IMG/VR virus record: IMGVR_UViG_3300019132_000039
Direction: 5' to 3' (one strand)
DNA length: 64,000 bases
DNA from: an uncultured virus (IMG/VR IMGVR_UViG_3300019132_000039)
Lineage: Duplodnaviria > Heunggongvirae > Uroviricota > Caudoviricetes
How positions within the stretch are numbered: the stretch's first letter is position 1; each line of letters starts with the position of its first letter. Position numbers and translations under genes: made by a program. The notes under the pieces are model-generated. The model searched no databases. It had not been told where the DNA came from and saw only the letters and a program-made list of their open reading frames with translations. This document shows positions 1-64,000 of this stretch, one piece after another.

Positions 1-1
1 A

Positions 2-229
2 TATAATAAGTTAGATGATTATGATTTACAAGAGTTTGAAAATCTAATTGAAGATTTTGAGTGGGTTAAAGATATGATTGAAAAGAATATTGATTCATCT
101 GAATTTGAATATAGTAATTGGTGCGAAGCGCTTAACAATTATTTAGAGCAATTATATGATATGGGCGATATGGTAACAAGTAATCATGATGATTTTTGGA
201 ATCGTGAAAAATTCCTGTGGGTTGGATAA
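2..229 (+). CDS. Partial hypothetical protein (5' end outside window)
   Basis: Open frame from position 2 (YNKLDDYDLQEF...) to TAA at 227-229. Confidence 0.6.
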   Translation, partial: YNKLDDYDLQEFENLIEDFEWVKDMIEKNIDSSEFEYSNWCEALNNYLEQLYDMGDMVTSNHDDFWNREKFLWVG

Positions 230-249
230 AATTTCACTTTTGTATAAAG

Positions 250-817
250 TGAATAGTTCGTTTCGAGATACGACACATAATGCGACATAACGAGGTGAGG
301 TTATGGAAGTAAAAAAGATATTCCCTTTTGTAATAAGCTACAAAGGTGAATTGTATGTGAAAACAAACAAAGAATCGCAGGTCGGGGATATAGCATTGTG
401 TTTAGAAGATACACCATGGACAACCAAAGGTAAATATTATCTTGTGGTTGAGTGTTACCCTCCAAGAGGGTTTAAAGGAATAATCGACGACGATGGACAG
501 CCTATGGGTATACACGACCATTTAGGTGGATTTAGATTTTACAGAAAAAGAAGTTAATACACATTCCGAAGATACTAAGCGTCAGACACATATTGTGCAG
601 GGGGCGAAAAAATATGAAACCTTTATGCGTTAATCAAAAAGGTGTAATAACAGAAGGAATTCTTAAAGGAAAAGAAGGATTGGTTGTAGGGTTCGACAGC
701 GTTGAGGACAGAGCGACTATCCAACTTGATGAAATTACGTTTGTTGAAATTTCTTCGGATTATATCCATCAAGAAGATTAGATAGATTTGTTGAACAGTA
801 CGTTTCAGATACGACAC
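250..817 (+). repeat. Imperfect direct repeats TGAAYAGTWCGTTTC(G)AGATACGACAC flanking a two-gene block
   Basis: 250-276 tgaatagttcgtttcgagatacgacac vs 792-817 tgaacagtacgtttcagatacgacac. Confidence 0.75.
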
Positions 818-2058
818 GAAATGTGTAGCGAAGAGGGGATATGCTTGCTAGAAACCATAGATTTTGTATGGCTAGGAATCGTCTTTATTGGTAGTGTTTG
901 TTTAGGTTTAGTGATTAGAAAAATTTATCACGGTAAAAAAGTTGTTCAAACAAAAGAAGTGGAAAAAAGCTCACAAAATAATGGAACTAGTTAATGCAGA
1001 TGAAGAAAGTGCTAATGCGTAGTGCAAAAAATAATGCGTAGTAGGCAGACCATACGCAGGCATCATGCGATTTTAATGATTTTTTAATAAAAGGGGAGAT
1101 TTTTATGGGTAAGCAAATTGTTTTGAATTATGATAATGCCGAAGAAGTAATATATCAAGCTATTGCAGAGCTTAAAAATAAAGTAGCCAGCAATGCCCGA
1201 AGAGAAGCTTTTGATGATTGCTCAAAATATTGGGCTAAGCAAGTTGAAGAAATCATCAAAGATGATTGTCCTAATAGTGTAAAGGTTTTTAAGATTCGTA
1301 AATTATTTAATATTGACCTATAAAAAGTGAGGCTCAACTAAAATGAAAGTGTGCACTAGAAAAGTAAAACCGGTAGAGGTGTATGCGGTTTGTGATCGAT
1401 GCAATATTCATTATCCCATGATCAAATCAGCAAAAATTCATTCTGCAAATCCGACCATTTACACCTATGTGTGCAATAATTGTGGTCATATGGAACAATC
1501 ATCAGAGGACTATCCTCGAATTGAATATAGATGATAAAGGAAGTGAGGTCTTGAAAAAGACAAAAGAGTATGTCAAATATTGGACACATACTTTAAATGA
1601 AAGAGGAAATGTGGAAATTCGTTGTATTCTTGAGGATAGAGAAGTGTTTATAGAATTATCCTCCAAAGATATAAGACATTTCAACCAATGGCTTGAGGTT
1701 GCTGCAATGTTTGGAGGGAGAATAAAAACCGTGAGCAAACCATGTCCAAAATGCGGAGAGAACAATTGTTTTAATGTTGAATCTTCGATTGAGGAGCTTG
1801 ATGCTAAATGGTTTAAGTGTACATTTTGTCTAGCAATTAGCAATAAAGATGATTGGTTAAATGCTGGAGGTGATACAAATGCCAACCTGGAAAGGAAAGA
1901 AGGTTAGAAATGCTCACTATTTTCATTTGCGACGTTCTGTTGAACGCCGTTTGAGACAAGATCGCAGTAAGTGGGGTTTTATGTATAAACAGCCCCGTTA
2001 TTCGATCGGCGGCAATCGGAACGGTAAGCATATTCGTGAACACGTTTTTTGGAATTAA
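303..2058 (+). other. Run of short phage-type hypothetical ORFs (303-557, 614-781, ~840-994, 1105-1323, 1343-1534 Zn-ribbon, ~1551-1907 Zn-ribbon, 1879-2058)
   Basis: Closely packed + strand ORFs, most with GAGG/GGAG RBS; CxxC pairs in two of them. Confidence 0.6.
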
Positions 2059-2194
2059 AGGAGGCTATTTCATGTTTGGGCCTGTTTTTTATGCAAAGAT
2101 TCTTGGAGCTATATTAAAAGAAGTTGTACATATTTTTATTGCTTTCTTAGTTGGATTTATTCTAGGCTCTTTCATCTTTTAATTAAAAGAAAGG

Positions 2195-2560
2195 ATGCCA
2201 ATAATGAGAGAATTTCATTTGGGTGATATATTAACCATTACTACACGAAAATTGGTATCTCCACGAGGAATGGAAGGAGTATATGGTATTCTCAATTATA
2301 TGACCAATGATAATCTGTTTACACATCAGTTACAAAGGGCAACAAAAGAGTGTGCTCCTTTCTTACTTGAACAATTTCCTTTCTTGAAAGAGGTTACAGG
2401 AGAATAAGTAAATCCTTCTAATTATCAAGAATGGCTGGATCGTCAAGTCAAACAGTTTGGTGAATATTTTTCTGTTCAGCCGCTACAAGAGGGTATTCAT
2501 ACATATATTCATCCTCTTGTAGAATTAGCTCAGATGATGGAACAAAAAGAAACAAACTAA
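2195..2560 (+). pseudogene. Phage hypothetical protein interrupted by an in-frame TAA
   Basis: TAA at 2405-2407; the same frame continues 50 codons (VNPSNYQEWLDRQVKQFGEY...HPLVELAQMM) to TAA 2558-2560 with no separate RBS/start. Confidence 0.6.
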
Positions 2561-2877
2561 ACAGAAAGGAAATTATACCAATGAGTTGGTTTGATGAAAA
2601 AGATGACGTTCATACAATTTTGAACCATTTGAGTAATCGTACGCCGGATAGTATTAGAGATGATGCGGTTCGTGAACTACTGCGAAGAGGGTGGTCAAAA
2701 GATGAAGTTAGAGATGAGTTATACAAACATGGTTCAGGTTCTCCGGTATTATTCTACAAGTAATCGGGAGAGGGTGCTATTAATATACGCATTTATAAGG
2801 CAGTAAATGTTTCATCAGAATTTAGAGATTTTTATAATAGCTTAGGAGAAGGAAAAGAAAATAAACCATCATAGTCC

Positions 2878-2900
2878 CCCTCCGGGGTGTTTGGTGAAAA
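2878..2900 (+). promoter_or_regulatory. CCCTCCGGG-N8-BGRAAA element, copy 1
   Basis: ccctccggg gtgtttgg tgaaaa, 21 nt before ATG 2922. Confidence 0.75.
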
Positions 2901-2921
2901 TATAGTAAAGGAGCAGTAAGA

Positions 2922-3338
2922 ATGACATCAACAAAATCTATTACACTTTTTGATTTACTTTCAGATCATTTTCCAAACGGACAAAAAGCACGGGTCACAA
3001 CAGATAACAGTTTGTATGGCATGACGGTTGCAAAAGTTGATGACATGATTGTGAATTGTCGTACTGGAGAGCCGATTGTGCTTATAAAAGATTTATTAAA
3101 CACTAGAGTTCAACTCATTGAAGCGCAAAAAGAAGTATCACTTCAGGAGTTTTTAACTGCTTATAAAGAAGGTAAAAAAGTCAAAGTGCAAGTTGGCGAG
3201 TTTTACCGCATTTTACAAAAAAACGAGGATATTTCATTTGTATCGCAAGACAATCCATTTATGGCGATTCTGATGTCCCCTGATAATGTGATGACCATGA
3301 AAGAATTAATTGAAGGCACATTTTATGTTTTAGAATAA
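2922..3338 (+). CDS. Hypothetical protein
   Basis: 138-aa ORF with AAGGAG RBS. Confidence 0.7.
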   Translation: MTSTKSITLFDLLSDHFPNGQKARVTTDNSLYGMTVAKVDDMIVNCRTGEPIVLIKDLLNTRVQLIEAQKEVSLQEFLTAYKEGKKVKVQVGEFYRILQKNEDISFVSQDNPFMAILMSPDNVMTMKELIEGTFYVLE

Positions 3339-3345
3339 CCTTCCC

Positions 3346-3368
3346 CCCTCCGGGGAATTTCGTGGAAA
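3346..3368 (+). promoter_or_regulatory. CCCTCCGGG-N8-BGRAAA element, copy 2
   Basis: ccctccggg gaatttcg tggaaa upstream of the helicase gene. Confidence 0.75.
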
Positions 3369-3402
3369 TATAGGTGGTGATCTCATGTAAGGAGGATTTA
3401 AA

Positions 3403-4575
3403 ATGACAGTATCTTCAATTATATTAACTCCGATGCAACAAGAAGCTGTTAATCGGATTGTACATTGGTATAAACATAGTTCAAAAGATACATTTTTTCT
3501 CGCAGGATATGCCGGAACCGGGAAGTCTACATTAGTCAATTATGTGATTGAACAATTAGGTTTACGATTGAATCGAGTAGCATTTGCTTGCTATACCGGA
3601 AAGGCAGCTCTGGTGCTTACACAAAAAGCCGATGGCCGCTATCGTGCCCAAACCATTCACCGATTAATTTACAAATTGGATGTCGATACAAAAGGGAAGC
3701 CACAATTTGTTAAAAAAGAAAAAGAAGAACTTGCTCATATCAAGCTCATTGTGATCGATGAGGCTTCGATGGTGGATGGACAGATTATGGAAGATTTGCG
3801 TTCATTTGGTAAAAAGATTTTGTTTATCGGAGATCAGGGGCAACTCCCACCGGTTTCTCAAGCGGGCAATGAAGAATTTGTTCAAATGTTTCATAATCCC
3901 GATTTTGCATTAACGGAGATTCACCGACAAGCTGAAGGGAACCCCATTATTCATTTATCCATGCTGGCTCGCACCAAGAAAAAGATTGATTATGGATGGT
4001 ACGGCAAGGAAGTGTTGGTCATTAATCAGCGAGACTGGCTGGCAATTCGAGAAAAGGTGTATACGACGGCCGATCAAATTATTTGTGGTTATAATCGCAC
4101 ACGTCAGTCTTTAAATCAGGACATTCGTCGATATTTGGGTTTTACGGATGATCTTCCACAAGTGGGAGATAAATTGATTTGCACCCGAAACAATTGGGGC
4201 AAAAACATACATGAGATCAGCTTAGTCAATGGTATGACGGGATTTGTAAAAGAAGTGAAAGAACTTGAAAAGAATTATGAAATTACCCGTGATGCATTTG
4301 AAATCAAATTCCAACCTGATTTTACAGATGAATGTTTTGAACAATTGTATTTACTTGAAGATCATTTCAAAGGAAATAAGTATCAATTGCTTCCGTATGA
4401 GTACAATGTTTATTGTGAATTTGATTTTGGATATGTGATTACTTGCCATAAATCGCAAGGCTCCCAGTGGGAAAAAGTAGTGGTTATTAATGAAGTACTA
4501 AGTGTCGAGGAACATCATCGCTGGTTATATACAGCCATTACTCGCTCTAGTGATAAATTGGTATTAGTTTTATAA
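3403..4575 (+). CDS. RecD/Dda-like SF1B DNA helicase
   Basis: Walker A GYAGTGKS, IVIDEASMV, GDQGQLPPV, TEIHRQ, TCHKSQGSQW, YTAITR motifs. Confidence 0.9.
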   Translation: MTVSSIILTPMQQEAVNRIVHWYKHSSKDTFFLAGYAGTGKSTLVNYVIEQLGLRLNRVAFACYTGKAALVLTQKADGRYRAQTIHRLIYKLDVDTKGKPQFVKKEKEELAHIKLIVIDEASMVDGQIMEDLRSFGKKILFIGDQGQLPPVSQAGNEEFVQMFHNPDFALTEIHRQAEGNPIIHLSMLARTKKKIDYGWYGKEVLVINQRDWLAIREKVYTTADQIICGYNRTRQSLNQDIRRYLGFTDDLPQVGDKLICTRNNWGKNIHEISLVNGMTGFVKEVKELEKNYEITRDAFEIKFQPDFTDECFEQLYLLEDHFKGNKYQLLPYEYNVYCEFDFGYVITCHKSQGSQWEKVVVINEVLSVEEHHRWLYTAITRSSDKLVLVL

Positions 4576-4590
4576 AAGGAGGGTTTCTTC

Positions 4591-5022
4591 GTGTACTCAG
4601 AAGTAACTCAACGCTTGCATCAAGAATATCTTAAAATAAAACAGCAATATATCGATAATTTGCGAGAGGATTTTGCTAATCATTTTCCTAAGCTGATTCA
4701 AGAACAATATCAGCCTTATTTTTTGCCGGAAATTTGCTATTTTATGATTCCTGGTGATCATGTCGATTTTATGATTTTTGATGAACATCTTAATCTGATT
4801 AACGAATGCGATCCAAAGAATTATAAACCTATGTATCTGGATGAGGATGGTCGCATTTCTTATGATCTAGTGCCGGATTTTCATAAAGTTGTACATGATT
4901 TTGTGGCACCGTATTATGAGGAATTTGAATATTTTGATCTGTATGATGAAGCTCTTCCGCTATCTGATTTAAAAGAAATAATGGGTGTTGCAGAAACTCA
5001 TGAGAAGGAGAATCAGGAATGA
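4591..5022 (+). CDS. Hypothetical protein
   Basis: 143-aa ORF, AGGAGG RBS, GTG start. Confidence 0.7.
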   Translation: MYSEVTQRLHQEYLKIKQQYIDNLREDFANHFPKLIQEQYQPYFLPEICYFMIPGDHVDFMIFDEHLNLINECDPKNYKPMYLDEDGRISYDLVPDFHKVVHDFVAPYYEEFEYFDLYDEALPLSDLKEIMGVAETHEKENQE

Positions 5023-5230
5023 AGCAAGTACTGATAAAAGCTGCTCTAATGGCTGGAGCAGCTCTTTTACGTCAATTAAGTCGAGATGTCGGAAAAGCTG
5101 CTTATTATTATGGAAAACAACAGTTTAAGAAAGCAAAAAGACAAAAGAATAATGATTAACAAAGACAAACAAGGTTTGTATTTTGAGCCTATGCTCAATT
5201 AAAAAATAAACCAATAAAAAGGAGGCCATA

Positions 5231-5842
5231 ATGATGAGCTATGTGGTTCGACAAGCTGAAAATGAACATTTTATTTTAAAGATTGTACAAGATGATGATG
5301 CTCGGAGTCCACGACAAGATTTTGATAATTTAGGTACCATGGTTTGTTTTCATCATCGATATAACTTAGGTGATTCTCATTCGTATTCGGATCCTCGTCA
5401 TTTCTTAGAGAGTCTAGCTATGGAATTAGCTGAACTTGAAGAAGAAGTATTGGAAGAAATGAGCATGGACGAATTAATGGATACCATTGAGGAGCATGTA
5501 GTTATGTTGCCGCTTTATTTATATGATCACAGCGGGATTACTATGAGAACTTCTCCTTTTTCATGTCCATGGGATAGTGGACAAGTAGGATATATTTATG
5601 TGCCTGTAAAAGATTTAGAAAAAGAGGGTTTGACTCTTCAACAAGCTGAAGATATTTTGGAAGCCGAAGTCAAAACTTATGATCAGTACTTAACTGGAGA
5701 CATTTACGGGTACATTCTTGAAACACATGAAGGAGAACACATTGATAGTTGCTGGGGATTTTATGGGCTTGATCACATATTATCTGAATTGAAAGGTGAA
5801 TTAAGCGAGGAATACCATGATCTAATAGAACAACTTGTATAG
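5231..5842 (+). CDS. Acidic phage/plasmid hypothetical protein
   Basis: 203 aa, strong RBS; DNLGTMVC...LYLYDHSG...WDSGQVG...DSCWGFYG pattern that I recall from mobile-element proteins; function unknown. Confidence 0.65.
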   Translation: MMSYVVRQAENEHFILKIVQDDDARSPRQDFDNLGTMVCFHHRYNLGDSHSYSDPRHFLESLAMELAELEEEVLEEMSMDELMDTIEEHVVMLPLYLYDHSGITMRTSPFSCPWDSGQVGYIYVPVKDLEKEGLTLQQAEDILEAEVKTYDQYLTGDIYGYILETHEGEHIDSCWGFYGLDHILSELKGELSEEYHDLIEQLV

Positions 5843-6177
5843 GTGAATACATGGAATTAGTGCACCAATACATGAGCACCTCTTTGTTTTTTCAATGCTG
5901 CTATGTTATTCAATTATGGAACGAACAAGGAATCAAAGCTACCCCTGAAATTGCTTCTTTTATCGAAAAAGAATGTGGAATCACACGTGATGTATTTAAG
6001 CAACAGATCTATCAAAGCGGATATTTATTTCCTAAAGACAATAATGAAGAAGCATGCAAACTAATTTTAGCTTACATTATTTATTGTATTGATTATCAAT
6101 GCTTTCAAGAGTTAGGGAAAACTTTTTCTTTATTAAAGAAAATATTTTATTGATAGGCATTACAAGTAATATATTGA

Positions 6178-6216
6178 TGTAATGCCTTGCATTTACCCCA
6201 AGTTTTATGATAAACT
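6178..6216 (+). promoter_or_regulatory. SigA-like promoter overlapped by a TGTAATGCATTACA-type operator
   Basis: TGTAATGCCTTGCA 6178-6191 overlaps TTGCAT (6187); TG-a-TAAACT at 6211; inverted half-site AGGCATTACA 6155-6164. Confidence 0.55.
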
Positions 6217-6259
6217 TGGGGAGAAGTGATACAGGGGAATAAAATAAAGGAGTCGAAGC

Positions 6260-6945
6260 ATGAAGAAGAAGACACGTACGATAACTCGCTTAATTCTAGC
6301 AGGAACGACGGTTTCTTCTATTGCTCTAGCCCTTCATTTTTATTCGTTCAAAAGTGACTTAAAACAGGTTCGTAAGTCTCACGAAAAGTTGAGCGAAAAG
6401 TACACAGAAGTGCTTGAAAAAAATGAAGACCTTTTTCAAGAAAATCAACAATTACATCAGGAAATGAAAAAGGTGAATGGTTTATTAGAGCAGTCTGAAA
6501 TGGAAATCGATCGACTAACTAAGGAGACTGAAGACCTCCGGAGAAGATTAGAGGTTTATAGGCAAAAGGTAGCTGAATTAGAAAAAAAGTTCAAAAGCAC
6601 CCCGTAGTTTTCCGTGGTCAACGAGAAGGGGAATGGATTTATTTTCGTTTAACCTTTTATGATAATAACTATCAGTCTACTGGAAAACGTCCAGGCGATC
6701 CGGGCTATGGCATTACTGCGAGTGGGCGACCTACTGAAGAAGGAGTTACAATTGCTGTAGATCCTAATATTATTCCGCTTGGTACGTGGGTGCTTATTAA
6801 ATGGCCGGATGGACGCACTGAAAAGCGTCGAGCAGATGATACAGGTCGCTTGATCAAAGGGTATGATATCGACTATTACGTACCTCATGCTCATGTTTCA
6901 ATGGGGGATGTAATGGTGCAAGTCAAAATTCTGGATAAGAAATAA
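6260..6945 (+). CDS. Membrane-anchored coiled-coil protein joined by a probable -1 frameshift to a 3D (Asp-Asp-Asp) cell-wall domain
   Basis: Frame 0 ends at TAG 6607; A_AAA_AAG at 6583-6589; the -1 frame from 6589 to TAA 6945 encodes GITASG...TIAVDPNIIPLGT...ADDTGRLIKGYDIDYY, a 3D-domain signature. Confidence 0.75.
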
Positions 6946-6959
6946 AAGGAGTTGGAGAC

Positions 6960-7226
6960 ATGGTTGTTTTAGGGGAAAGAGATGATGATTTTTTTGATTT
7001 TCGTGATCAAGTGTTTGGTGAATCGGCCAGAGATAGTATTCCATTTTCGCCCCAAGAAGAGGCGGTTTTAAATCGAGATAGCGAAATTCACACTTCTTAT
7101 ATCTTGGTTAATGCCTTATTAAATTTATTGATTCGAAAAGGTATTATTTATCCTCATGAAGTAAAAGCCCTCGTTGCAGAATTGCATGCAGAATATATAA
7201 AAAAGCGAGGGAAAACCCATGAGTAA
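6960..7226 (+). CDS. Hypothetical protein
   Basis: 88-aa ORF with RBS, overlapping the next gene. Confidence 0.65.
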   Translation: MVVLGERDDDFFDFRDQVFGESARDSIPFSPQEEAVLNRDSEIHTSYILVNALLNLLIRKGIIYPHEVKALVAELHAEYIKKRGKTHE

Positions 7227-7599
7227 ATTAAACATTCAACAAAAGCTGAGTAAATTTAAGAAACATGTTACACATTTTTCAGAACAACTAAAGTATCAAG
7301 TTGTGCAAGAACAGGAAGTGATCGTAGGAGGTACAATTCTGAACATAGTTCCTCCGGTTGACGAAGAATTTCCTATGTATATTGTCATTTTAGATGACTT
7401 AGTGGGTCAAACTCATGTGTTTGTGACAGAAGAAATCATGAACACCTTTATGGATCAATTTCAAATTGGTCAGGATGTATTTATCGAAGGGTTTGTTAAT
7501 ATTATTAGCCGACGTATTCAAGGAAAAGAGAAAAGAGATGTGTCGGTTTTTGCATATGATGTAAAAGATTTTAGGAAGAATGGAGACAACATTTCATGA
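7219..7599 (+). CDS. Stand-alone OB-fold protein resembling the DnaE C-terminal OB domain
   Basis: VGGTI...MYIVILDDLVGQTHVFV...GQDVFIEG resembles the DnaE OB pattern. Confidence 0.5.
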   Translation: MSKLNIQQKLSKFKKHVTHFSEQLKYQVVQEQEVIVGGTILNIVPPVDEEFPMYIVILDDLVGQTHVFVTEEIMNTFMDQFQIGQDVFIEGFVNIISRRIQGKEKRDVSVFAYDVKDFRKNGDNIS

Positions 7600-7777
7600 G
7601 AAATGTGTTAGTTTTCCCAGATAAAAGTGAGCATGATTTTATGTATCCTGTCAACCGAGATATTCATATAGGAGAAAGGTTGCAGGTACAGTTTCAAGAT
7701 CATACTGTTCATGTTTTGGTAGTCACAGATATCAAGAAAACTGACAAAGTGATTTATTATTATTTATCTTTTTCAGC

Positions 7778-7800
7778 CCCTCCGGGACATTAAGTGAAAA
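7778..7800 (+). promoter_or_regulatory. CCCTCCGGG-N8-BGRAAA element, copy 3
   Basis: ccctccggg acattaag tgaaaa upstream of ssb. Confidence 0.75.
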
Positions 7801-7829
7801 ATAATTTTTTATTTTAGGAGGTATATGAC

Positions 7830-8582
7830 ATGAATAACTACGGTCAACCTTATGGAAATCAGTCTTATGGAAATCAGTCTTATGGAAATCAAGGGTACTC
7901 AAATCAAGGGTATCCAAATCAAGGCGGCTATCCGATGGATCAGCAATCTAATGGTCAACGTAATGGCTCTGGATTTGATAATTATGCCAAAATCAAAGTC
8001 ATTGGACGTTTAACCCAGGATCCAACTTCAAAAATAGTAAACAATTCAAAAGTGGGTACATCTAAGATCGCAATTAATCATCGTAGCGAAAAAGCAGGAA
8101 CTGATTTTTGGTTTATTGAAGTATGGGGCAACGAAGGAGCCGATAGTAAATATAATTTCTTGATTAATCATTGTCCGAAAGGTCGTCGAGTGTTCGTAGA
8201 AGGAATCCCTGAACTTCGCCAACAAAAGAATCAAGATGGTTCTTATAGTTATTATCCAACTATTAAAGTTACTGAGCTTGTAGGATTAGAAATGCCAAAA
8301 GGCAGTGAAGGAGCACAACAACAACCAACAGGACAGTATCAAGGTGGATTCCAAGCACCGCCACAAGGTAATTTCAATCCATCTCCACAACAGCAACAGG
8401 GAGGATTTACACCACCTCCGGCTCCACCACAAGGAGGAGGATTCCCGCCAAATCCGGCGCAATCAAATACACCTCCTGCTCCGCAAGGAGGATTTCCACC
8501 TAACCCACCAGGTGGCGGTTATGGAGCTCCAGTAGGTGCACCAAATGGCGGATTTCCGCCAGCCCCACCACAAGGAGCTTAA
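7830..8582 (+). CDS. ssb: Single-stranded DNA-binding protein with low-complexity N- and C-termini
   Basis: IGRLTQDP...TDFWFIEVWG...KGRRVFVEG SSB core; YGNQS repeats at the N-terminus; P/G/Q-rich tail. Confidence 0.85.
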   Translation: MNNYGQPYGNQSYGNQSYGNQGYSNQGYPNQGGYPMDQQSNGQRNGSGFDNYAKIKVIGRLTQDPTSKIVNNSKVGTSKIAINHRSEKAGTDFWFIEVWGNEGADSKYNFLINHCPKGRRVFVEGIPELRQQKNQDGSYSYYPTIKVTELVGLEMPKGSEGAQQQPTGQYQGGFQAPPQGNFNPSPQQQQGGFTPPPAPPQGGGFPPNPAQSNTPPAPQGGFPPNPPGGGYGAPVGAPNGGFPPAPPQGA

Positions 8583-8584
8583 AA

Positions 8585-8608
8585 CAAAGGGGGGATGTTC
8601 CCCCTTTG
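8585..8608 (+). terminator. Hairpin, probable terminator
   Basis: CAAAGGGGG/CCCCCTTTG inverted repeat after ssb. Confidence 0.55.
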
Positions 8609-8656
8609 ATGTATTTCCTATAATACCTCGTCATATTTTGCCGTATATAGAATGGA

Positions 8657-9076
8657 GTGAATCACTTGGCACGCAAAAAGCCTAATCCTGCCAATTCTTT
8701 GGCTCGATTTATGTATGGAATTTTTGATTATTATCATGACCGAGGTATGCCAAAAAAGACAGCCAAGGTACGTATGATTGATAATACACTTGAAGAGTGT
8801 GTCAAAATCATGAAACAAGAAGAAGAAGTTCCTGATCACATGCTTATTGTCATGGCTCAATGGATGTCACGAATTCTTCAATACCGTGGAGCTCATATGA
8901 CTAAACAAATTCGAACAATGCAGCAAAAGGCAAATGCCACACAGCAACCTATAGAAATTGATGAAGCGTATTTACAGCCGCTTCGGGATTTAAAAGCGGC
9001 AAAAGATGCTATTGACCAATTTATTGAGACTTATAAAGGATGGAGTGACATAAATGACCAGAAAGAAGAAAGATGA
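8657..9076 (+). CDS. Hypothetical protein
   Basis: ORF overlapping the recA start. Confidence 0.65.
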   Translation: MNHLARKKPNPANSLARFMYGIFDYYHDRGMPKKTAKVRMIDNTLEECVKIMKQEEEVPDHMLIVMAQWMSRILQYRGAHMTKQIRTMQQKANATQQPIEIDEAYLQPLRDLKAAKDAIDQFIETYKGWSDINDQKEER

Positions 9077-10232
9077 TAAACAAGCAACAAGCACAACTGA
9101 AACTTCATCAACAGGAATGGCTAGTAATGCCGATTTAATTGCCATGATTAATAAGCGAATGGGAGAAGGTTCTATTTATACATTTGAAGGAGAAGAGACT
9201 GTTAAGGTCCAGCCTGTATCTACGGGAATCCCTTCCTTAGATTTCGCTTTAGGAATTGGCGGCCTTCCGTGGGGACGATTGGTAGAAATCTATGGACCAG
9301 AATCCTCTGGAAAAACAACGGTAGCTTTAAAAACGGTTGCTACATTTCAGTATTATGCAAAACAACCGGGTCATCCATTTTACGGCAAAAAAGCGGTTTT
9401 CATTGATGCGGAACATGCCTTAGACCCATTCCATGCAAAAGCTCTTGGAGTGGATATTTCAAAAGAAACAGGTATGCTAATTGCACAACCAAACTGTGGC
9501 GAAGAAGGCTATGACTTAATGGAAACACTGATTCTTTCTAATCAAGTGGGCTTGATTGTTGGTGATAGTTTACCATCATTCATTCCTAAAGCTGTTATTG
9601 ATGGATCTGCAGAAGATAATCATATTGGATTACAAGCTCGCTTAAATTCTAAGTGTTTGCCAAAGATAGCACAATTGGCTTACAAACATAATTGTTTAGT
9701 CATTATGATTAACCAGATTCGAGAAAAAGTCGGCGTAATGTATGGGAATCCAGAGACTACACCGGGTGGCCGTGCATTGAAGTTTTATTCTTCTGTTCGT
9801 TTGGATGTGCGTCGAAAAGAAATCAAAAAAGGAGATGCCTTTATTGGCCAAACGATCACAATTAGTGTGAAAAAGAATAAGGTATCTCGTCCGTTCACTC
9901 AAGCGGAATTTGATTATTATTGGGATACAGGAATTGATGTTATTAAAGATATTATGAATGTAGCTATGGATATGGATATTATTAAACGTGCAGGAGCATG
10001 GTATTACTTAGGAGAAGATGTCAAAAATCCATACAAAGATGCTTCAGGAAATGAACTTAAATGGATGGGGAAAGACACCGTTGAAGCGGTTTTAAAACAA
10101 TCCCCGGCTCTATTTAACTATATTAATGATATTGTACAGGGTCGTATTCCAAAAGATGCTCAATTCGTGGTTGAGCAAGATGATTCTCAAGAAGAACTAG
10201 ACTCAGAATATCATGAAAATACGTTAGTCTAA
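9054..10232 (+). CDS. recA: Recombinase RecA
   Basis: GRLVEIYGPESSGKTT, FIDAEHALDP, INQIREKVGVMYGNPETTPGGRALKFYSSVRL, KNKV. Confidence 0.95.
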   Translation: MTRKKKDDKQATSTTETSSTGMASNADLIAMINKRMGEGSIYTFEGEETVKVQPVSTGIPSLDFALGIGGLPWGRLVEIYGPESSGKTTVALKTVATFQYYAKQPGHPFYGKKAVFIDAEHALDPFHAKALGVDISKETGMLIAQPNCGEEGYDLMETLILSNQVGLIVGDSLPSFIPKAVIDGSAEDNHIGLQARLNSKCLPKIAQLAYKHNCLVIMINQIREKVGVMYGNPETTPGGRALKFYSSVRLDVRRKEIKKGDAFIGQTITISVKKNKVSRPFTQAEFDYYWDTGIDVIKDIMNVAMDMDIIKRAGAWYYLGEDVKNPYKDASGNELKWMGKDTVEAVLKQSPALFNYINDIVQGRIPKDAQFVVEQDDSQEELDSEYHENTLV

Positions 10233-10270
10233 AGGGAGCTTTTTGCTCCCTTATGTGAGGAGGGGTCAAG

Positions 10271-10885
10271 ATGTCAGTAATCGAGAAAAACCTGCCCTTT
10301 GATTTGGAAACCGATCTATTTCGGAAAACGGCTCTTGAGCCAGGATTTTATGATCAAATTCTTGATAAAGAACATATGTACAAAACTGTAACACCACATC
10401 ATATTAAAACAAGCATTCACCAATGCTTTGCTTGCAATAATAGACGATATGTTAAACCATTAGAATTAAGCAACTTTGATGCGTCTGTCATGATTATTGG
10501 AGAAACACCCAGTGATATCGATTTCCAAACCAAAGAAGGTAAGCTGCTGGCTGATACATTGATATGGGCAAAGTTTTCATTAGATGATGTGTATTTTACA
10601 TCTTTAATCAAATGTGAAGAAAGTTCAACTCCTGAACGCTGTCAACATCATTTGTTATCGGAAATTTTATGTGTGCAACCACAAATGATTATTGCATTAG
10701 GCTATGATGTTGGTAAACACTTTGATCCTTCTATCAATTGTGCAGGTTATACATCTGTCCTTCTCGATCGGTATGAAATGATTACGACGTATCGAACGTT
10801 GTATACTATGAGCAGTCAAGAATGGTTTCAAGAGTATTGTCATCATATGTTACGAGCAAAGCAGAAGGTGGAGAGTAAACTGTAA
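10271..10885 (+). CDS. Uracil-DNA glycosylase family 4-like protein, degenerate active site
   Basis: CxxC, VMIIGETP, VYFTSLIKC, EILCVQPQMIIALG. Confidence 0.7.
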   Translation: MSVIEKNLPFDLETDLFRKTALEPGFYDQILDKEHMYKTVTPHHIKTSIHQCFACNNRRYVKPLELSNFDASVMIIGETPSDIDFQTKEGKLLADTLIWAKFSLDDVYFTSLIKCEESSTPERCQHHLLSEILCVQPQMIIALGYDVGKHFDPSINCAGYTSVLLDRYEMITTYRTLYTMSSQEWFQEYCHHMLRAKQKVESKL

Positions 10886-10900
10886 AGGAGTTCGTAACAA

Positions 10901-11182
10901 ATGAAGGAATACAAACAGGATTACACACTAAATCAAGCAGCACTCATGCTAGCTGTTCACCGAGATACCATCATGTATTGGGAGGAAAATCATCTAATTC
11001 CCCCAGCTCGACGCAATCCGAGAAATAACTATCGTGTCTATAATATTGATGAGATTATGGAAATTGCTCGTATACGTGGCATTGGTGTAGTGGATATAGA
11101 TGCTGTTGAGCGTGAAAAAGAACGTCGTCGCACAGAGCGTCGTCGCAAGAAACAACAAGAAATCGATTTATCCTGTTTCTAA
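10901..11182 (+). CDS. MerR-type HTH DNA-binding protein
   Basis: YTLNQAA...VHRDTIMYWE..LIPP.RR...NYRVY. Confidence 0.8.
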   Translation: MKEYKQDYTLNQAALMLAVHRDTIMYWEENHLIPPARRNPRNNYRVYNIDEIMEIARIRGIGVVDIDAVEREKERRRTERRRKKQQEIDLSCF

Positions 11183-11227
11183 AATATGCCTCTAATACCA
11201 AATTTATCATAAATTTTGTCGGTGAAT

Positions 11228-11400
11228 GTCGAAATTTGCGAAATATGATAGGCTATCAAACTATTGACACTTATTACCGAACAGAGTATATTAATACCAG
11301 AACAGTTGATGGGAACATACGTTCTGTCGATTAACGTCGAAATTTGCGAAATATAGTTTATCCTTGAAATATTGACACTTATTGCTGAAAAGGGTATATT
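11228..11400 (+). promoter_or_regulatory. Tandem duplicated SigA promoters (108-bp period)
   Basis: TTGACA-17-TATATT at 11264/11287 and 11372/11395, each preceded by GTCGAAATTTGCGAAATAT (11228, 11336). Confidence 0.85.
11313..11324. promoter_or_regulatory. LexA (Cheo/SOS) box
   Basis: GAAC-ATAC-GTTC matches the Gram-positive GAAC-N4-GTTC box, about 20 nt downstream of the first -10. Confidence 0.7.
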
Positions 11401-11494
11401 TAAACAAGTAGGCAGGAATAAAGTCCTATAAATCGCAGGATTTTAAAGGAATTTAAAGTAAAATATACCTAATTGTCGAAAATCCTTGATAAAC

Positions 11495-11571
11495 TGTAAT
11501 GCATTATGTTTAAATTATTTTTAAATGAGGTATATTACTAGATAATCACTCATAATGTGTAATGTATTACA
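11495..11571. promoter_or_regulatory. Two TGTAATGCATTACA-type operator sites
   Basis: TGTAATGCATTATG 11495-11508; TGTAATGTATTACA 11558-11571. Confidence 0.7.
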
Positions 11572-11595
11572 AAGAGAAAAGGGGTTGTATCAAGG

Positions 11596-12114
11596 ATGTT
11601 GACAGAAGAACAGGTATTGGAAATTCTGAGTCAAAGTGAAATTCAGGTTTACCAGTATATTAAAGAACAAACCGAAAGGAAAGAGGGCCCAATACGGGAG
11701 CCTATGAAGCAAATCGGTGAAAAATTGGGACTCAGTGAAGCCACAGTTCATCGTGCTGTGAAAAAATTACGTAAACAGGGGGTCATAGGCATTGTTCCAT
11801 CTGTAGAGAAATCGGAATCCAATGAAATCGTATATTATGGGATTCCGGATCCGGACAAGCAAGTGCATGAGATTTTTAAGATGATTGATGAATTGAGTTC
11901 AAGTGCAAATCGCTTTGAAACGATATTAAAAACCAAAGAGGCACAAATTGAGCAACTCAAGAGGGATAAGGAATTACTTTATCAAAAAATTGATCAATTA
12001 GAAGAAGAACTTCGAAAAGCTCATGCCGCTCAAGCAGGTTTGGATCCAAGAAAGATTGTTGTGTCACAACCTCTCGATGATGGAACAGTTGCTTATATAG
12101 TGAAAACAAAATAA
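11596..12114 (+). CDS. Winged-HTH regulator with coiled coil
   Basis: MKQIGEKLGLSEATVHRAVKKLRKQGVI HTH. Confidence 0.8.
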   Translation: MLTEEQVLEILSQSEIQVYQYIKEQTERKEGPIREPMKQIGEKLGLSEATVHRAVKKLRKQGVIGIVPSVEKSESNEIVYYGIPDPDKQVHEIFKMIDELSSSANRFETILKTKEAQIEQLKRDKELLYQKIDQLEEELRKAHAAQAGLDPRKIVVSQPLDDGTVAYIVKTK

Positions 12115-12397
12115 GAAAAAAGGGGTTGTCATTCTTGTCACTATACAATGCGGGCATTGCAAAACAATCAGACTATATGGCGGCGAGATTGATTCGATTT
12201 GTAGAGCATGAAGAGTTTTGGAATGAAGAAGCGAAGAAAGAGGTCAGGGATGAGCTTCTTCTTCGCATTACTGCTTTTCCAGAACTAGCTCCAGTATTAG
12301 CTCGTTCAATTATGCATGTTTATGCTAACAAAATCCAGCGACTTTGTGATGAATATGATACTACTTCGTTGTCTCTTTATTGCGAGCGTGAATGTGT

Positions 12398-12865
12398 ATG
12401 AATGTTTTGGAACGCTTGCTACAAGAAGATTTTACACGTTGGGATATCTTAATTGATGAGTATGAGCAAATGAATCGATCTTTAAAAGTGCCGTCAGTGG
12501 ATAAGACAGCTTTGCATCATTTCAATGTTCGTGTTGAAGAAGAATACACCAAAGCGTTGTATGACTTTGGTCGGGCACGACGAAACAAAGATGCAATTCA
12601 GCGGTTGATTAAAAACGTTCTAGAAGATTACTATAAAGGGCCTAATGAACAAGCTCGTCGTGCAGCGGGTATTCAGTATGCCCGAAATTATCCGGCACCA
12701 GATTTTTATCATTCGCCTACAGTTAACTTATTTGATTTAGAAGATCGATTTTTAGGATATTACTATGCATTAGAAGCAACGGTGAAATCTTTGGAAGCAA
12801 AAGCATCAGCGAAAATTACTAGCAATTCGTTGCTAAATATTGAAAAGAGTATTGTTTCTTATTAA
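12398..12865 (+). CDS. Hypothetical helical protein
   Basis: ORF coupled to the upstream ORF 12126-12401. Confidence 0.65.
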   Translation: MNVLERLLQEDFTRWDILIDEYEQMNRSLKVPSVDKTALHHFNVRVEEEYTKALYDFGRARRNKDAIQRLIKNVLEDYYKGPNEQARRAAGIQYARNYPAPDFYHSPTVNLFDLEDRFLGYYYALEATVKSLEAKASAKITSNSLLNIEKSIVSY

Positions 12866-12953
12866 GAAGGAGGCACGAAGGAGAATTTGGTGTCTCCTTC
12901 TTTCTTTTAGAAAGGCATTACAACAACAATAATTTGACAAGAGAGTAGGAACA

Positions 12954-13520
12954 TTGATGGATTGTGTATATGAACAAGAATGCGGCAATGCAGGAAAATC
13001 GTGCTTTAAATGCTTTCATTATAATATGTATCGGCCTTTAAAAGAACGCAAAACTTTACAATCTAGATCGTTAAGCCGAAAAGAAGCAAAAGAAGGAATG
13101 GAATTTGAAAATAGAGGAACTCGCTCTTATAACCAAGCAGTGCGAAAAGCTAAGGATGTGGCTCGTCGGCAATTGGCATCTGGTGCTTTTCACTTTGCTC
13201 TGGGCGATATGATTACTGAAGAAGAAATAACGGCTGCATTAGCCGAATATAAGGAGCGTGGTGCAGTTGATGCAAGAGGTTCTAAACAAATTACTATCAA
13301 GAAGGAATGGCTCGATAAATTGGAGGAAGAAGCTCGGCAAATGGGCAGAGATTATTATTTTCTTCCTTTTAGCTTTAAAGGTTGTCCTAAAGATTATGTG
13401 GCTCTTGATTATAATATCCTTTTGTCTTATGTCCAAACTATTCAATCTTTGCTTGAACAAAATCGACTCCTTGTTGAACAACTCAAAGCATTACGTTCCG
13501 ATTCATATGGAAAGAAATAG
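12954..13520 (+). CDS. PD-(D/E)XK nuclease, Holliday junction resolvase-like, with N-terminal Cys cluster
   Basis: GMEFE...SGA...GD...AEYK...ITIKKEWLDK. Confidence 0.65.
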   Translation: MMDCVYEQECGNAGKSCFKCFHYNMYRPLKERKTLQSRSLSRKEAKEGMEFENRGTRSYNQAVRKAKDVARRQLASGAFHFALGDMITEEEITAALAEYKERGAVDARGSKQITIKKEWLDKLEEEARQMGRDYYFLPFSFKGCPKDYVALDYNILLSYVQTIQSLLEQNRLLVEQLKALRSDSYGKK

Positions 13521-13709
13521 GTGATTTGATATGAATGTAGTTTTTGCTACGGTAATTGGTGTTCTTTTTTCTACACTTATTCAGTTGACCTTTCATGCTT
13601 CTATGACAGAAGGTTTTATTGTGTATCTGGCTGCCTATAGTGCTTGTTTGTTGACTATTAAAGAACGTGAACAAATGATCATTAAAAGAAAAGAAAGGGA
13701 TGAATAAAA

Positions 13710-14779
13710 ATGTTAGGTCATCGAATGAGAAAGTTATTTGTTAAAGGAGAAGTTGTAAATGTTTGTGAGACAGATGAAGGAACACATTGTATGGTAGTTA
13801 TCACGAATGATGGATGGCATGTGTGCAAAACTGCTTTCTTTGTACAAGACATCGAAGACTTAGAGGAACAATTTTATGATTATTTAGAAAGTGATGAATT
13901 TCAGCGAAAGCTTCGAGGATAGGGAGGAAAATATATGCCATTGACTCTTAATGATGCCAAGTTGAAGGATTATGAGGTTATGGATATACTTATTAAATCC
14001 TTATCGGGTGAAAAACCTTTGGAGGAAAGCGTGAAAGAACTTTCAATAGGTTTATTTCCTCACTATAATTTAGAAGGAAAGGCTTTAATAAGAAAAGTTC
14101 GACCGCAATTGAATAAATTTATTAAAGCGATCTCGGGTGTTCATGTAACTGATTTATATTTTGAGGAAAATACACTCATATGGGAATTACAGTTTTCAAA
14201 ATTAGATACTTTTAAAAACCATCATTCTGATATCTGTCAATTTTCTCAACGTTTAGCCGATCAATATCAATGTTCTATAGATATACGTTATTATTTATGG
14301 GAGGCTATTTGCCCTCAAGATCCTTCTCTTTTAGAGAAATCATCCGAACATAATATATCTATGTCTAATTTCGCAGTTGTACTAGAAGATTAAAAAAGGA
14401 GTGACAATAGATGAGTATTCCATTTCATAATACAGGATATGGTCGTCGATTTTTTGATCAACAATTGCCGGACTTAATTAAAGCGATTCATCGTATGGCA
14501 AAAGCACAAGAAGAAAACAATGAACTGATGCGGGAGTATATCGAGCTATCAAAGAAAAATATTGATATTCAATTAGAATCTTTCCAACTTCAAAAAGATC
14601 ATGTTCAGCAGCATCAAGAAATGCTTAATATAGAAAAGACGATTTATCATAGCATGGAGAAATTATTACAATATCAACAAATGGAAATGATGAAGCATGT
14701 AGAAAAAAGGATTGGTGAATCTCTTGCAGCAGTCAAAGAAACATTCTTATCTCAATCAGAAAAGGATATGGAGCGATAA
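13710..14779 (+). other. Three hypothetical ORFs (13710-13922, 13935-14393, 14411-14779)
   Basis: Packed ORFs with RBS. Confidence 0.6.
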
Positions 14780-15359
14780 GGATAAAGAGTTTTTATTGGA
14801 ATCATATGGAATAAAAAGTATGAGCTATCTTATAAGACATTTAAAACGCAGTAAAGAGGCCATCCATCAAAAGTATAAAGAATTAATGGGATTTCAAGAT
14901 ATGAATCTTGCAGGTGGTCTTTTATCTCCTCCACAAGTAGCAGAAGCTCTTGGTGTCAATCATCGCACCGTGATTCAATGGATTTGCCATTTTGGTCTAA
15001 AAGCCAAACAATTACATAAAGTAACAAAATCAGATAAGCGATATCGTTATTTCATTGATCCCTATGATTTATGGAAATGGATCGAATTACATAAAGAACG
15101 AGTAAATTTTGCACATATCAAACGAGGAATCATTCTCCCAGAACCAAAATGGCTAGATGAAGAAATCACAAAAGCAAAACAGGTAAAACGTCCTACGAAT
15201 TGGACACAGGAGGAAGATGAAGCAGCTTGGTTTTGGTGGCAAAGTGGTATGAATTATCGTGAGATTGCACGTCGATTAGGTCGTCCAGAAAAAGGAACTC
15301 AACGACGCTTAACTGTTATTCGAAAGAGAAAAGGGGAGACACATCGGAAAACCAACTGA
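14712..15359 (+). CDS. Multi-HTH DNA-binding protein (start uncertain)
   Basis: SPPQVAEALGVNHRTVIQW; WTQEED...GMNYREIARRLGR. Confidence 0.7.
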   Translation: MVNLLQQSKKHSYLNQKRIWSDKDKEFLLESYGIKSMSYLIRHLKRSKEAIHQKYKELMGFQDMNLAGGLLSPPQVAEALGVNHRTVIQWICHFGLKAKQLHKVTKSDKRYRYFIDPYDLWKWIELHKERVNFAHIKRGIILPEPKWLDEEITKAKQVKRPTNWTQEEDEAAWFWWQSGMNYREIARRLGRPEKGTQRRLTVIRKRKGETHRKTN

Positions 15360-15371
15360 GGAGGTAAGGGG

Positions 15372-16235
15372 ATGCATCGACCTGTTATTTCATTGCGGGA
15401 TCGCATTGCTCAAAATAAATATTTTCATTTTGAGATTATTCAAATTGGCACAGGTGGAAATGGAGGTTACTTATTGCAACGCCTTTCCAAATTATTGTAT
15501 AGCTTATCACAGCAAAATGAATTATTTTCATATCGCTATGTCATTGTAGACGGAGATCAGGTAGAACCGAAAAATGTATACCGTCAGCCTTTTATTGAGC
15601 AAGATATAGGACTTCCTAAAGTAGAAGTGTTAGCCAATCGTTACAGTAATGCATATGGAATCCCGATCCATTATCGGGCTTCTTATATCGAACAGGTAAA
15701 GGAATTGCAGGATTTATTTTCTTATCATCGTTCCCATTTTTATGTGGACATTCCTGTTTTATTGGGGTGTGTGGATAATAATGCTACCCGTCAAATTATG
15801 CATCAACTATTTGAAAAAATGTCAACCATTGTTTATATCGATAGTGGAATTGACTCCGTGAACCCAGAGGAAATTCCTTCGGTTCAGCGGAAGATGGGAT
15901 ACTCCGGTCAAGTTGTATGTGGATTCAAATGGTATTCTCAATTAATTTTGGAACCTGTAGGAATGGTATATCCGGATATTTTAGAAGACACCGATTCTCG
16001 TTTGCCTACGCAAGCATGTGGAGAACAAGTTTTGTATTATCCGCAGCGCATGCAAACCAATGAAACTGCTGCACTTGTAATGATGAGTTATTTGAATATG
16101 CTTTTGTCTGAATCCATGATTATGTCACACTATGTTAATTTCAATGCTCAAACCATGTTAATGCGTCCTATGTATATTGAGGAGCAACAAATGATGAGGT
16201 GGTCTTCAGATGAAAAACAAGCAAAAGCGGTTTGA
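15372..16235 (+). CDS. ThiF/E1-like adenylyltransferase, PRTRC-type
   Basis: IGTGGNGG, VDGDQVEPKNVYRQ, PK, GCVDNNATR, YIDSG, GQV, Cys in QAC. Confidence 0.88.
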   Translation: MHRPVISLRDRIAQNKYFHFEIIQIGTGGNGGYLLQRLSKLLYSLSQQNELFSYRYVIVDGDQVEPKNVYRQPFIEQDIGLPKVEVLANRYSNAYGIPIHYRASYIEQVKELQDLFSYHRSHFYVDIPVLLGCVDNNATRQIMHQLFEKMSTIVYIDSGIDSVNPEEIPSVQRKMGYSGQVVCGFKWYSQLILEPVGMVYPDILEDTDSRLPTQACGEQVLYYPQRMQTNETAALVMMSYLNMLLSESMIMSHYVNFNAQTMLMRPMYIEEQQMMRWSSDEKQAKAV

Positions 16236-17051
16236 TTTTTCTAGATTTATGGAATCTTTACAGTCGGCTAATAATCGTTATTCAGATCAAGAGCGTAAAA
16301 TCAATTATCGCATACTCCGATTGTACCGAGAAATCATGAGGAGGGAAAACATTACAGATGAATTTCTTCAATCTGTTACCCAGGAAGAATTGGAATGGAT
16401 ATTAGATATGGTGATGTATTGGCCTTCCTATGAAGCAGGAGCTTATGACGAGGATTGGGATCATATTGGGGTTCAATCGTTTCAGATTGAAGATATTATT
16501 CAATACTTAGGCCAGATGCCTACCGTAAGAAGGGAGGTTGCATTCTTTTGAGTCTTCTTTATGAAGAAGAACGATACGAAATTGCAGAAACCATTGATGT
16601 TGTCATGATGATGAAATTTCTATATGACCTTGGAGAAGATTATATAACAGATAAACACCAAAGCATTAATGGTGAAGACTTTTTTCTTCGGGCGATCACA
16701 CGATTAGAACATCGTTTTCGTTTTTTCCGAGCAAAAAACGAACCAGATACCCCTCATTGTTATGAAATTGCTTTTCTATTTGATTGGACTATGATACCAG
16801 AAATACTGGTTTCCCAAGTAAAAGAAACCATAAAAAATGCTGTTCAAACTTCAGGTTTATACTACGAAGATTTTGAAGGGGATTGGCAAGAAGACGGATA
16901 TTTTACGATTGAATATTATAGCACCCCTATGTTTTCGAGCTTGTTGTCAAATTTATGGATGGCTTTAAGTCAAATTCAACAGGATATTCAAAAAGCCACA
17001 CAAAACACTCAAGAATCATTATCATCCTCTATGCAGGAGGGATTATTATGA
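16210..17051 (+). other. Two acidic hypothetical ORFs within the PRTRC module (16210-16551, 16548-17051)
   Basis: Translationally coupled between the ThiF and E2-like genes. Confidence 0.6.
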
Positions 17052-17731
17052 AAGCAGTGATTACACTTGATAATCTGGAATTAGCTAAAGTAGAGCTTGA
17101 GGAAAATGGAATACAAAGAACGTTACATCTTACTTTGCAGCAATTAGCAGAACTTTTATTATCTTCATTGGTAGAGGATTACAATGAACCAAAAGAGGAA
17201 CCGGCAAAACCGATTTTAATTAGTCCATCATTGCCTCTAAATACTGTCAAATATGCAAAGAAAAGCGATGAATCCCATTTAGTATTTCTTTCGTATCCGG
17301 AAACAACAGCGACTGTTCAATACCATCAAAGCGTGTTTCAAGACGTTCCGTTTCCTAATTTGGTGTTTTTCTTTGCGGTAAAAAATCAGCGAGTTTCTAA
17401 TCGCCAAGTGTTTGCTTACAAAGACCGTTTTTTACGAGATGATACTAAGCTTTATCGCTATCCGTATTCCAACGTATACGAAAATGGTCGTATGTGCTAT
17501 TACAGTGATGAAACTGTTAAAGATTTAGTTCAGCTACAGACCTTTCCACACCGATGGCTTCATACGCCATTTAATGATCACTTGTATTTTCCGAGACAAG
17601 TAAATTTAACCAGTAAGCCACTTCGACAATTGCTTGAGGAATCACAAGGAAAACCTTTTGATTACAGTATTTTACGTCCTGCCCCTCAGAATTTGACTTT
17701 TCACGAATGGGCAGAGTCAATTATAAATTAG
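17048..17731 (+). CDS. Prokaryotic E2 family D-like protein (PRTRC protein B-like)
   Basis: VPFPNLVF...TKLYRYPYSNVYENGRMC...FN; GGAGG RBS before ATG 17048. Confidence 0.75.
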   Translation: MKAVITLDNLELAKVELEENGIQRTLHLTLQQLAELLLSSLVEDYNEPKEEPAKPILISPSLPLNTVKYAKKSDESHLVFLSYPETTATVQYHQSVFQDVPFPNLVFFFAVKNQRVSNRQVFAYKDRFLRDDTKLYRYPYSNVYENGRMCYYSDETVKDLVQLQTFPHRWLHTPFNDHLYFPRQVNLTSKPLRQLLEESQGKPFDYSILRPAPQNLTFHEWAESIIN

Positions 17732-17753
17732 TAAATCATTAGGAGGTATTACT

Positions 17754-18227
17754 ATGAACATGGAATTTGAAAAAGAACAAGAACAACAAAACCAAAACAT
17801 CCAGGTATATCAAACAGAGCCGGAGGATGAATCACAAGAAACCAAAGCTCCTGATTTAGATGACATTGATGATGATATTGAAGTTCCTGAAGAAGATCAA
17901 CAATTGGACTTGTTTGGGGATATACAACCAGTTTCCACAAAAAAGACTGAAAAATCATCATCAAGTAAAAAAGAGAAAAAAGAAACAAAAGCAGAAATCA
18001 AAAAAACAACATCTAAAGCAAAAACAATAGAAACGGTTGGCGCAGAATTTACAGTGTATTATGCAGGACACAAAATTCCTGTTCCAAAAGATAACATGAC
18101 ATTAGAAGAAGTACGGGAATTTCTAGAAGGAGATTTCCCAGAACTTTCTAGTGAACGCACTGAAATGACCATTGATAAAGATAAAAAACATATTGTACCC
18201 GTCGTTAAGGGAGCGAAAAAAGGATAA
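17754..18227 (+). CDS. Prokaryotic ubiquitin-like protein (PRTRC protein C-like) with acidic N-terminal extension
   Basis: YAGHKIPVP...MTLEEVREFLEGDFPEL...GAKKG ending in Gly; internal QLDLF. Confidence 0.75.
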   Translation: MNMEFEKEQEQQNQNIQVYQTEPEDESQETKAPDLDDIDDDIEVPEEDQQLDLFGDIQPVSTKKTEKSSSSKKEKKETKAEIKKTTSKAKTIETVGAEFTVYYAGHKIPVPKDNMTLEEVREFLEGDFPELSSERTEMTIDKDKKHIVPVVKGAKKG

Positions 18228-18282
18228 ATATACCCAAAAAGAAGTGGAAAATGGATAATTCAGTTAAACAAGGAGAAGGAAT

Positions 18283-19674
18283 ATGCAGATTGTTCAGAAA
18301 CGTCATAAGGAAGTCATTGAAGTGTTTCACAATGATGTGGAAGAAATGCATGAAAATATTCGAAAACTACAAAAAGAAGGATGGTCTGGAAATACTCGTG
18401 TGTCTGTAACAGGCGTACCTCTTTGTATATTGAGCATTCAAGATGTAGAACACTTTCAAAAACAATATCCTCATGTGAAAGTCCATGAGGATAAATCAAT
18501 ATATTACGGAACGTATGTGTATTTTACAATACACGAAAGAGAAATAAAGTAATGCATTACTTAATTAAGGAGGAAATCAAATGGGTCGTTATATTTATTG
18601 CGATGGTGAATACGTATGGAAGTATGTATTTGCACGTCAAAGTAGTGAACAGGGTCGAATTTATGAAGAGCTAGGATTAGGATCTTATAGTTATGATGAT
18701 TATGGTGATTCATTGACATTAACTATGGATGATGTACCGGCGTTAAAAGAATATTTGAAAAGCCGCAATTTTGATCAGTTATTCAAAGAATTTATAGAAC
18801 TTCCACAACAGTATGAAGGTCAGACTTTATACCATGATAGTGAAGGAAATGTAATTGGCGAAGCCATAAGTTTCGGTTCACCATTAGATGAAGCACAAAG
18901 AGAATTTCAACAAACTCATGATTTTTACTTTTTAGAAATGATTGATACAATGGTGCGCTTTATGGAAGAAAGATATGAGTCTTCTGGGCAGATTGAATTT
19001 ATTTTTAATGGTGAATTCTAAAGGAGGTTTTATGATGAGTCAACAAGTAGCTATTCAAGTTTTAAGTGCTCTATCTTCTTATGGGATTCCAATAGATGAT
19101 CAGGAATTATGGGGTGAAATGTTACGTAAAGTGGAAAATATCTTAGAATCTCATTCTTATGAAATTATTTCTAATGATCCAGATACAGTGGCTGTTATCA
19201 GATGGCATCGTGAAGATATTGCCTCTATGTTACAGCAAAATGGAATTGAACCAACAGAATCTCATATTGATGCTGTCAAAAAACGTAGTGATTGGATTAA
19301 AGATAGTTCTGTTCAGACAGGATGGGAAATCATTGACGACATTATTGGTATTTTAAAATCAGAAGGAGCTTTTTCTTCTACCCCTCCGGGGGATTTAGCG
19401 GAAAATCAAGAGGAAAACGAAGAAGAAGGAGTGGAATCAAATGGCTGAGAAAAAACTTCGTGTCGTGTTAGACATCGCTTTACGGTACTACAATTTAAAA
19501 GATGCAGAAGTTCAACCAGAAGACTTAGTGGATAAATTAACAGTTCATGGTGACATAGTTTGTGACGGTGTGGTCATTAGCCGGGATATTGTGAATGGTT
19601 ATGATCACACGGATGAATTTTTCTTTGATGAAGACAATACTTATATTGTTTCTACTGAAATCATTGAATCTTAA
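18283..19674 (+). other. Hypothetical ORFs (18283-18552, 18581-19021, 19032-19448, 19441-19674)
   Basis: Packed ORFs with strong RBS; operator AGTAATGCATTACT at 18548-18561. Confidence 0.6.
19382..19404 (+). promoter_or_regulatory. CCCTCCGGG-N8-BGRAAA element, copy 4 (inside the 3' end of an ORF)
   Basis: ccctccggg ggatttag cggaaa. Confidence 0.7.
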
Positions 19675-19691
19675 TCAAGGGGGAATTTAAA

Positions 19692-20381
19692 ATGACAGCA
19701 GCCAATCCAAAGTTATATGAAGCCTTTGCAGAAGAAGCAAAAGATATTAATGTTGCAGAACTGATGCAACAGATGATGGAGGCGTTTAATCAAGAAAAAG
19801 GATATACACCAACACCAATGGATGAAATTCGTATCCGAAAAATGATGTTAGCCCGGAAACATCTTGAAAAAGAAGCTGAACGTTTAATCATTCTTCGGGA
19901 TGCAATCATTGATGACTGGAATACAAAAATTAAAAATAAGGAAAAGGAAATTGAGAATATCAACCGTTTTATTGAAAAGTATTTAAAGGAAGTCAATAAC
20001 GGTGAAAAATTGTCATTGGATATTGGAACAGCTGCTTTACGTCGTTCTGCACCAAGAGTAAAAGTCATTGATAAAGATAAAGCTCGTGCTTTCTTGCAAG
20101 AACACGGTCAATTAGAAAAATTCCTTAAAGCACCAGAATTAGATACGACACTGTTGCAAAATGCTTATCTCAATGATTTTCATAATCGAGTAGAACAGGA
20201 AGCTCAAAAACGGATTCAAGAAGAAATTGCCGCAAGTCCAAAAGGAAAGATCACTAAAAAGCGAGAAGGCGAAATTCGATTAGAAGTCGAACGAGAGTTA
20301 GCGGATTCATACTTTAATCGACTTCCGGATTTCCTCGAATATATCCCGGAAGAACAAAAGCTGTCCATTACCATGAAATAA
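19692..20381 (+). CDS. Mu Gam / gp157-like host-nuclease inhibitor
   Basis: Coiled coil then KLSLDIGTAALRRSAPRVKVIDKD, resembling the Gam family. Confidence 0.65.
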   Translation: MTAANPKLYEAFAEEAKDINVAELMQQMMEAFNQEKGYTPTPMDEIRIRKMMLARKHLEKEAERLIILRDAIIDDWNTKIKNKEKEIENINRFIEKYLKEVNNGEKLSLDIGTAALRRSAPRVKVIDKDKARAFLQEHGQLEKFLKAPELDTTLLQNAYLNDFHNRVEQEAQKRIQEEIAASPKGKITKKREGEIRLEVERELADSYFNRLPDFLEYIPEEQKLSITMK

Positions 20382-20395
20382 TCAGCAGGTATAAC

Positions 20396-20683
20396 ATGAT
20401 TGCCACCGATCGTACAATATTATTTTATTTTCGTGGTGTTCCGGTTGTGCATGTAACATCGTTGCGGATTCCTTCAGATGAACGACAAGAAGGGTTGTTT
20501 TACTATGATATTCGTCATGATGAAGAAGATTGGTGTGAACCAGTTACTGTAGAGCCTGGGGTACTTGTGAATCATTTTGGCACAATGGTCACAACAAAGC
20601 CGCTGACTTTTTCAACCGAATTTGGGTTTCAATCCATAGAAATTACTGAAGAAGAAAAAGAGATGATTTATCATCATATATAA
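20396..20683 (+). CDS. LPD28-like domain protein
   Basis: GLFYYDIRHDEEDWCEPVTVE..VLVNHFGT. Confidence 0.65.
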   Translation: MIATDRTILFYFRGVPVVHVTSLRIPSDERQEGLFYYDIRHDEEDWCEPVTVEPGVLVNHFGTMVTTKPLTFSTEFGFQSIEITEEEKEMIYHHI

Positions 20684-20685
20684 TA

Positions 20686-20720
20686 AAAAGGCTCGCAGTC
20701 ATGTGAGCCTTTTTCTTTTC
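20686..20720 (+). terminator. Rho-independent terminator
   Basis: AAAAGGCTCGCA/TGTGAGCCTTTT followed by a T tract. Confidence 0.75.
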
Positions 20721-21276
20721 ATACATTGTATTGATGTCATATAAAGAGATTCTAGGAGGGAGTTTGTATGCATAAAAAATTTCAAAATCTTAATAATGAA
20801 CACTTGTTGACTCTTTTAGATGATTGCTTAACACGAGCGAAAGATGGAGTGAAACTTCGAAATTGGGATTATGTTCAATCTCAAATAGAAAAAGCGAAAG
20901 AAGTTCAAAAAGAATTGTCATTTCGTTTAGGTAAGGTGACATTGCTACAATGAATGAATTATGGGAAGTCATCAATGAACGCTTTTCTATTCAAATTGTA
21001 GCCAAAACCACTGTGAATTGTTCTTTACTGCAGCATCCTCCGCACAAGGGAATCTCATACGATGACATTGAAGAATATGGAGAAAATGTAGAACTAATTT
21101 TAATTGATCAAAAAACAGGGTACCAAACTAAATTTCGTCACATTAATCATATGAGTGATACACAATTGTATGATTTTATTTTAGAGCAAATAGAAGAAAT
21201 ACTTGAAGAAGAATGATAAATCTCTAAGTTTTTTTGCCACGAATAAAATTTTTCTCAAAAATTCGTGGCTTTTCCC

Positions 21277-21341
21277 TTGTATTTCCCCAAGTTTTTGACT
21301 ATACTAACATTATGAAAGGCGTTACATTGTAATGCCTTACA
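21277..21341 (+). promoter_or_regulatory. SigA promoter followed by tandem operator sites
   Basis: TTGTAT-17-TATACT (21277/21300); TGAAAGGCGTTACA 21313-21326 and TGTAATGCCTTACA 21328-21341. Confidence 0.7.
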
Positions 21342-21355
21342 TGAGGTGAATAAAT

Positions 21356-22189
21356 ATGTCTGATATTTTACGTTTTATTGGTGTAAATCGTGATACAACG
21401 ACAGCTGGGCCGGGAAAACGGTTAGAGTTTTTCACGAAAGGCTGTATTCGTGGAGTCATTTCTCCCTGTCAAGGTTGCTTTAATGAGAGTACATGGACTT
21501 TTGAAGGATTATATCGAGAAATGACTATTGATGAAGTAGTCGATATATGTGTAAAAACGGCTTGGAATCGGCAAGTCACATTCTGTGGAGGTGAACCGAT
21601 ACTTCAAGCCAGAGCTATTGCAAAAGTAGCGAAACGGTTAAAAGACATCGATCCTACGTTTCATTTTGTAATGTACACTGCTTATAAATTAGATACTCTG
21701 ATGAAGTATGGGTTGAAATTCACATGGATTCGTGAAAAGCATGGAAAGGCCATGTTTGACGCTTTATTAAGGTATTCTCATTCCTATCAGTGCTTTGATC
21801 GGGCAATAACAACAAATTGGACACTTACTGCTAAGAAAGCAGAATTTACCATTTTAACACCAGAAGATGTAAAGGAGCTCATGCTTTATATAGATATGAT
21901 TGTAGACGGTGATTATCAGCAAGATAAGCGTTTAACAACCAATGCATATATGCATGAAGGTTGGTTTATTGGTTCTTCCAATCAGCGTGTCATCTTCGGT
22001 CCTGCAAGTATCCGTATGGGAGAACTTAAATTTTTATATGCAGATGAATACAATCAACAGATGCAGAATGCTCGTACCTGCAAATGTTGTGGACATATTC
22101 TTACTTCAGATTTATCGTTTTGCAACAAGACTTGCTCCATTCGCTATGAACAGCGACAAAAAGAGATGACTTTAATAGGAGAAGTCTAA
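21356..22189 (+). CDS. NrdG-like radical SAM (4Fe-4S) protein with C-terminal Zn ribbon
   Basis: GPGKR...GC-x7-CQGCFN, TFCGGEP, YTAY, IDMIVDGDY, GSSNQR; CxxC...CxxxC tail. Confidence 0.85.
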   Translation: MSDILRFIGVNRDTTTAGPGKRLEFFTKGCIRGVISPCQGCFNESTWTFEGLYREMTIDEVVDICVKTAWNRQVTFCGGEPILQARAIAKVAKRLKDIDPTFHFVMYTAYKLDTLMKYGLKFTWIREKHGKAMFDALLRYSHSYQCFDRAITTNWTLTAKKAEFTILTPEDVKELMLYIDMIVDGDYQQDKRLTTNAYMHEGWFIGSSNQRVIFGPASIRMGELKFLYADEYNQQMQNARTCKCCGHILTSDLSFCNKTCSIRYEQRQKEMTLIGEV

Positions 22190-22190
22190 C

Positions 22191-23333
22191 ATGTATTTTT
22201 CTTCTGATTCTTGGGGTAGACTAGGAAGAAATTTAAATCATTCTTTGGAGGAATATTTTCAGAGGTATATTCAAGATAAATATGAAAACGATTCTCTTGA
22301 AATTGAAGAAATTCCTTTTAATTCTGTAATACATGATTCTGCTATATGCATCGATTCAGCTATACCACAAGGGGTATATGAAATTCTTTCTAAAGCATCA
22401 GCATTATCGTCTAAAAATATAATCAAAGAAGTATGGGAGGGTTTGCGAATGCCAGTGTATAATCCAAAAACCGGCGAAAACGATTATGTTGATATTAATT
22501 TGGTTAATAAAATTGTAGTGGATGCTGAGTACCTGGAAGATATGATTGGATCTGAAAAATTTAAGATAGATATATCGCTGCATGGGGATGCTGAGAAAAA
22601 TGAGATTTATGTAAAGGCTCGAAATGACAAATTAAATATGGAGGAGATAGCGACTCTTTCTTTGCAATCATTTGAGGAAATGCTCTTTAAAGCGATTCAT
22701 GAAATTAAAAGCCAACGTCTTGAAGAGGTGCCGGAATTTCGGGATACCGTCTATATGCTTCTTGAACAATTTATTAATCGTTCATGGAATGAAGGAAAGT
22801 ATTACGCCCATATTAACAAATCGTATCAATGGAACCAAGGAATTGGAATCATTCGGGATACAAAAACAAATCAAGATGTAGGAACTTTCGAATCTTTGGA
22901 GTACACCTACGAAAGAAATCGTTCTATTGTTCACATTTACGGTATTCTTTTGGTAGGTCGTATGTTTGAGGATTTAGCCGACAGTAATCGTTTTGAATTT
23001 CGTTATTATTCTTTAGAGCAACAATCTATTTATTCATTAGTTGCAGGAGAAAAAACAACTGTGGCGTTAAATGCAGAACAGGCATCAATAGATATCGAAA
23101 AGTATCAATTAGCCATTGATATTTTTAATGAACAACATCCTTCTTATTCAATGGTTGTATCTGCTCAGGAAACAAAATCATTATTAGAAGGCCTTGATAA
23201 GTCAAGCCCTTTATACGAAACGAATAATGAACGTTACCGTTCTAGTCGTTTACTTATTTTAGAAGAAAGCAAAAACAAACAGAAAGAAGAAAAATTGGTG
23301 CAGCAATTCTCGGATATTGATTTAGATTTGTAA
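22191..23333 (+). CDS. Acidic hypothetical protein
   Basis: 380-aa ORF between the radical SAM and AAA genes. Confidence 0.75.
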   Translation: MYFSSDSWGRLGRNLNHSLEEYFQRYIQDKYENDSLEIEEIPFNSVIHDSAICIDSAIPQGVYEILSKASALSSKNIIKEVWEGLRMPVYNPKTGENDYVDINLVNKIVVDAEYLEDMIGSEKFKIDISLHGDAEKNEIYVKARNDKLNMEEIATLSLQSFEEMLFKAIHEIKSQRLEEVPEFRDTVYMLLEQFINRSWNEGKYYAHINKSYQWNQGIGIIRDTKTNQDVGTFESLEYTYERNRSIVHIYGILLVGRMFEDLADSNRFEFRYYSLEQQSIYSLVAGEKTTVALNAEQASIDIEKYQLAIDIFNEQHPSYSMVVSAQETKSLLEGLDKSSPLYETNNERYRSSRLLILEESKNKQKEEKLVQQFSDIDLDL

Positions 23334-23342
23334 GGAAAGCGT

Positions 23343-23365
23343 CCCTCCGGGACATTTATCGGAAA
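23343..23365 (+). promoter_or_regulatory. CCCTCCGGG-N8-BGRAAA element, copy 5
   Basis: ccctccggg acatttat cggaaa. Confidence 0.75.
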
Positions 23366-23388
23366 AAGCACTTATTAAGGAGGAATTA

Positions 23389-25020
23389 ATGATGTCGCAG
23401 GCAATTGTTAAGAAAATGACTGGTATTGAGGAAATTTCAACATTAATGAATTCCCGTCGTCGTTCTATTTTAGTCCATACATTCGAGGAAGAACGGTTTC
23501 AAGAGGACTTAAAAACCATTATTGAGGCAAAAGGTATTGAATCTTATACATGGAGTATTACATCTGGATTAAAAGATTTAATTACAAATGATCTATTTCA
23601 AAAACTATATGATCCTGTAAAATTGTTGGATTTTATTGAGAATTACGATAAGCCAGCTGCATTTGTTATCAAGGATTTTCATGACATCTGGACAAATTTC
23701 CAAGCAAAGCGTCGTCTTCGTGATATTTTGGAAAAACAGGATAATATCTATAAGCCGATTCTTTTGGTATCTCCGCAAATTAATATTCCGATGGAACTAG
23801 AAAAACTTATTACAGTTGTTACTTATGAATTACCAACTCGTGAGCAAGTAGAAGAACAGCTTCGTGGCATGGAAACCTTTCTTCTTTCAAAAGATTTACC
23901 AGTTCCAGAAGGCCGTGATCGTGTAGCGATTATTAATGCATTAATTGGAATGACGAAATCAGAAATTATCAATGTACTAAAAAAGTCCGTTGCTAAACAT
24001 AAAAAGATTGTACTAGACGAAATTGTCGCTGAAAAAGAACAAGTCATTAAAAAGACTGGTCTATTAGAGTATGTTACAAAATTAGGAAACATGGACCATG
24101 TTGGTGGTATGGATATATTAAAAGACTGGTTTGCTGATGCTCAATATGCATTTGAACATGAAGCAAAAGAATATGGCATTGATCCGGTTCGTGGAGTTGT
24201 TGTAGCTGGATTTCCGGGTGTCGGAAAATCTTTAACAGCCAAATCAGTTGCTCATATGTGGAATTTACCGCTTTTGAAAATGAACATGAGCGATATTATG
24301 GATTCTAAAGTAGGTCAATCAGAAAAGAATATTGACCGTGCATTGAAATTAGCGGAAAGTGTATCGCCTTGCGTGTTATGGATAGATGAATTTGAAAAGG
24401 CATTAGCCGGTATGTCTTCTTCGGATAAATCGGATGGAGGCACGACTTCTCGTGTCATTCAGACGTTATTGACATGGCTTTCTGATAAAGAGGCTCCAGT
24501 ATTCGTTATTGCAACAGCGAACGATATTACAAAGCTTCCTGCAGAACTAACTCGTGCAGGTCGTTTTGATGATATTTTCTTCGTCTCACTTCCTGCTCAG
24601 ACTGAACGGGAAGAAATCTATAAAATTCATTTAACAAAACGTGGATATAAAATTTGTAATGTCTCTCAAGAAGAAAACTGCTTTAGTGAGGCGCAAATTG
24701 TAGAATTGGCTAAAAACTCTGAGGATTTTACTGGTGCTGAAATCGAACAAGTTGTATCGGAGGCAGGTAGACGAGCATATGCCGATTATCGAAAAGGCAA
24801 TCGAGCTACTCATTATATTCGTCAAGAGGATTTACTAGGACAAATTTCGAAGATTGTTCCATTATCTAAGCGAAATCCGGAATTGTTAACTAATCTTCGT
24901 AATTGGGCAAAACATTCTGCTAAATGTGCTTCTAGTGAAGAACATAAATTGTTGCATGCCGCTGCTGATACCAAAGCAAAATTGGTTGAGGTAGATTTTC
25001 CGGACCTTGATTTAGGATAA
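23389..25020 (+). CDS. Ycf46-like AAA+ ATPase
   Basis: EEER, KDFH, IPMELEK, EKEQVIKKTGLLE, GFPGVGKS, LWIDEFEKA, TAN, RAGRFD, FTGAEIEQ. Confidence 0.9.
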   Translation: MMSQAIVKKMTGIEEISTLMNSRRRSILVHTFEEERFQEDLKTIIEAKGIESYTWSITSGLKDLITNDLFQKLYDPVKLLDFIENYDKPAAFVIKDFHDIWTNFQAKRRLRDILEKQDNIYKPILLVSPQINIPMELEKLITVVTYELPTREQVEEQLRGMETFLLSKDLPVPEGRDRVAIINALIGMTKSEIINVLKKSVAKHKKIVLDEIVAEKEQVIKKTGLLEYVTKLGNMDHVGGMDILKDWFADAQYAFEHEAKEYGIDPVRGVVVAGFPGVGKSLTAKSVAHMWNLPLLKMNMSDIMDSKVGQSEKNIDRALKLAESVSPCVLWIDEFEKALAGMSSSDKSDGGTTSRVIQTLLTWLSDKEAPVFVIATANDITKLPAELTRAGRFDDIFFVSLPAQTEREEIYKIHLTKRGYKICNVSQEENCFSEAQIVELAKNSEDFTGAEIEQVVSEAGRRAYADYRKGNRATHYIRQEDLLGQISKIVPLSKRNPELLTNLRNWAKHSAKCASSEEHKLLHAAADTKAKLVEVDFPDLDLG

Positions 25021-25031
25021 GGGGTGCTATC

Positions 25032-25421
25032 ATGCATGACAAAGATCAACAAAGGAAAAAAGTACAGGAAATATTACAACAGTTTTCTCATTATGAAGTT
25101 CAATACAATAAACAACAAAATTTTGAACGTGCTGTTATGTTGGCATTGGACGAAACTCAGGAGTTAGAAAATGAGTTCCGTCAATTTATTCAACGAATTG
25201 AGCATTTAGAAGTCTTTCAATTTATCAAAGAATCCTTTATGAAAGATATGCAAAAAAAGATTCAAAATCTGAAGTACTTGATTGAAAAAAATTACACCAA
25301 AGAAGAAACAGAAAAAATGCCAGAAGAAGTTTATCGACAAGTGAAAGCTTCTCAAGAGCGACGTATTGAATTGCTAAAAAAGGTGGCTCAAAAATATCTT
25401 TCACGCCCTAAACAGGATTAA
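25032..25421 (+). CDS. Hypothetical coiled-coil protein
   Basis: 129-aa ORF. Confidence 0.65.
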   Translation: MHDKDQQRKKVQEILQQFSHYEVQYNKQQNFERAVMLALDETQELENEFRQFIQRIEHLEVFQFIKESFMKDMQKKIQNLKYLIEKNYTKEETEKMPEEVYRQVKASQERRIELLKKVAQKYLSRPKQD

Positions 25422-25476
25422 AGAGCCAAAGCTCTTTAAAATAAATCAATCTTAGAAAGAAAGGAACGATGTACAG

Positions 25477-25860
25477 ATGTCACATTTTGCAGTCTACACA
25501 TGTAATGTATCTAATATGGAGTATGTAAAACGAGGACTCCAAGAAATGGGACTTGATTACAAAGAAAATGCAACGATTACCGACTGGTATGGTCAAACAA
25601 GAAAAGCGGAACTGGCTGTTGTCAAAAATGGCAAAGTACTACCTCTTGGTTGGGTTCGTGATACAGAAACTAATGAATTGCAATTGCAAGCCGATTGGTA
25701 TGTGCTTCCTTGGTCTGAAAAAGAATTTACGAACAAGATTTCTCAGTTGCATTCCAAATATCAAGTCATGGATGCATGTGAAGAAAATCGTTGGAGCATT
25801 GATGATATCAGCATTAATGAAAAAGGCGAAATCGAAATTTTAGCTTCTTCATTTGCGTAA
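25477..25860 (+). CDS. DUF1257 (Ycf35-like) protein
   Basis: MSHF start, L.EMG, WYGQT..AELAV, LGW, ADW. Confidence 0.75.
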   Translation: MSHFAVYTCNVSNMEYVKRGLQEMGLDYKENATITDWYGQTRKAELAVVKNGKVLPLGWVRDTETNELQLQADWYVLPWSEKEFTNKISQLHSKYQVMDACEENRWSIDDISINEKGEIEILASSFA

Positions 25861-25906
25861 AAATCAAAGCGGGAGTAAAACTCCCGCTTGTAAGGAGGTA
25901 GAATGA

Positions 25907-26206
25907 ATGCCATACCAATATCAATGGGTAGAACCTGAAATCGCCTTAGTTCATAATGATGTCACCATTTACCATATCTACAAAAATGATTACATGGAAG
26001 AAGGTTATCGTACTTTCTGGTTTGGATATCATGTGAAATGTTCTGATAACGGAGATTATTCATTTGATGTTAGAGACTTACCTCAATGGAATAATGAAAT
26101 ATTTTTAAATGTTTCATATGAGGAACAAGATGAATATATACTTCAAGTGATTCAACAAGCCATTGATGAAGGAGTGTTAACGCAAGATGGAGTCCGTCGT
26201 TCATAA
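25907..26206 (+). CDS. Hypothetical protein
   Basis: 99-aa ORF with AGGAGGT RBS, after a hairpin. Confidence 0.65.
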   Translation: MPYQYQWVEPEIALVHNDVTIYHIYKNDYMEEGYRTFWFGYHVKCSDNGDYSFDVRDLPQWNNEIFLNVSYEEQDEYILQVIQQAIDEGVLTQDGVRRS

Positions 26207-26344
26207 AATGTGGATTATTTCTTCAAATGATGGCTATTGGAACAATGAAATTGGTTGGGTAGAACACAGAAACGATGCGACAGTATTTCCGCATACTCAG
26301 TTTTTCTTACCAATTGGAGAACATGTTAAATGGGAGGAATTATA

Positions 26345-26560
26345 ATGCAAAAGACAGAGGTTAAATTCACGATTAAACCAGGTGGCGAAATTAAGCTTGA
26401 TGTATTAAATGGCCAGGGTGAATCTTGTGTAGTAGCTACTCAAGAATTAGAGGTATCTTTAGCCAATGCCGGGTCTAAGAAGACTGATGAAGGTAAGAAA
26501 CCAGAATATTATGATGGCGGCAACACAACAGTCTTTAGTGATTTAACAGGAGGCTATTAA
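26345..26560 (+). CDS. DUF2997-like protein
   Basis: FTIKPGG...GQGESCVVATQELE...KPEYY. Confidence 0.75.
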   Translation: MQKTEVKFTIKPGGEIKLDVLNGQGESCVVATQELEVSLANAGSKKTDEGKKPEYYDGGNTTVFSDLTGGY

Positions 26561-26753
26561 ACTGATGGTTCGCTACCAGTATGAAATAGTAGAAGCTGGA
26601 GACAGCTATCGTTTAATCATTTATAACGATCAAGGACATGTTCATTTTTCAACGGAAGTTTCTGAAGAAGTCTATAACATGTCAGATCAAGAACAAGAAC
26701 AATATATTGAAGAAACGTTTTGTGATGTATTAGAAACATTGTAGCACAGAAAA

Positions 26754-26871
26754 GGGAAGGAGATGTTGTCACCCTTCCCCATCAGCAGAGGAGGGATTCC
26801 CCCTTTATGTCATGTGCTTAGATTTCCGCTTATTTTTCCCTCTTCTGTTGATGGGGGAGATGTGACTCCCC
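26754..26871 (+). ncRNA. Structured intergenic RNA element 1
   Basis: 23-bp stem 26774-26796/26837-26859 whose only non-Watson-Crick pairs are G.U on the + strand. Confidence 0.6.
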
Positions 26872-26904
26872 TTATTACATATATCATTAAGGAGGAATCG
26901 GAAA

Positions 26905-27324
26905 ATGATTGTAGGTAAAAGTGCTGTACGAGAATTATGTAATGAAATTGATAAAGTGATTCGTGAAATTGACCAGATCACGCAATCCAAGATTGACCGT
27001 ACATCTGACAAAATTGATGCGGAGTTGAACTCTTGTGGCCGTGAATTAACGAATGCTCAAAATACATTAGGTCAGATCAAGCCGCTTGTGGACCGATTGG
27101 TACAACAAATTGGAACCAATGCGCCGGATCATGTGCAAGTATTGGTTAGCTCGATTGCAACAGAAATTATGTCCAAGGTGACAGGAGCCATGAGCAATCT
27201 ACAGGAAGTGCAAAAAAATATTAAAGATGTAGACAAATACACAGATGAAATTGACCGCTTAACGGATGAAATTGATGCACTAACTAATAAAATTGATGAA
27301 ATTACAGACAAATATCAAAAGTAA
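26905..27324 (+). CDS. Heptad-repeat coiled-coil protein
   Basis: TDEID repeats, strong RBS. Confidence 0.75.
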   Translation: MIVGKSAVRELCNEIDKVIREIDQITQSKIDRTSDKIDAELNSCGRELTNAQNTLGQIKPLVDRLVQQIGTNAPDHVQVLVSSIATEIMSKVTGAMSNLQEVQKNIKDVDKYTDEIDRLTDEIDALTNKIDEITDKYQK

Positions 27325-27337
27325 TGAGGTGAAAGCA

Positions 27338-27679
27338 ATGTCTTATACATCCAATTCATCTCCAAACTATATGTCTTCTGATTGGGGAAATGCAAAAACG
27401 AAAGAAACCGCATTAAAAATTGACCATATTGCAGATAAAGCGAAATTTGCTATTGAAATGCTTGAGTCTGCATTAAGAGGCTTTGATTCTATTGAAAAAG
27501 AAATTATGGAAGCCTCTCAATCTACAAATCCACCATCTCGTGAAACATTGCGTGCATTTGCATATCGAATTGATGCATGCCAAAACCAAGTGCAAGATGG
27601 GTTAGTACGATTAAAACAAATGATGACGGATATTGATGAAGTCACAGACCGGATTCAATCTACGAAAACCACTTGGTAA
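27338..27679 (+). CDS. Coiled-coil hypothetical protein
   Basis: GAGGTG RBS before ATG 27338. Confidence 0.7.
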   Translation: MSYTSNSSPNYMSSDWGNAKTKETALKIDHIADKAKFAIEMLESALRGFDSIEKEIMEASQSTNPPSRETLRAFAYRIDACQNQVQDGLVRLKQMMTDIDEVTDRIQSTKTTW

Positions 27680-27685
27680 TATACA

Positions 27686-27808
27686 GTCGGAGGTAGGAGA
27701 TGTTCTCCTGCTTCCTAGTAAGCGGAGGATCCATTGTTCATGTCCTATGCCCCTTTTTATATAGATATACCTCATTTTCCCTCCGCTTACTAGGGAGCCA
27801 TTCCCGAT
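27686..27808 (+). ncRNA. Structured intergenic RNA element 2
   Basis: 19-bp stem 27710-27728/27780-27798; competing hairpin 27689-27715. Confidence 0.6.
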
Positions 27809-27847
27809 ACAAGTGAAGAATACAAGTAAAGGGAGGAGAAAAAAGAT

Positions 27848-28396
27848 ATGCCTAAAGTATTATTACAAGTTCAAAATAAGCATCAACAAGCATTATTAGA
27901 AGTAGAACAAGCCACCTCTCCACAGATTGACAGAATGATTGATGGCCTATTTCATTTCTTTTCAATTTCAGTAACACCGAAAGAAATGAAAATTGAACAT
28001 GCCATATCAGAAGAAAAAACGCCAACTGTAACTCATGTAACCAACAATGTTGTTATTACGAAGGAACCTTCTTCAATGGAAGAAGCATTGGAGGAGATAG
28101 AGAAAAAAGAACAAGAGATTCCTTCTTATTATAACACGGGCATTAAAGTGAAAAATGGCATTAATCATTACAGATGCCGTTATCGTTGTCCTAAATGCAA
28201 TAATACAGGAAACCATTACATTCCAGAAGGAGTAAAAATGGTAGATTGCCATGAATGTCAAACTACCATGCTTGTAAAGAAAGCTACACCAGGAACACAA
28301 GGTATTCAGCCAGATCGTTTTAAAAACTGGTTTGTAGCTGGTGAGCAACTTCCGGTAGAAGAATTTGTATACGGGAAAGCAATTTCCGTACAGTAA
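27848..28396 (+). CDS. Zn-ribbon protein
   Basis: YRCRYRCPKC...CHEC. Confidence 0.75.
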   Translation: MPKVLLQVQNKHQQALLEVEQATSPQIDRMIDGLFHFFSISVTPKEMKIEHAISEEKTPTVTHVTNNVVITKEPSSMEEALEEIEKKEQEIPSYYNTGIKVKNGINHYRCRYRCPKCNNTGNHYIPEGVKMVDCHECQTTMLVKKATPGTQGIQPDRFKNWFVAGEQLPVEEFVYGKAISVQ

Positions 28397-28429
28397 TTTT
28401 GTTTTCATCGCTTTCATATCATAAAACAC

Positions 28430-28566
28430 TGGCGAGTGCAGGAGGGAGTCGCTCGCCCGTCATCATGTGAAACCGAGGTTTGATATGCGTAATACAACAA
28501 ATCTATAAAAAGGAGGGTAGACACACCTCGACCACCTTTTCTCGGTTTCAGGTGATGGCGTTGCCA
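28430..28566 (+). ncRNA. Structured intergenic RNA element 3
   Basis: 21-bp stem 28458-28478/28540-28560; 5' hairpin 28431-28457. Confidence 0.6.
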
Positions 28567-28590
28567 TTCTAAGAACAAGGAGGAAGCAAT

Positions 28591-30192
28591 ATGTCTAAGC
28601 TAATAAAAGAAATAAAGGATGATTTCCATGAAGAAAATCAAACAAACTCCAAAAAGAATAGGAATCGGAAGCAAGACCGCCTTGAAGGGTCTGAAAAAGA
28701 ATCCGAAACTGGCCAAAGTGGTGAAGGGGTTTCCCCGAACGAACACCAAATAAAAGAAGTTGATATTTCTCCCTATGTCACTAACGTGGATGGACCTGTT
28801 TATGCAATTGTCGGATTGCCAGAAGAGTTCATTGCAACCCTATTTGCCTGGGTATCACGTTCTCCCAAGTCGTTTAAACAACATCTTCAAATCGCCCTCA
28901 AGGACCACGACATTAGAGGACGCATTGAATCCTTCAAAGAACTCGATGAAAAGGCAAGAAAGTTTCACGAAAAGTGGACTGTGGGCTATGGTCATTCTTC
29001 TGTTGCTGAACATGCTGTGGCTCATGTGGGGATTGAAAGCATTTCTCGATTGGCTTCTGCAGAACTAGAGCTCGCCAATTCTTTCTTATCTATTACGGAA
29101 TATAGTCAGCGTTACCAAAAACCTGAACGTGGTCAATGGCATAATCCTATTGATAAAGAAAGTGAAAATATTCGTATAACAGTAGAAGAATTTTTTCATA
29201 AAGCGTTTGATGCATTTGAGCAGTTAATTAAGGGAGTATTTGAGTATCTCAAGAAAACATATCCAGAAGAAAAGGATTCAGTATTAGAAAAATTGGCTTT
29301 TGAAGATGCTCGTTATGTTTTGCCGCTTTCAATGTATACTCAACTTGGTATGACGGCCAATGGTCGAGCATGGCGAGATGCACTCGCAGTATTAGGTAAT
29401 TCAAAACACAAGGAATCTCAAAAACTAGCTGAAGATATTCGAACTGAGATTTCAAAGGTGTTACCAGTATTATTGAAATACGCTACACCTTCGCAATATC
29501 AGCGAAATTCCAAAAAACGAATGGAAACTCATTTTACAGAAAGAAACACAATAACCGCTTCATCTAAATCAGCGGTTTTAAGCAGTGTCAAAATGGAAAG
29601 TGAAATCATTGCGCATATTATTGCTTTATTGTTGATGAAACATGAAGATTTGCCGTATAAGGCAGCTTATTACAAAGCCAAGTGTTTAGGAAAAGAAAAA
29701 CAAGAACAAATCATCAAAGATTTGTTGTTTGAAATGCAGCACTTTGATATGGCACCAGAAGAATTTAAACATGTCCAATATCAGGTCGAATTTTTTGTAT
29801 CTGAAGCTAACTGGCATCAGTTATTAAGACATAATCGGAAAACAGATTTTGTCTTTTCCAATCCAACACCACATTTCGGAATTACCATTCCACCAAGAAT
29901 TAAAGAAGCTGGATTAGAGAATCTCTTGAAAGACATTGCTGAACAATCTAAAGAATTGTATAATTTACTAGTGGAAGCAGGTTTTTCTAATGAAGCCGAA
30001 TATGTGGTGTTAAATGCACATCGTCGTCATATATTTGCTAGTTTTGATTTATGGGAAGCTTATCATTTGATCAATCTTCGCACATCCGAAGAAGCACAAT
30101 GGGATATTCGGGAAACGTTTGAAGAGTTGTATCGTCAATTATCCCAAGTACATCCATTATTAATTAGTCAGGCGAAACGTCGTTTATCGTAA
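28591..30192 (+). CDS. thyX: FAD-dependent thymidylate synthase, tandem-domain type
   Basis: GYGHSSVAEH, ISRLA, EYSQRY, EDARYVLP; second repeat QLLRHNR...LRTSEEAQWDIR. Confidence 0.88.
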   Translation: MSKLIKEIKDDFHEENQTNSKKNRNRKQDRLEGSEKESETGQSGEGVSPNEHQIKEVDISPYVTNVDGPVYAIVGLPEEFIATLFAWVSRSPKSFKQHLQIALKDHDIRGRIESFKELDEKARKFHEKWTVGYGHSSVAEHAVAHVGIESISRLASAELELANSFLSITEYSQRYQKPERGQWHNPIDKESENIRITVEEFFHKAFDAFEQLIKGVFEYLKKTYPEEKDSVLEKLAFEDARYVLPLSMYTQLGMTANGRAWRDALAVLGNSKHKESQKLAEDIRTEISKVLPVLLKYATPSQYQRNSKKRMETHFTERNTITASSKSAVLSSVKMESEIIAHIIALLLMKHEDLPYKAAYYKAKCLGKEKQEQIIKDLLFEMQHFDMAPEEFKHVQYQVEFFVSEANWHQLLRHNRKTDFVFSNPTPHFGITIPPRIKEAGLENLLKDIAEQSKELYNLLVEAGFSNEAEYVVLNAHRRHIFASFDLWEAYHLINLRTSEEAQWDIRETFEELYRQLSQVHPLLISQAKRRLS

Positions 30193-30231
30193 TCGGATAA
30201 TAAACCACCTCCTTGAAGGGAGGTGATAAAA

Positions 30232-30426
30232 ATGGCTAATATAACAAAAATGCAAAAAGTATTTAATGAGCTTCTAAAGAAATATGAATCTGCTTCTATG
30301 GTTCGAGAGTGGAACAATGCTGCTCGACATGTCAATTTAACAGAAAACCTGAAAGCTCGTGAACAAGAAATCAAGAGCTTTAAAAAGCGTTTTGAAGATG
30401 CTATGAATGAAATAGTAAATTCATAG
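30232..30426 (+). CDS. Small hypothetical protein with a hairpin-sequestered RBS
   Basis: CACCTCC/GGAGGTG hairpin 30206-30225; terminator at about 30438-30471. Confidence 0.6.
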   Translation: MANITKMQKVFNELLKKYESASMVREWNNAARHVNLTENLKAREQEIKSFKKRFEDAMNEIVNS

Positions 30427-31110
30427 GATCACTCTGATAAAAGCAGACATGTTTCTCATGTCTGCTTTTTTATGCACAAAAAAGGAGGGATTATGATGAA
30501 AGTGGATATTCCTGCTAAGGATTTCTATCCTTTTGCATTGAAGAAAATGCGTCAGCTACAAGAAGAATTGGAATATCATGAAAATCAAATCCAAAATATT
30601 ATAAATCGTTATGAAGACCGATTAAAACAGTATCAAAACACTAATTGGTTATTGAGATTGTTTAAATCAAAACCTCAACATCCGGGGGAAGGCCTTTTCA
30701 CTGATTATGATTTTCATCATTTGAAAAAGCGTCATTTGGAAGAAGAAATACAAGAAATTCATCAAATCTTATTGGTTATTGATCAAGCGCAGATAGTTCA
30801 GTTGAGCAATAGAGATATTGTGTATTATGGAATTCAATCTAAAGGGGGGACTCCAAATGCCTAAAAAAGCGGTGTTGGTTACACTTGAAACCATGGTCCG
30901 AGTAGTGGTTGATCTTCCAGAAGGAGTAGAGCCTGATAGTGATGAGGCCTTTGATGTAGTATCTAAAGCAGCCATTGAAAATATTCGTAGTGCTGTGTAT
31001 GAAACTCCTGATTACCCTTATCCAGAAAATATTACAGAAATTACTGAAGATCTTGAAATTCCTTATGGAGAAGCACCAGAAGATCAATAAAAAGGGAGGA
31101 GAAATCGGAT

Positions 31111-33573
31111 ATGTCTACATTAAATTTATGGGAAGTATCAAATATGCTTAATGAACTTAATCCAGAACAACGAGAAGCGGCTACGACGATTAATGGTCAG
31201 GTTCTTGTTTTAGCGGGAGCCGGGTCCGGTAAAACAAAAACCTTAACAGTTCGAATTGCTAATATGCTATCGCAAGGAATTCAAGCAAAAAATATCTTTT
31301 GTGCTACATTTACCAATAAAGCTGCTCGGGAAATGAAAGAACGTTTAGAAAAAGTAGTGGGCGAAGAACCGATGAAGCACATTTGGATGGGTACATTTCA
31401 TAGCTTATGTGTACGCATTTTACGCAAACACGGTCATTTATTAGGATATGAGCAAGATGAAAAAAACAAACGATGCAAGTTTGTTATTTATGATACAGGC
31501 GATGTTTTGCAAGTCATTGAGCGTATTTATAAGCAAATGGGGATTCAAGACAAATACAAGCCTGGGTATGCACTCAGCTATATAGATAATGCCAAAAACA
31601 ATCTATGGGATCCAGAATACTGTACATACCACGTAGCTGAAACAGCTGATGAGCAAGTCATGGCACAAGTGTATATGCATTATCAATTCCAAATGAAGCA
31701 AATGAACGCAATGGATTTTGGCGATCTCATTATGAATACAGTGATTTTGCTTCGTGATTATCCGGAAGCTCGTGATTATTGGCAAGGAAAATTTCAATAT
31801 GTCATGAGTGATGAGTATCAAGATGCCAACTATGCACAATTTCAATTATTATTATTACTTGCTGCGCCGCAATACAATTTGTTTGTCGTGGGTTAATTGT
31901 TAGCTCACGTTAAATCCGGTGAACCTGTACTTGCAGGGTGTGACGTGAGAAGGACACGTTGCTAACGGGGGAAGTGACTCGGTAACGAGAGACAATCCCG
32001 TGCCAAGCCTCATATGAGGAAGGTGTAACGACCATCCCGAAAGGGAGTAGGGTGCAGGTGAAACTCCTACAACCGAAGCGCCGGACCTCTTGAAAGAGAG
32101 TGAAGATATGGTCTCGTCTGCTATGAGAATAGCAGAGAGAATTTCTCGTATTTCCTTTGAAGGTAAATGGTTACATCCTTGTATATGTATTCAAAGATGC
32201 GCTTTACCTGTTGTTTACCGCCATACCGCAATGTAATGGCGTTTCATTGCTTCTTGTTTGGTGGATAACCAACCCATATTTATCAACTTCCTTCCTGTAA
32301 TAGCCTGTTATGGTTATTACAATGTAGTTGGTAATTATGGTCAAAGTGTATATGCGATGAAATTCCAAGATTTACGGACGATTATCAAGCCATTTATGGT
32401 TTCCGTGGTTCTGATATTAATATTATTCTGAATTTTGAGCGGTATTTTCCACAAGCTACTGTTGTGAAACTAGAACAAAATTATCGTTCTGTTCGCAATA
32501 TTGTTCATGCAGGAAATGAAATAGTAAAATACAATAAACACCAAAAAGAAAAGACATTACGAACACCAAGAGAGCCAGGAGAAACCATTAAAGTCATTGG
32601 TTGTGGAAATGAATATCAAGAAGCCGCTTATATTGCAGCCATGATTAAAAAGAAGGTTCTTCAAGATGGATACAAATATGAGGATTTTGCCATTTTATAT
32701 CGTGGAAATGCCCAGTCTCGAGTCATTGAAGACTTCTTCCGTAATCAATTTATTCCATATCAAGTCATTGGTGGTCACGGTTTTTATGATCGGGAAGAGA
32801 TTAAAGATGCCATTGCGTATCTAAGATCGATTTTTAATCGAAAAGATGATACAGCTATTTTGCGTATTCTGAATAAGCCATCTCGTGGAATTGGTAAGAC
32901 CTCTCAAGATAAAATTGAAGAATACGCACATATTCATAAAGTCAGTGTGTATCGAGCTTTAAAAAATGCTAGTGACATTCCAAGTATCAATAAACGTTCA
33001 CTTAGCAAAATTACAGCATTTATCGATTTGCTCGATCACTTTGAAAAGAAATTAGAAAGCGGCTTACTAATGTCCACTTATGTTCGTTATGTATTAGAAC
33101 AATCAGGTCTTTGGGCGTATTATGAAAACGACAAGAAAGCAGATGAGAAAATTGACAATCTAAAAGAGTTTCTTATTCTTGTCGATAAATATGAAACAGA
33201 AAATCCAGATAAAACCTTAGAAGATTTCTTACAAGACATTTCATTAGTGACAGATTCTGAAAACAATAAGAAAACAGACTCTGTTCGTTTGATGACGATG
33301 CATGCTTCAAAAGGATTAGAATTCCCAGTAGTATTTCTCATCGGTTGGAATGAAGGCATATTTCCTTCTTGGAGAAGTCAAAGTGAAAAAGATATCGAAG
33401 AAGAACGTCGTTTGGCTTATGTTGGTATTACCCGTGCAGAAAAAGAATTATTGATCACATGGGCAGAACAAAGATCACAACAAGACGGAAAATCTCGTAT
33501 CTATAAACCTTCTCGATTTTTAGACGAATTGCCTTCTGAAGTGGTAGAATCTACCGTAATTTCTTTTTCTTAA
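31111..33573 (+). CDS. pcrA: PcrA/UvrD SF1A helicase, spliced (exons 31111-31893 and 32377-33573, about 659 aa)
   Basis: AGAGSGKT, TFTNKAA, DEYQD; the exon join restores VVG-DDYQAIYGFRGSD; LEQNYRS, TMHASKGLEF, EEERRLAYVGITRA. Confidence 0.92.
31894..32376 (+). ncRNA. Group I intron in pcrA (483 nt)
   Basis: Exon ends in U, intron ends in G; P1 CGUGGGU/GCUCACG with U.G; P10 UAAUUGUU/GACGAUUA; P7 GACCA(32030)/UGGUC. Confidence 0.93.
32121..32277 (-). pseudogene. Internally deleted antisense LAGLIDADG endonuclease remnant
   Basis: RBS+ATG (MGWLSTKQEAMKR) joined out of frame to LRYGGKQQVKRIFEYIYKDVTIYLQRKYEKF, which resembles the C-terminus of the 41067 endonuclease. Confidence 0.7.
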
Positions 33574-33671
33574 ATAAAAATTCATTAAGTTTCTTGCATT
33601 TTTTATTTTTTTCTTGGATATTATGGTATTATAGATGTGAGAAGCTAATGAAAAAAGGAGATGCATATTAC

Positions 33672-34658
33672 ATGGTGGCCATGCCATTTCGAAAGGTAAA
33701 TCGAGAACAAATTTATAGAGAAATTGTCAAAATGATTGAACAAAGCCCAGAAAGAGAAGTAGAGATTTCTTCTTCAGATTTAGCAGATCAATTTGGCGTA
33801 CAAGCACCAACAATGGATTATCATCTTAATAAATTAGTCGAAGAAGGATATCTTTCACTGTCTCCAAAGCGAGGAAGATATAAACGGAAAATTTATCGTC
33901 TTCCACATCAGGCGCACGAACATATAACAGAAAACATAAAAGAAAAGAAAGAAAAACCAAAAATTGAACTTCATGATACATTTACACCAGAAAGTGCAGA
34001 AAGATTTCGTGAGTTTTTGGAAAAACATATCAAGAAAGACAAAAAAGAGGAAAAAGGAAATCAGACGGTGGCAGAAGAAATAGAAACAAGAGAGGAGAAT
34101 AAGAACGAAGATATTTCTTCTAAAGAGATTCATTCTATAGATGCAGGATTTTCATTAACAAAAAACAAAATTGAAGAACCAATTCAAGTTAAAGAACTAA
34201 CATTAGATGAAAAAATTGAACGTTTCTTGCAACAGGCTAACCAAGTTCATGATGCTCAAGAATTGCTGCGACATGAAGATCGAGAAATTTTATCTGTTAT
34301 GAATGAAACCATTCATCAAACAGTTGTATATCTTAAAGATTTATCTGAACAATTATCCACTGTACAGAATAAAGAATTAATTCAACATTTAATTGATGAT
34401 CGAAATCGCATGCAACAAAAGGTTCAGCGTTTGGAGCAAGAATTGGATGAAACTCGTATGCAACTAAATCAAACCGTCAAACAATATGAGTTGGATCCGA
34501 ATCGAATTCGGTTTATGCATCAATTGATTATTGATACCATTGATGATTATATTAATCGTCCTAACCATGCATTAGCATTGGGTCGAACAGAATTTCGTGA
34601 AAAGGTTTCAAAAGAGATTAGCGACTTAGTGAAATATGTATTGCATTTAGAAAAGTAA
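33672..34658 (+). CDS. Winged-HTH plus coiled-coil protein
   Basis: SSSDLADQFGVQAPTMDYHLNKLVEEGYL. Confidence 0.75.
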   Translation: MVAMPFRKVNREQIYREIVKMIEQSPEREVEISSSDLADQFGVQAPTMDYHLNKLVEEGYLSLSPKRGRYKRKIYRLPHQAHEHITENIKEKKEKPKIELHDTFTPESAERFREFLEKHIKKDKKEEKGNQTVAEEIETREENKNEDISSKEIHSIDAGFSLTKNKIEEPIQVKELTLDEKIERFLQQANQVHDAQELLRHEDREILSVMNETIHQTVVYLKDLSEQLSTVQNKELIQHLIDDRNRMQQKVQRLEQELDETRMQLNQTVKQYELDPNRIRFMHQLIIDTIDDYINRPNHALALGRTEFREKVSKEISDLVKYVLHLEK

Positions 34659-34694
34659 GCACAAAGATTTTTATTACACGAATGCTTTGATGGC

Positions 34695-34717
34695 CCCTCC
34701 GGGGCATTTGGGGAAAA
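34695..34717 (+). promoter_or_regulatory. CCCTCCGGG-N8-BGRAAA element, copy 6
   Basis: ccctccggg gcatttgg ggaaaa upstream of the primase gene. Confidence 0.75.
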
Positions 34718-34740
34718 CTGAATATAAGGAGGAGAACACC

Positions 34741-36114
34741 GTGCCAAAGTACCCAGATGACTTTAAGGAGTATCTTAAATCGATTGCACCTGTACATGAA
34801 GTCATCAATACCATTATTGGTGGGGTAAAATCATCTGGCATTAACTATGTCGCTCATTGTCCATTTCATGATGATGATCGGCCTAGTTTGATGATTAAAC
34901 CTGAAACCAATACGTGGTCATGTAATGGGTGTGGTGCGGGAAGTGCAACCCATAGCCGTGCTACATCTTCGGATGTGTACGGCTTTATTAAAGGGTATTT
35001 TAACTGCAATTTAGGTCAAGCTATCGAATGGTTGGCCAAATATCTCAATGTACCCCTTCCCGCTCTTGACCCACAGCAGCAATATCGTTTAAATCAACAT
35101 CAATGGTGGGTAGAAAAATGTCTTCGTGCTCAACAACGATTTCAACAGAATTTGCTTCAACACCCGGATGCCTATAAGTATCTTCGAAACCGTGGCATTG
35201 AAGATTTAGACATTCACATTTGGGGATTAGGTTTCGGTGATGGAGAAGACCAAGAATTTTTAAATACCAAAGGGAAAATCACGTTTCCGATTCATGACTA
35301 TTATGGAGATATTATTTCATTTACGGGACGTGTGCCGTTTGGTGCTACTGCCTTAGCGGAGTTAAATGAAAAACAAAAAGCAGAAGGAAAACGAATCACT
35401 CCTAAGTATGATCATCGATGGCCATTAACAGAAAAATACGTCAATAAAGAATATCTTCGAAATCATCCCTATCCCGAGTTCGATCGAAATTATTATTTGT
35501 ATGGTATCTACCAAGCCAAAAGCTACATTTCTCAATGGAAAAGAGCTACTCTTGTTGAAGGCTTTACCGATGTTATTCAGCTTCATCGACATGGTATTCG
35601 TAATGCCGTTTCTACCATGGGAATCAATTTAAGTGAACAGCATGTGCAACTTTTAAAACGAGCTGGAGCTATGCATGTATTACTTATGAGAGATGGAGAT
35701 GATGCTGGATTACGGGCTATGGAAAAAGATGCCCTAATTTTAATGAAACATGGATTATCTGTTCAAGTATGCCCGCTTCCTGATGGACATGATCCAGACA
35801 CACTTTGTCGCACATATGGCTTATTAGACGATGCTCTTTCCAAATGCATTCAAAAGAGAACTCGCACATTAACTCAATGGCGAGTAGAAAAAGTTTACCG
35901 AGAACAGCAAGATGAAATCCTATATCATTATGCCCGTATTGGAGAAATTCAAGGAGATCGCATAGAAAGAGTCGTTAAATTATTGGCTGAAGAACAAGAT
36001 CCGATTCAACTGGATATCTTAACAAGACAATATGCAGAGCTTTTTGTAATGTCTTACGAATCTCTAAGAGATAAAGTAGCCTATTACAAACAAAAGGGGG
36101 ATACTCATGTCTAA
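34741..36114 (+). CDS. dnaG: DnaG-type DNA primase
   Basis: CPFHDD...CNGCG zinc finger, FPIHD, FTGR, PKY, VEGFTDV, DGDDAG, DPD; GTG start after AGGAGG. Confidence 0.92.
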   Translation: MPKYPDDFKEYLKSIAPVHEVINTIIGGVKSSGINYVAHCPFHDDDRPSLMIKPETNTWSCNGCGAGSATHSRATSSDVYGFIKGYFNCNLGQAIEWLAKYLNVPLPALDPQQQYRLNQHQWWVEKCLRAQQRFQQNLLQHPDAYKYLRNRGIEDLDIHIWGLGFGDGEDQEFLNTKGKITFPIHDYYGDIISFTGRVPFGATALAELNEKQKAEGKRITPKYDHRWPLTEKYVNKEYLRNHPYPEFDRNYYLYGIYQAKSYISQWKRATLVEGFTDVIQLHRHGIRNAVSTMGINLSEQHVQLLKRAGAMHVLLMRDGDDAGLRAMEKDALILMKHGLSVQVCPLPDGHDPDTLCRTYGLLDDALSKCIQKRTRTLTQWRVEKVYREQQDEILYHYARIGEIQGDRIERVVKLLAEEQDPIQLDILTRQYAELFVMSYESLRDKVAYYKQKGDTHV

Positions 36115-36517
36115 AGAAGCGGTACTACATCTTCATGCGTATATGGAGTTTGATTCATCTAAAATCCAAGAACAAGAAGCCATTGATCGTTTAGAAGAAA
36201 TTCTGAACGAATTAGAAGAACGCCATGGAATCTCTATTAACATTCATGAACGATATACCCAAGATATATAAGAGGTGATCAAGAATGCTCATTCAATGTC
36301 CACGATGTTTACACACTTCGGATTCTGAAAACTGGAATAAGGAAACTTCTTACCAGTATGGTAATAGCTCTATTACGATTGAAGAAGCTCATGAAATCAA
36401 GAAATTGGATGAGTATTGGTTTTGTTGTCCATCTTGCCACCAAAAAGGGATTTCAGGTGACAAATTGATTTTGACTTAAAAAATAATCTCAATATAATGG
36501 GAAAGGAACGATTAGTT

Positions 36518-37264
36518 ATGTCTTACAATAAAGGGAATTACAATAACGGAAACTATAATAACTTTGATTTAAACAACTACGAAACAGTGAAATCTCGAAA
36601 AGTGCGTCTTCGTAATGATCATCCAAATGCACATATTTTACCGTTTCCTATGTCTGATTTGAACTATGCTGCCAATTATATTGTAATGGGAGCATTGATT
36701 TGGAAAGACAAAAAGACATTTGATGAATTAGACTCAAGTATTCATGAAAAGATTGCGAATATTGCTAATACAGTGACTCCACAAAATGCAGGTCTTGCGT
36801 TGGCTTCTTTAGCGGTCTTAGCCAAAGCCGATGGAGCAGGTTATTCGTTATCGATGGCCGGCGGTAAAGGAGCCGATAAAAATGCTTGGGTCGAGAATGC
36901 AGAAGAATCGGCAGTAGGTCGTGCATTAGACAACATGGGATATCATTCCGGATCGGCTTCTCAGGAAGAAATGAAGAAGGTGCAACATATGCAACAAGTA
37001 CAACAAGACCGAGTTCGTCTTGAAAATCAAATTAACGCTATGTATGGGCAACTCATGGCTCAAGGCCATAATCCGCAATATTTATCACAAGTGATTTCAC
37101 AAACGGTAAAACATTTCAATCATCTTCATGAGCTTTCTGTAGATGAATTAGAAAAGCTTCTAAATGCATTACAAGCTGTAGGAGGCCAAAGTGCGTATCA
37201 ACAACAAGTGCAACAAAATGGTTCCGTGAACATTCCTGTTCCTGGTGCTCCTGCACCACGTTAA
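36518..37264 (+). CDS. Rad52/Sak-like single-strand annealing protein (probable)
   Basis: YETVKSR...VENAEESAVGRALDNMG. Confidence 0.6.
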   Translation: MSYNKGNYNNGNYNNFDLNNYETVKSRKVRLRNDHPNAHILPFPMSDLNYAANYIVMGALIWKDKKTFDELDSSIHEKIANIANTVTPQNAGLALASLAVLAKADGAGYSLSMAGGKGADKNAWVENAEESAVGRALDNMGYHSGSASQEEMKKVQHMQQVQQDRVRLENQINAMYGQLMAQGHNPQYLSQVISQTVKHFNHLHELSVDELEKLLNALQAVGGQSAYQQQVQQNGSVNIPVPGAPAPR

Positions 37265-37356
37265 TAAAAACATAAAAAATAAATAATAAATAATTGCCCC
37301 CTCATTATTTCCTGCGATATACTAAACCTATGGAAATATGTGCAGGGGGTACCATT

Positions 37357-37899
37357 ATGAACAAAATTAAAGCGTTGATGAAGCAAGTTCATGCTAATTC
37401 AGGTCCATCTTCAGCACCATTTGTGCAACCAAGTGCGAAAGTCAAATTTTCGATTCCAGAAATCGAAGAGGAGCCAAGAAAAGAGGAAATGATAGTAGAA
37501 GATGTACCAGTGGAACCTGTTATGACGGCAGAAAAACCAAAAACACCTGTTGCAAAATCCGTTAAAGAAGTGCGACATACAATGGTAGCAGTTCAAAAGG
37601 ATTCTTCCTTGCCAACAGGAGTCCTTCAAATCGCTCGTGATGATGTGTCCGTGACATCATATGGAGTGAAACCTGTTGCGACCAATTTTAATTGCTACAA
37701 CAAGGAACTCTTCGAGTGGTTGCGAACCTTTTCCTCGAACAATCAGTTTAATGGAGGCTGTGCCATTACCAAGTCTCAGTTAATTGAAATCGTGTTAGAT
37801 GTTATATACTATGACTTGGGCATTAACCCGATTGGATATGAGTCACAGCAAGCATTGCGAGAAGATATTCAAATGCGAATCAAGGGAATGAAAAGTTGA
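37357..37899 (+). CDS. Disordered N-terminus with possible C-terminal ribbon-helix-helix
   Basis: TNFNCY-NKELFEWLRTF...ITKSQLIEIVLD beta-alpha-alpha pattern. Confidence 0.45.
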   Translation: MNKIKALMKQVHANSGPSSAPFVQPSAKVKFSIPEIEEEPRKEEMIVEDVPVEPVMTAEKPKTPVAKSVKEVRHTMVAVQKDSSLPTGVLQIARDDVSVTSYGVKPVATNFNCYNKELFEWLRTFSSNNQFNGGCAITKSQLIEIVLDVIYYDLGINPIGYESQQALREDIQMRIKGMKS

Positions 37900-37917
37900 G
37901 GATTTTCCTCAACTTTT

Positions 37918-37961
37918 TTGCTTTTCCCTAACTTTTATGATATAATTTGTAATGCATTACA
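37918..37961 (+). promoter_or_regulatory. SigA promoter with a perfect operator over the start site
   Basis: TTGCTT-17-TATAAT (TG-extended) then TGTAATGCATTACA 37948-37961; terminator hairpin just upstream. Confidence 0.8.
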
Positions 37962-37977
37962 ATAAGGAGAGAAGATC

Positions 37978-38406
37978 ATGGAATTAATTCGTCTTTACCT
38001 CTGTAATCGTATTTCCATTGAAACCAATAATATTAGCAATCGAACCTTTCATTTCTTAAAACGAAAAGGATGGTACACGGATAGTCGTTCTAATCAGAAA
38101 TTCTATATGCTAAACAAACGTATTCAAGTAGAGGGTCAATGGTATCGAGCTTTGATTCGATTTGAATACAAGGGAGTAAATGCAGATGAATCTATGGTAT
38201 ATACATTAAGTTCGCCCTGTCCATTTATAGTGACTGAATGCGAAGCCATCGAAACCCTTGATGGTACAGATTCTTGGAAAGATGTAAAAACATATCATGG
38301 TCCGACTTTAAAAAATGTGACAGGTTTACTGAATGCAGGTGTACCAATGGAAGTCATTGATCAAGTTTATGAAGACTTGTATACATGTGTTGATTATCAT
38401 CATTAA
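37978..38406 (+). CDS. Hypothetical protein
   Basis: 142-aa ORF with AAGGAG RBS. Confidence 0.7.
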   Translation: MELIRLYLCNRISIETNNISNRTFHFLKRKGWYTDSRSNQKFYMLNKRIQVEGQWYRALIRFEYKGVNADESMVYTLSSPCPFIVTECEAIETLDGTDSWKDVKTYHGPTLKNVTGLLNAGVPMEVIDQVYEDLYTCVDYHH

Positions 38407-38421
38407 AAAGGAGATGAGAAT

Positions 38422-39807
38422 ATGTCACAACCATGGAAAATTAATCATCCGCTTAGTCAATATACAACCAAATTGCTGCAAATGTATTTAAAATTTCCGG
38501 AAGGTCAACCTATTACTGCTATGGACTGGAGAGCTTTCAATGGGTCTTTTCTTCATCAGTTAACTTCAAAACATGACCAACGTTTTTTATATGGAGTAGA
38601 TGAATTACCAGCGGATTGTGATTCTATGAGAAACACTTATTCCTATTATCGTGTTTCCCAATCCGATTATCGCTCTGAAGCTAAGATCACCAATGATGTT
38701 TTCTCTCTTATGGTGGTTCATCCTTATGTTGATGATCGATTGATTCATGAAGTGTTTGAGCAGATTGATCCATATAATATGCCAAATTTTGAAAAAGAAA
38801 TTCGAGAACAAGTCTTGCGTCAAGAAGAAGAAAAGAAGCGACTGCAAGCTCAAATTTCTAAGCAAATTGATTTTGGCGCACTAAATGAAGATAACACCGA
38901 ACGGAAAGACCAAGAAACAGAAGAGCAGCGTCAAGAGCGGATTGAAAGAAAAATTCGTGCCGAATTAGAAAAACGTGTGAAAGCATGGCGCATGGCCATG
39001 AAAGAGCAACAAAAGAAAATGTCTAGCATGCGATGGGATGCGTTTCTGCTGCAACGAGCAACTACATACCTGCGCCCAGGTGGTATTTTAATCATGATTA
39101 CTCCAAAAGAATTTATTGACGATACGATTGCTTTTAAATTGGTGAATCAGTACGAAGATATTAGAATCCTCCGTTTGGATGATGATGAATATCTTGAATA
39201 TCGAAAATGCATTATCTTAGCCAAAAAACGAAAGAAAGCGACTCGAGAACATTATGAATTAGGAAAGGCCATTGCTCGAACCAAAGAACGACCTTATAAG
39301 TCTTTTGGAAAGATTCGTGAAATTACAGTTCCTGAAGGACATGAACAATATGAAAAGCAAGTCTTCCGAGCTAAAGTGGATGCTATGTATGGAGTAATTG
39401 AACCACAATTGGAGCCTATTTATGAGGTTCCGGCTTGTCATCCAGATGAAATTCAATCATTCCGAGTAGGTCCGGTTACGGGAAGCGAAGCTTTATTATC
39501 CCTTCAAAAATCCAAGTTATTGCAAGTATATCAAGAGAAGAATTCTCAAGTTTTTAATAACTATAATCCTGTGACACCATCTCCACTTCATAAAGGACAT
39601 ATCATGTTATTACTCACATCCGGATTTTTGAATGGATATATTGGCACTGGACCCGATCAGCATCTTGTAAAAGGAAGTGCCATTAAAGATGTTCGTGAAT
39701 TTACAGAAACCGATGATGATGGCTTAACCAAAGTTGTAGAACGAGAATTTTACAATATTGGCGTAAAAATCTTAGATGCCAAAGGACAATTCCGAAAAAT
39801 CATGTAG
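38422..39807 (+). CDS. Degenerate SAM-methyltransferase-like protein
   Basis: LYGVD, FSLMVVHPY in place of NPPY, FLLQRATTYLRPGGILIMITP, PLHKGHIMLLLTSG.LNG. Confidence 0.6.
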   Translation: MSQPWKINHPLSQYTTKLLQMYLKFPEGQPITAMDWRAFNGSFLHQLTSKHDQRFLYGVDELPADCDSMRNTYSYYRVSQSDYRSEAKITNDVFSLMVVHPYVDDRLIHEVFEQIDPYNMPNFEKEIREQVLRQEEEKKRLQAQISKQIDFGALNEDNTERKDQETEEQRQERIERKIRAELEKRVKAWRMAMKEQQKKMSSMRWDAFLLQRATTYLRPGGILIMITPKEFIDDTIAFKLVNQYEDIRILRLDDDEYLEYRKCIILAKKRKKATREHYELGKAIARTKERPYKSFGKIREITVPEGHEQYEKQVFRAKVDAMYGVIEPQLEPIYEVPACHPDEIQSFRVGPVTGSEALLSLQKSKLLQVYQEKNSQVFNNYNPVTPSPLHKGHIMLLLTSGFLNGYIGTGPDQHLVKGSAIKDVREFTETDDDGLTKVVEREFYNIGVKILDAKGQFRKIM

Positions 39808-40018
39808 GTGATTACATGTACCGTCAAATTAAAATTGAAACCAATAAAACATATGGTAACTGGGATTGGACAAAAGATGGGCAATACCCAACACCACGAG
39901 TAAAAGGGAAAGATAAGCGTCGCCGTAATAAACATCAACGAAATATTGAAAAACGATGGATAAGAAATGAAATCAAAATATGGGAAGCCTAAAAAATACA
40001 AACAAAGAGGTGAAAGAA

Positions 40019-43000
40019 ATGCCACGCCTTTATATGCCGGAAATATATACATTAGAAATGTATAACCGTCATTCTTCAAGCGGCATAGCCTATTGTGATC
40101 TACTTGTGACAGATAGCGATAATGTCATCTATTTAGCCAATTTGATTGGTGTGGATTCCAAAGTAAAGCAAGCCGCATGGCTTATGCAAGATGGAAAAAC
40201 GGGACAAATTTATCGTGCTGAAGGAAATCGATACGAAACAGGATTTATTCGTCATAGTGTTTTTGCTATTCCTACGTCTAAAAAGCCGTATGATGAAGAG
40301 GTATTAAAAGTTGATGATTTAACTCATATTTTGATGGTGGCCAAAAATGCAAAACCAGATTTAAAAGCACGTAATCAATGGTTAGCAGAACAAAGAGAAC
40401 GAATCAATCAAGGTCTAGATCCAGAATCTATTCCAAGCCATTTAGCTGAACTCATTTTGGCATGGGATGGTAATTACAAAAAACAAGTGTTTCATGTTCT
40501 GAATGACCGATATAATACACCAATGCTAGAGGAATGGACTGATTATATTGTCGAACGACTAGAAGAGGAAGGTTATTATACACCTCTTACCGTGAAGTGT
40601 TTTGGTTCCAATTATTCTCTAGAAGCAGGACTTCTTATGATTACAGAAGAACAGCTAGAAAACATTATCTCAGAAGGAGTTCAAGGATATGAGTTAAACT
40701 TTGCAATTGAAGAAGATGGCCGAGATGAAAGTCAATCCATATTACCTCATTGTCAGACGATTGATGATTATTTAACTCACTTTGCACCAGAGCTAGGAAA
40801 ACGTATCCAAGAGAATATTGCTGTTCGTTTTGATCCGGAGAAAGAACGACATCATCCCGCTTTTCGTGATGTGAATTTATGTGCCAATCAGCAAGGAATT
40901 ACAGGTCTATATCCACCGCAAGCCAATACTGTTATGGGTGTTTCTAAAACATTGGTGGAAGATGATTTTTGTTTTATCGTTGGAGAAATGGGTTAACAAA
41001 CAGGTCGTAATGCATTTCATAGCATGTTATTATGGGTATAGGAAATATACCTATGGGAGTGATAACATGTATGAAATGGCAAAGCAAATGTTTTTGGAAG
41101 GTAAATCGTTGAGAAAGATTTCAGAGCTCACAGGTTTTGACCGCAAGAAATTATCCCAAATGTTAAAAGCAGATGGGATACAGATAAAATCCAGAGGGAT
41201 GACAACAGGAAGAAGTAAATACAATCACAACACCGATGCGTTTAAAGTAATCGATACCGAGGAAAAAGCATATTGGTTAGGCTTCTTATATGCCGATGGC
41301 TCAGTTTATGAACCACGGGGAACATTGGAACTAAGCTTATCTGAAAAAGATGTTAATCATCTTGAGCGATTTCGAGATTTTATCTCTCCTGAAATGGACA
41401 TCAAACCAAGAAACGTGAATGGTCATCTATGCTATCGATTACAACTCGTATCGATGGAAATTGTACAGGATTTAATTGATAAAGGCTGTACGCCTGCCAA
41501 ATCATTGACCTTGCAATTCCCAACAGAAGAGCAAGTGCCACATCATTTATTGCATCATTTTATGAGAGGATATTTCGATGGAGATGGAAGCATTCATTAC
41601 TTCTATGATCCGAGAGATAATTCCAGACCTCAAGTGAATATAGAAGTGATTGGTACAAAAGAATTCCTAGATGCTTATTCCAAAGTTCTACATGAACACG
41701 GATTGCCACTAAGAGAAAAATACAAAGAGAATGGAAGAGCATTTGGTTATCGATTCGGTGGAAATGGATTGTATGCGAAATTTGTAAATTTCCTCTACAA
41801 CAATGCAACGATTTATCTGGAACGAAAACATTATCCTGTAGCCCATGTAAAATCGGGTGAATTGCTGGAAACCTAAGTCCGAAAGGATATGGCAATCAGC
41901 AGCCAAGCCTAGCGAATGGCACTTGAGTAGCTAGGAAGGTTCAACGACTAACGGGTGAGGATGCCGACCAATAAACCCGACACGAGCGCCCGACACGATG
42001 AAGGCTGTCTCCGAGCCTGAGTGATGATATAGTCTCGTCCTCTCCGAAAGGGGAGTGGTTGGGTTAAATTCCCGACCTAGAAGGTATCGACAGGTAAAAC
42101 CACAATGGGTGAAGTAGTTCCATACATCACAGAAGCAATGCTGCAAAACGTAGAAACCAATCCTCAACCACAGCGGGTTATTGTCCTGTGTCCTTCCATT
42201 ATGGTAGAAAAATGGGCACGGGAAATTAAAGAACGAATACCGAATGTAGAAACACATATTATTCAACATTGGTTAGACGTAAAACGAATCCAGGAACAAA
42301 ACCAATACATGGATGCAAAAGGAAAAATAAAATACAAGAAACCGGAGAAATGGGAATATTACATCATGAGCTCTGAGTTGTCCAAGTTTACTTATCCGAT
42401 GGAGCCTATCAAAGATTGGCGTGTTCATAAATCTGATATTACATTCCGTTCTGTAGAGGACGTAGAACCTGAACAAATTCGACATGTTCGACGAGGAGAT
42501 GGCATGCATCAAGTTGTTCATCCTGAGTATCGTGTTCGCATGATTCGAAACGAAGTCTGGAATTATGAGAGCGGAAGACCTGATGTGTTTTATTCGGTAG
42601 GCGAAACCAGTTTTTATTGTCCAAAGTGTGGGAATCCATTATTCGAACGTGGCGGTGAATATGCAGAAGAACATTTCTTTGAAACTTACAACAAGTCATC
42701 AAAGAACTGGGTAAAGAATATGACCAAAGAAAATTATCGCTGCCGAAACAAAGTTCCAACTTCTCTTTTACCAAAAGAGGAAATTAAGGAATGGAAGTTG
42801 GATTACAATAGTAATCGTTGGGTGCCGGCAGATGAGGAACAAGAATGCGGATATGTATTATGGCAGCCAGAAAAACTTCCACTGGATTCTGGATATCGAA
42901 AAGTATCTCCAGCTTGGTATATCAATAAGAAATTACCAAGAGGATTCTTTAAATACCTAATTGCTGATGAAGTTCATGAGTACAAAAGTGGAGATTCTAC

Positions 43001-44531
43001 AACAGGTACTGCATTTGGCCAATTAGTGAACCATACTGAAAAACAAATTTTGCTAACGGGGACATTAATGGGTGGAATGGCTCGAGATATTTTTTATTTA
43101 CTAGCTCGCTTAAATCCAAAAGGACTTCTTCGGGAAGGCATTACGTATCAAGATGAATCACTCTTTAATCGTCGATATGGAATTAATGAGCGAAGTACTC
43201 GTGCACGAGATGGTCGCATTCGTCGTACGACTTCACAAAAACCAGGTATTTCACCACATTTATTCCCGATGCATCTGATGAATAATTGTGCCTTCTTAGA
43301 ACTAAATGACATGGGATATGCATTACCGCCATATCGAGAAATCCCGGTAGTGGTAGATATGAGTTCTGAACACCATGATGCTTATCGACAAATTGCACAT
43401 GATGTCGCCGTAACCATGCGTTCAACAGAAGGGTTAGGTGGCATGAATAGTATTTCTACCTTTATCAATGCCATGTATCAGTATGCGGATACACCATTTA
43501 ATGTAGAAGAAATTGTCACATATGATAAAGATGGACATCGTCATATTCTTGGAGTTCCTCGTACTTTTGATCCAGTAAATTTTGTGCCAAGAAAAGTAGA
43601 ACAATTGATCCGCATTATTGATGATGAAATTTATCAGCATGGTCGCAAGAATCTGATTTATGTCAAATACACCGGAAAAGAAGCATGGAATCAAGTGGAT
43701 ATTTACTTGTATGAAGAATTCAAACGTCGAGGTTATAATGTAGGAATTCTTCGAAATGGTGGAAGCTATGACGGGATTCGAATGCCAAAGAATTCTCAAC
43801 AACGGGAACAATGGCTTCATGGAATGATGGAGAAACACGATTGGGACATTCTTATTACCAATCCACGATTGGTGAAAGTTGGATTAGATTTACTTGCTTT
43901 TCCAAATATCCACTTTTTCCAATTGGATTATTCCACATATGATTACATGCAGGCCTCTCGTCGTTCATGGCGACTCAAACAAACGAAAGATGTAAAAGTA
44001 TACACCTATGTGTATCGTGATACGATTCAAGAGAAAGCTCTCAAACATATTGCTCGCAAAATTGATGCAGCTATGGCTATGCAAGGAAAATTCTCTGAAG
44101 AAGGATTGCGTGCCATGGCAGATAGTTCTGACGGCATGAATGCATTAGCCAAACAGCTCCTTAATGATAATGTCTTTGAAGATATTGAAACGGTACATGA
44201 TATCTTTGCCCGCAAAAATCAGTCCTTTGAGGAAATGCAAGCTGTGGAGTTTCAGGATTATGAAGGTTATATCATGAATCCAATTGAAGGCGGTATTGAT
44301 ACAGTACGTAAGATTGCTCAAGGATTGATTCGCTTTGTAGAAGAAGAAGCAAAGGTCGGTCGTGCAACAAAAGAAGATGTTCGTCGGACTCGTAAAGCCA
44401 TTGACGATTATTTATCCATGTTTGATTCTGTCATCAAGAAAGTAGAAAACGTTAGAGAATACAATAAGGGTGTACCAAAGCGGAAGCAAGTTATTGAGGG
44501 GCAACAGGAGCTAGACCTCTTTGCTTTATAA
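40019..44531 (+). CDS. Large SF2/SNF2-like helicase, spliced (exons 40019-40993 and 42090-44531, about 1138 aa)
   Basis: The join restores Walker A GEMG-TGKT; IADEVHE, LTGTLMGG, VGLDL, QASRRSWR. Confidence 0.88.
40994..42089 (+). ncRNA. Group I intron (1096 nt) with a homing endonuclease gene in the P1 loop
   Basis: U|...G boundaries; IGS GCCCAU 41841 pairs with AUGGGU; P10 CCUGU/ACAGG; P AAUUGCUGGAAA, Q AAUCAGCAGCC, R UCAACGACUA, S GAUAUAGUC. Confidence 0.95.
41067..41876 (+). CDS. LAGLIDADG homing endonuclease with N-terminal HTH
   Basis: AYWLGFLYADG and HFMRGYFDGDG motifs; GGAGTG RBS before ATG 41067. Confidence 0.9.
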   Translation: MYEMAKQMFLEGKSLRKISELTGFDRKKLSQMLKADGIQIKSRGMTTGRSKYNHNTDAFKVIDTEEKAYWLGFLYADGSVYEPRGTLELSLSEKDVNHLERFRDFISPEMDIKPRNVNGHLCYRLQLVSMEIVQDLIDKGCTPAKSLTLQFPTEEQVPHHLLHHFMRGYFDGDGSIHYFYDPRDNSRPQVNIEVIGTKEFLDAYSKVLHEHGLPLREKYKENGRAFGYRFGGNGLYAKFVNFLYNNATIYLERKHYPVAHVKSGELLET

Positions 44532-44597
44532 GAGGTCGCTCCTTCTATTTGAAGTAGGCAATAGGAAACAGAAATGGAATAAATGGTAAGGAGGATT

Positions 44598-46669
44598 ATG
44601 ATGAAATACTGTTCAAAATACCGTTGCGGTCGTGTATTACCAGAAAACTTTGAAGGAACAGAATGTCTGTATTGCGGAGCCAGTGATAAATATGCCTACC
44701 TGGACTCACATCGTTACATTAATTCACTGCCGTTAGAAGCTTTTGAAATTGAACAAAAATGCAGAAAATGCGGTTCTACCGAGGAATTATGTTATCATGA
44801 AAAACATGATTATGGTTCTTTTCAAACAGGGAATTATTATGAATGCCGTTCCTGTCGAGATGCCTTTTACGCTGAGATGGATCGAGAGGAAGCGATGCAC
44901 TATATTGTCATCAATAATTATAGTGATGAGATAGAGTTTTATGCAGACAAACATGAATTGGAACAAGAGTTAGACGAAATTTCAAGTGATTGGGACTATG
45001 AAAATCTAGAAAATATTGATGAACACCTCATCATTTTAAAAGTGGAAAAAATCGAAGGGTATCCAGAGCTACGTGATTTCCAAAATCGCAATGTTTTTTA
45101 TTACAATGATGTATTTTATCGAGTGGAAGAAGTTATTCAGCCATATTTTGAGAGTGATAGCAGCTGTACCATCAACTGGTGATTCGAAAGGAAGGAAAGT
45201 ATGATTGATTCAACCATTCAAGAAATCAAACAACACCCAAAATACATTGTATTAAAAACAGAAGATGTAGAGAAATACGGTTGGGAAACACAGAAGATGT
45301 ATTTACGTGATTTATGCGAGGAAATCAACAAAGGTCGCATAGAAGAAGGAAAAAAACTGAATAGCTATATTGTAATTAACATGGATGAGCCTTATATCAA
45401 TGAAGTCATTGAAATATTAAAACGTCATGGACATTGGGAGGGATAATCATGACTACACAAATTATTCGTCATGACCGAGGATTAGATGCAAAACGTATTG
45501 AGAAACTGATTGATATGATTGAGGGTAAAATCAATGATATTCTCTATGACCGACGAGATGTATTAGCACAGCGAAAGGAAGAGCTCAAACAAGAGTTTAT
45601 TGTTCAAAATAATTTGCAGCCTCATTTTAATGCCATTAAAGATATTGACCAACAAATCAGGGAATTAGAAAAACAAATCAGACATCTTGAAAATCAAAAA
45701 GAACCTCATAAAATCGCTATTTCTAAACTCTTTAGAGGCTGTGAAGATACTTTTCAATATCAGAGAATATCTGAAGGTTCACCGGCTGATGAATACATTA
45801 AATCCCGAATTTTTCAATATCAGAGAATATCTGAAGGTTCACCGGCTGATGAATACATTAAATCCCGAATTTTAAATATTGATGAGATAAAAAATGAACT
45901 AAAACAGCTAAAAGAAGAAATGGAAGAAAAATTGTGGTTGGCTAAAGATATTGATGAAGCTCGTTCTCTTTATTATTATGCAACTAGCCGGATTCAAGAG
46001 CTTACGGGAGGGATATAAATTATGCTGAGGAAGTGTTTCGGGAAGTAGTTCTTTGTGATGATCTTGATCAAATCGAAGAACTCCCCAATGGTATTTACTA
46101 TCTTTTATTTGAAACAGGTTGTTACACATATTCCACCCCAGAAGGAACCGAAGGTGATGTAGACACAGATTTAAAAGTGTATCCTTTTGTTCCTTTGCGG
46201 GAATTTTTAAAGCATAAAAAACAGTTGTTGGAGAAACCTGAACCAGAAGCAGAAGAATTATTCGATTTATATCTCTACATACAACAAACTAAGCCACACT
46301 CCATCCAACACGATGATGATGATTTAGATTCATGGGAATAGGAATATACATTAAAACCGTAAATATGAAAATCATGAAGGGTGTGAGATGGCTATTATGA
46401 AGCAAATTTATGAATGTTTAACTCGAGCTTTTGAAGGTAAACTTCCCCTTCCGAGTAAAAAATGGAAGGGGATTATTACTACGAATTGTGAAGGACATGA
46501 CATTTTAGCATTATACTGCAGTTACAATTTGATTCTCCTTTATGACATTACTTCCCATGAGTATATATACGAATGGACAAAAAGAGGATGTCATTTCCGA
46601 GGATTACAAAGCGCAAAAGAGTGGTTAGAAGAACGCAAGAGAAAACAGCAAGAAATCTCTTGCAAATAG
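44598..46669 (+). other. Hypothetical ORFs (44598-45182 Zn-finger, 45201-45446, 45449-46018, 46033-46341, 46388-46669)
   Basis: Packed ORFs with RBS. Confidence 0.6.
45751..45870 (+). repeat. Perfect in-frame 60-bp tandem duplication
   Basis: 45751-45810 = 45811-45870 (FQYQRISEGSPADEYIKSRI x2). Confidence 0.95.
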
Positions 46670-46707
46670 CATCAGATGTTGTAAGATCATGTTTATTCTG
46701 TTATTAT

Positions 46708-46746
46708 TGTAATGTATTACAAACCCTCCGGGTTATTGGGTGAAAA
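46708..46746 (+). promoter_or_regulatory. Operator TGTAATGTATTACA adjacent to CCCTCCGGG element copy 7
   Basis: Operator 46708-46721; ccctccggg ttattggg tgaaaa 46724-46746. Confidence 0.8.
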
Positions 46747-46775
46747 AAAGAAACATATAAAGGGAGGATACTAGA

Positions 46776-48104
46776 ATGTTAGAATTACAAGGTATTGATG
46801 TAGAAAAAATTGATCAAGAAATTGAAGAGGAATTAAAAACTCATGTGGCATTAGCAATTCAAACAGATTTGCTCAAGAAACTGGTAAGCAAAGTAGAACG
46901 TTCTGTAGCGAAAAAGGCCGTACAGGAAATTTATAAATTCATTTACATGGAAATTCAAGAAGATCGTTTGATTTTCCGTGGCATTAATAACGATTACTTA
47001 ACAGAAGCTGTAGCAACTCAAAATAAAGAAGGAACGAATTTTAAAATTACAGAAGGAAAGCCGGGTTCCATTTGTTTTCCGGGCGATAAATTTATTCAAA
47101 TTGTCAAGAAACTGAATCACAAAAATACTGAGATACGTATTCATGATAAAGTGGCTGTTATCAAATCGGGTCGCCCAACTTTTGATTTACACGGATTAGA
47201 TGGACATGAATTTCCACGTACACCGGATTTAGGTGAAAAGATTACTTCTGTTTCTATTCATCCAGATGTATTAAGTCGTATTTATGATCATACGGTTTAT
47301 GCGGTATCCACTAAAGAAACACGCCCGATTTTAACAGGAGTCTTTCATAAGATTTCTGGCAGTGTTATTAAATGTGTTGCCACTGACTCTCATCGATTAA
47401 GTCAGTACGTTTACGAATTGGATGAAGAACATACAAATGTGGAAATGACTGTGCCAGCAGCGGTATTACAAGAAGTGAAAAAACACTTAGATGCAACTGA
47501 AGTAGAAGTCATTCTTCACTTTTATCCAACTCAAGTGGTTTATGAGTTTGAAGATGTTACATTATATGCTCGATTATTAGAAGGAAATTATCCAGATACA
47601 GATCGTTTGATTTTTGACTCATCACAATCTGCAAGTTCAGTAGTAATTCATGCTGGTTCATTTAAGGAATTGCTCAATAACTCTACGGTTTATAATACGG
47701 ATGAGCCGATTATTATTCGTATCAAACCAGAACTTAATCAAATGCGAGTCAATACTCGTGAACAAGAAGTTGGTTCATTCCAGCAAGATATTTCTACTAC
47801 GGAAGGAAAAGGGGCTGATGTGATTGTAGCGGTCAATGTTCGTTATTTACAAGAAGCTCTTTCTCGCTACAACAATGACGATTATATTCGTTTTGAGTTT
47901 TTGCCGTCTGCGCCAAATAAACCGTCAGGTATTCAACCATTTAAAGGCTTACTAAATAATGGAAACCCAGATTGTGTGCAGCTTTATGTTCCAGTACGAA
48001 GCGTTCAAATTAATTATAATGCGCCAGTGGAAATTGAAGATTTCCAAGGCATTCCAGAATTTGAGTTTAATCCGTTTGAATCCGATTTTCAAGAAGTCGA
48101 ATAA
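46776..48104 (+). CDS. dnaN: DNA polymerase III beta sliding clamp
   Basis: EFP, YAVSTKETRPILTGV, VATDSHRL, RLLEGNYPD, VNVRYL. Confidence 0.92.
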   Translation: MLELQGIDVEKIDQEIEEELKTHVALAIQTDLLKKLVSKVERSVAKKAVQEIYKFIYMEIQEDRLIFRGINNDYLTEAVATQNKEGTNFKITEGKPGSICFPGDKFIQIVKKLNHKNTEIRIHDKVAVIKSGRPTFDLHGLDGHEFPRTPDLGEKITSVSIHPDVLSRIYDHTVYAVSTKETRPILTGVFHKISGSVIKCVATDSHRLSQYVYELDEEHTNVEMTVPAAVLQEVKKHLDATEVEVILHFYPTQVVYEFEDVTLYARLLEGNYPDTDRLIFDSSQSASSVVIHAGSFKELLNNSTVYNTDEPIIIRIKPELNQMRVNTREQEVGSFQQDISTTEGKGADVIVAVNVRYLQEALSRYNNDDYIRFEFLPSAPNKPSGIQPFKGLLNNGNPDCVQLYVPVRSVQINYNAPVEIEDFQGIPEFEFNPFESDFQEVE

Positions 48105-48109
48105 ACCAA

Positions 48110-48129
48110 GTGTGTAATGCATTACACAC
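48110..48129. promoter_or_regulatory. 20-bp perfect palindrome containing the operator
   Basis: GTGTGTAATGCATTACACAC. Confidence 0.75.
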
Positions 48130-48144
48130 CCTTTAAAAAAGGAG

Positions 48145-48603
48145 ATGAAGATTGTGAGCATTCAATATTCTAATGGTCATATTTTTTGCTCTTGTGGAGA
48201 TTCGTTTTATGTAGGATTAGAAGATCGACTAGCAGAACGGTTATGGGAATCATATGACCATGAGTTATCGGATGAAGAACTGTATGCATGTCCTTCTTGT
48301 CGTATGCAGTTTCAATTGGAAATCGTTGTGGAGAAAACAGTTGTCACTTCGTTTCGAAAATTAACACCATTAGGTCAGCTTATGCAAACTGAAGATGGGC
48401 AGATAGGCCTCTCTATGTTAAAGGGTGCCGCAATTGGAGATTTGATTCAATTTAGAAATATGGATGACGAATTTGTCTTATTTCCAGACGGTATATATGT
48501 AGTTGATGAGAAAGAATATGCCGTAAAAGATGGGATTGTTATGAACTATTGGGGAATTTCTGATCAAAACCAAATGAATTTATTTGAGGAGTGCGTAATA
48601 TGA
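48145..48603 (+). CDS. Zn-ribbon hypothetical protein
   Basis: CSCG...CPSC; QMNLF near the C-terminus. Confidence 0.65.
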   Translation: MKIVSIQYSNGHIFCSCGDSFYVGLEDRLAERLWESYDHELSDEELYACPSCRMQFQLEIVVEKTVVTSFRKLTPLGQLMQTEDGQIGLSMLKGAAIGDLIQFRNMDDEFVLFPDGIYVVDEKEYAVKDGIVMNYWGISDQNQMNLFEECVI

Positions 48604-49000
48604 GTCTTGATACAATTGCAAGTTCCATTTTTATTACTAATACTTTTGCAGCAGCATATCCGGAAGAACATCTTCGTTTGTGGAAGCAATTTGAACAAGA
48701 GGTGCCATTTAGTCAGCGAAGCGGGACTTATGGAGCAGATAATGTCGCTTATATTCGATGGCTGAAAAAACAGAAGAATCCTGTAGTCTTAAAGTTTCTT
48801 AGCGAAGATATTATCAAGAAAAGTGTTTGAAAATGGAAATAAACACAAGCAAAGAGCGTTCGCAAATTGAAGAATTGCACGCTCTTTTGCAAGCTAAAAT
48901 CAATTACTTAACGAAACATCCTGATGACAGTAACGCTAAGAAACTGCCGGGATTGGTTGAAGCTTTAAAAGATTTACGGGAAATTTGCTATAAGTAACTT

Positions 49001-49363
49001 CTACCAAAATCGAATAGAAAACTTGCGCTTTCCTGGTAGAAATGAGTAGCATTTATCAGACAAAATGTGAATCAAACATCCTAAAAAGGTAAAAACAAAA
49101 GGGTCTACCCCTATAATAACCATAGGCAAAGACAGGAGAAGGCTACCTACAATGGTATGTGATTTTCCACGATGTTTCATAAAACGAACAAATGGATTGT
49201 ATTTTCCAAATGTTGAACGTGGATGATCAATATCAGGGAGTAAAGACCCTATGATGATGTAAAACACATCATGAAGAAAAATATGTTCGAACACCAATGC
49301 AAGCAATATTCCGATACTAATTCCAATAGTAAGATGTGCTTTCTTGTTGAATGGAATCACCAT
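49001..49363 (-). CDS. YdjM-like membrane metal-dependent hydrolase
   Basis: AH...GSLLPDIDHP...HRGKSHT...HILSD. Confidence 0.85.
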   Translation of the reverse strand: MVIPFNKKAHLTIGISIGILLALVFEHIFLHDVFYIIIGSLLPDIDHPRSTFGKYNPFVRFMKHRGKSHTIVGSLLLSLPMVIIGVDPFVFTFLGCLIHILSDKCYSFLPGKRKFSIRFW

Positions 49364-49393
49364 CCAAAAGCCACCTAAGTGGCTTTTGCTATG

Positions 49394-49579
49394 TTAGCGC
49401 AATTGACTTTGCGCTAAAGCCACCAAACGCTTAGTGATTTCGCCGCCGACAGAACCATTGATGCGAGAAGTGACATCTGCTCCAAGTTGAACACCAAACT
49501 CTTGAGCAATTTCATACTTCATTTGCTCTAATGCTTGTTGAGCTGTAGGTACGAGAATTTGATTTGTATTGCGTGACAT
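49394..49579 (-). CDS. Alpha/beta-type small acid-soluble spore protein
   Basis: [36 protein letters not shown]. Confidence 0.95.
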
Positions 49580-49613
49580 TTCTTTCACCACCTTTATATA
49601 TAAGGATTGGTTT

Positions 49614-49643
49614 TACTTTTCCCTAAGTAAAACAAAATTATAC
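49614..49643 (-). promoter_or_regulatory. Forespore SigF/SigG-type promoter
   Basis: Minus strand GTATA-N15-GGGAAAAGTA upstream of the SASP gene. Confidence 0.6.
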
Positions 49644-49664
49644 CGAGTATAAGGAGGAAAAAGA

Positions 49665-51891
49665 ATGGCAGTCTCTGTGGTTATGATGCTTGATGAAGAT
49701 GGAGAATTTCACGAATTGGCCCGATATACATTAGAACCGAAACAGGCTTTAATTGCTTACTATATGCAACATGAAAAGAAAAATTTTAAAACTTATGAAT
49801 ATCCAGATGATCTGGATGTAATCCAAGAACGCTCTTTTGGTCGAGGGTATCAATATTGGAAAGGTGACGCTGTTATTTATTCAAAATGGTTGGAGGATGC
49901 AACAGCATGACTTCACTATTAGAACAATTGGCAAACACATATCAAACTCAGTTTGAGGAATTGTTCTACGAAGAAGCATCCAATCAATTGGACCGTTATA
50001 TTGATGAACATGGAGAGCCATGGAATCCTATTGATGATATGGATACGATGAGAAAAGTGGTAGACACGTTATATGCAGTCTATATGACGCAAGAAGAAGT
50101 TGAATACTATGATATTTTAGCACAAGAATATGGAACACGAACCGATGTACATGAAGCATTGTTTAGCTTATTGTATGATCGAGTCAATTGGTTTTCCTCA
50201 CAATGGCGAAACTTGTTTCAAGAAATTATCGAACATGCCAAAGACAGACGCTCTTATGAACGAAATCCATTGGGGTATCATGGCTTGCGTCAATCTGATT
50301 TTTTATAAACGATTTTCATAAAAAATAAAAAATTTATCTATGGTTAGGAGGGCAAACAATGGCTGAATACCAATACAAAATCATTTGGTTAAACGAAATG
50401 GGAGAAGAACAAGTGGATTATGCAGAAACCGAAGCAGAGAGAAACACGAAAATGCAAGCATTAGCGGATGATGGATATTCCCCTGTATGGCGGGAAGTGA
50501 ATTAATCATACACACAAGATCATGCATGAATTTTGTGAAAAGACGATAAAGGAGGGAGATTCATGCCGCTTTATGTTTTTTCTTTGACAGCTGTATCAGA
50601 ACAAGTCATTGAAGCTTCTAATCTTGAAGAAGCAAAAGCCAAATTACAAGAGATGGATCCTTCTGAACATACTTGGTATGATCGAAGCATTGAAGATTAT
50701 GCGGAGATTGAAGAATAGGTGAGTCTATGGAGCTTATACAAAGCTATGACTTGTTTCGAAGTGTATCGTTATTTCGGGATATAGATACGACACAATATAA
50801 TTTATCGGTATATGTGCAACATTCGTTTTATTTTGTATTTGTTGAGCCGGTTTTTGCAGAAGATCCGAAATTGCATCGGATCCTAGCATTTGTTACCGAT
50901 GAAACAGACGATATTAAAAACGTGATGTCTGTTTTTGAGTTTGCAAATTCTAAAGGAGCGGTTAGTATTGAATTCTTATAATATACCCCAAACGGGAGAT
51001 GTGGTGTATGTTTCTTCCGATTACTATACCGGATATGCCACGGTTACTTATATTGATTACCCGTTGCTTTATGTGCATCATATGTATCCGATTCAAGTAG
51101 AAATTCAGCCGGAAGATTGTATACACAAAAAATTCAAAGACGATCATTGTATCTTTCGAATCAATTTAAAAGAAATTTCTCAGCCTAAAGAATCCGCTGC
51201 AGAGGCAGAAACTAGTGAACATAATATAATTATGGAAAACTATCAAGGGACTTTGTTTGATTTCTAATCAAAAAGTGAGATAAATGAGGTGATTATAGTG
51301 AAGACGCTGGTTTGCTGGGAATTTCAAACTCCTTCTTTTTTAAATGGAGATACACAATTATGGGATTCATGTATTAACCGAGTGGAACAATGGTCCAATA
51401 AGTATCAGTTTGGTCAATCCGTCAAAGAACTGTTTTATGAATTATTGCAGCGAGGCTATTGCCGCTCGGTAGTAACTGAACGTGTAGAAAAAGCATATGA
51501 TGTTTTGAAGCAAGAAGGGTATGAACCTTCAATTGAAGAAAGACAATTAACTTTTATTTATTCTTAATGGAGAGGGGATTTTGATATGGATATTCGTTTT
51601 AAAGTATCAAGTGCATTGTTGTATGTTGTTTCCGTGATTTTTATCTTCTTTGGATTTGATAAGATTCATAATTATGAAAACCCAGAAGATACTTTCGCTG
51701 ACCCTGTGAATGCGTATGTAGGTGGCGATGCCTATAACTACATTATCAATGCAAACTATGCAGCGGCGTATTTTACATTGGCTACATTATTTGCTGTTGT
51801 AGCGACTTTATTGATTGTGGCCGGATTGATTCACGCTCTAAAACAAGAGCATCATTCTCAAGAACACCATACTAAAGGAGAAGAAGCGTGA
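49665..51891 (+). other. Run of small hypothetical ORFs, including a membrane protein at 51586-51891
   Basis: Packed ORFs with RBS; YVGGDAYNYIINA between two hydrophobic segments. Confidence 0.55.
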
Positions 51892-52934
51892 AGGATTTTC
51901 GAACACACAAGAAATACAAAGATGGCGTTTTTAAAACAAAGCAAGAAATCGAACAAGAGTTACATCAAAAAGGCATTGAGCATATTTATTATGTTCTTTC
52001 TTTTGGAGGCGGCACACAATCCGCTCATCTATTAGAAGAACATTTGCAAGGAAAACGTCACTATGATTTTATTATTTTCTCAGATACTGGAGCAGAACCT
52101 CAATTTATTCATGATCAAATTGAATGGTGGAAACGCCGACAAACTCAATATCAAAACACGACTCCTTTTATTATTACTCACCATCAAAGTATGGAAAAAG
52201 GATTAGAGGAAATGCTGATGCGGTATATTCATACCGACTATCAGCGTTTCCAAATGCCTTTGTATTTTAATCGAATTGATGAATATGGTCATGAACAAAA
52301 AGCCGGCATAATGCCAAGACAATGTACGGTGGATTTTAAAATCATTCCTGTAAAACAAACAGCAAGACGATTGGTGATGGAAAAACACGGATTATCTCCT
52401 CATCAAAGAATGCCATCTCATATTGCTTTTATTATCGATATTGGATTTAGTTATGATGAAATTCATCGGATTAGTACGTACCGATCTCCACAATATAAAT
52501 ATATGTATCTATCCTATCCATTAGTGGAGCAACATGTTTCTACACAAGAAAGTATTGATTTTTTATTGGCACATAACATGCCATCTAAACGTTCTCGATG
52601 TTACTTGTGCCCGTTTAATTGTGATATAGAAGGAATGAGTTGGACAGAAATCATAGAACAAGAACCCTTGTCGTTTTTAAAAGCTTGCTATTTTGATGAA
52701 GAACTCCGGAAAGCACAGCGTTCCGGCAATAAGTCTATGAAAAGTGTTCCTTATTTCCATTACACAAGAAGACCTTTAAAAGAGGTGTATCAGAAAGAAT
52801 ATGAACAACTTCAACAAGTTTATCAAGGTGAATTTCAACAATGGCTAGATACTTGGATGATGGATTTAGAACACAAGTATAGAAAAACAACAAGCGAACA
52901 TAAAGGAGTGAATTTGGATGCTTGCCATTCATGA
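51888..52934 (+). CDS. PAPS reductase/PP-loop family protein
   Basis: VLSFGGGTQS, SDTGAE, RQCT.DFKI.P, GFSYDE, YPL, SRCYLCPF. Confidence 0.8.
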   Translation: MKDFRTHKKYKDGVFKTKQEIEQELHQKGIEHIYYVLSFGGGTQSAHLLEEHLQGKRHYDFIIFSDTGAEPQFIHDQIEWWKRRQTQYQNTTPFIITHHQSMEKGLEEMLMRYIHTDYQRFQMPLYFNRIDEYGHEQKAGIMPRQCTVDFKIIPVKQTARRLVMEKHGLSPHQRMPSHIAFIIDIGFSYDEIHRISTYRSPQYKYMYLSYPLVEQHVSTQESIDFLLAHNMPSKRSRCYLCPFNCDIEGMSWTEIIEQEPLSFLKACYFDEELRKAQRSGNKSMKSVPYFHYTRRPLKEVYQKEYEQLQQVYQGEFQQWLDTWMMDLEHKYRKTTSEHKGVNLDACHS

Positions 52935-53590
52935 GTTTGAAGAAAGAAAAGTGGAAACGCTTTTGAAATATGGTTGTCCGAAAGAGGACTTGTGGCTTAC
53001 AGAATGTACAACAACGAAATCAGCTTATCATTTATATGGCAATATTGTTTTAGAGCTGAATCCTAAAGATAAGCCATATTGTGTGTATTATCATGAAAGC
53101 GGCGAGATTCATGCATTTGCTGCATTTGAAACAGAAAAAGAATTTCAGGAAGCCTGTCAATATATTGCTAATTACTTAAAACCATAAAGGAGGATTAACT
53201 ATGGGGAAATATTACATCACTAAATATTATATTTCATATGATTCAGCAGAAGTAGAGGCTGATTCGGTCGATGAAGCCATCAATAAGCTTTTAGATGGAG
53301 ACTATGAGCTTGTTGGCCCAGATGGTATTCTAGAGCATTACAATTTAATAGGTATATCCTTTGATGATCTTCGAGCTAAAGGAGTAACAGAAAAGACAAT
53401 CGAACGAATTATGATTGAATACAATGATGAGGAAGCCAATAATAAGGGCTACTTTGGTGGCATTGGTGATATCACCTAACAAGCAGGAAAAGGCTTGTAT
53501 AATTTAGAAAAAATATATAATATGATAAGTAATAATGCGGATAAAGGGGGAATATATATGTTCCAACAAGTTTTAATATTGGAGGATGAA

Positions 53591-53701
53591 ATGAAAAAAG
53601 GAACTAGCAAATCCAATGAAAAGGATGCGAAACTCCAAAAAATTGCCGCCAAAGTCATCCGCAGAAATTACAAAGGGTTAAAGAGGTTGAGTAAAAATTG
53701 A
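53591..53701 (+). CDS. Small Phd-like antitoxin (probable)
   Basis: 36 aa, KVIRRNYKGLKRLS tail, overlaps the doc-like start. Confidence 0.6.
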   Translation: MKKGTSKSNEKDAKLQKIAAKVIRRNYKGLKRLSKN

Positions 53702-54288
53702 ACATTGAATCTTTAGAGCCCAAACATATTCGAATGTTTCATGACATGGCTCTACAAGAGTTTGGTGGGTTGCCTGGTGAGTATGAACCAGGTCTTATTG
53801 ATAGTCTGGCATATAAACCGTTTCAAACTTATGATTTTGGTGGGCATACGTATGAACCATATCCAGGTTTATTTACCAAAGCTGCAGTATATATGCATAC
53901 TCTAGCCACAAGTCAGTACTTTGTGGATGGAAACAAACGTACAGCATATATTACTGCAGCCACTTTTTTGGAATTTAACGGATATGTGGTCGTAATATCA
54001 GATTGGGAATTATACTTTGTTTCAAAATTGGTTGCAAATAAAAAGTGGAGTCTGGAAAAATTGGCTGATTGGTTAGAAAGAAACAGCGTTCCTGAATCTC
54101 AATATATAGAAGGAATGGAACCAAGCAAGGAAACCTTGATACCATTGTATAAAGAATACATAGACTTGTTAAATGAATTAGAGATTCAGGAAATTTTAAC
54201 AGAAAAAGAAATGGAAGAACGAAAAGAACTCCAAAAATTATTGGACGATATGCAAAAAGGATACAAAAAGGATAAAGGAGTAAAATGA
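53698..54288 (+). CDS. Doc/Fic-family toxin
   Basis: FGGLPG, KAA.Y, QYFVDGNKRTA, FLEFNG. Confidence 0.85.
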   Translation: MNIESLEPKHIRMFHDMALQEFGGLPGEYEPGLIDSLAYKPFQTYDFGGHTYEPYPGLFTKAAVYMHTLATSQYFVDGNKRTAYITAATFLEFNGYVVVISDWELYFVSKLVANKKWSLEKLADWLERNSVPESQYIEGMEPSKETLIPLYKEYIDLLNELEIQEILTEKEMEERKELQKLLDDMQKGYKKDKGVK

Positions 54289-54840
54289 TGAAGGTTAGAG
54301 TCATCGCAAGTAAACCTGACACACAACGTATTGCTGTCGCACAATTGTCGATTGAACATTTAATCGGAAAGATCTATGAAGTAAAATACTATGATAAAGA
54401 AGATCAATCGGTTACGGTTTATGAAGAATCATTTGGCGGTGACATAGTATTAAATAAAGATGAGTATGAATTGGTGAAAGCTAATTAATGGCTTTCACTT
54501 TTTCTTTTCTGTCTCAAAAACACAAGAATACTTAATAAAATGAGACAATAAATCTTTTTAATCATTAACTTCCGATAATTTATCTTATGTTAACTAACAA
54601 TGAAATCCGGCATACAGGAGGATTTACTGTGGCAAAACGAAAAGCTCACCTTGTCTTTTATTTAGATCATCACGGTTCGATATTTCTAGATAGTGTTCAT
54701 GGTCAGTATTGGAAAGCTGTTTATCGTAAGGAAGAATTGGAAAGCTATAAATGGGTTCGAAAATCGTGGCTCTCCTCCCCTGATATGAATGAAACAGATT
54801 TAGAGATTTGTATTACCAAACATCTATCTGAGGTGTAATC

Positions 54841-56133
54841 ATGAAAAAATCATATGGTCGATTGGAATCGGAACGTCGTGGCCAAGAGTTCTGTGCTTCC
54901 CTTTCCCCAGAACAATGGCTGGAGATTCAACGAAAATTATTAGAACTTCAATACTCTCCTCTTTGGACAGAACCACCCCAAGATGTGAAAGATTCGTACC
55001 GGTTTGGCTGGATGCGTGGAATGGGCTTGATGATTGAAACCATGCTGTATGGTCGTTGGTATGCGTGGCTTTCTATCTTGGCCAAAGGATCTTACCAAGA
55101 TGGAGATATGCCGAAAAATCCGGTTCGGTCTTCGCCCATCATGAATACTCCTGCTTATAAAATGTTAACCAAATGCATGGATCGAGTATATCATCGGGGA
55201 TATCGGATTACGGATTTTATTGAATGGATTGGTTATGCATTAGGCATTAGCTATTGCAAACGTCCTTCGATTCCAGATTCTCTTTGGGAAGAGTTGTATC
55301 GGGAATTCAGTTTGGATTTATTATTTTTAGAGCCCACGGATGTATTGTCTACTTTTGTGGCTGAACATGGCCAAAAGGGACATTTGGATTATTTTCCAAC
55401 TCCTATTCAAGTAACAGAAGCTATCAATATGATGCTAAATTCTTCTCCTACGGATAGTCAGTTTGAACCTTGTATTGGTGGTGCTGCTATGGTGCTGCCA
55501 TCCAATTGCTTAAATTTAGTAGGTGCTGATTTAAGTTTAACGATGGTAAAAGTGGCTTGTATTCAAGCCTTTTTATTTTTGCCTTCTCTTTTATATGTGC
55601 CAAAACCGATTATGGGATTGCATATTAACCCAGAAACAAAAACCATTCACCGATATTTTGAGTTTAATACGGATACTCGTATTTATTGGGGAAATTCACT
55701 ATTGGGAGAATACCGAGCACCTATCCGGATTTTCGAAGAAGAAAGTAAACAAATAGATATTTTTGTTCATCCAGTAGATTTGCGAAAACGTGAGATTTTT
55801 CAATATGAGGAGGATTTGCATCAACCGTGGAATTCTCTTTCGGATGATCGAAAAATTCAAATTATAAAAGCCCATGCTAGAGAGATCAAGTTTGAATGTA
55901 TTACAACCAATCCACCGTTTAATGCGAAATTAAGTCGCTCTGAAGCTGAAATCATTCGTCAGCTTGTAGAAAGCAATCAAAAATTTTTAGAAGAACGACA
56001 GCAGCGATTAGCCTCTTATCGTATTTCGTCTCATCATGTATGCGAAACAGCAGTGTATGAGGTGGAACTCAAAATGGCAGAATTCAAAAGTCGTAAAGTA
56101 ATTGAAGGGCAAATGGAATTTTCGCTGTTCTAA
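54841..56133 (+). CDS. N6-adenine DNA methyltransferase-like protein
   Basis: YFPTP, FEPCIG, GADL, GNSL, TNPPFN. Confidence 0.75.
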   Translation: MKKSYGRLESERRGQEFCASLSPEQWLEIQRKLLELQYSPLWTEPPQDVKDSYRFGWMRGMGLMIETMLYGRWYAWLSILAKGSYQDGDMPKNPVRSSPIMNTPAYKMLTKCMDRVYHRGYRITDFIEWIGYALGISYCKRPSIPDSLWEELYREFSLDLLFLEPTDVLSTFVAEHGQKGHLDYFPTPIQVTEAINMMLNSSPTDSQFEPCIGGAAMVLPSNCLNLVGADLSLTMVKVACIQAFLFLPSLLYVPKPIMGLHINPETKTIHRYFEFNTDTRIYWGNSLLGEYRAPIRIFEEESKQIDIFVHPVDLRKREIFQYEEDLHQPWNSLSDDRKIQIIKAHAREIKFECITTNPPFNAKLSRSEAEIIRQLVESNQKFLEERQQRLASYRISSHHVCETAVYEVELKMAEFKSRKVIEGQMEFSLF

Positions 56134-56290
56134 TTTTTCTAGACGAATCGCTTAGGATTGGATATAATGATGCTGTCTCTTTTATTATCTTCCAACCTAG
56201 TTATTTTATAACTTTGTATTCACCAAACTTTGAGACCTTTGCTTTTAAGGCATAGGTCTTCTTTTTACTTGATTTAGTAGGAGGAATAAG

Positions 56291-56515
56291 ATGAGTCTCA
56301 GCACAATTTTATTCTTTATCTTAGTCATAGCTTTTTGGAAGTTACATATGATGCATGGGTGGAAAGGTTTGATTCCAAATATTCTGGGCACTATGTTTTT
56401 GTGCTCAGCCATTGGTTCATTTTTTGATCCGAATGCTACATTAGGTAGTTTTTTGGTCGGTTTAGCCCTTTCAGCTCTTTTCTATGCCATTCCACGATTC
56501 ATGTTAAAAAAATAA
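56291..56515 (+). CDS. Small membrane protein
   Basis: 74 aa with three hydrophobic segments, GGAGG RBS. Confidence 0.65.
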   Translation: MSLSTILFFILVIAFWKLHMMHGWKGLIPNILGTMFLCSAIGSFFDPNATLGSFLVGLALSALFYAIPRFMLKK

Positions 56516-56724
56516 GTATCCAATCACGAAGCAGATGCATTGTCGCATTTGCTTTTTTTGTCTCCATTTCTTCTTCTTATGAATTTCCCTTGCACTCTCA
56601 TTTCGACTGTGCATTTAGAACATAGTTCTAACTGCAATGTCTTTTATCAGAGAAAAGGTAGACAAGGGATATTCATTAAAAAACTTCTTCAAATTGACTT
56701 TCTTCTTCTTAGTATTTATTCGGA

Positions 56725-56964
56725 TGCAGATTTTTCAGTCGTTCCCCGCAGATTTTTCATCCTTTCCCTGAAAAAATTACACCCCCGTAAAATTTTCACC
56801 CTCCCCTCTTGTGTATAAATCCCCCTGCAAATTTTTCACCCCCTAAATATCCCCCTGTAAAATTTTCACCCCCTAGATATCCCCCTGCAATTTTTTCACC
56901 CGGTTTCCCCCCTGTAAAATTTTCATCCCCTTTTATACACATATCCACAGATTTTTGTGGATAG
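56725..56964. repeat. Replication origin: about 8 iterons plus DnaA boxes
   Basis: CCC(C/T)GYAAAWTTTTCAYCC repeats (30-bp period at 56821/56851/56881); DnaA-like boxes at 56810, 56933, 56941, 56956. Confidence 0.8.
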
Positions 56965-57002
56965 AAAATAGCATAAAAAAATAGCCCGCTAATGCGGGCT
57001 AA

Positions 57003-57554
57003 TCACTCATAGTCAGGAATTCGTTCTTCGTGTAAAATCTTTTTAAACTTTATGTAATCCATAAATCGGTCATGTTCTCTTTGTAACTTCTTCGGCAACT
57101 TCTCATACTTCTCCCTAGGAAGAAACGGAGTCGTTGTTGATAGCAAATATAAATTACTTAGCTGCCGGTTGCTTTGTGCTTCAAACCGTTCTAATACAAT
57201 TACGAATCCCAGATCCACCAAATGATCAATGTAATTTTGTACAGTTCGTTCACTAATACCCAGAATCATGGCTAAATACGGAACAGATGGAAATGCATGA
57301 TCTTTATCCCCATATGCCATTTTCTGCAATTGAACGTAAACCGCAAATGGCCCTGGCTTCATAAACGGCATCCAGAACGTAGCAACGTAGTTACTGATCC
57401 ATGTCTTTTTACCGTTTAACTCAGGAATGTTGTTGGGGGAATTGAGTGTTATTTTTTCTAGTTCTTCTTCACTCAATCTCCGAGTCTTTCCTGTTGGCAG
57501 TTGCACGTAGTAAATGACATTCGGATCAAAGATATTCAGTTTTTCGTGTTCCAT
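57003..57554 (-). CDS. HTH replication initiator-like protein
   Basis: FAVYVQL...AFPSVPYLAMILGISERTVQNYIDHLVDLGFV...SNLY; adjacent to the iterons. Confidence 0.7.
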   Translation of the reverse strand: MEHEKLNIFDPNVIYYVQLPTGKTRRLSEEELEKITLNSPNNIPELNGKKTWISNYVATFWMPFMKPGPFAVYVQLQKMAYGDKDHAFPSVPYLAMILGISERTVQNYIDHLVDLGFVIVLERFEAQSNRQLSNLYLLSTTTPFLPREKYEKLPKKLQREHDRFMDYIKFKKILHEERIPDYE

Positions 57555-57768
57555 TCGAAAAAAATCTCCTTTCCTTTTTGACAGGGAAAGGAATACGCAT
57601 TATAATAAAGATAGTTGAATATTGTATATGCGCATATTACCTTTCGAACCCTTTACCCCCTAAGTAAAGGGTTTTTTCCTGTCTATTTTTGTAGAATTTT
57701 GTTTTTTCTCTCTCTTTTCATAGTATCATAGTTTTGCTATTCTGTAAAATACCACAAAAAAGTGGAGA

Positions 57769-60075
57769 TTATTGTCTCCACTTTTCCAATTCCTCTTCTG
57801 GTGCAATTAATTGGTATCCTTGCTGTTTGGATTCTGGCTTTTGCAGCCACCCTTCTTCTGCGAGTTCCCTCATCAAATCATTCAATCGATTGATGTTAAT
57901 TTTCATCATTTCCCTTAGTTGTGATACCCTTGTTTCCCCTGTTTGAGCAATAATGCGTTTAAGTCGGTCTATTTCTGTCTCTGTTTCTTCTATATGCACT
58001 TCTTCTGTTTCCTCTAATTCTGGTAAATCTACTCCTTCATAGTCGTCCATATGACTTGCGATTTGTGCAATCAACTGACTTTCAAGCCCTTCGTTTTTGG
58101 GATCATCGATAATCAGACATCCCTGAAAGCGAATATGCTCCTCTATTTGCCCCTCAAAGCTCATGACCCCATCCCCGTTTCCTAATAGGTTAAAAGGTGG
58201 TTTCGTATTTAAAAATGTTAGATAACTGTTTCCATTAGAGCAACGGAAACCGATTTTCCCCGGCATGTTGGACTTAATAATTCCTGGGATTACTTCAACT
58301 CGTGGATCTTGGGTTGCAATAATCAAGTGGATGCCAGCAGCCCTTGCGAGTTGTGCCATACTTTGAACGAGTTCATGTATACTATCCGTTCGTAATGCTA
58401 ATTCCGCATATTCATCAATAATGCACACAATATAAGGGAGCTTTTGATGAGGATGTTTTCTATTATACAAGGCAATGTTTTTTACTCCTGTTTCACTAAA
58501 TAATTGATAACGTCTGTCCATCTCTTTTTGGATTTTCCTAAGTAGGTGAATAGCTTTGTTCGCATCTGTGATGACTTCTCGCACATGAGGGAAATCTTGA
58601 AAGCAGGTGAGTTCCACTTGTTTTAGATCAATCATATAAAATTGAAGTTCATCGGGTTTGCGAATTAATAACAAGGTAAGAATAAGTTGATTCATCCACA
58701 CGCTTTTGCCGGATCCGGTTGTTCCTGCTACAAGAATATGACGAATTTCACTTAGACAACGAAAAATGGAGCGTCCTATTTCGTCCACCCCTACAAAGAA
58801 TGGAAGTGGATGTTGTCCGGCAAACTCCATAAATTCAGAGGTATCCACATAATCTCGTAAAAAGATTTTTTGCCTTTTTTCTTGTGGCAACATAATATCG
58901 AATTCTCCCGTATCCTCCCCTTGTAAGATCTGTAGATGTTTGACTCCCATATGAGTCTGAATATCCTCAATCATATTTTTCTTTGTTATATCCGAAAGAC
59001 GCATCCCCTTCGGTAAATCAAAGGTGATTTTCATCATGATTGGCCCACATTGAACTCGTTTAGCAACAATTTCTTCTTTAATTACCTTTAACTCTTGGAG
59101 AGCGTAAACAAATTTTTGAGCTATTTGACTCCCATCGACTTGTTGAATTTTCTTGCCTATCGGCAGGAGATCGAATGGATTTTTTACCTTTGTTTTTGTT
59201 ACCTTTTTTATGGCCGGTTTTTCAATGTACACTACATGTTCGGACATCAGAAATGGCAGCAATTCGGATACACATAAGACTTGTTGCTTTCCTACATTAT
59301 CGAGCTTGCGTTTTTGGATATTCTGAATAATATCGTCAAACGCAAAAAAGGTATTCACTTTCCATTCATTGATATACTCCATGGTTCGTAAAATTTGTTG
59401 TATTTCATGTATTAGTTTTCTTCGCCTCGCTCGATTACCGCCATAAAGAATGAGCCGAATACTATATCGAAATCCATTTTCTTTTAGTTTCTGTTCCACT
59501 TCAGGAATAGGGGCATATTTGAACTCCCATTGCAAGAGATGATCTAAGGAGTGATTAATTCGATTTTGAATACTGCGTACCCATTTTTGATCAGCGGGAG
59601 ATTGGATTCCACTTAGATACAGTTGATATTGCTCCTTGATTCGTTCTTTCCATCGGTCTTGTCGGTATGCAAGTACAATTTGATAAATAATTCCGATATC
59701 ATCAGCTGCAAATTGCCGAACCTGTTCCCAAAAAGACTGAGTATATTCAATGGAGAGAGGAAACAATGAGGATTTACTCGTATATAGTTGCATGATGGTG
59801 ATTTGTTTTTTATAGGTTTCAAGATTTTCAAAAACAGCGTCTCGGTCTGCGAGGTTCCATTCCACTTTATAGTAAGGCGGAGCAAAAAAAATAAGACTTT
59901 CATGGTCTTTTGTTTGGTGGGCTTCTAGGCCAAAGACCCCTCCCCCCGCTAAGGGAGCGGAGAGAAGGGCTTTTGCTTCTGCTCGTGATAAAGAAGGCAA
60001 ATGATAAGATACGTCTTTTTCGTTTTGAATTAAACTAGGTTGAAAGAGTCGTTTAAAATTTCCGAGTGGCACCAT
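57769..60075 (-). CDS. FtsK/SpoIIIE-family DNA translocase
   Basis: HILVAGTTGSGKS, IDLKQVEL, IIDEYAEL, ARAAGIHLIIATQ, LLGNGD. Confidence 0.92.
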   Translation of the reverse strand: MVPLGNFKRLFQPSLIQNEKDVSYHLPSLSRAEAKALLSAPLAGGGVFGLEAHQTKDHESLIFFAPPYYKVEWNLADRDAVFENLETYKKQITIMQLYTSKSSLFPLSIEYTQSFWEQVRQFAADDIGIIYQIVLAYRQDRWKERIKEQYQLYLSGIQSPADQKWVRSIQNRINHSLDHLLQWEFKYAPIPEVEQKLKENGFRYSIRLILYGGNRARRRKLIHEIQQILRTMEYINEWKVNTFFAFDDIIQNIQKRKLDNVGKQQVLCVSELLPFLMSEHVVYIEKPAIKKVTKTKVKNPFDLLPIGKKIQQVDGSQIAQKFVYALQELKVIKEEIVAKRVQCGPIMMKITFDLPKGMRLSDITKKNMIEDIQTHMGVKHLQILQGEDTGEFDIMLPQEKRQKIFLRDYVDTSEFMEFAGQHPLPFFVGVDEIGRSIFRCLSEIRHILVAGTTGSGKSVWMNQLILTLLLIRKPDELQFYMIDLKQVELTCFQDFPHVREVITDANKAIHLLRKIQKEMDRRYQLFSETGVKNIALYNRKHPHQKLPYIVCIIDEYAELALRTDSIHELVQSMAQLARAAGIHLIIATQDPRVEVIPGIIKSNMPGKIGFRCSNGNSYLTFLNTKPPFNLLGNGDGVMSFEGQIEEHIRFQGCLIIDDPKNEGLESQLIAQIASHMDDYEGVDLPELEETEEVHIEETETEIDRLKRIIAQTGETRVSQLREMMKININRLNDLMRELAEEGWLQKPESKQQGYQLIAPEEELEKWRQ

Positions 60076-60170
60076 GCTTCACCTCTTTTAAAATAGTAGG
60101 TGCTAACATTAACAGCACCATAGTGTTGGTCATAATCATAATGGTTCCAGCCACTAATAATACTTCCATT

Positions 60171-61250
60171 CTATTTTGTGCCTCCTCTTGAAGTAGATGA
60201 TTTTTTAAATAATTGGAATCCTTTTCGTAGAAGTGGATGTGGTGTGATAGCATCTCCAGCTCCTTTCCACATTCCTTTAATGTCCGTTCCTGTATCCAAG
60301 TAGCGGCGTAAAATGGCAGGTGGTTGGCTCATGCGCCATAATCCTCCTATGACAATTCCCATTTTAATCAAAAGTTCTCCTTCATCATCGGGCGGCTTAG
60401 CTCCAAACATTAACCCTCCAATAAGTAAAAGAAAAACCGCATACACTAATTGAACAAGTGAACATTTTTTTAAATGCTCCCACCATATGCGAAAATAATG
60501 CTCATAAGATTTAAACATCCAACAAGATAGTGCAATTGGAGTTATAGCCCCTAATGCTAAAATATCAAACCACCGTCGAAAGTTTTGCAGAAAAATAGGA
60601 ATCATCATACCAATTAAAGCAATATCAAAACCAATAAAAGCAAGAAACTCATAAAAGGCAGCTTCACTAAATTCCATTGATTTTAAACCCTCATTCATTT
60701 GGGCTCTGGTGATGCTGATAATCATTTCTGTCAATTCATTTAAGATCGAAAAGATGGTTTGAAATCCTAAAGGTGCAAGTCCGGCTCCTAAAATTACAAG
60801 TGGAAATCGCCATGAGATGCGATCCATTTTGGTGTGATTTTTGTTTAGGATTCGTTTTATGCCCTCAAACATGGTAAGAACAGATGACATTGCCACTGAC
60901 AGTCCAGTAAACATAAGAATGTTATTGGAAAACCACTCTGATTTAAAAAAGATAACAGGTGTAAACAAGACCACGTTTGTAATTGCTTCAAAACTCCATG
61001 TCATGAAATCCACTGAAACTTGTAAGATATTTTCACGGAAATGTTTGAACCATTCAATGACATTCACAACATGGTTGGCGATGATGTCCCATTTGTTTAG
61101 TGTTTCTTCAGCTCCCGGAATAAAATGAATAGGATTGAACCATGTATGTGCCGATGCAGTTTGTGGAACGGCATTTAGAGATAAGACAGAAAACGGTACT
61201 CCCACTCTTAAAAGAAGATGTCTAAGCCGGGAACATTGCGGAATATGAGT
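60171..61250 (-). CDS. Polytopic membrane protein, VirB6/TrbL-like (start uncertain)
   Basis: Multiple TM segments, RRWFD..ALGAITPIAL...WW; the ORF-track 5' extension overlaps the upstream gene. Confidence 0.55.
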   Translation of the reverse strand, partial: THIPQCSRLRHLLLRVGVPFSVLSLNAVPQTASAHTWFNPIHFIPGAEETLNKWDIIANHVVNVIEWFKHFRENILQVSVDFMTWSFEAITNVVLFTPVIFFKSEWFSNNILMFTGLSVAMSSVLTMFEGIKRILNKNHTKMDRISWRFPLVILGAGLAPLGFQTIFSILNELTEMIISITRAQMNEGLKSMEFSEAAFYEFLAFIGFDIALIGMMIPIFLQNFRRWFDILALGAITPIALSCWMFKSYEHYFRIWWEHLKKCSLVQLVYAVFLLLIGGLMFGAKPPDDEGELLIKMGIVIGGLWRMSQPPAILRRYLDTGTDIKGMWKGAGDAITPHPLLRKGFQLFKKSSTSRGGTK

Positions 61251-61759
61251 CCGGCTAAAGTTGTTAACAGTAGAATAATGGCTGGACCCACTAATACTTG
61301 CCCGAGTCCTTTGATGATGTTGACAGACCATGTTCGTGCTTTGTCCACTTGTCCGATCATGGCATACGTTCCTGCGATCATGAAGCATAGCATGGCGAAA
61401 GCGACTGCGAGAATCCCGCACCCGATAATCATCTGAATAAGAAGATTCACAATCTCGCTTGGAAGAATATCTAATTCGTATGCCTTCTCGAGAATCGGAA
61501 ATTGGATTCTCTCCTCGGCGTGGGCTTCGGTGGTAACAACGAGAGAACTGAGTCCGATTTGTGCGGCTGTCAATAGTTGAAATATTTTTCTTTGCGTAAT
61601 GAGGGGGTACTGTTTCACCTCCTTTGCCGCTGCTTGAATAAAAGGTGTATAATAATCATCCTTATCGATGGTTGCAGATTTCTTTGATTCTGATACAACA
61701 ACTTGAATCAGTCGATTATCGTACGTTCTTGCTTGACAACGGACTACTAGATCTGTCAT
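61208..61759 (-). CDS. Membrane protein, pilin/VirB2-like C-terminus
   Basis: Two hydrophobic helices flanking KARTW..IIKG. Confidence 0.55.
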   Translation of the reverse strand: MTDLVVRCQARTYDNRLIQVVVSESKKSATIDKDDYYTPFIQAAAKEVKQYPLITQRKIFQLLTAAQIGLSSLVVTTEAHAEERIQFPILEKAYELDILPSEIVNLLIQMIIGCGILAVAFAMLCFMIAGTYAMIGQVDKARTWSVNIIKGLGQVLVGPAIILLLTTLAGLIFRNVPGLDIFF

Positions 61760-62408
61760 TTTTCTTCCCTCCTACGTTGTGATACCAGCTGATGGCGGAA
61801 GCTGTGCCTATAAAACCAGCTAAAACAACACCAATCTGACCTACCAAGAGAACGATGCCTTCCATTTTTGTATTCCTCCGTTTTTGTCGTATGAAATGCA
61901 TTACAGTTGTGTATTATATATATAGAGAGGTGTAGCCCGTCTTATGACAATGGAGGTGAAACTTTTATGGGTTTCTCATCATGGCTGTTTACGCCAGAAC
62001 CTGAGTGGAAACAAAAACTGGAGACTTGTGACCCACTTTTATTTGAAGAATTAGAAGAAATAGGGATAAAAAAAGAAGATGTTATTGACATATTGGAAAA
62101 ATTAGATAAATATAATATATTGTGACAGTAATGACAACCCTAAAACTAAAAAAGAAACCCCCTACCAATTAAGGTGGGGGGTTTCTTAATTATCCTTATT
62201 TTCTTTGCAAGGATATAACCAATATAGTAAGGCCAAATCCAGTAAGCATAATATTCCAATGACGCTACATATCCATGCGACCAGTGTGTACTCTTGTTGC
62301 CGATACCACTCTAGAATAATCATGAAGAGAAAAAAGGTCAATTCCATTATAAGGTAATGTTTACGATGCTGTTTAAAATGCTTCATTATTTTCATCAGAA
62401 ACTCCTCT

Positions 62409-62999
62409 TTATGTGGTTTTAAAGCTTTCTTTTAAAATGATTTTCATAATTTCATATAGGGTTTTATGTAGTTCTCCATTCAGATTTTCTACCACATAAT
62501 CACATTTTTTGCTGACAGCATAATCTCGATCTGCTCGATCTAGTCGGGCACGAATCTCTTGCTTGCCTCTTCCTTGTTTATACATGCGAGCCTCTAATTC
62601 TTCTCTTGGAGTATGAATAAAGATGCTTACAATTTGAGAAGGATCATATCCTTCCATTTTGGAAAAGGATTCTTTTAGGGTTACAACCCCTTCCCAATCA
62701 ACGACATACATCATTGGCTTTTCTTCTAGCTCTAATAATTCCCCTTGAGTAATGCCATAAAAATGATCGGCATACTTTGTTTTTGCAATCCATAAATGTT
62801 GTTCATCCATGGATAAGAATGTTTCACGATCAATAAAATGTCCATGCACACCATCGATTTCGCCTTTTCGAATGGGGCGAGTGCGGTAAGAGATGACTCT
62901 TGGAAGAGGAAGACTGTGAACAATAGTATCTTTTCCGGCTCCAGATGGTCCCATTAAACAAAAGATTTTATTCAAATGGGTTAGTAAAGTTGATGTCAT
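62409..62999 (-). CDS. Guanylate kinase-like nucleotide kinase
   Basis: GPSGAGKDT, SYRTRPIRKGEIDG, FYG, VDWEG. Confidence 0.88.
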   Translation of the reverse strand: MTSTLLTHLNKIFCLMGPSGAGKDTIVHSLPLPRVISYRTRPIRKGEIDGVHGHFIDRETFLSMDEQHLWIAKTKYADHFYGITQGELLELEEKPMMYVVDWEGVVTLKESFSKMEGYDPSQIVSIFIHTPREELEARMYKQGRGKQEIRARLDRADRDYAVSKKCDYVVENLNGELHKTLYEIMKIILKESFKTT

Positions 63000-63562
63000 T
63001 TTGATTATTCCATCTCCTTTTTGTATTCATTGATTTGTTCCCACGCTATTTGCATGATGGCTAAATGACAAGTAAGGACAGCTGTCATGGTTTCATGCAA
63101 GTTTAATTTATGCTTCTCAATAACTGGGCGCATTGCATCCCAAATTTCTTCAGCTACTTCTTTGGCTCGTTTATGTTCGCTTTCACTCATGGTTGCTTCA
63201 AAGAGTCCTAAAAGTCCTTGCGTCTGTGCGAGATATTTTTCCATATTTGTGTTTTCTCCTCTCTTAATGTTTCAAGGTCTAGTACAATTTCCCATAAGTC
63301 ATTGAGAATAAAGTAAGCAATCCACATAAACGCCCATACCGGTGCGACATAGACATAGAGGATATAAAAGATGCCCACAAGGAAAGCCAGGCGAACCTTG
63401 TGAAGAACCCATGACCAACCTATGTTGATTTCAAATTTCATCTAATTCCCTCTCTTCTAATTCTTCTTCTGTCATTTCACATTTTGGACAAAACCACGTA
63501 TCACAGCATGGACATTTAGTAAAGTATTCATAGCAGTCAGGGCATTGCATATAGCTTCCTCC

Positions 63563-64000
63563 TTAGACGTAGTGAATGCTTTTTAATTCTTCCTCATTGT
63601 ATTCAAATAACATAAACCGTTTATGAGCACCGACAAATCCGTTATCTTTGTGCCATTTATCCGTTTTATTTCGAGTAGATAAAGTGCGAACCATCATGCC
63701 GAATATATCTTGGCCATCTTCTTTATGGATGTGTCCGGTATGAATCTCTCGTGTTTTAGCTTGACTCCATAAGTCCGGAAACTCAACAGGAAACAAATTA
63801 TGCAAGTTTTTTCGTGCTTTATCTCCGTGAGTGATTCCAATAAACACTTTTCCAAATACATGGGCTTTTCGCTCTATAAAGCTATCGTCTACACTTACTT
63901 GTGGGTATCGTTCTTTTAATAACTGAACAAAGGCCCACCCCATAGATTCATCATGATTTCCTTTAGAGAAAATAAGTTTGACAGAATGAGCCTGTCGGAT
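63563..64000 (-). CDS. Metallophosphoesterase-like protein, 3' part (5' end outside window)
   Basis: GNHD (near 63955), THGD, HTGHIH motifs. Confidence 0.6.
   Translation of the reverse strand: MRQAHSVKLIFSKGNHDESMGWAFVQLLKERYPQVSVDDSFIERKAHVFGKVFIGITHGDKARKNLHNLFPVEFPDLWSQAKTREIHTGHIHKEDGQDIFGMMVRTLSTRNKTDKWHKDNGFVGAHKRFMLFEYNEEELKSIHYV

Follow-up and report, generated by a model that had tools for sequence, protein, structure and literature searches.

The window, a 64,000-nucleotide stretch of phage DNA, contains seven of the 15 copies of a short inverted repeat found in the 216-kb genome of a soil phage of Bacillus-like bacteria. We believe that these elements are middle promoters read, as hairpins of the template DNA strand, by a YonO-like RNA polymerase encoded in the same genome (P0001), and we put the probability of this reading at about 0.65. 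We infer both the function and the reader from the number, strand and placement of the copies, the covariation of their stems, the chemistry of their loops, the family and fold of the polymerase, and its co-occurrence with hairpins in relatives. Related phages with the same polymerase also carry gene-leading hairpins, which makes it probable that the hairpins are the promoters of this enzyme.

Copies of the element and their placement

The repeat CCCTCCGGG is present in seven exact copies in the window, all on the + strand and at the positions listed by the first-pass annotation (shuffled sequences contain 0.07 copies on average, and 0/100 reach seven); a one-mismatch search for it gave no further copies. 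RTT at motif positions 12-14 and BGRAAA at 18-23, described earlier as following at a fixed spacing, are found in 7/7 copies. The distance from the end of the 23-mer to the start codon (21, 34, 29, 36, 23, 23 and 29 nt, i.e., 21-36 nt) agrees with the earlier estimate of about 20-37 nt.

The first of these candidate hairpin promoters (2878..2900, +; 4-bp stem with the loop TCC, GGA on the template) leads a 138-aa ORF at 2922, and the second (3346..3368, +; 4-bp stem) leads a RecD/PIF1-like helicase gene (3403-4575). The candidate at 7778..7800 (+; 3-bp stem) overlaps the last codons of a 65-aa ORF and leads the SSB gene (7830-8582), followed by RecA and UDG; that at 19382..19404 (+; 4-bp stem) lies within the 3' end of a 138-aa ORF and leads a 77-aa ORF (19441) and a 229-aa ORF (19692) without a family match. 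The other three candidates have 5-bp stems: 23343..23365 (+; outer pairs T-A and G-C) leads an AAA ATPase gene (23389-25020), 34695..34717 (+) leads a DnaG-type primase gene (34741-36114), and 46724..46746 (+; two A-T outer pairs), the last copy of the arc described below, leads DnaN (46776-48104). Pfam recovers the helicase, SSB, primase, DnaN and AAA ATPase named in the first-pass annotation; its "Gam-like" gene (19692-20381 of the window) has no Pfam or PHROG match. One copy had been placed inside coding sequence; the overlap is real, but it concerns two copies (19382 and 7778), each over the end of an upstream ORF.

The scan of the whole replicon that had been suggested gave 15 copies, all on one strand and confined to a 60-kb arc. 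The eight outside the window (G000 C1, minus strand, at 13191, 12689, 12194, 10680, 9548, 9151, 8261 and 4545) include six of the form GCCTCCGGC. All 15 lie on the strand of the polymerase gene P0001, the first copy being 997 nt past its stop codon, and the structural arm of the genome has zero copies. Genome-wide, the distance from the end of the motif to a start codon is 11-40 nt for 14/15 copies, and 14/15 stand directly ahead of ribosome-binding sites; all copies belong to a single transcription arm. The earlier term "replication regulon" is too narrow, the arc being the entire non-structural early/middle arm. Most of the genes led by the eight copies outside the window are not replication genes. 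When viral contigs were scanned for the exact pattern, 23 stretches each showed a single match, which we take as chance. For window positions 2700-9200, the sequencing runs listed are four DNA runs from a single study and no RNA run.

Pairing in the stem and the proposed mechanism

Reading CCC-TCC-GGG or GCC-TCC-GGC, the 9-mer forms an inverted repeat, a property absent from the first-pass annotation. The third pair of the stem is complementary in 15/15 sites (C-G in nine and G-C in six, although the six GCC copies may not be independent, since they are clustered within 5 kb), and mixed sites are found on neither strand. The fourth pair is complementary in 12/15 sites and the fifth in 10/15, with four pair types; the stem measures 5 bp in eight sites, 4 bp in four and 3 bp in three. 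Altogether 90.7% of the stem cells are paired, versus 70.0+/-3.9% after shuffling (0/500 shuffles) and 33-56% in slid registers. The template-strand loop is C-GGA-G in 15/15 sites; the template loops seen in this genome and in relatives include GGA, GATA, GACA, GAAA, GTAA and GTTA, all of which section 2.3 of PMC13037366 lists as loops of stable DNA mini-hairpins. Stems of 3-5 bp are short for cruciform extrusion.

On the coding strand the spacer is RTTT (T in 15/15, 15/15 and 12/15 sites) and the next base is G in 10/15, the start site being a predicted one; TG stands 13 nt after the loop. A sigma-70-type promoter would have two unpaired hexamers 16-18 nt apart, whereas the element is a contiguous 23-mer with a covarying stem. 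Neither does it resemble an intrinsic terminator, considering the stems of 3-5 bp and at most 3-5 T in the 8 nt after them.

We presume that the promoter would have three parts, namely TCC flanked by the arms of a 3-5 bp inverted repeat, then the RTTT spacer, and finally GG/TG-RAAA as the start region, and that the template strand of the repeat would fold into a C-GGA-G mini-hairpin. P0001 would first be produced from another promoter class; it would then bind the hairpin and initiate RNA at a fixed distance (motif position 16-19), and initiation at the hairpins would drive the non-structural arm. Hairpin extrusion in vivo is likewise presumed; the stems being short, supercoiling is probably needed, together with help from the enzyme or from a cofactor.

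The candidate polymerase, its relatives and rival readings

P0001 (G000 C1 14188-17667, minus strand, 1159 aa) matches the Pfam RdRP family (E 1e-8) and the YonO-containing phrog_8308 (E 3e-12). It carries the motif ADCDGD, and D661, D663, G664 and D665 are invariant in 12/12 sequences, so that the DxDGD triad is intact. Its structure model matches QDE-1 (E 1.5e-16) and has the predicted single-chain two-barrel RdRP/QDE-1 fold. A sequence search of the PDB gave no significant match, and tblastn of the phage collection gave none. By family and fold, P0001 is a YonO-like enzyme and a candidate DNA-dependent RNA polymerase. No T7-like polymerase was matched among the 153 proteins scanned (about 290 are predicted in the genome).

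The pattern of this genome itself is found in 1/14 related records; the relatives have cores of their own. Phage 0305phi8-36 has 19 exact copies of CGTTCGCACG on the strand of gp99 and none on the opposite strand, with outer stem pairs complementary in 17/17, 17/17 and 16/17 sites and TG 13 nt after the loop, as in the 216-kb genome. The B. thuringiensis plasmid pd has 11 TCC-loop sites, picked without outer-stem information, in which pairs 2, 3 and 5 covary. Own hairpin sets were obtained for 8/10 further relatives (G003 did not converge and G005 retained just its two seeds; G004, G008 and G011 were excluded, their sequence ending <5 kb from the polymerase) and for three pBtic235-like plasmids. 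A hairpin stands ahead of the primase orthologue in 9/10 relatives with a tblastn match, including G005 and 0305phi8-36 (site 144279). The loops are mostly G...A on the template strand, with the exception of pSCDB14/G012 (ATCC/CTCC, template GGAT/GGAG), and the loop-to-YG spacing differs among phages (13 in the 216-kb genome, 14 in plasmid pd, about 16 in G002 and longer in G006).

Gene-leading T..C-loop hairpins amount to 60/145 in 14 polymerase-positive records versus 2/24 in only three negative ones (p 0.001), the seeds and filters for relatives having been set after data inspection and the phages compared being related. The per-genome enrichment has p<0.05 in only 4/13, and plain k-mer and loose hairpin counts are noisy in GC-rich relatives. 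The three relatives without a detectable polymerase have 0-1 similar hairpin each and keep a sigma-like gene; their lack of the polymerase was judged by phrog_8308 and a 44-protein profile, both of which detect SPbeta YonO, since alignment A1 and PF05183 miss it.

The chief rival reader of the same DNA hairpins is a second, tail-linked polymerase-like protein, which would be delivered with the virion as in N4, whose virion enzyme does read hairpins (PMC4496689). The tail-module ORF (G000 C1 68185-75105, 2306 aa stop to stop) has a NADSDGD motif conserved in 7/7 complete relatives scanned, and its model matches the beta' chains of RNA polymerase (E about 4e-6); its sequence match to the phiKZ polymerase (E 1.5) and its atlas match to an RdRP cluster (0.91) are both weak. 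Both candidates are predicted to be two-barrel enzymes, and their profiles give no significant alignment to each other. We nevertheless consider the virion reader unlikely: 0305phi8-36 has the hairpins, yet its whole record has no match to the tail-protein profile and no DxDGD motif was found in its gp145-147, while WH1 and KLEB27-3 match that profile without having the hairpin set. In the 216-kb genome and its close relatives, moreover, the sites begin after the YonO-like gene and not before it, which argues against a virion reader; in 0305phi8-36 one hairpin copy is upstream of the polymerase gene itself, which speaks against our main reading.

Covariation fits a DNA or an RNA hairpin equally, and the element could act within longer transcripts (processing, stabilisation, antitermination, translational control or weak termination); T-rich tails occur at some sites in relatives. 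This is rather improbable, for the coding-strand loops (UCC, UAUC, UGUC, UAAC, UCGC) are neither GNRA nor UNCG, the UNCG register (a +1 slide) lowers pairing to 56% (covariation 0.061), stems are longer, and followed by U runs, in the real terminators of the arm, Rfam gives no match at the sites (it recognises only a group I intron), and the hairpin set follows the polymerase gene across records. The anti-Shine-Dalgarno version, proposed in the first-pass annotation, is weak: CCUCC pairs with the downstream ribosome-binding region in 4/14 folds (three of them at SSB, primase and DnaN), the stem covaries internally, and the motifs of relatives mostly lack CCUCC. We retain the other earlier proposal, in which a factor encoded by the element recognises a promoter, with a single-chain RNA polymerase rather than a sigma factor as the likely reader. 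The search for sigma genes did find a sigma-like one (C1 139857-140627; Sigma70_r4 E 4e-5, PHROG sigma E 1e-9), several HTH proteins are encoded, and the motif is palindromic, as a dimeric activator site would be; a duplex site used with the host polymerase is nonetheless highly doubtful. Independent recognition of half-sites predicts mixed CCC/GGC sites (seen 0/15), the variable outer pairs remain complementary, and the sigma-like gene does not follow the hairpin set: 0305phi8-36, which has the same architecture, lacks it, and the three relatives poor in hairpins have it. We give almost no credence to priming signals for a phage primase: mini-hairpins are known in the G4 and ssiA priming sites treated in PMC13037366 and the genome has two primase genes, but the placement of the copies ahead of ribosome-binding sites in one arm speaks against it.

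We regard as an even bet a wider version of the YonO-like promoter reading: sigma-free initiation by two-barrel YonO/RNAi-family polymerases on extruded mini-hairpins, convergent with N4 and clade-wide in jumbo phages and phage-plasmids of Bacillota, where each enzyme would have a loop size and a spacer length of its own, and where a late sigma factor and the tail-fused virion polymerase would also serve the cascade. If our promoter reading is true, polymerase and hairpin together make up a transcription system for Gram-positive bacteria that is both compact and orthogonal; related phage-plasmids are carried by cultured strains of Bacillus licheniformis and B. paralicheniformis, and the pSCDB14 orthologue of P0001 is WP_080623693.1.

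Comparison with known systems

The closest case is 0305phi8-36, a related jumbo myophage (capsid 48%) in which an RdRP-family polymerase also heads the non-structural arm and a gene-leading motif is repeated (PMC2147016). Fourteen candidate 21-bp promoters were published for it in 2007 and proposed as the gp99 middle promoter; in the text of PMC2147016 the motif is called neither a hairpin nor an inverted repeat. CGTTCGCACG-N8-TGTA is probably this motif, as judged from the text of that paper. The core sequence differs, with a TCGC tetraloop and a 6-7 bp stem, and gp99 is only about 23% identical to P0001 over 511 aa.

YonO of the B. subtilis prophage SPbeta (839-843 aa) is a single-chain two-barrel enzyme capable of DNA-dependent RNA synthesis, which uses a single start to transcribe the late operon; its promoter sequence was stated as undetermined (PMC5467207). 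It belongs to one family with P0001 and has the aspartate triad in common with it, whereas P0001 (1159 aa) appears to serve many middle promoters. The primers of PMC5467207 fall at 20574 and 20358 of SPbeta. In this locus, as placed by the primers, no matching element was tied to the mapped YonO start; one TTCC-loop 6-bp hairpin inside the forward primer, 1/13 weak hairpins listed, is a lead only. For the question of promoter finding left open in that paper, 15 natural sites with a predicted structure and natural compensatory variants are now offered.

The N4 virion polymerase differs in being T7-like, virion-packaged and served by three promoters, as against a candidate two-barrel enzyme and 15 sites in the 216-kb phage. 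The template -8 G contacted by its specificity loop corresponds to C in 15/15 sites. Where N4 has four template As and then +1 C, the coding strand of the element has RTTT and then G in 10/15, at a predicted start. Extrusion of the N4 hairpins in vivo depends on supercoiling and SSB. The likeness to the N4 promoters P1-P3 (PMC4496689, PMC13037366) lies in the template hairpin itself: a GGA loop with a C:G closing pair (the rule 5'-G(G/A)A-3' closed by C:G holds in 15/15 sites), a stem of about 5 bp whose variable bases still pair, and an A-rich template spacer. If our reading is true, recognition of hairpin promoters arose in both major polymerase folds.

Copies of the motif and the hairpin at its core

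The first-pass annotation described the motif, a gene-leading inverted repeat around TCC and a candidate middle promoter, as seven copies of CCCTCCGGG. These copies were confirmed on the + strand only (from window positions 2878, 3346, 7778, 19382, 23343, 34695 and 46724; shuffled mean 0.07), and a CCCTCCGGG scan with one mismatch allowed adds none. The scan of the whole replicon proposed there gives 15 sites (CCC-TCC-GGG in nine, GCC-TCC-GGC in six; consensus c-SCC-TCC-GGS-RN-RTTT-GG-TGRAAA), all on one strand, in a single arc of ~60 kb spanning the contig join. Their matrix scores run from 28.7 to 38.5, and no other site exceeds 11.4; this gap is partly circular, the matrix having been made from the same 15 sites. 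Fourteen end 11-40 nt upstream of a start codon; the site at C1 13191 has no clear gene downstream. The first site lies 997 nt past the stop of P0001 (1159 aa; C1 14188-17667, minus strand), the gene for a YonO/RNAi-polymerase-like single-chain RNA polymerase. The ~1 kb from this stop to the first motif (C1 13200-14180) holds only doubtful ORFs and is possibly a non-coding RNA region.

The feature is real and, judging from the pairing pattern of its copies, its core is a hairpin. Stem pair 3 is C-G in 9 sites and G-C in 6, and mixed forms occur on neither strand; pair 4 is kept in 12/15 sites and pair 5 in 10/15, with four pair types, and pairs 6-8 are paired no better than chance over the 15 sites. 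In the pair-count test 90.7% of the stem cells are paired vs 70.0+/-3.9 in shuffles (0/500 reach this value), and all slid registers, including the UNCG register, drop to 33-56%. On the template strand the loop reads C-GGA-G. The passages on mini-hairpin DNA in PMC13037366 state that GNA alone among triloops forms a stable structure, that the tetraloops GAAA, GABA, GBAA and GTTA work as well, that GC-GC or CC-GG stems are required, and that the RNA counterparts are far weaker.

The genome and its relatives

The window belongs to a complete virus record (G000) of 215,870 bases with direct terminal repeats. Plasmids of 200-260 kb from Bacillus and Paenibacillus have capsids 84-91% identical to its own, the capsid of phage 0305phi8-36 is 48% identical to it, and G000 encodes a ParM-like actin; it is on these grounds a 0305phi8-36-like jumbo myophage and probably a phage-plasmid.

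Several other features were observed. A second, AT-rich palindrome, TGTAATGCATTACA, is repeated in both arms of G000 (for example, C1 20415, 34020, 74826, 123353, 140901, 149128, 167717 and 177882; window ~18549, 37948, 41007, 48113 and 61892) and in eight relatives, often close to sigmaA-like boxes; it is probably a repressor operator. A group I intron and a LAGLIDADG ORF split an SNF2-like gene (window 41761-42056 and 41061-41876), and further LAGLIDADG/HNH insertions occur in the terminase, tail and DNA polymerase III genes. A UvrD/PcrA helicase is split over two ORFs (window 31111-33573) by a ~570 nt gap, which may be an intron. Window 15372-18227 carries a cassette of ThiF, prokaryotic E2-D and ubiquitin-like genes, and C1 8264-8719 holds a RadC-like JAB gene. 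The related record G010 opens with a CRISPR array of ~60 repeats (C1 1-4100, locus L107).

Phage 0305phi8-36 has CGTTCGCACG 19 times on the strand of gp99, its RdRP-family polymerase, and never on the opposite one. Leaving aside the terminal repeats, 17 exact copies remain; in these, outer pairs 4, 5 and 6 hold in 17/17, 17/17 and 16/17 with varying pair types, and TG follows 13 nt past the loop, as in G000. The B. thuringiensis plasmid pd carries TCC-triloop sites; pairs 2, 3 and 5 covary in 11 of them, selected without outer-stem information. Iterated matrices, which ignored the outer stem columns and started from hand-picked seeds, recovered one-strand site sets 3' of the polymerase in 8/10 further records: the polymerase strand has 10/10 sites in G001, 18/19 in G002, 7/8 in G006, 9/9 in G007 and in G009, 8/8 in G010, 4/4 in G012 and 5/6 in G013. 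The matrix drifted in G003 and retained just its two seeds in G005. The recovered loops are TATC, TGTC, TTTC, TAAC, TTAC and T(N3)C, with ATCC/CTCC in G012; three pBtic235-like plasmids, whose polymerase is a distant one, have GC-TAAC-GC sites. Of the 10 relatives with a match, 9 have a hairpin ahead of the primase orthologue (G005 and 0305phi8-36 included, G003 being the miss). Over 13 records, T..C loops form 49/198 gene-leading hairpins within 70 kb after the polymerase vs 30/398 elsewhere (pooled p 1.6e-8; p<0.05 singly in 4/13), for related genomes and with filters fixed after the data were seen.

Candidate readers of the hairpin

Three G000 proteins were considered as readers. P0001 matches Pfam RdRP (E 1e-8) and phrog_8308 (E 3e-12), to which YonO of the SPbeta prophage belongs; its aspartate triad is invariant in 12/12 aligned homologues, and its structure model (pLDDT 78) matches QDE-1 and RDR2. 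The 2306-aa tail-module ORF (C1 68185-75105 (+); locus L004:11185-18102) has an NADSDGD motif conserved in relatives and a structure model matching RNA polymerase beta' chains, which makes it a candidate virion-packaged two-barrel polymerase fused to a tape-measure region. The third is a sigma-like protein (C1 139857-140627 (+)), a candidate late sigma, kept in relatives and in phages without the YonO-like enzyme. The first-pass annotation had suggested an element-encoded sigma factor or activator; a sigma-like gene is present, but the co-occurrence of hairpins points, on three polymerase-negative controls, to P0001 instead. Phage 0305phi8-36 has the hairpins and a P0001-type enzyme; neither the sigma-like protein nor the tail-polymerase profile has a match in it. 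The sigma homologue is present in MTATph1, KLEB27-3 and WH1, of which two also match the tail-polymerase profile, and four profiles found no YonO-like enzyme in any of them. T..C loops make up 60/145 gene-leading hairpins in 14 polymerase-positive records vs 2/24 in these three controls, under one filter throughout, with the discovery genomes included and five records searched over 80 kb only; low counts among the positive records are 0/1 in G003, 1/6 in G006 and 0/7 in pSCDB14.

Against the reading as hairpin promoters we count the short stems, the clustering of the GCC copies in G000, the spacing that differs from phage to phage, a motif copy upstream of gp99 in 0305phi8-36, the absence of a motif link to the YonO start of SPbeta, and the exceptional loops of G012 and pSCDB14, which are one case because their site sequences are identical. 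In SPbeta, a 6-bp TTCC-loop hairpin (locus L127 20566-20550, minus strand) lies within the forward primer that mapped the YonO start.

Proposed mechanism and known systems

We presume a cascade in which the host or virion polymerase first produces P0001, which would then bind the template-strand mini-hairpin and start at motif position 16 (the N4 geometry; purine in 13/15 sites) or at position 19, an invariant G preceded by a pyrimidine in 14/15 sites. The short stems suggest that extrusion would need help. Late genes may be served by the sigma-like protein. The anti-Shine-Dalgarno role proposed in the first-pass annotation is weakly supported: in 4/14 folds, including those of SSB, primase and DnaN, read-through RNA that covers the motif could mask the RBS, possibly as a side effect and not as the motif's main role.

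Forrest et al. (PMC5467207) showed that YonO is a DNA-dependent polymerase, and its promoter stays undetermined in the passages cited here. Hardies et al. (PMC2147016) proposed a 21-bp motif in 14 copies as gp99 promoters in 0305phi8-36; the corresponding passages name a hairpin for terminators only. The relevant part of a jumbo-phage review (PMC7824862) calls gp99 YonO-like, without promoters. Our literature search, covering titles and abstract openings (theses, subscription papers and the primary paper on the 0305phi8-36 annotation fell outside its scope), gave no pairing of a YonO-like polymerase with hairpin promoters. The N4 promoter, as described in the passages of PMC13037366, has a GGA loop and a 5-bp stem; the matching part of an N4 review (PMC4496689) gives the closing pair and loop bases, the variable stem bases needing only to pair. 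Our verdict is that the G000 motif probably works like an N4 promoter without being a member of the N4 promoter family.

Follow-up and report, generated by a model that had tools for sequence, protein, structure and literature searches.

Conserved RNA hairpins of a Bacillus-type phage carry anti-RBS loops and may be sources of processed small RNAs

Introduction

Several described RNA systems resemble parts of the locus analysed here. The C-rich-region sRNAs of Firmicutes, such as RoxS, FsrA and CsfG of B. subtilis, have open C-rich stretches and G-rich targets, several per RNA (PMC8216469). DicF of the Qin prophage is an operon-derived phage sRNA that blocks translation in trans, and the c4 antisense RNA of P1 and P7 uses loop-borne pairing sequences to block the RBS of the phage's own mRNA; both are described in a review of phage sRNAs (PMC12197685), which also cites a paper whose title names RNase III/E processing of DicF, and in whose accessible text the words 'Bacillus' and 'Gram-positive' do not appear. 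The polycistronic early transcript of phage SP82 has intergenic stems that are RNase III sites (PMC4838370), and GOLLD, ROOL and the phage K lncRNAs are non-coding RNAs that adjoin tRNA or tRNA-like genes in phages of Firmicutes (PMC9241854).

Here we follow up an earlier note on a 64,000-nt stretch of DNA from an uncultured tailed virus (the window), which had singled out three neighbouring intergenic spacers, each with a 5' hairpin, a long helix and a tiny ORF starting in the loop, and had read them as RNAs of one switch-like architecture. We call the three elements E1, E2 and E3. We asked how they fold, how they are conserved among relatives, and what their loops might pair with.

Results

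The window is the start of a 122 kb contig, and the IMG/VR G001 loci that we fetched match it at 100%. G001 is 215,870 nt long, has direct terminal repeats, and encodes a terminase, a portal protein, a tail sheath and a ParM-like partition protein, along with an 1159-aa RdRP-family protein that we read as an RNA polymerase like YonO (described in PMC5467207). The source of the window is a tailed phage of about 216 kb, Bacillus-type and kin to Bacillus 'plasmids' of 200-260 kb. With thy1 of G001 as query we found 8 plasmids, each 200-260 kb long, from Bacillus and Paenibacillus and 12 IMG/VR loci (G001 itself counted). Further contigs with thy1 are on record from B. cereus, B. velezensis, B. 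atrophaeus, Priestia and others, while scans of 104 and of 401 GTDB genomes (one genome unscored) each yielded 0 with the gene. Because thy1 recurs in these large plasmids and viral loci, and G001 carries both virion and partition genes, these replicons likely form a phage-plasmid family of the Bacillales.

All three spacers lie between a DUF2997 gene and thy1 (Table 1), in an interval that ranges among relatives from <100 nt to about 5 kb and that is occupied in several of them by non-coding RNAs. On a B. thuringiensis plasmid it holds a 612-nt stretch without genes (folding z -4.2), for which other plasmids and phages gave no long match, and in G002, G003 and G498 it holds what we judged by eye to be tRNA-like RNAs with long inserts. 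The window has a different version of the interval, with cargo genes sitting between the stems. Homologs of the cargo occur on Paenibacillus and clostridial chromosomes and in phage Eldridge, and among the matches listed for the 139-aa gene no element lies upstream. We considered an integron-like cassette arrangement and rejected it, because the stems are absent beside the cargo homologs.

Table 1. Positions in the window of the three elements, their neighbours and their predicted partners.
Feature	Position	Strand	Basis or remark
DUF2997 gene	26345..26560	+	conserved left anchor of the interval
E1 5' hairpin	26754..26779	+	co-transcriptional folds; 3' arm doubles as base of the long helix
E1 long helix, predicted RNase III-type duplex	26774..26859	+	folding and covariation
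E1 loop, 40 nt, 75% pyrimidine	26797..26836	+	
uORF MSCA	26807..26821	+	homologs keep the start position, not the peptide
Two-gene cargo (139 and ~113 aa) between E1 and E2	26905..27679	+	
E2 5' hairpin, overlapping the helix base	27689..27715	+	folds
E2 long helix, same family as E1	27710..27798	+	covariation, covariance model
E2 loop, 51 nt	27729..27779	+	
uORF MSYAPFYIDIPHFPSAY	27740..27793	+	peptide not conserved
182-aa cargo gene (phrog_19181) between E2 and E3	27848..28396	+	
E3 5' hairpin, compatible with the long helix	28431..28457	+	folds
E3 long helix, separate family	28458..28560	+	directly before thy1 or one short ORF earlier
E3 C-rich apical motif CACACCTC, anti-SD-like	28522..28529	+	alignment; conserved (homologs: CACCCCT)
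thy1, FAD-dependent thymidylate synthase	28591..30192	+	conserved right anchor of the interval
Candidate target ssb (7830), SD to codon 3	7818..7837	+	predicted pairing
Weaker candidate target, uvrD leader	31087..31113	+	10-nt perfect match to the E2 inner loop

The long helices reported for the three spacers are borne out. That of E1 has 23 bp with 3 G.U pairs (26774-26796/26837-26859), that of E2 19 bp with 1 G.U (27710-27728/27780-27798), and that of E3 9+10 bp flanking one G.G mismatch (28458-28477/28541-28560). Folding z-scores for E1, E2 and E3 are -4.5, -5.2 and -4.5 on the + strand and -2.9, -2.6 and -2.7 on the - strand. A genome-wide scan of G000 for perfect helices of >=17 bp lists just E1 and E2 on the + strand; a looser scan (>=17 bp, loop >=20 nt, no GC filter) finds 2 helices in the window, a count reached in 1 of 40 shuffled windows. 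The motif AGGAGATGTT, said to be common to E1 and E2, does occur in both (26758-26767 and 27695-27704). These two elements had also been described as having a 5' hairpin that excludes the long helix, and here the overlap exists but is limited to ~6 bp at the base of the helix; in E2 the 5' hairpin can retain a 6-bp core alongside the long helix. In co-transcriptional folds the E1 and E2 5' hairpins form first and are then displaced or trimmed, and the E3 5' hairpin has no overlap with its helix.

Comparison with relatives indicates that the stems are conserved + strand RNA structures, and that they fall into two families. One covariance model covers E1 and E2, which are related copies (38 nt at 74%), and E3 forms a separate family, which qualifies the claim of a single architecture with otherwise different sequences. 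Members of the E1/E2 family lie just 3' of DUF2997 or its next genes on five B. subtilis-group plasmids, on one B. thuringiensis plasmid, and in G002 and G003. In this family 13 of 19 pairs have changed on both sides and 97.1% of cells pair (MAFFT, 9 sequences), and in the E3 family the corresponding figures are 12 of 18 pairs and 97.2% (8 sequences), although these cell counts overstate the number of independent events because closely related plasmids of the B. subtilis group account for four rows of each alignment. (L074, which is near-identical to L073, was omitted from alignments A4 and A5, and the uORF comparison discussed below was made without L073.) None of 500 shuffles paired as well, and slid registers reached at most 62%. 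Among 315 cells, near-identical plasmid rows included, the non-Watson-Crick ones are 31 G.U and 2 A.C, a bias that points to RNA of the + strand. Covariation and the excess of G.U over A.C therefore back the earlier proposal of RNA-level selection on the helices. In relatives E1 and E3 bracket a non-coding island, and what follows E1 there is further non-coding RNA rather than a gene. Two E1 homologs have a loop of merely 4-5 nt, so the stem can persist without a pairing loop.

The elements belong to no curated family. A search of 26754-28566 against Rfam 15 gave no match at E <= 1 (RoxS/RsaE, FsrA, c4, GOLLD, ROOL, riboswitches and ribozymes included), the best hit for the B. thuringiensis island was at E 0.51, far below gathering, and five relative loci yielded tRNA, a group I intron, one marginal CRISPR repeat and nothing else. 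Our covariance models R1 and R2 found only their training copies in 65 sources (1.2 Mb), and neither has a hit in those relatives searched that are Paenibacillus-like or Alicyclobacillus-like; a blastn search of G000 with the elements returned short matches only. The literature that we searched, mostly articles open without subscription and without their supplements, showed no description of these elements, and PMC11526630 concerns a different phage group.

A fourth hairpin of similar build (E4) lies outside the window before parM, at G001:23614-23677, with a 21-bp stem and a U-rich loop containing ACAUCUCCU. All 7 of the complete replicons examined have a counterpart with a pyrimidine-rich loop, flanked on one side by the tRNA genes and on the other by the terminator that precedes parM; ACAUCUCCU is conserved among these fourth hairpins, and 7 of 25 stem pairs are compensatory (4 sequences). 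In the covariance search the B. licheniformis copy scored E 0.61. The E4 loop is complementary to AGGAGATGT, a motif in E1 and E2 flagged by the earlier note, and also to the variant SD that two genes for HTH regulators have.

The main shared feature, which the first reading of the sequence missed, lies in the long loops, which look like the complement of translation-initiation regions. By pyrimidine content 9 of the 10 E1, E2 and E4 loops are in the top 2.2% of same-length sense-strand intergenic windows (mean pyrimidine 0.45-0.48), and by pairing with a consensus SD 7 of the 10 are in the top 5%. The E2 loop is extreme on both measures and the E1 loop on pyrimidine only (SD pairing top 17%). 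Read in reverse, several loops give an SD, a spacer and a start codon. Five E3 loops are of ordinary composition and borderline on the SD and pyrimidine criteria, yet keep a CACCCCU-like motif.

Which mRNAs such loops might recognise was approached by scoring every loop against the full set of predicted start regions in the replicon that carries it (195-274 genes) and ranking these, with RNAduplex, a nearest-neighbour scan and cofolding. The B. thuringiensis loop gave the clearest result: the leaders of its own uvrD, ssb and a 91-aa gene ranked 1, 2 and 3 of 274, shuffled loops matched the best score in 0 of 24, 0 of 20 and 1 of 20 cases, and the ssb leader shares a 16-nt plus a 9-nt match with the loop. 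For E1 the top predicted partner is a 73-aa gene (L085:9281-9499:-, outside the window), and the adjacent 84-aa gene (L085:8853-9104:-, likewise outside) ranks 1st to 5th by method. The 73-aa gene is the ortholog of the B. thuringiensis 91-aa gene by reciprocal best hit at E 3e-4, a weak link, and so recurs as a predicted partner in two lineages, at ranks 1 and 3. The 84-aa gene also recurs in two lineages, at ranks 3-5 and, for the B. halotolerans loop and its ortholog, at rank 1. Three lineages share ssb (ranks 4, 2 and 1), which ranks 4-7 for the E2 loop and 1 or 2 for a fourth-type loop of G003. In all three cases the sequences differ between lineages. In E2 the segments 27734-27744 and 27765-27773 are predicted to pair with an uninterrupted 20-nt stretch that spans the ssb SD and start codon at -24.2 kcal/mol, with the 20-nt hairpin that joins them (27745-27764) looped out; an alternative pairing on the same target reaches -25.4 kcal/mol. 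The rank of uvrD for the window's loops varies from 7 to 99 by method, and the B. thuringiensis copy has the uvrD ortholog as its first-ranked target. As a separate consideration, a closed loop of 40-50 nt may not allow 20 contiguous bp, which would tell against action in trans.

Agreement of targets across genomes was compared with that of dinucleotide-shuffled loops, in tests that are post hoc, designed after the first matches were known. A first test on 5 loops gave P 0.021-0.035 for K = 3-10. A wider one (13 loops, 6 lineages), in which the weak 73/91-aa ortholog link was lost, gave P 0.008 at K = 5, 0.18 at K = 3 and 0.079 at K = 10; with the anti-SD core kept in the null P rose to 0.053-0.44, and E1/E2 alone gave 0.09-0.26. 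For the window's own loops, the best-target score was reached by 8 of 24 and 6 of 20 shuffles for E1 and by 16 of 24 and 13 of 20 for E2. The B. licheniformis loop has no clear target in its own replicon (84-aa gene at rank 40-57), and the E3 loops have no strong one in theirs. Given loop composition and SD pairing on one side and weak target statistics on the other, we regard the anti-RBS character of the loops as well supported and the specific named targets (ssb, uvrD and the 73-aa and 84-aa genes) as suggestive.

Discussion

We tentatively favour a reading, quite possible though short of probable, in which the stems are processed into anti-RBS sRNAs that act on early mRNAs of the phage. 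A long early transcript would cross the spacers, as the co-oriented genes suggest, and host RNase III would cut the stems out of it, as judged from duplex length. RNase III needs a duplex of about 2 turns or less, and the stems here have 18-23 bp, are 97% paired and covary. A G.U pair kept in 7 of 9 E1-type stems is compatible with the proximal and distal box preferences of the enzyme. In B. subtilis RNase III cuts intramolecular duplexes that are closed over long loops, as reported in PMC11780869. Cleavage would free an apical hairpin of 60-70 nt, and freed loops of the E1/E2 type may then pair in trans with the RBS regions of further mRNAs of the phage, whose translation would fall. The predicted targets are early genes, and the replication genes among them would be damped as the RNA accumulates. 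E3 may act differently, likely as an end marker of the RNA island that could in addition mask the thy1 SD in cis. We found no promoter belonging to the elements, only 9/12 promoter-like sites that lie inside upstream genes (the count for the region is below that of shuffles), and a terminator scan found no site at any of the three elements; neither is a bar to processing, because a processed RNA would need neither.

A bolder form of the same idea, which we consider unlikely as it stands, is modular RNA silencing, with constant RNase III stems that carry swappable antisense loops, several per genome, processed from non-coding islands and tracking the early-gene leaders of their own replicon. 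The phage stems would then carry antisense loops much as miRNA hairpins carry guides.

The main rival to processed anti-RBS sRNAs is simpler, and we find it somewhat unlikely: the stems may be RNase III processing or stabilising sites only, which cut the early transcript and free the adjacent tRNA-like RNAs, the loops being discarded spacers. In its favour, the stem stays while the loop ranges from 4 to 51 nt; the bracketing of the island in relatives by E1 and E3, the weak specific-target statistics, and the RNase III targets in SP82 early mRNA (cited in PMC4838370) all point the same way. What plain processing leaves unexplained is the recurrence in several lineages of loops that are SD-complementary and pyrimidine-rich against the strand bias, the conserved motif of the fourth hairpin, and the three strong matches that the B. 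thuringiensis loop has within its own genome. An RNase III site and a new sRNA family had both been among the candidates offered earlier and both fit, whereas a third, an attenuator, fits poorly.

Control in cis seems improbable to us. Here the C-rich loop of E3 would mask the SD of thy1 through a pseudoknot, and the 5' segment of E2 would mask that of the 182-aa gene until RNase III cleavage. Consistent with this, E3 stands directly before thy1, or one short ORF earlier, in all 7 of the replicons other than the window in the alignment; for the three plasmids of the B. subtilis group that were tested, pairing of its loop with the downstream SD region reaches -12.8 kcal/mol; and in the full E2 fold CUCCU of the 5' hairpin pairs alternatively with the SD of the gene at 27848. 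However, for the remaining 4 of the 7 copies (window included) the E3 pairing reaches only -5.4 to -6.4 kcal/mol, and E1 homologs precede non-coding RNA rather than a gene.

We likewise doubt that the elements are ribosome-sensing switches, in which a ribosome at the SD and AUG of the stem top would block the helix, leaving it to form and be cut when translation is poor. The uORFs do translate as had been stated (MSCA at 26807, MSYAPFYIDIPHFPSAY at 27740, MRNTTNL at 28485), and an SD plus AUG at the stem top, with 'ATGT' aligned, recurs in every long-loop copy of the E1 type that was tested (6 of 6), but is missing from two short-loop homologs and is present in only 1 of 7 E3 copies examined. 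The early folding of the 5' hairpin, which overlaps the helix base, would also suit a switch. Against this, the peptides are 4, 17, 27, 15, at least 29 and 15 aa long with frameshifts between close plasmids, and we found no conserved leader peptide or sensing codons among the homologs. The predicted unpaired fraction of the E1/E2 uORF SD is about 0.2-0.4 while the 3' arm is still missing and 0.0 once it has been made, so that it is mostly paired even before the arm exists and wholly buried once the stem forms; there is no terminator, and E1 has no conserved downstream gene. The ORFs on both strands differ among homologs with no membrane peptide kept, and thus we found no sign of a type I toxin-antitoxin system either. 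Returning to processed anti-RBS sRNAs, we read the loop-top AUG as part of the pairing surface rather than a working uORF; CAUG is its own reverse complement, and therefore, in the copies from the window and from B. thuringiensis, the same bases can double as antisense sequence. It should be said that a ribosome-binding site explains the conserved SD and AUG at least as directly.

Very improbable, finally, is the idea that the loops act as decoys for an RNA-binding protein, of the host or of the phage, or that their partners are host mRNAs: C/U-rich loops do recur in several island modules, but among 401 Bacillales genomes, which may exclude the true hosts, pattern searches blind to gapped pairing matched the B. 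licheniformis loop (<=3 mismatches) in 9 genomes and 8 different genes, with no shared gene, against 5 control matches, and matched E2 in 0.

If the loops act in trans, they would add an RNA layer to early-gene shut-off in the little-studied ~200 kb phage-plasmids and would offer a natural, re-programmable antisense scaffold for Bacillus. If silencing is modular, that layer may time the shut-off of replication genes or maintain the plasmid state, and if the stems are processing sites only, they still form an unannotated family of RNase III sites. Since the hairpin family, with predicted own-genome targets, is carried by plasmids in strains of B. licheniformis and B. halotolerans that can be cultured, these ideas are directly testable.

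Each of the closest described systems shares some features with these hairpins and differs in others. GOLLD and ROOL gave no match, and the phage elements are short single-stem units. RoxS, FsrA and CsfG are chromosomal and have short C-rich regions, whereas the phage elements have a loop of 40-51 nt that varies between phages, one stem of 19-23 bp and a place in a phage operon. The early mRNA of T7, like that of SP82, has RNase III sites, and the sites of both phages are short-loop hairpins that are not known to have a role in trans. Most loops here are long and SD-complementary. The c4 RNA has a single target, ant, and a role in immunity; the phage elements give no match to its family and have several distant early genes as predicted targets. 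DicF, for its part, is Hfq-dependent, enterobacterial and directed at host ftsZ, while the elements described here, of which a genome has three or four, are predicted to act on mRNAs of the phage itself.

Structured RNAs near and beyond the long-stem elements

A fourth hairpin, built like the three long-stem RNA elements E1-E3 and lying outside the window in the matching 215,870-nt phage record (G001), occupies the equivalent position in six related replicons (W01-W03, G002, G003 and G498). Additional anti-SD hairpins occur within the tRNA cluster upstream of it. Downstream of thy1, the hairpin that pairs the Shine-Dalgarno (SD) sequence of a 67-aa gene is also present in W01 and W02. In W01, W02, G002 and G003, E1 is followed by another conserved stem, whose loop carries ACCC, and a B. 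thuringiensis plasmid locus (L004) carries extra structured modules that had no match in Rfam. Three other loci encode RNAs whose ends are as in tRNA, with the anticodon arm replaced by long inserts. Several stand in tandem in L141; ARAGORN called a single tRNA-Trp only there, and an Rfam search called none.

Features seen besides the long-stem elements
Feature	Location	Remark
Group I introns	window 31884-32135, 41761-42056; L086 (G001) 10459-10743	
Five ~30-nt repeats	window 56774-56930	at strand switch
Perfect 60-nt tandem duplication	window 45751-45870	
Promoter-like duplication	window 11208-11408	108-nt spacing
TCC-loop hairpin	window 2876, 3344, 7776, 19380, 23340, 34693, 46722	more sites in G001, W01-W03
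SD/anti-SD hairpin	window 30206-30229	SD paired with neighbouring anti-SD
Fourth long hairpin	G001:C1:23614-23677 (L086)	anti-SD loop; upstream of parM terminator
Two-gene coiled-coil cargo	window 26905-27679	
47-aa ORF, then Fic/DOC gene	window 53558-54288	
BsrG-model match	window 10210-10371	recA end
tRNA-like RNAs	L141 ~6560-7830; L082 7288-7550; L083 ~6090-6480	
Extra RNA modules	L004 5198-5420	upstream of E1-type stem

Cargo genes, introns and repeats

One of the two cargo genes between E1 and E2 encodes a 139-aa protein whose counterparts in Paenibacillus, Thermoactinomycetaceae and clostridia, and in phage Eldridge, show 55-86% identity. The 47-aa ORF and its Fic/DOC neighbour are likely a phd-doc-type toxin-antitoxin pair. 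The match to the BsrG model is weak (29 bits, against a gathering score of 55) and probably just a hairpin. Among the group I introns, one interrupts uvrD and another lies close to the terminase gene. The five repeats could possibly mark an origin.

A small hairpin ahead of early genes

A small hairpin, with a 4-bp stem and a TCC loop followed by approximately GTGAAA, lies 26-60 nt upstream of 6-12 early genes in each of G001 and W01-W03, and was looked for but not found in G002. Stem sequences vary among copies while pairing is maintained. We regard the hairpin as a candidate promoter for a phage-encoded polymerase; on the template strand it reads C-GGA-G, which we take to resemble the hairpin promoters of N4.
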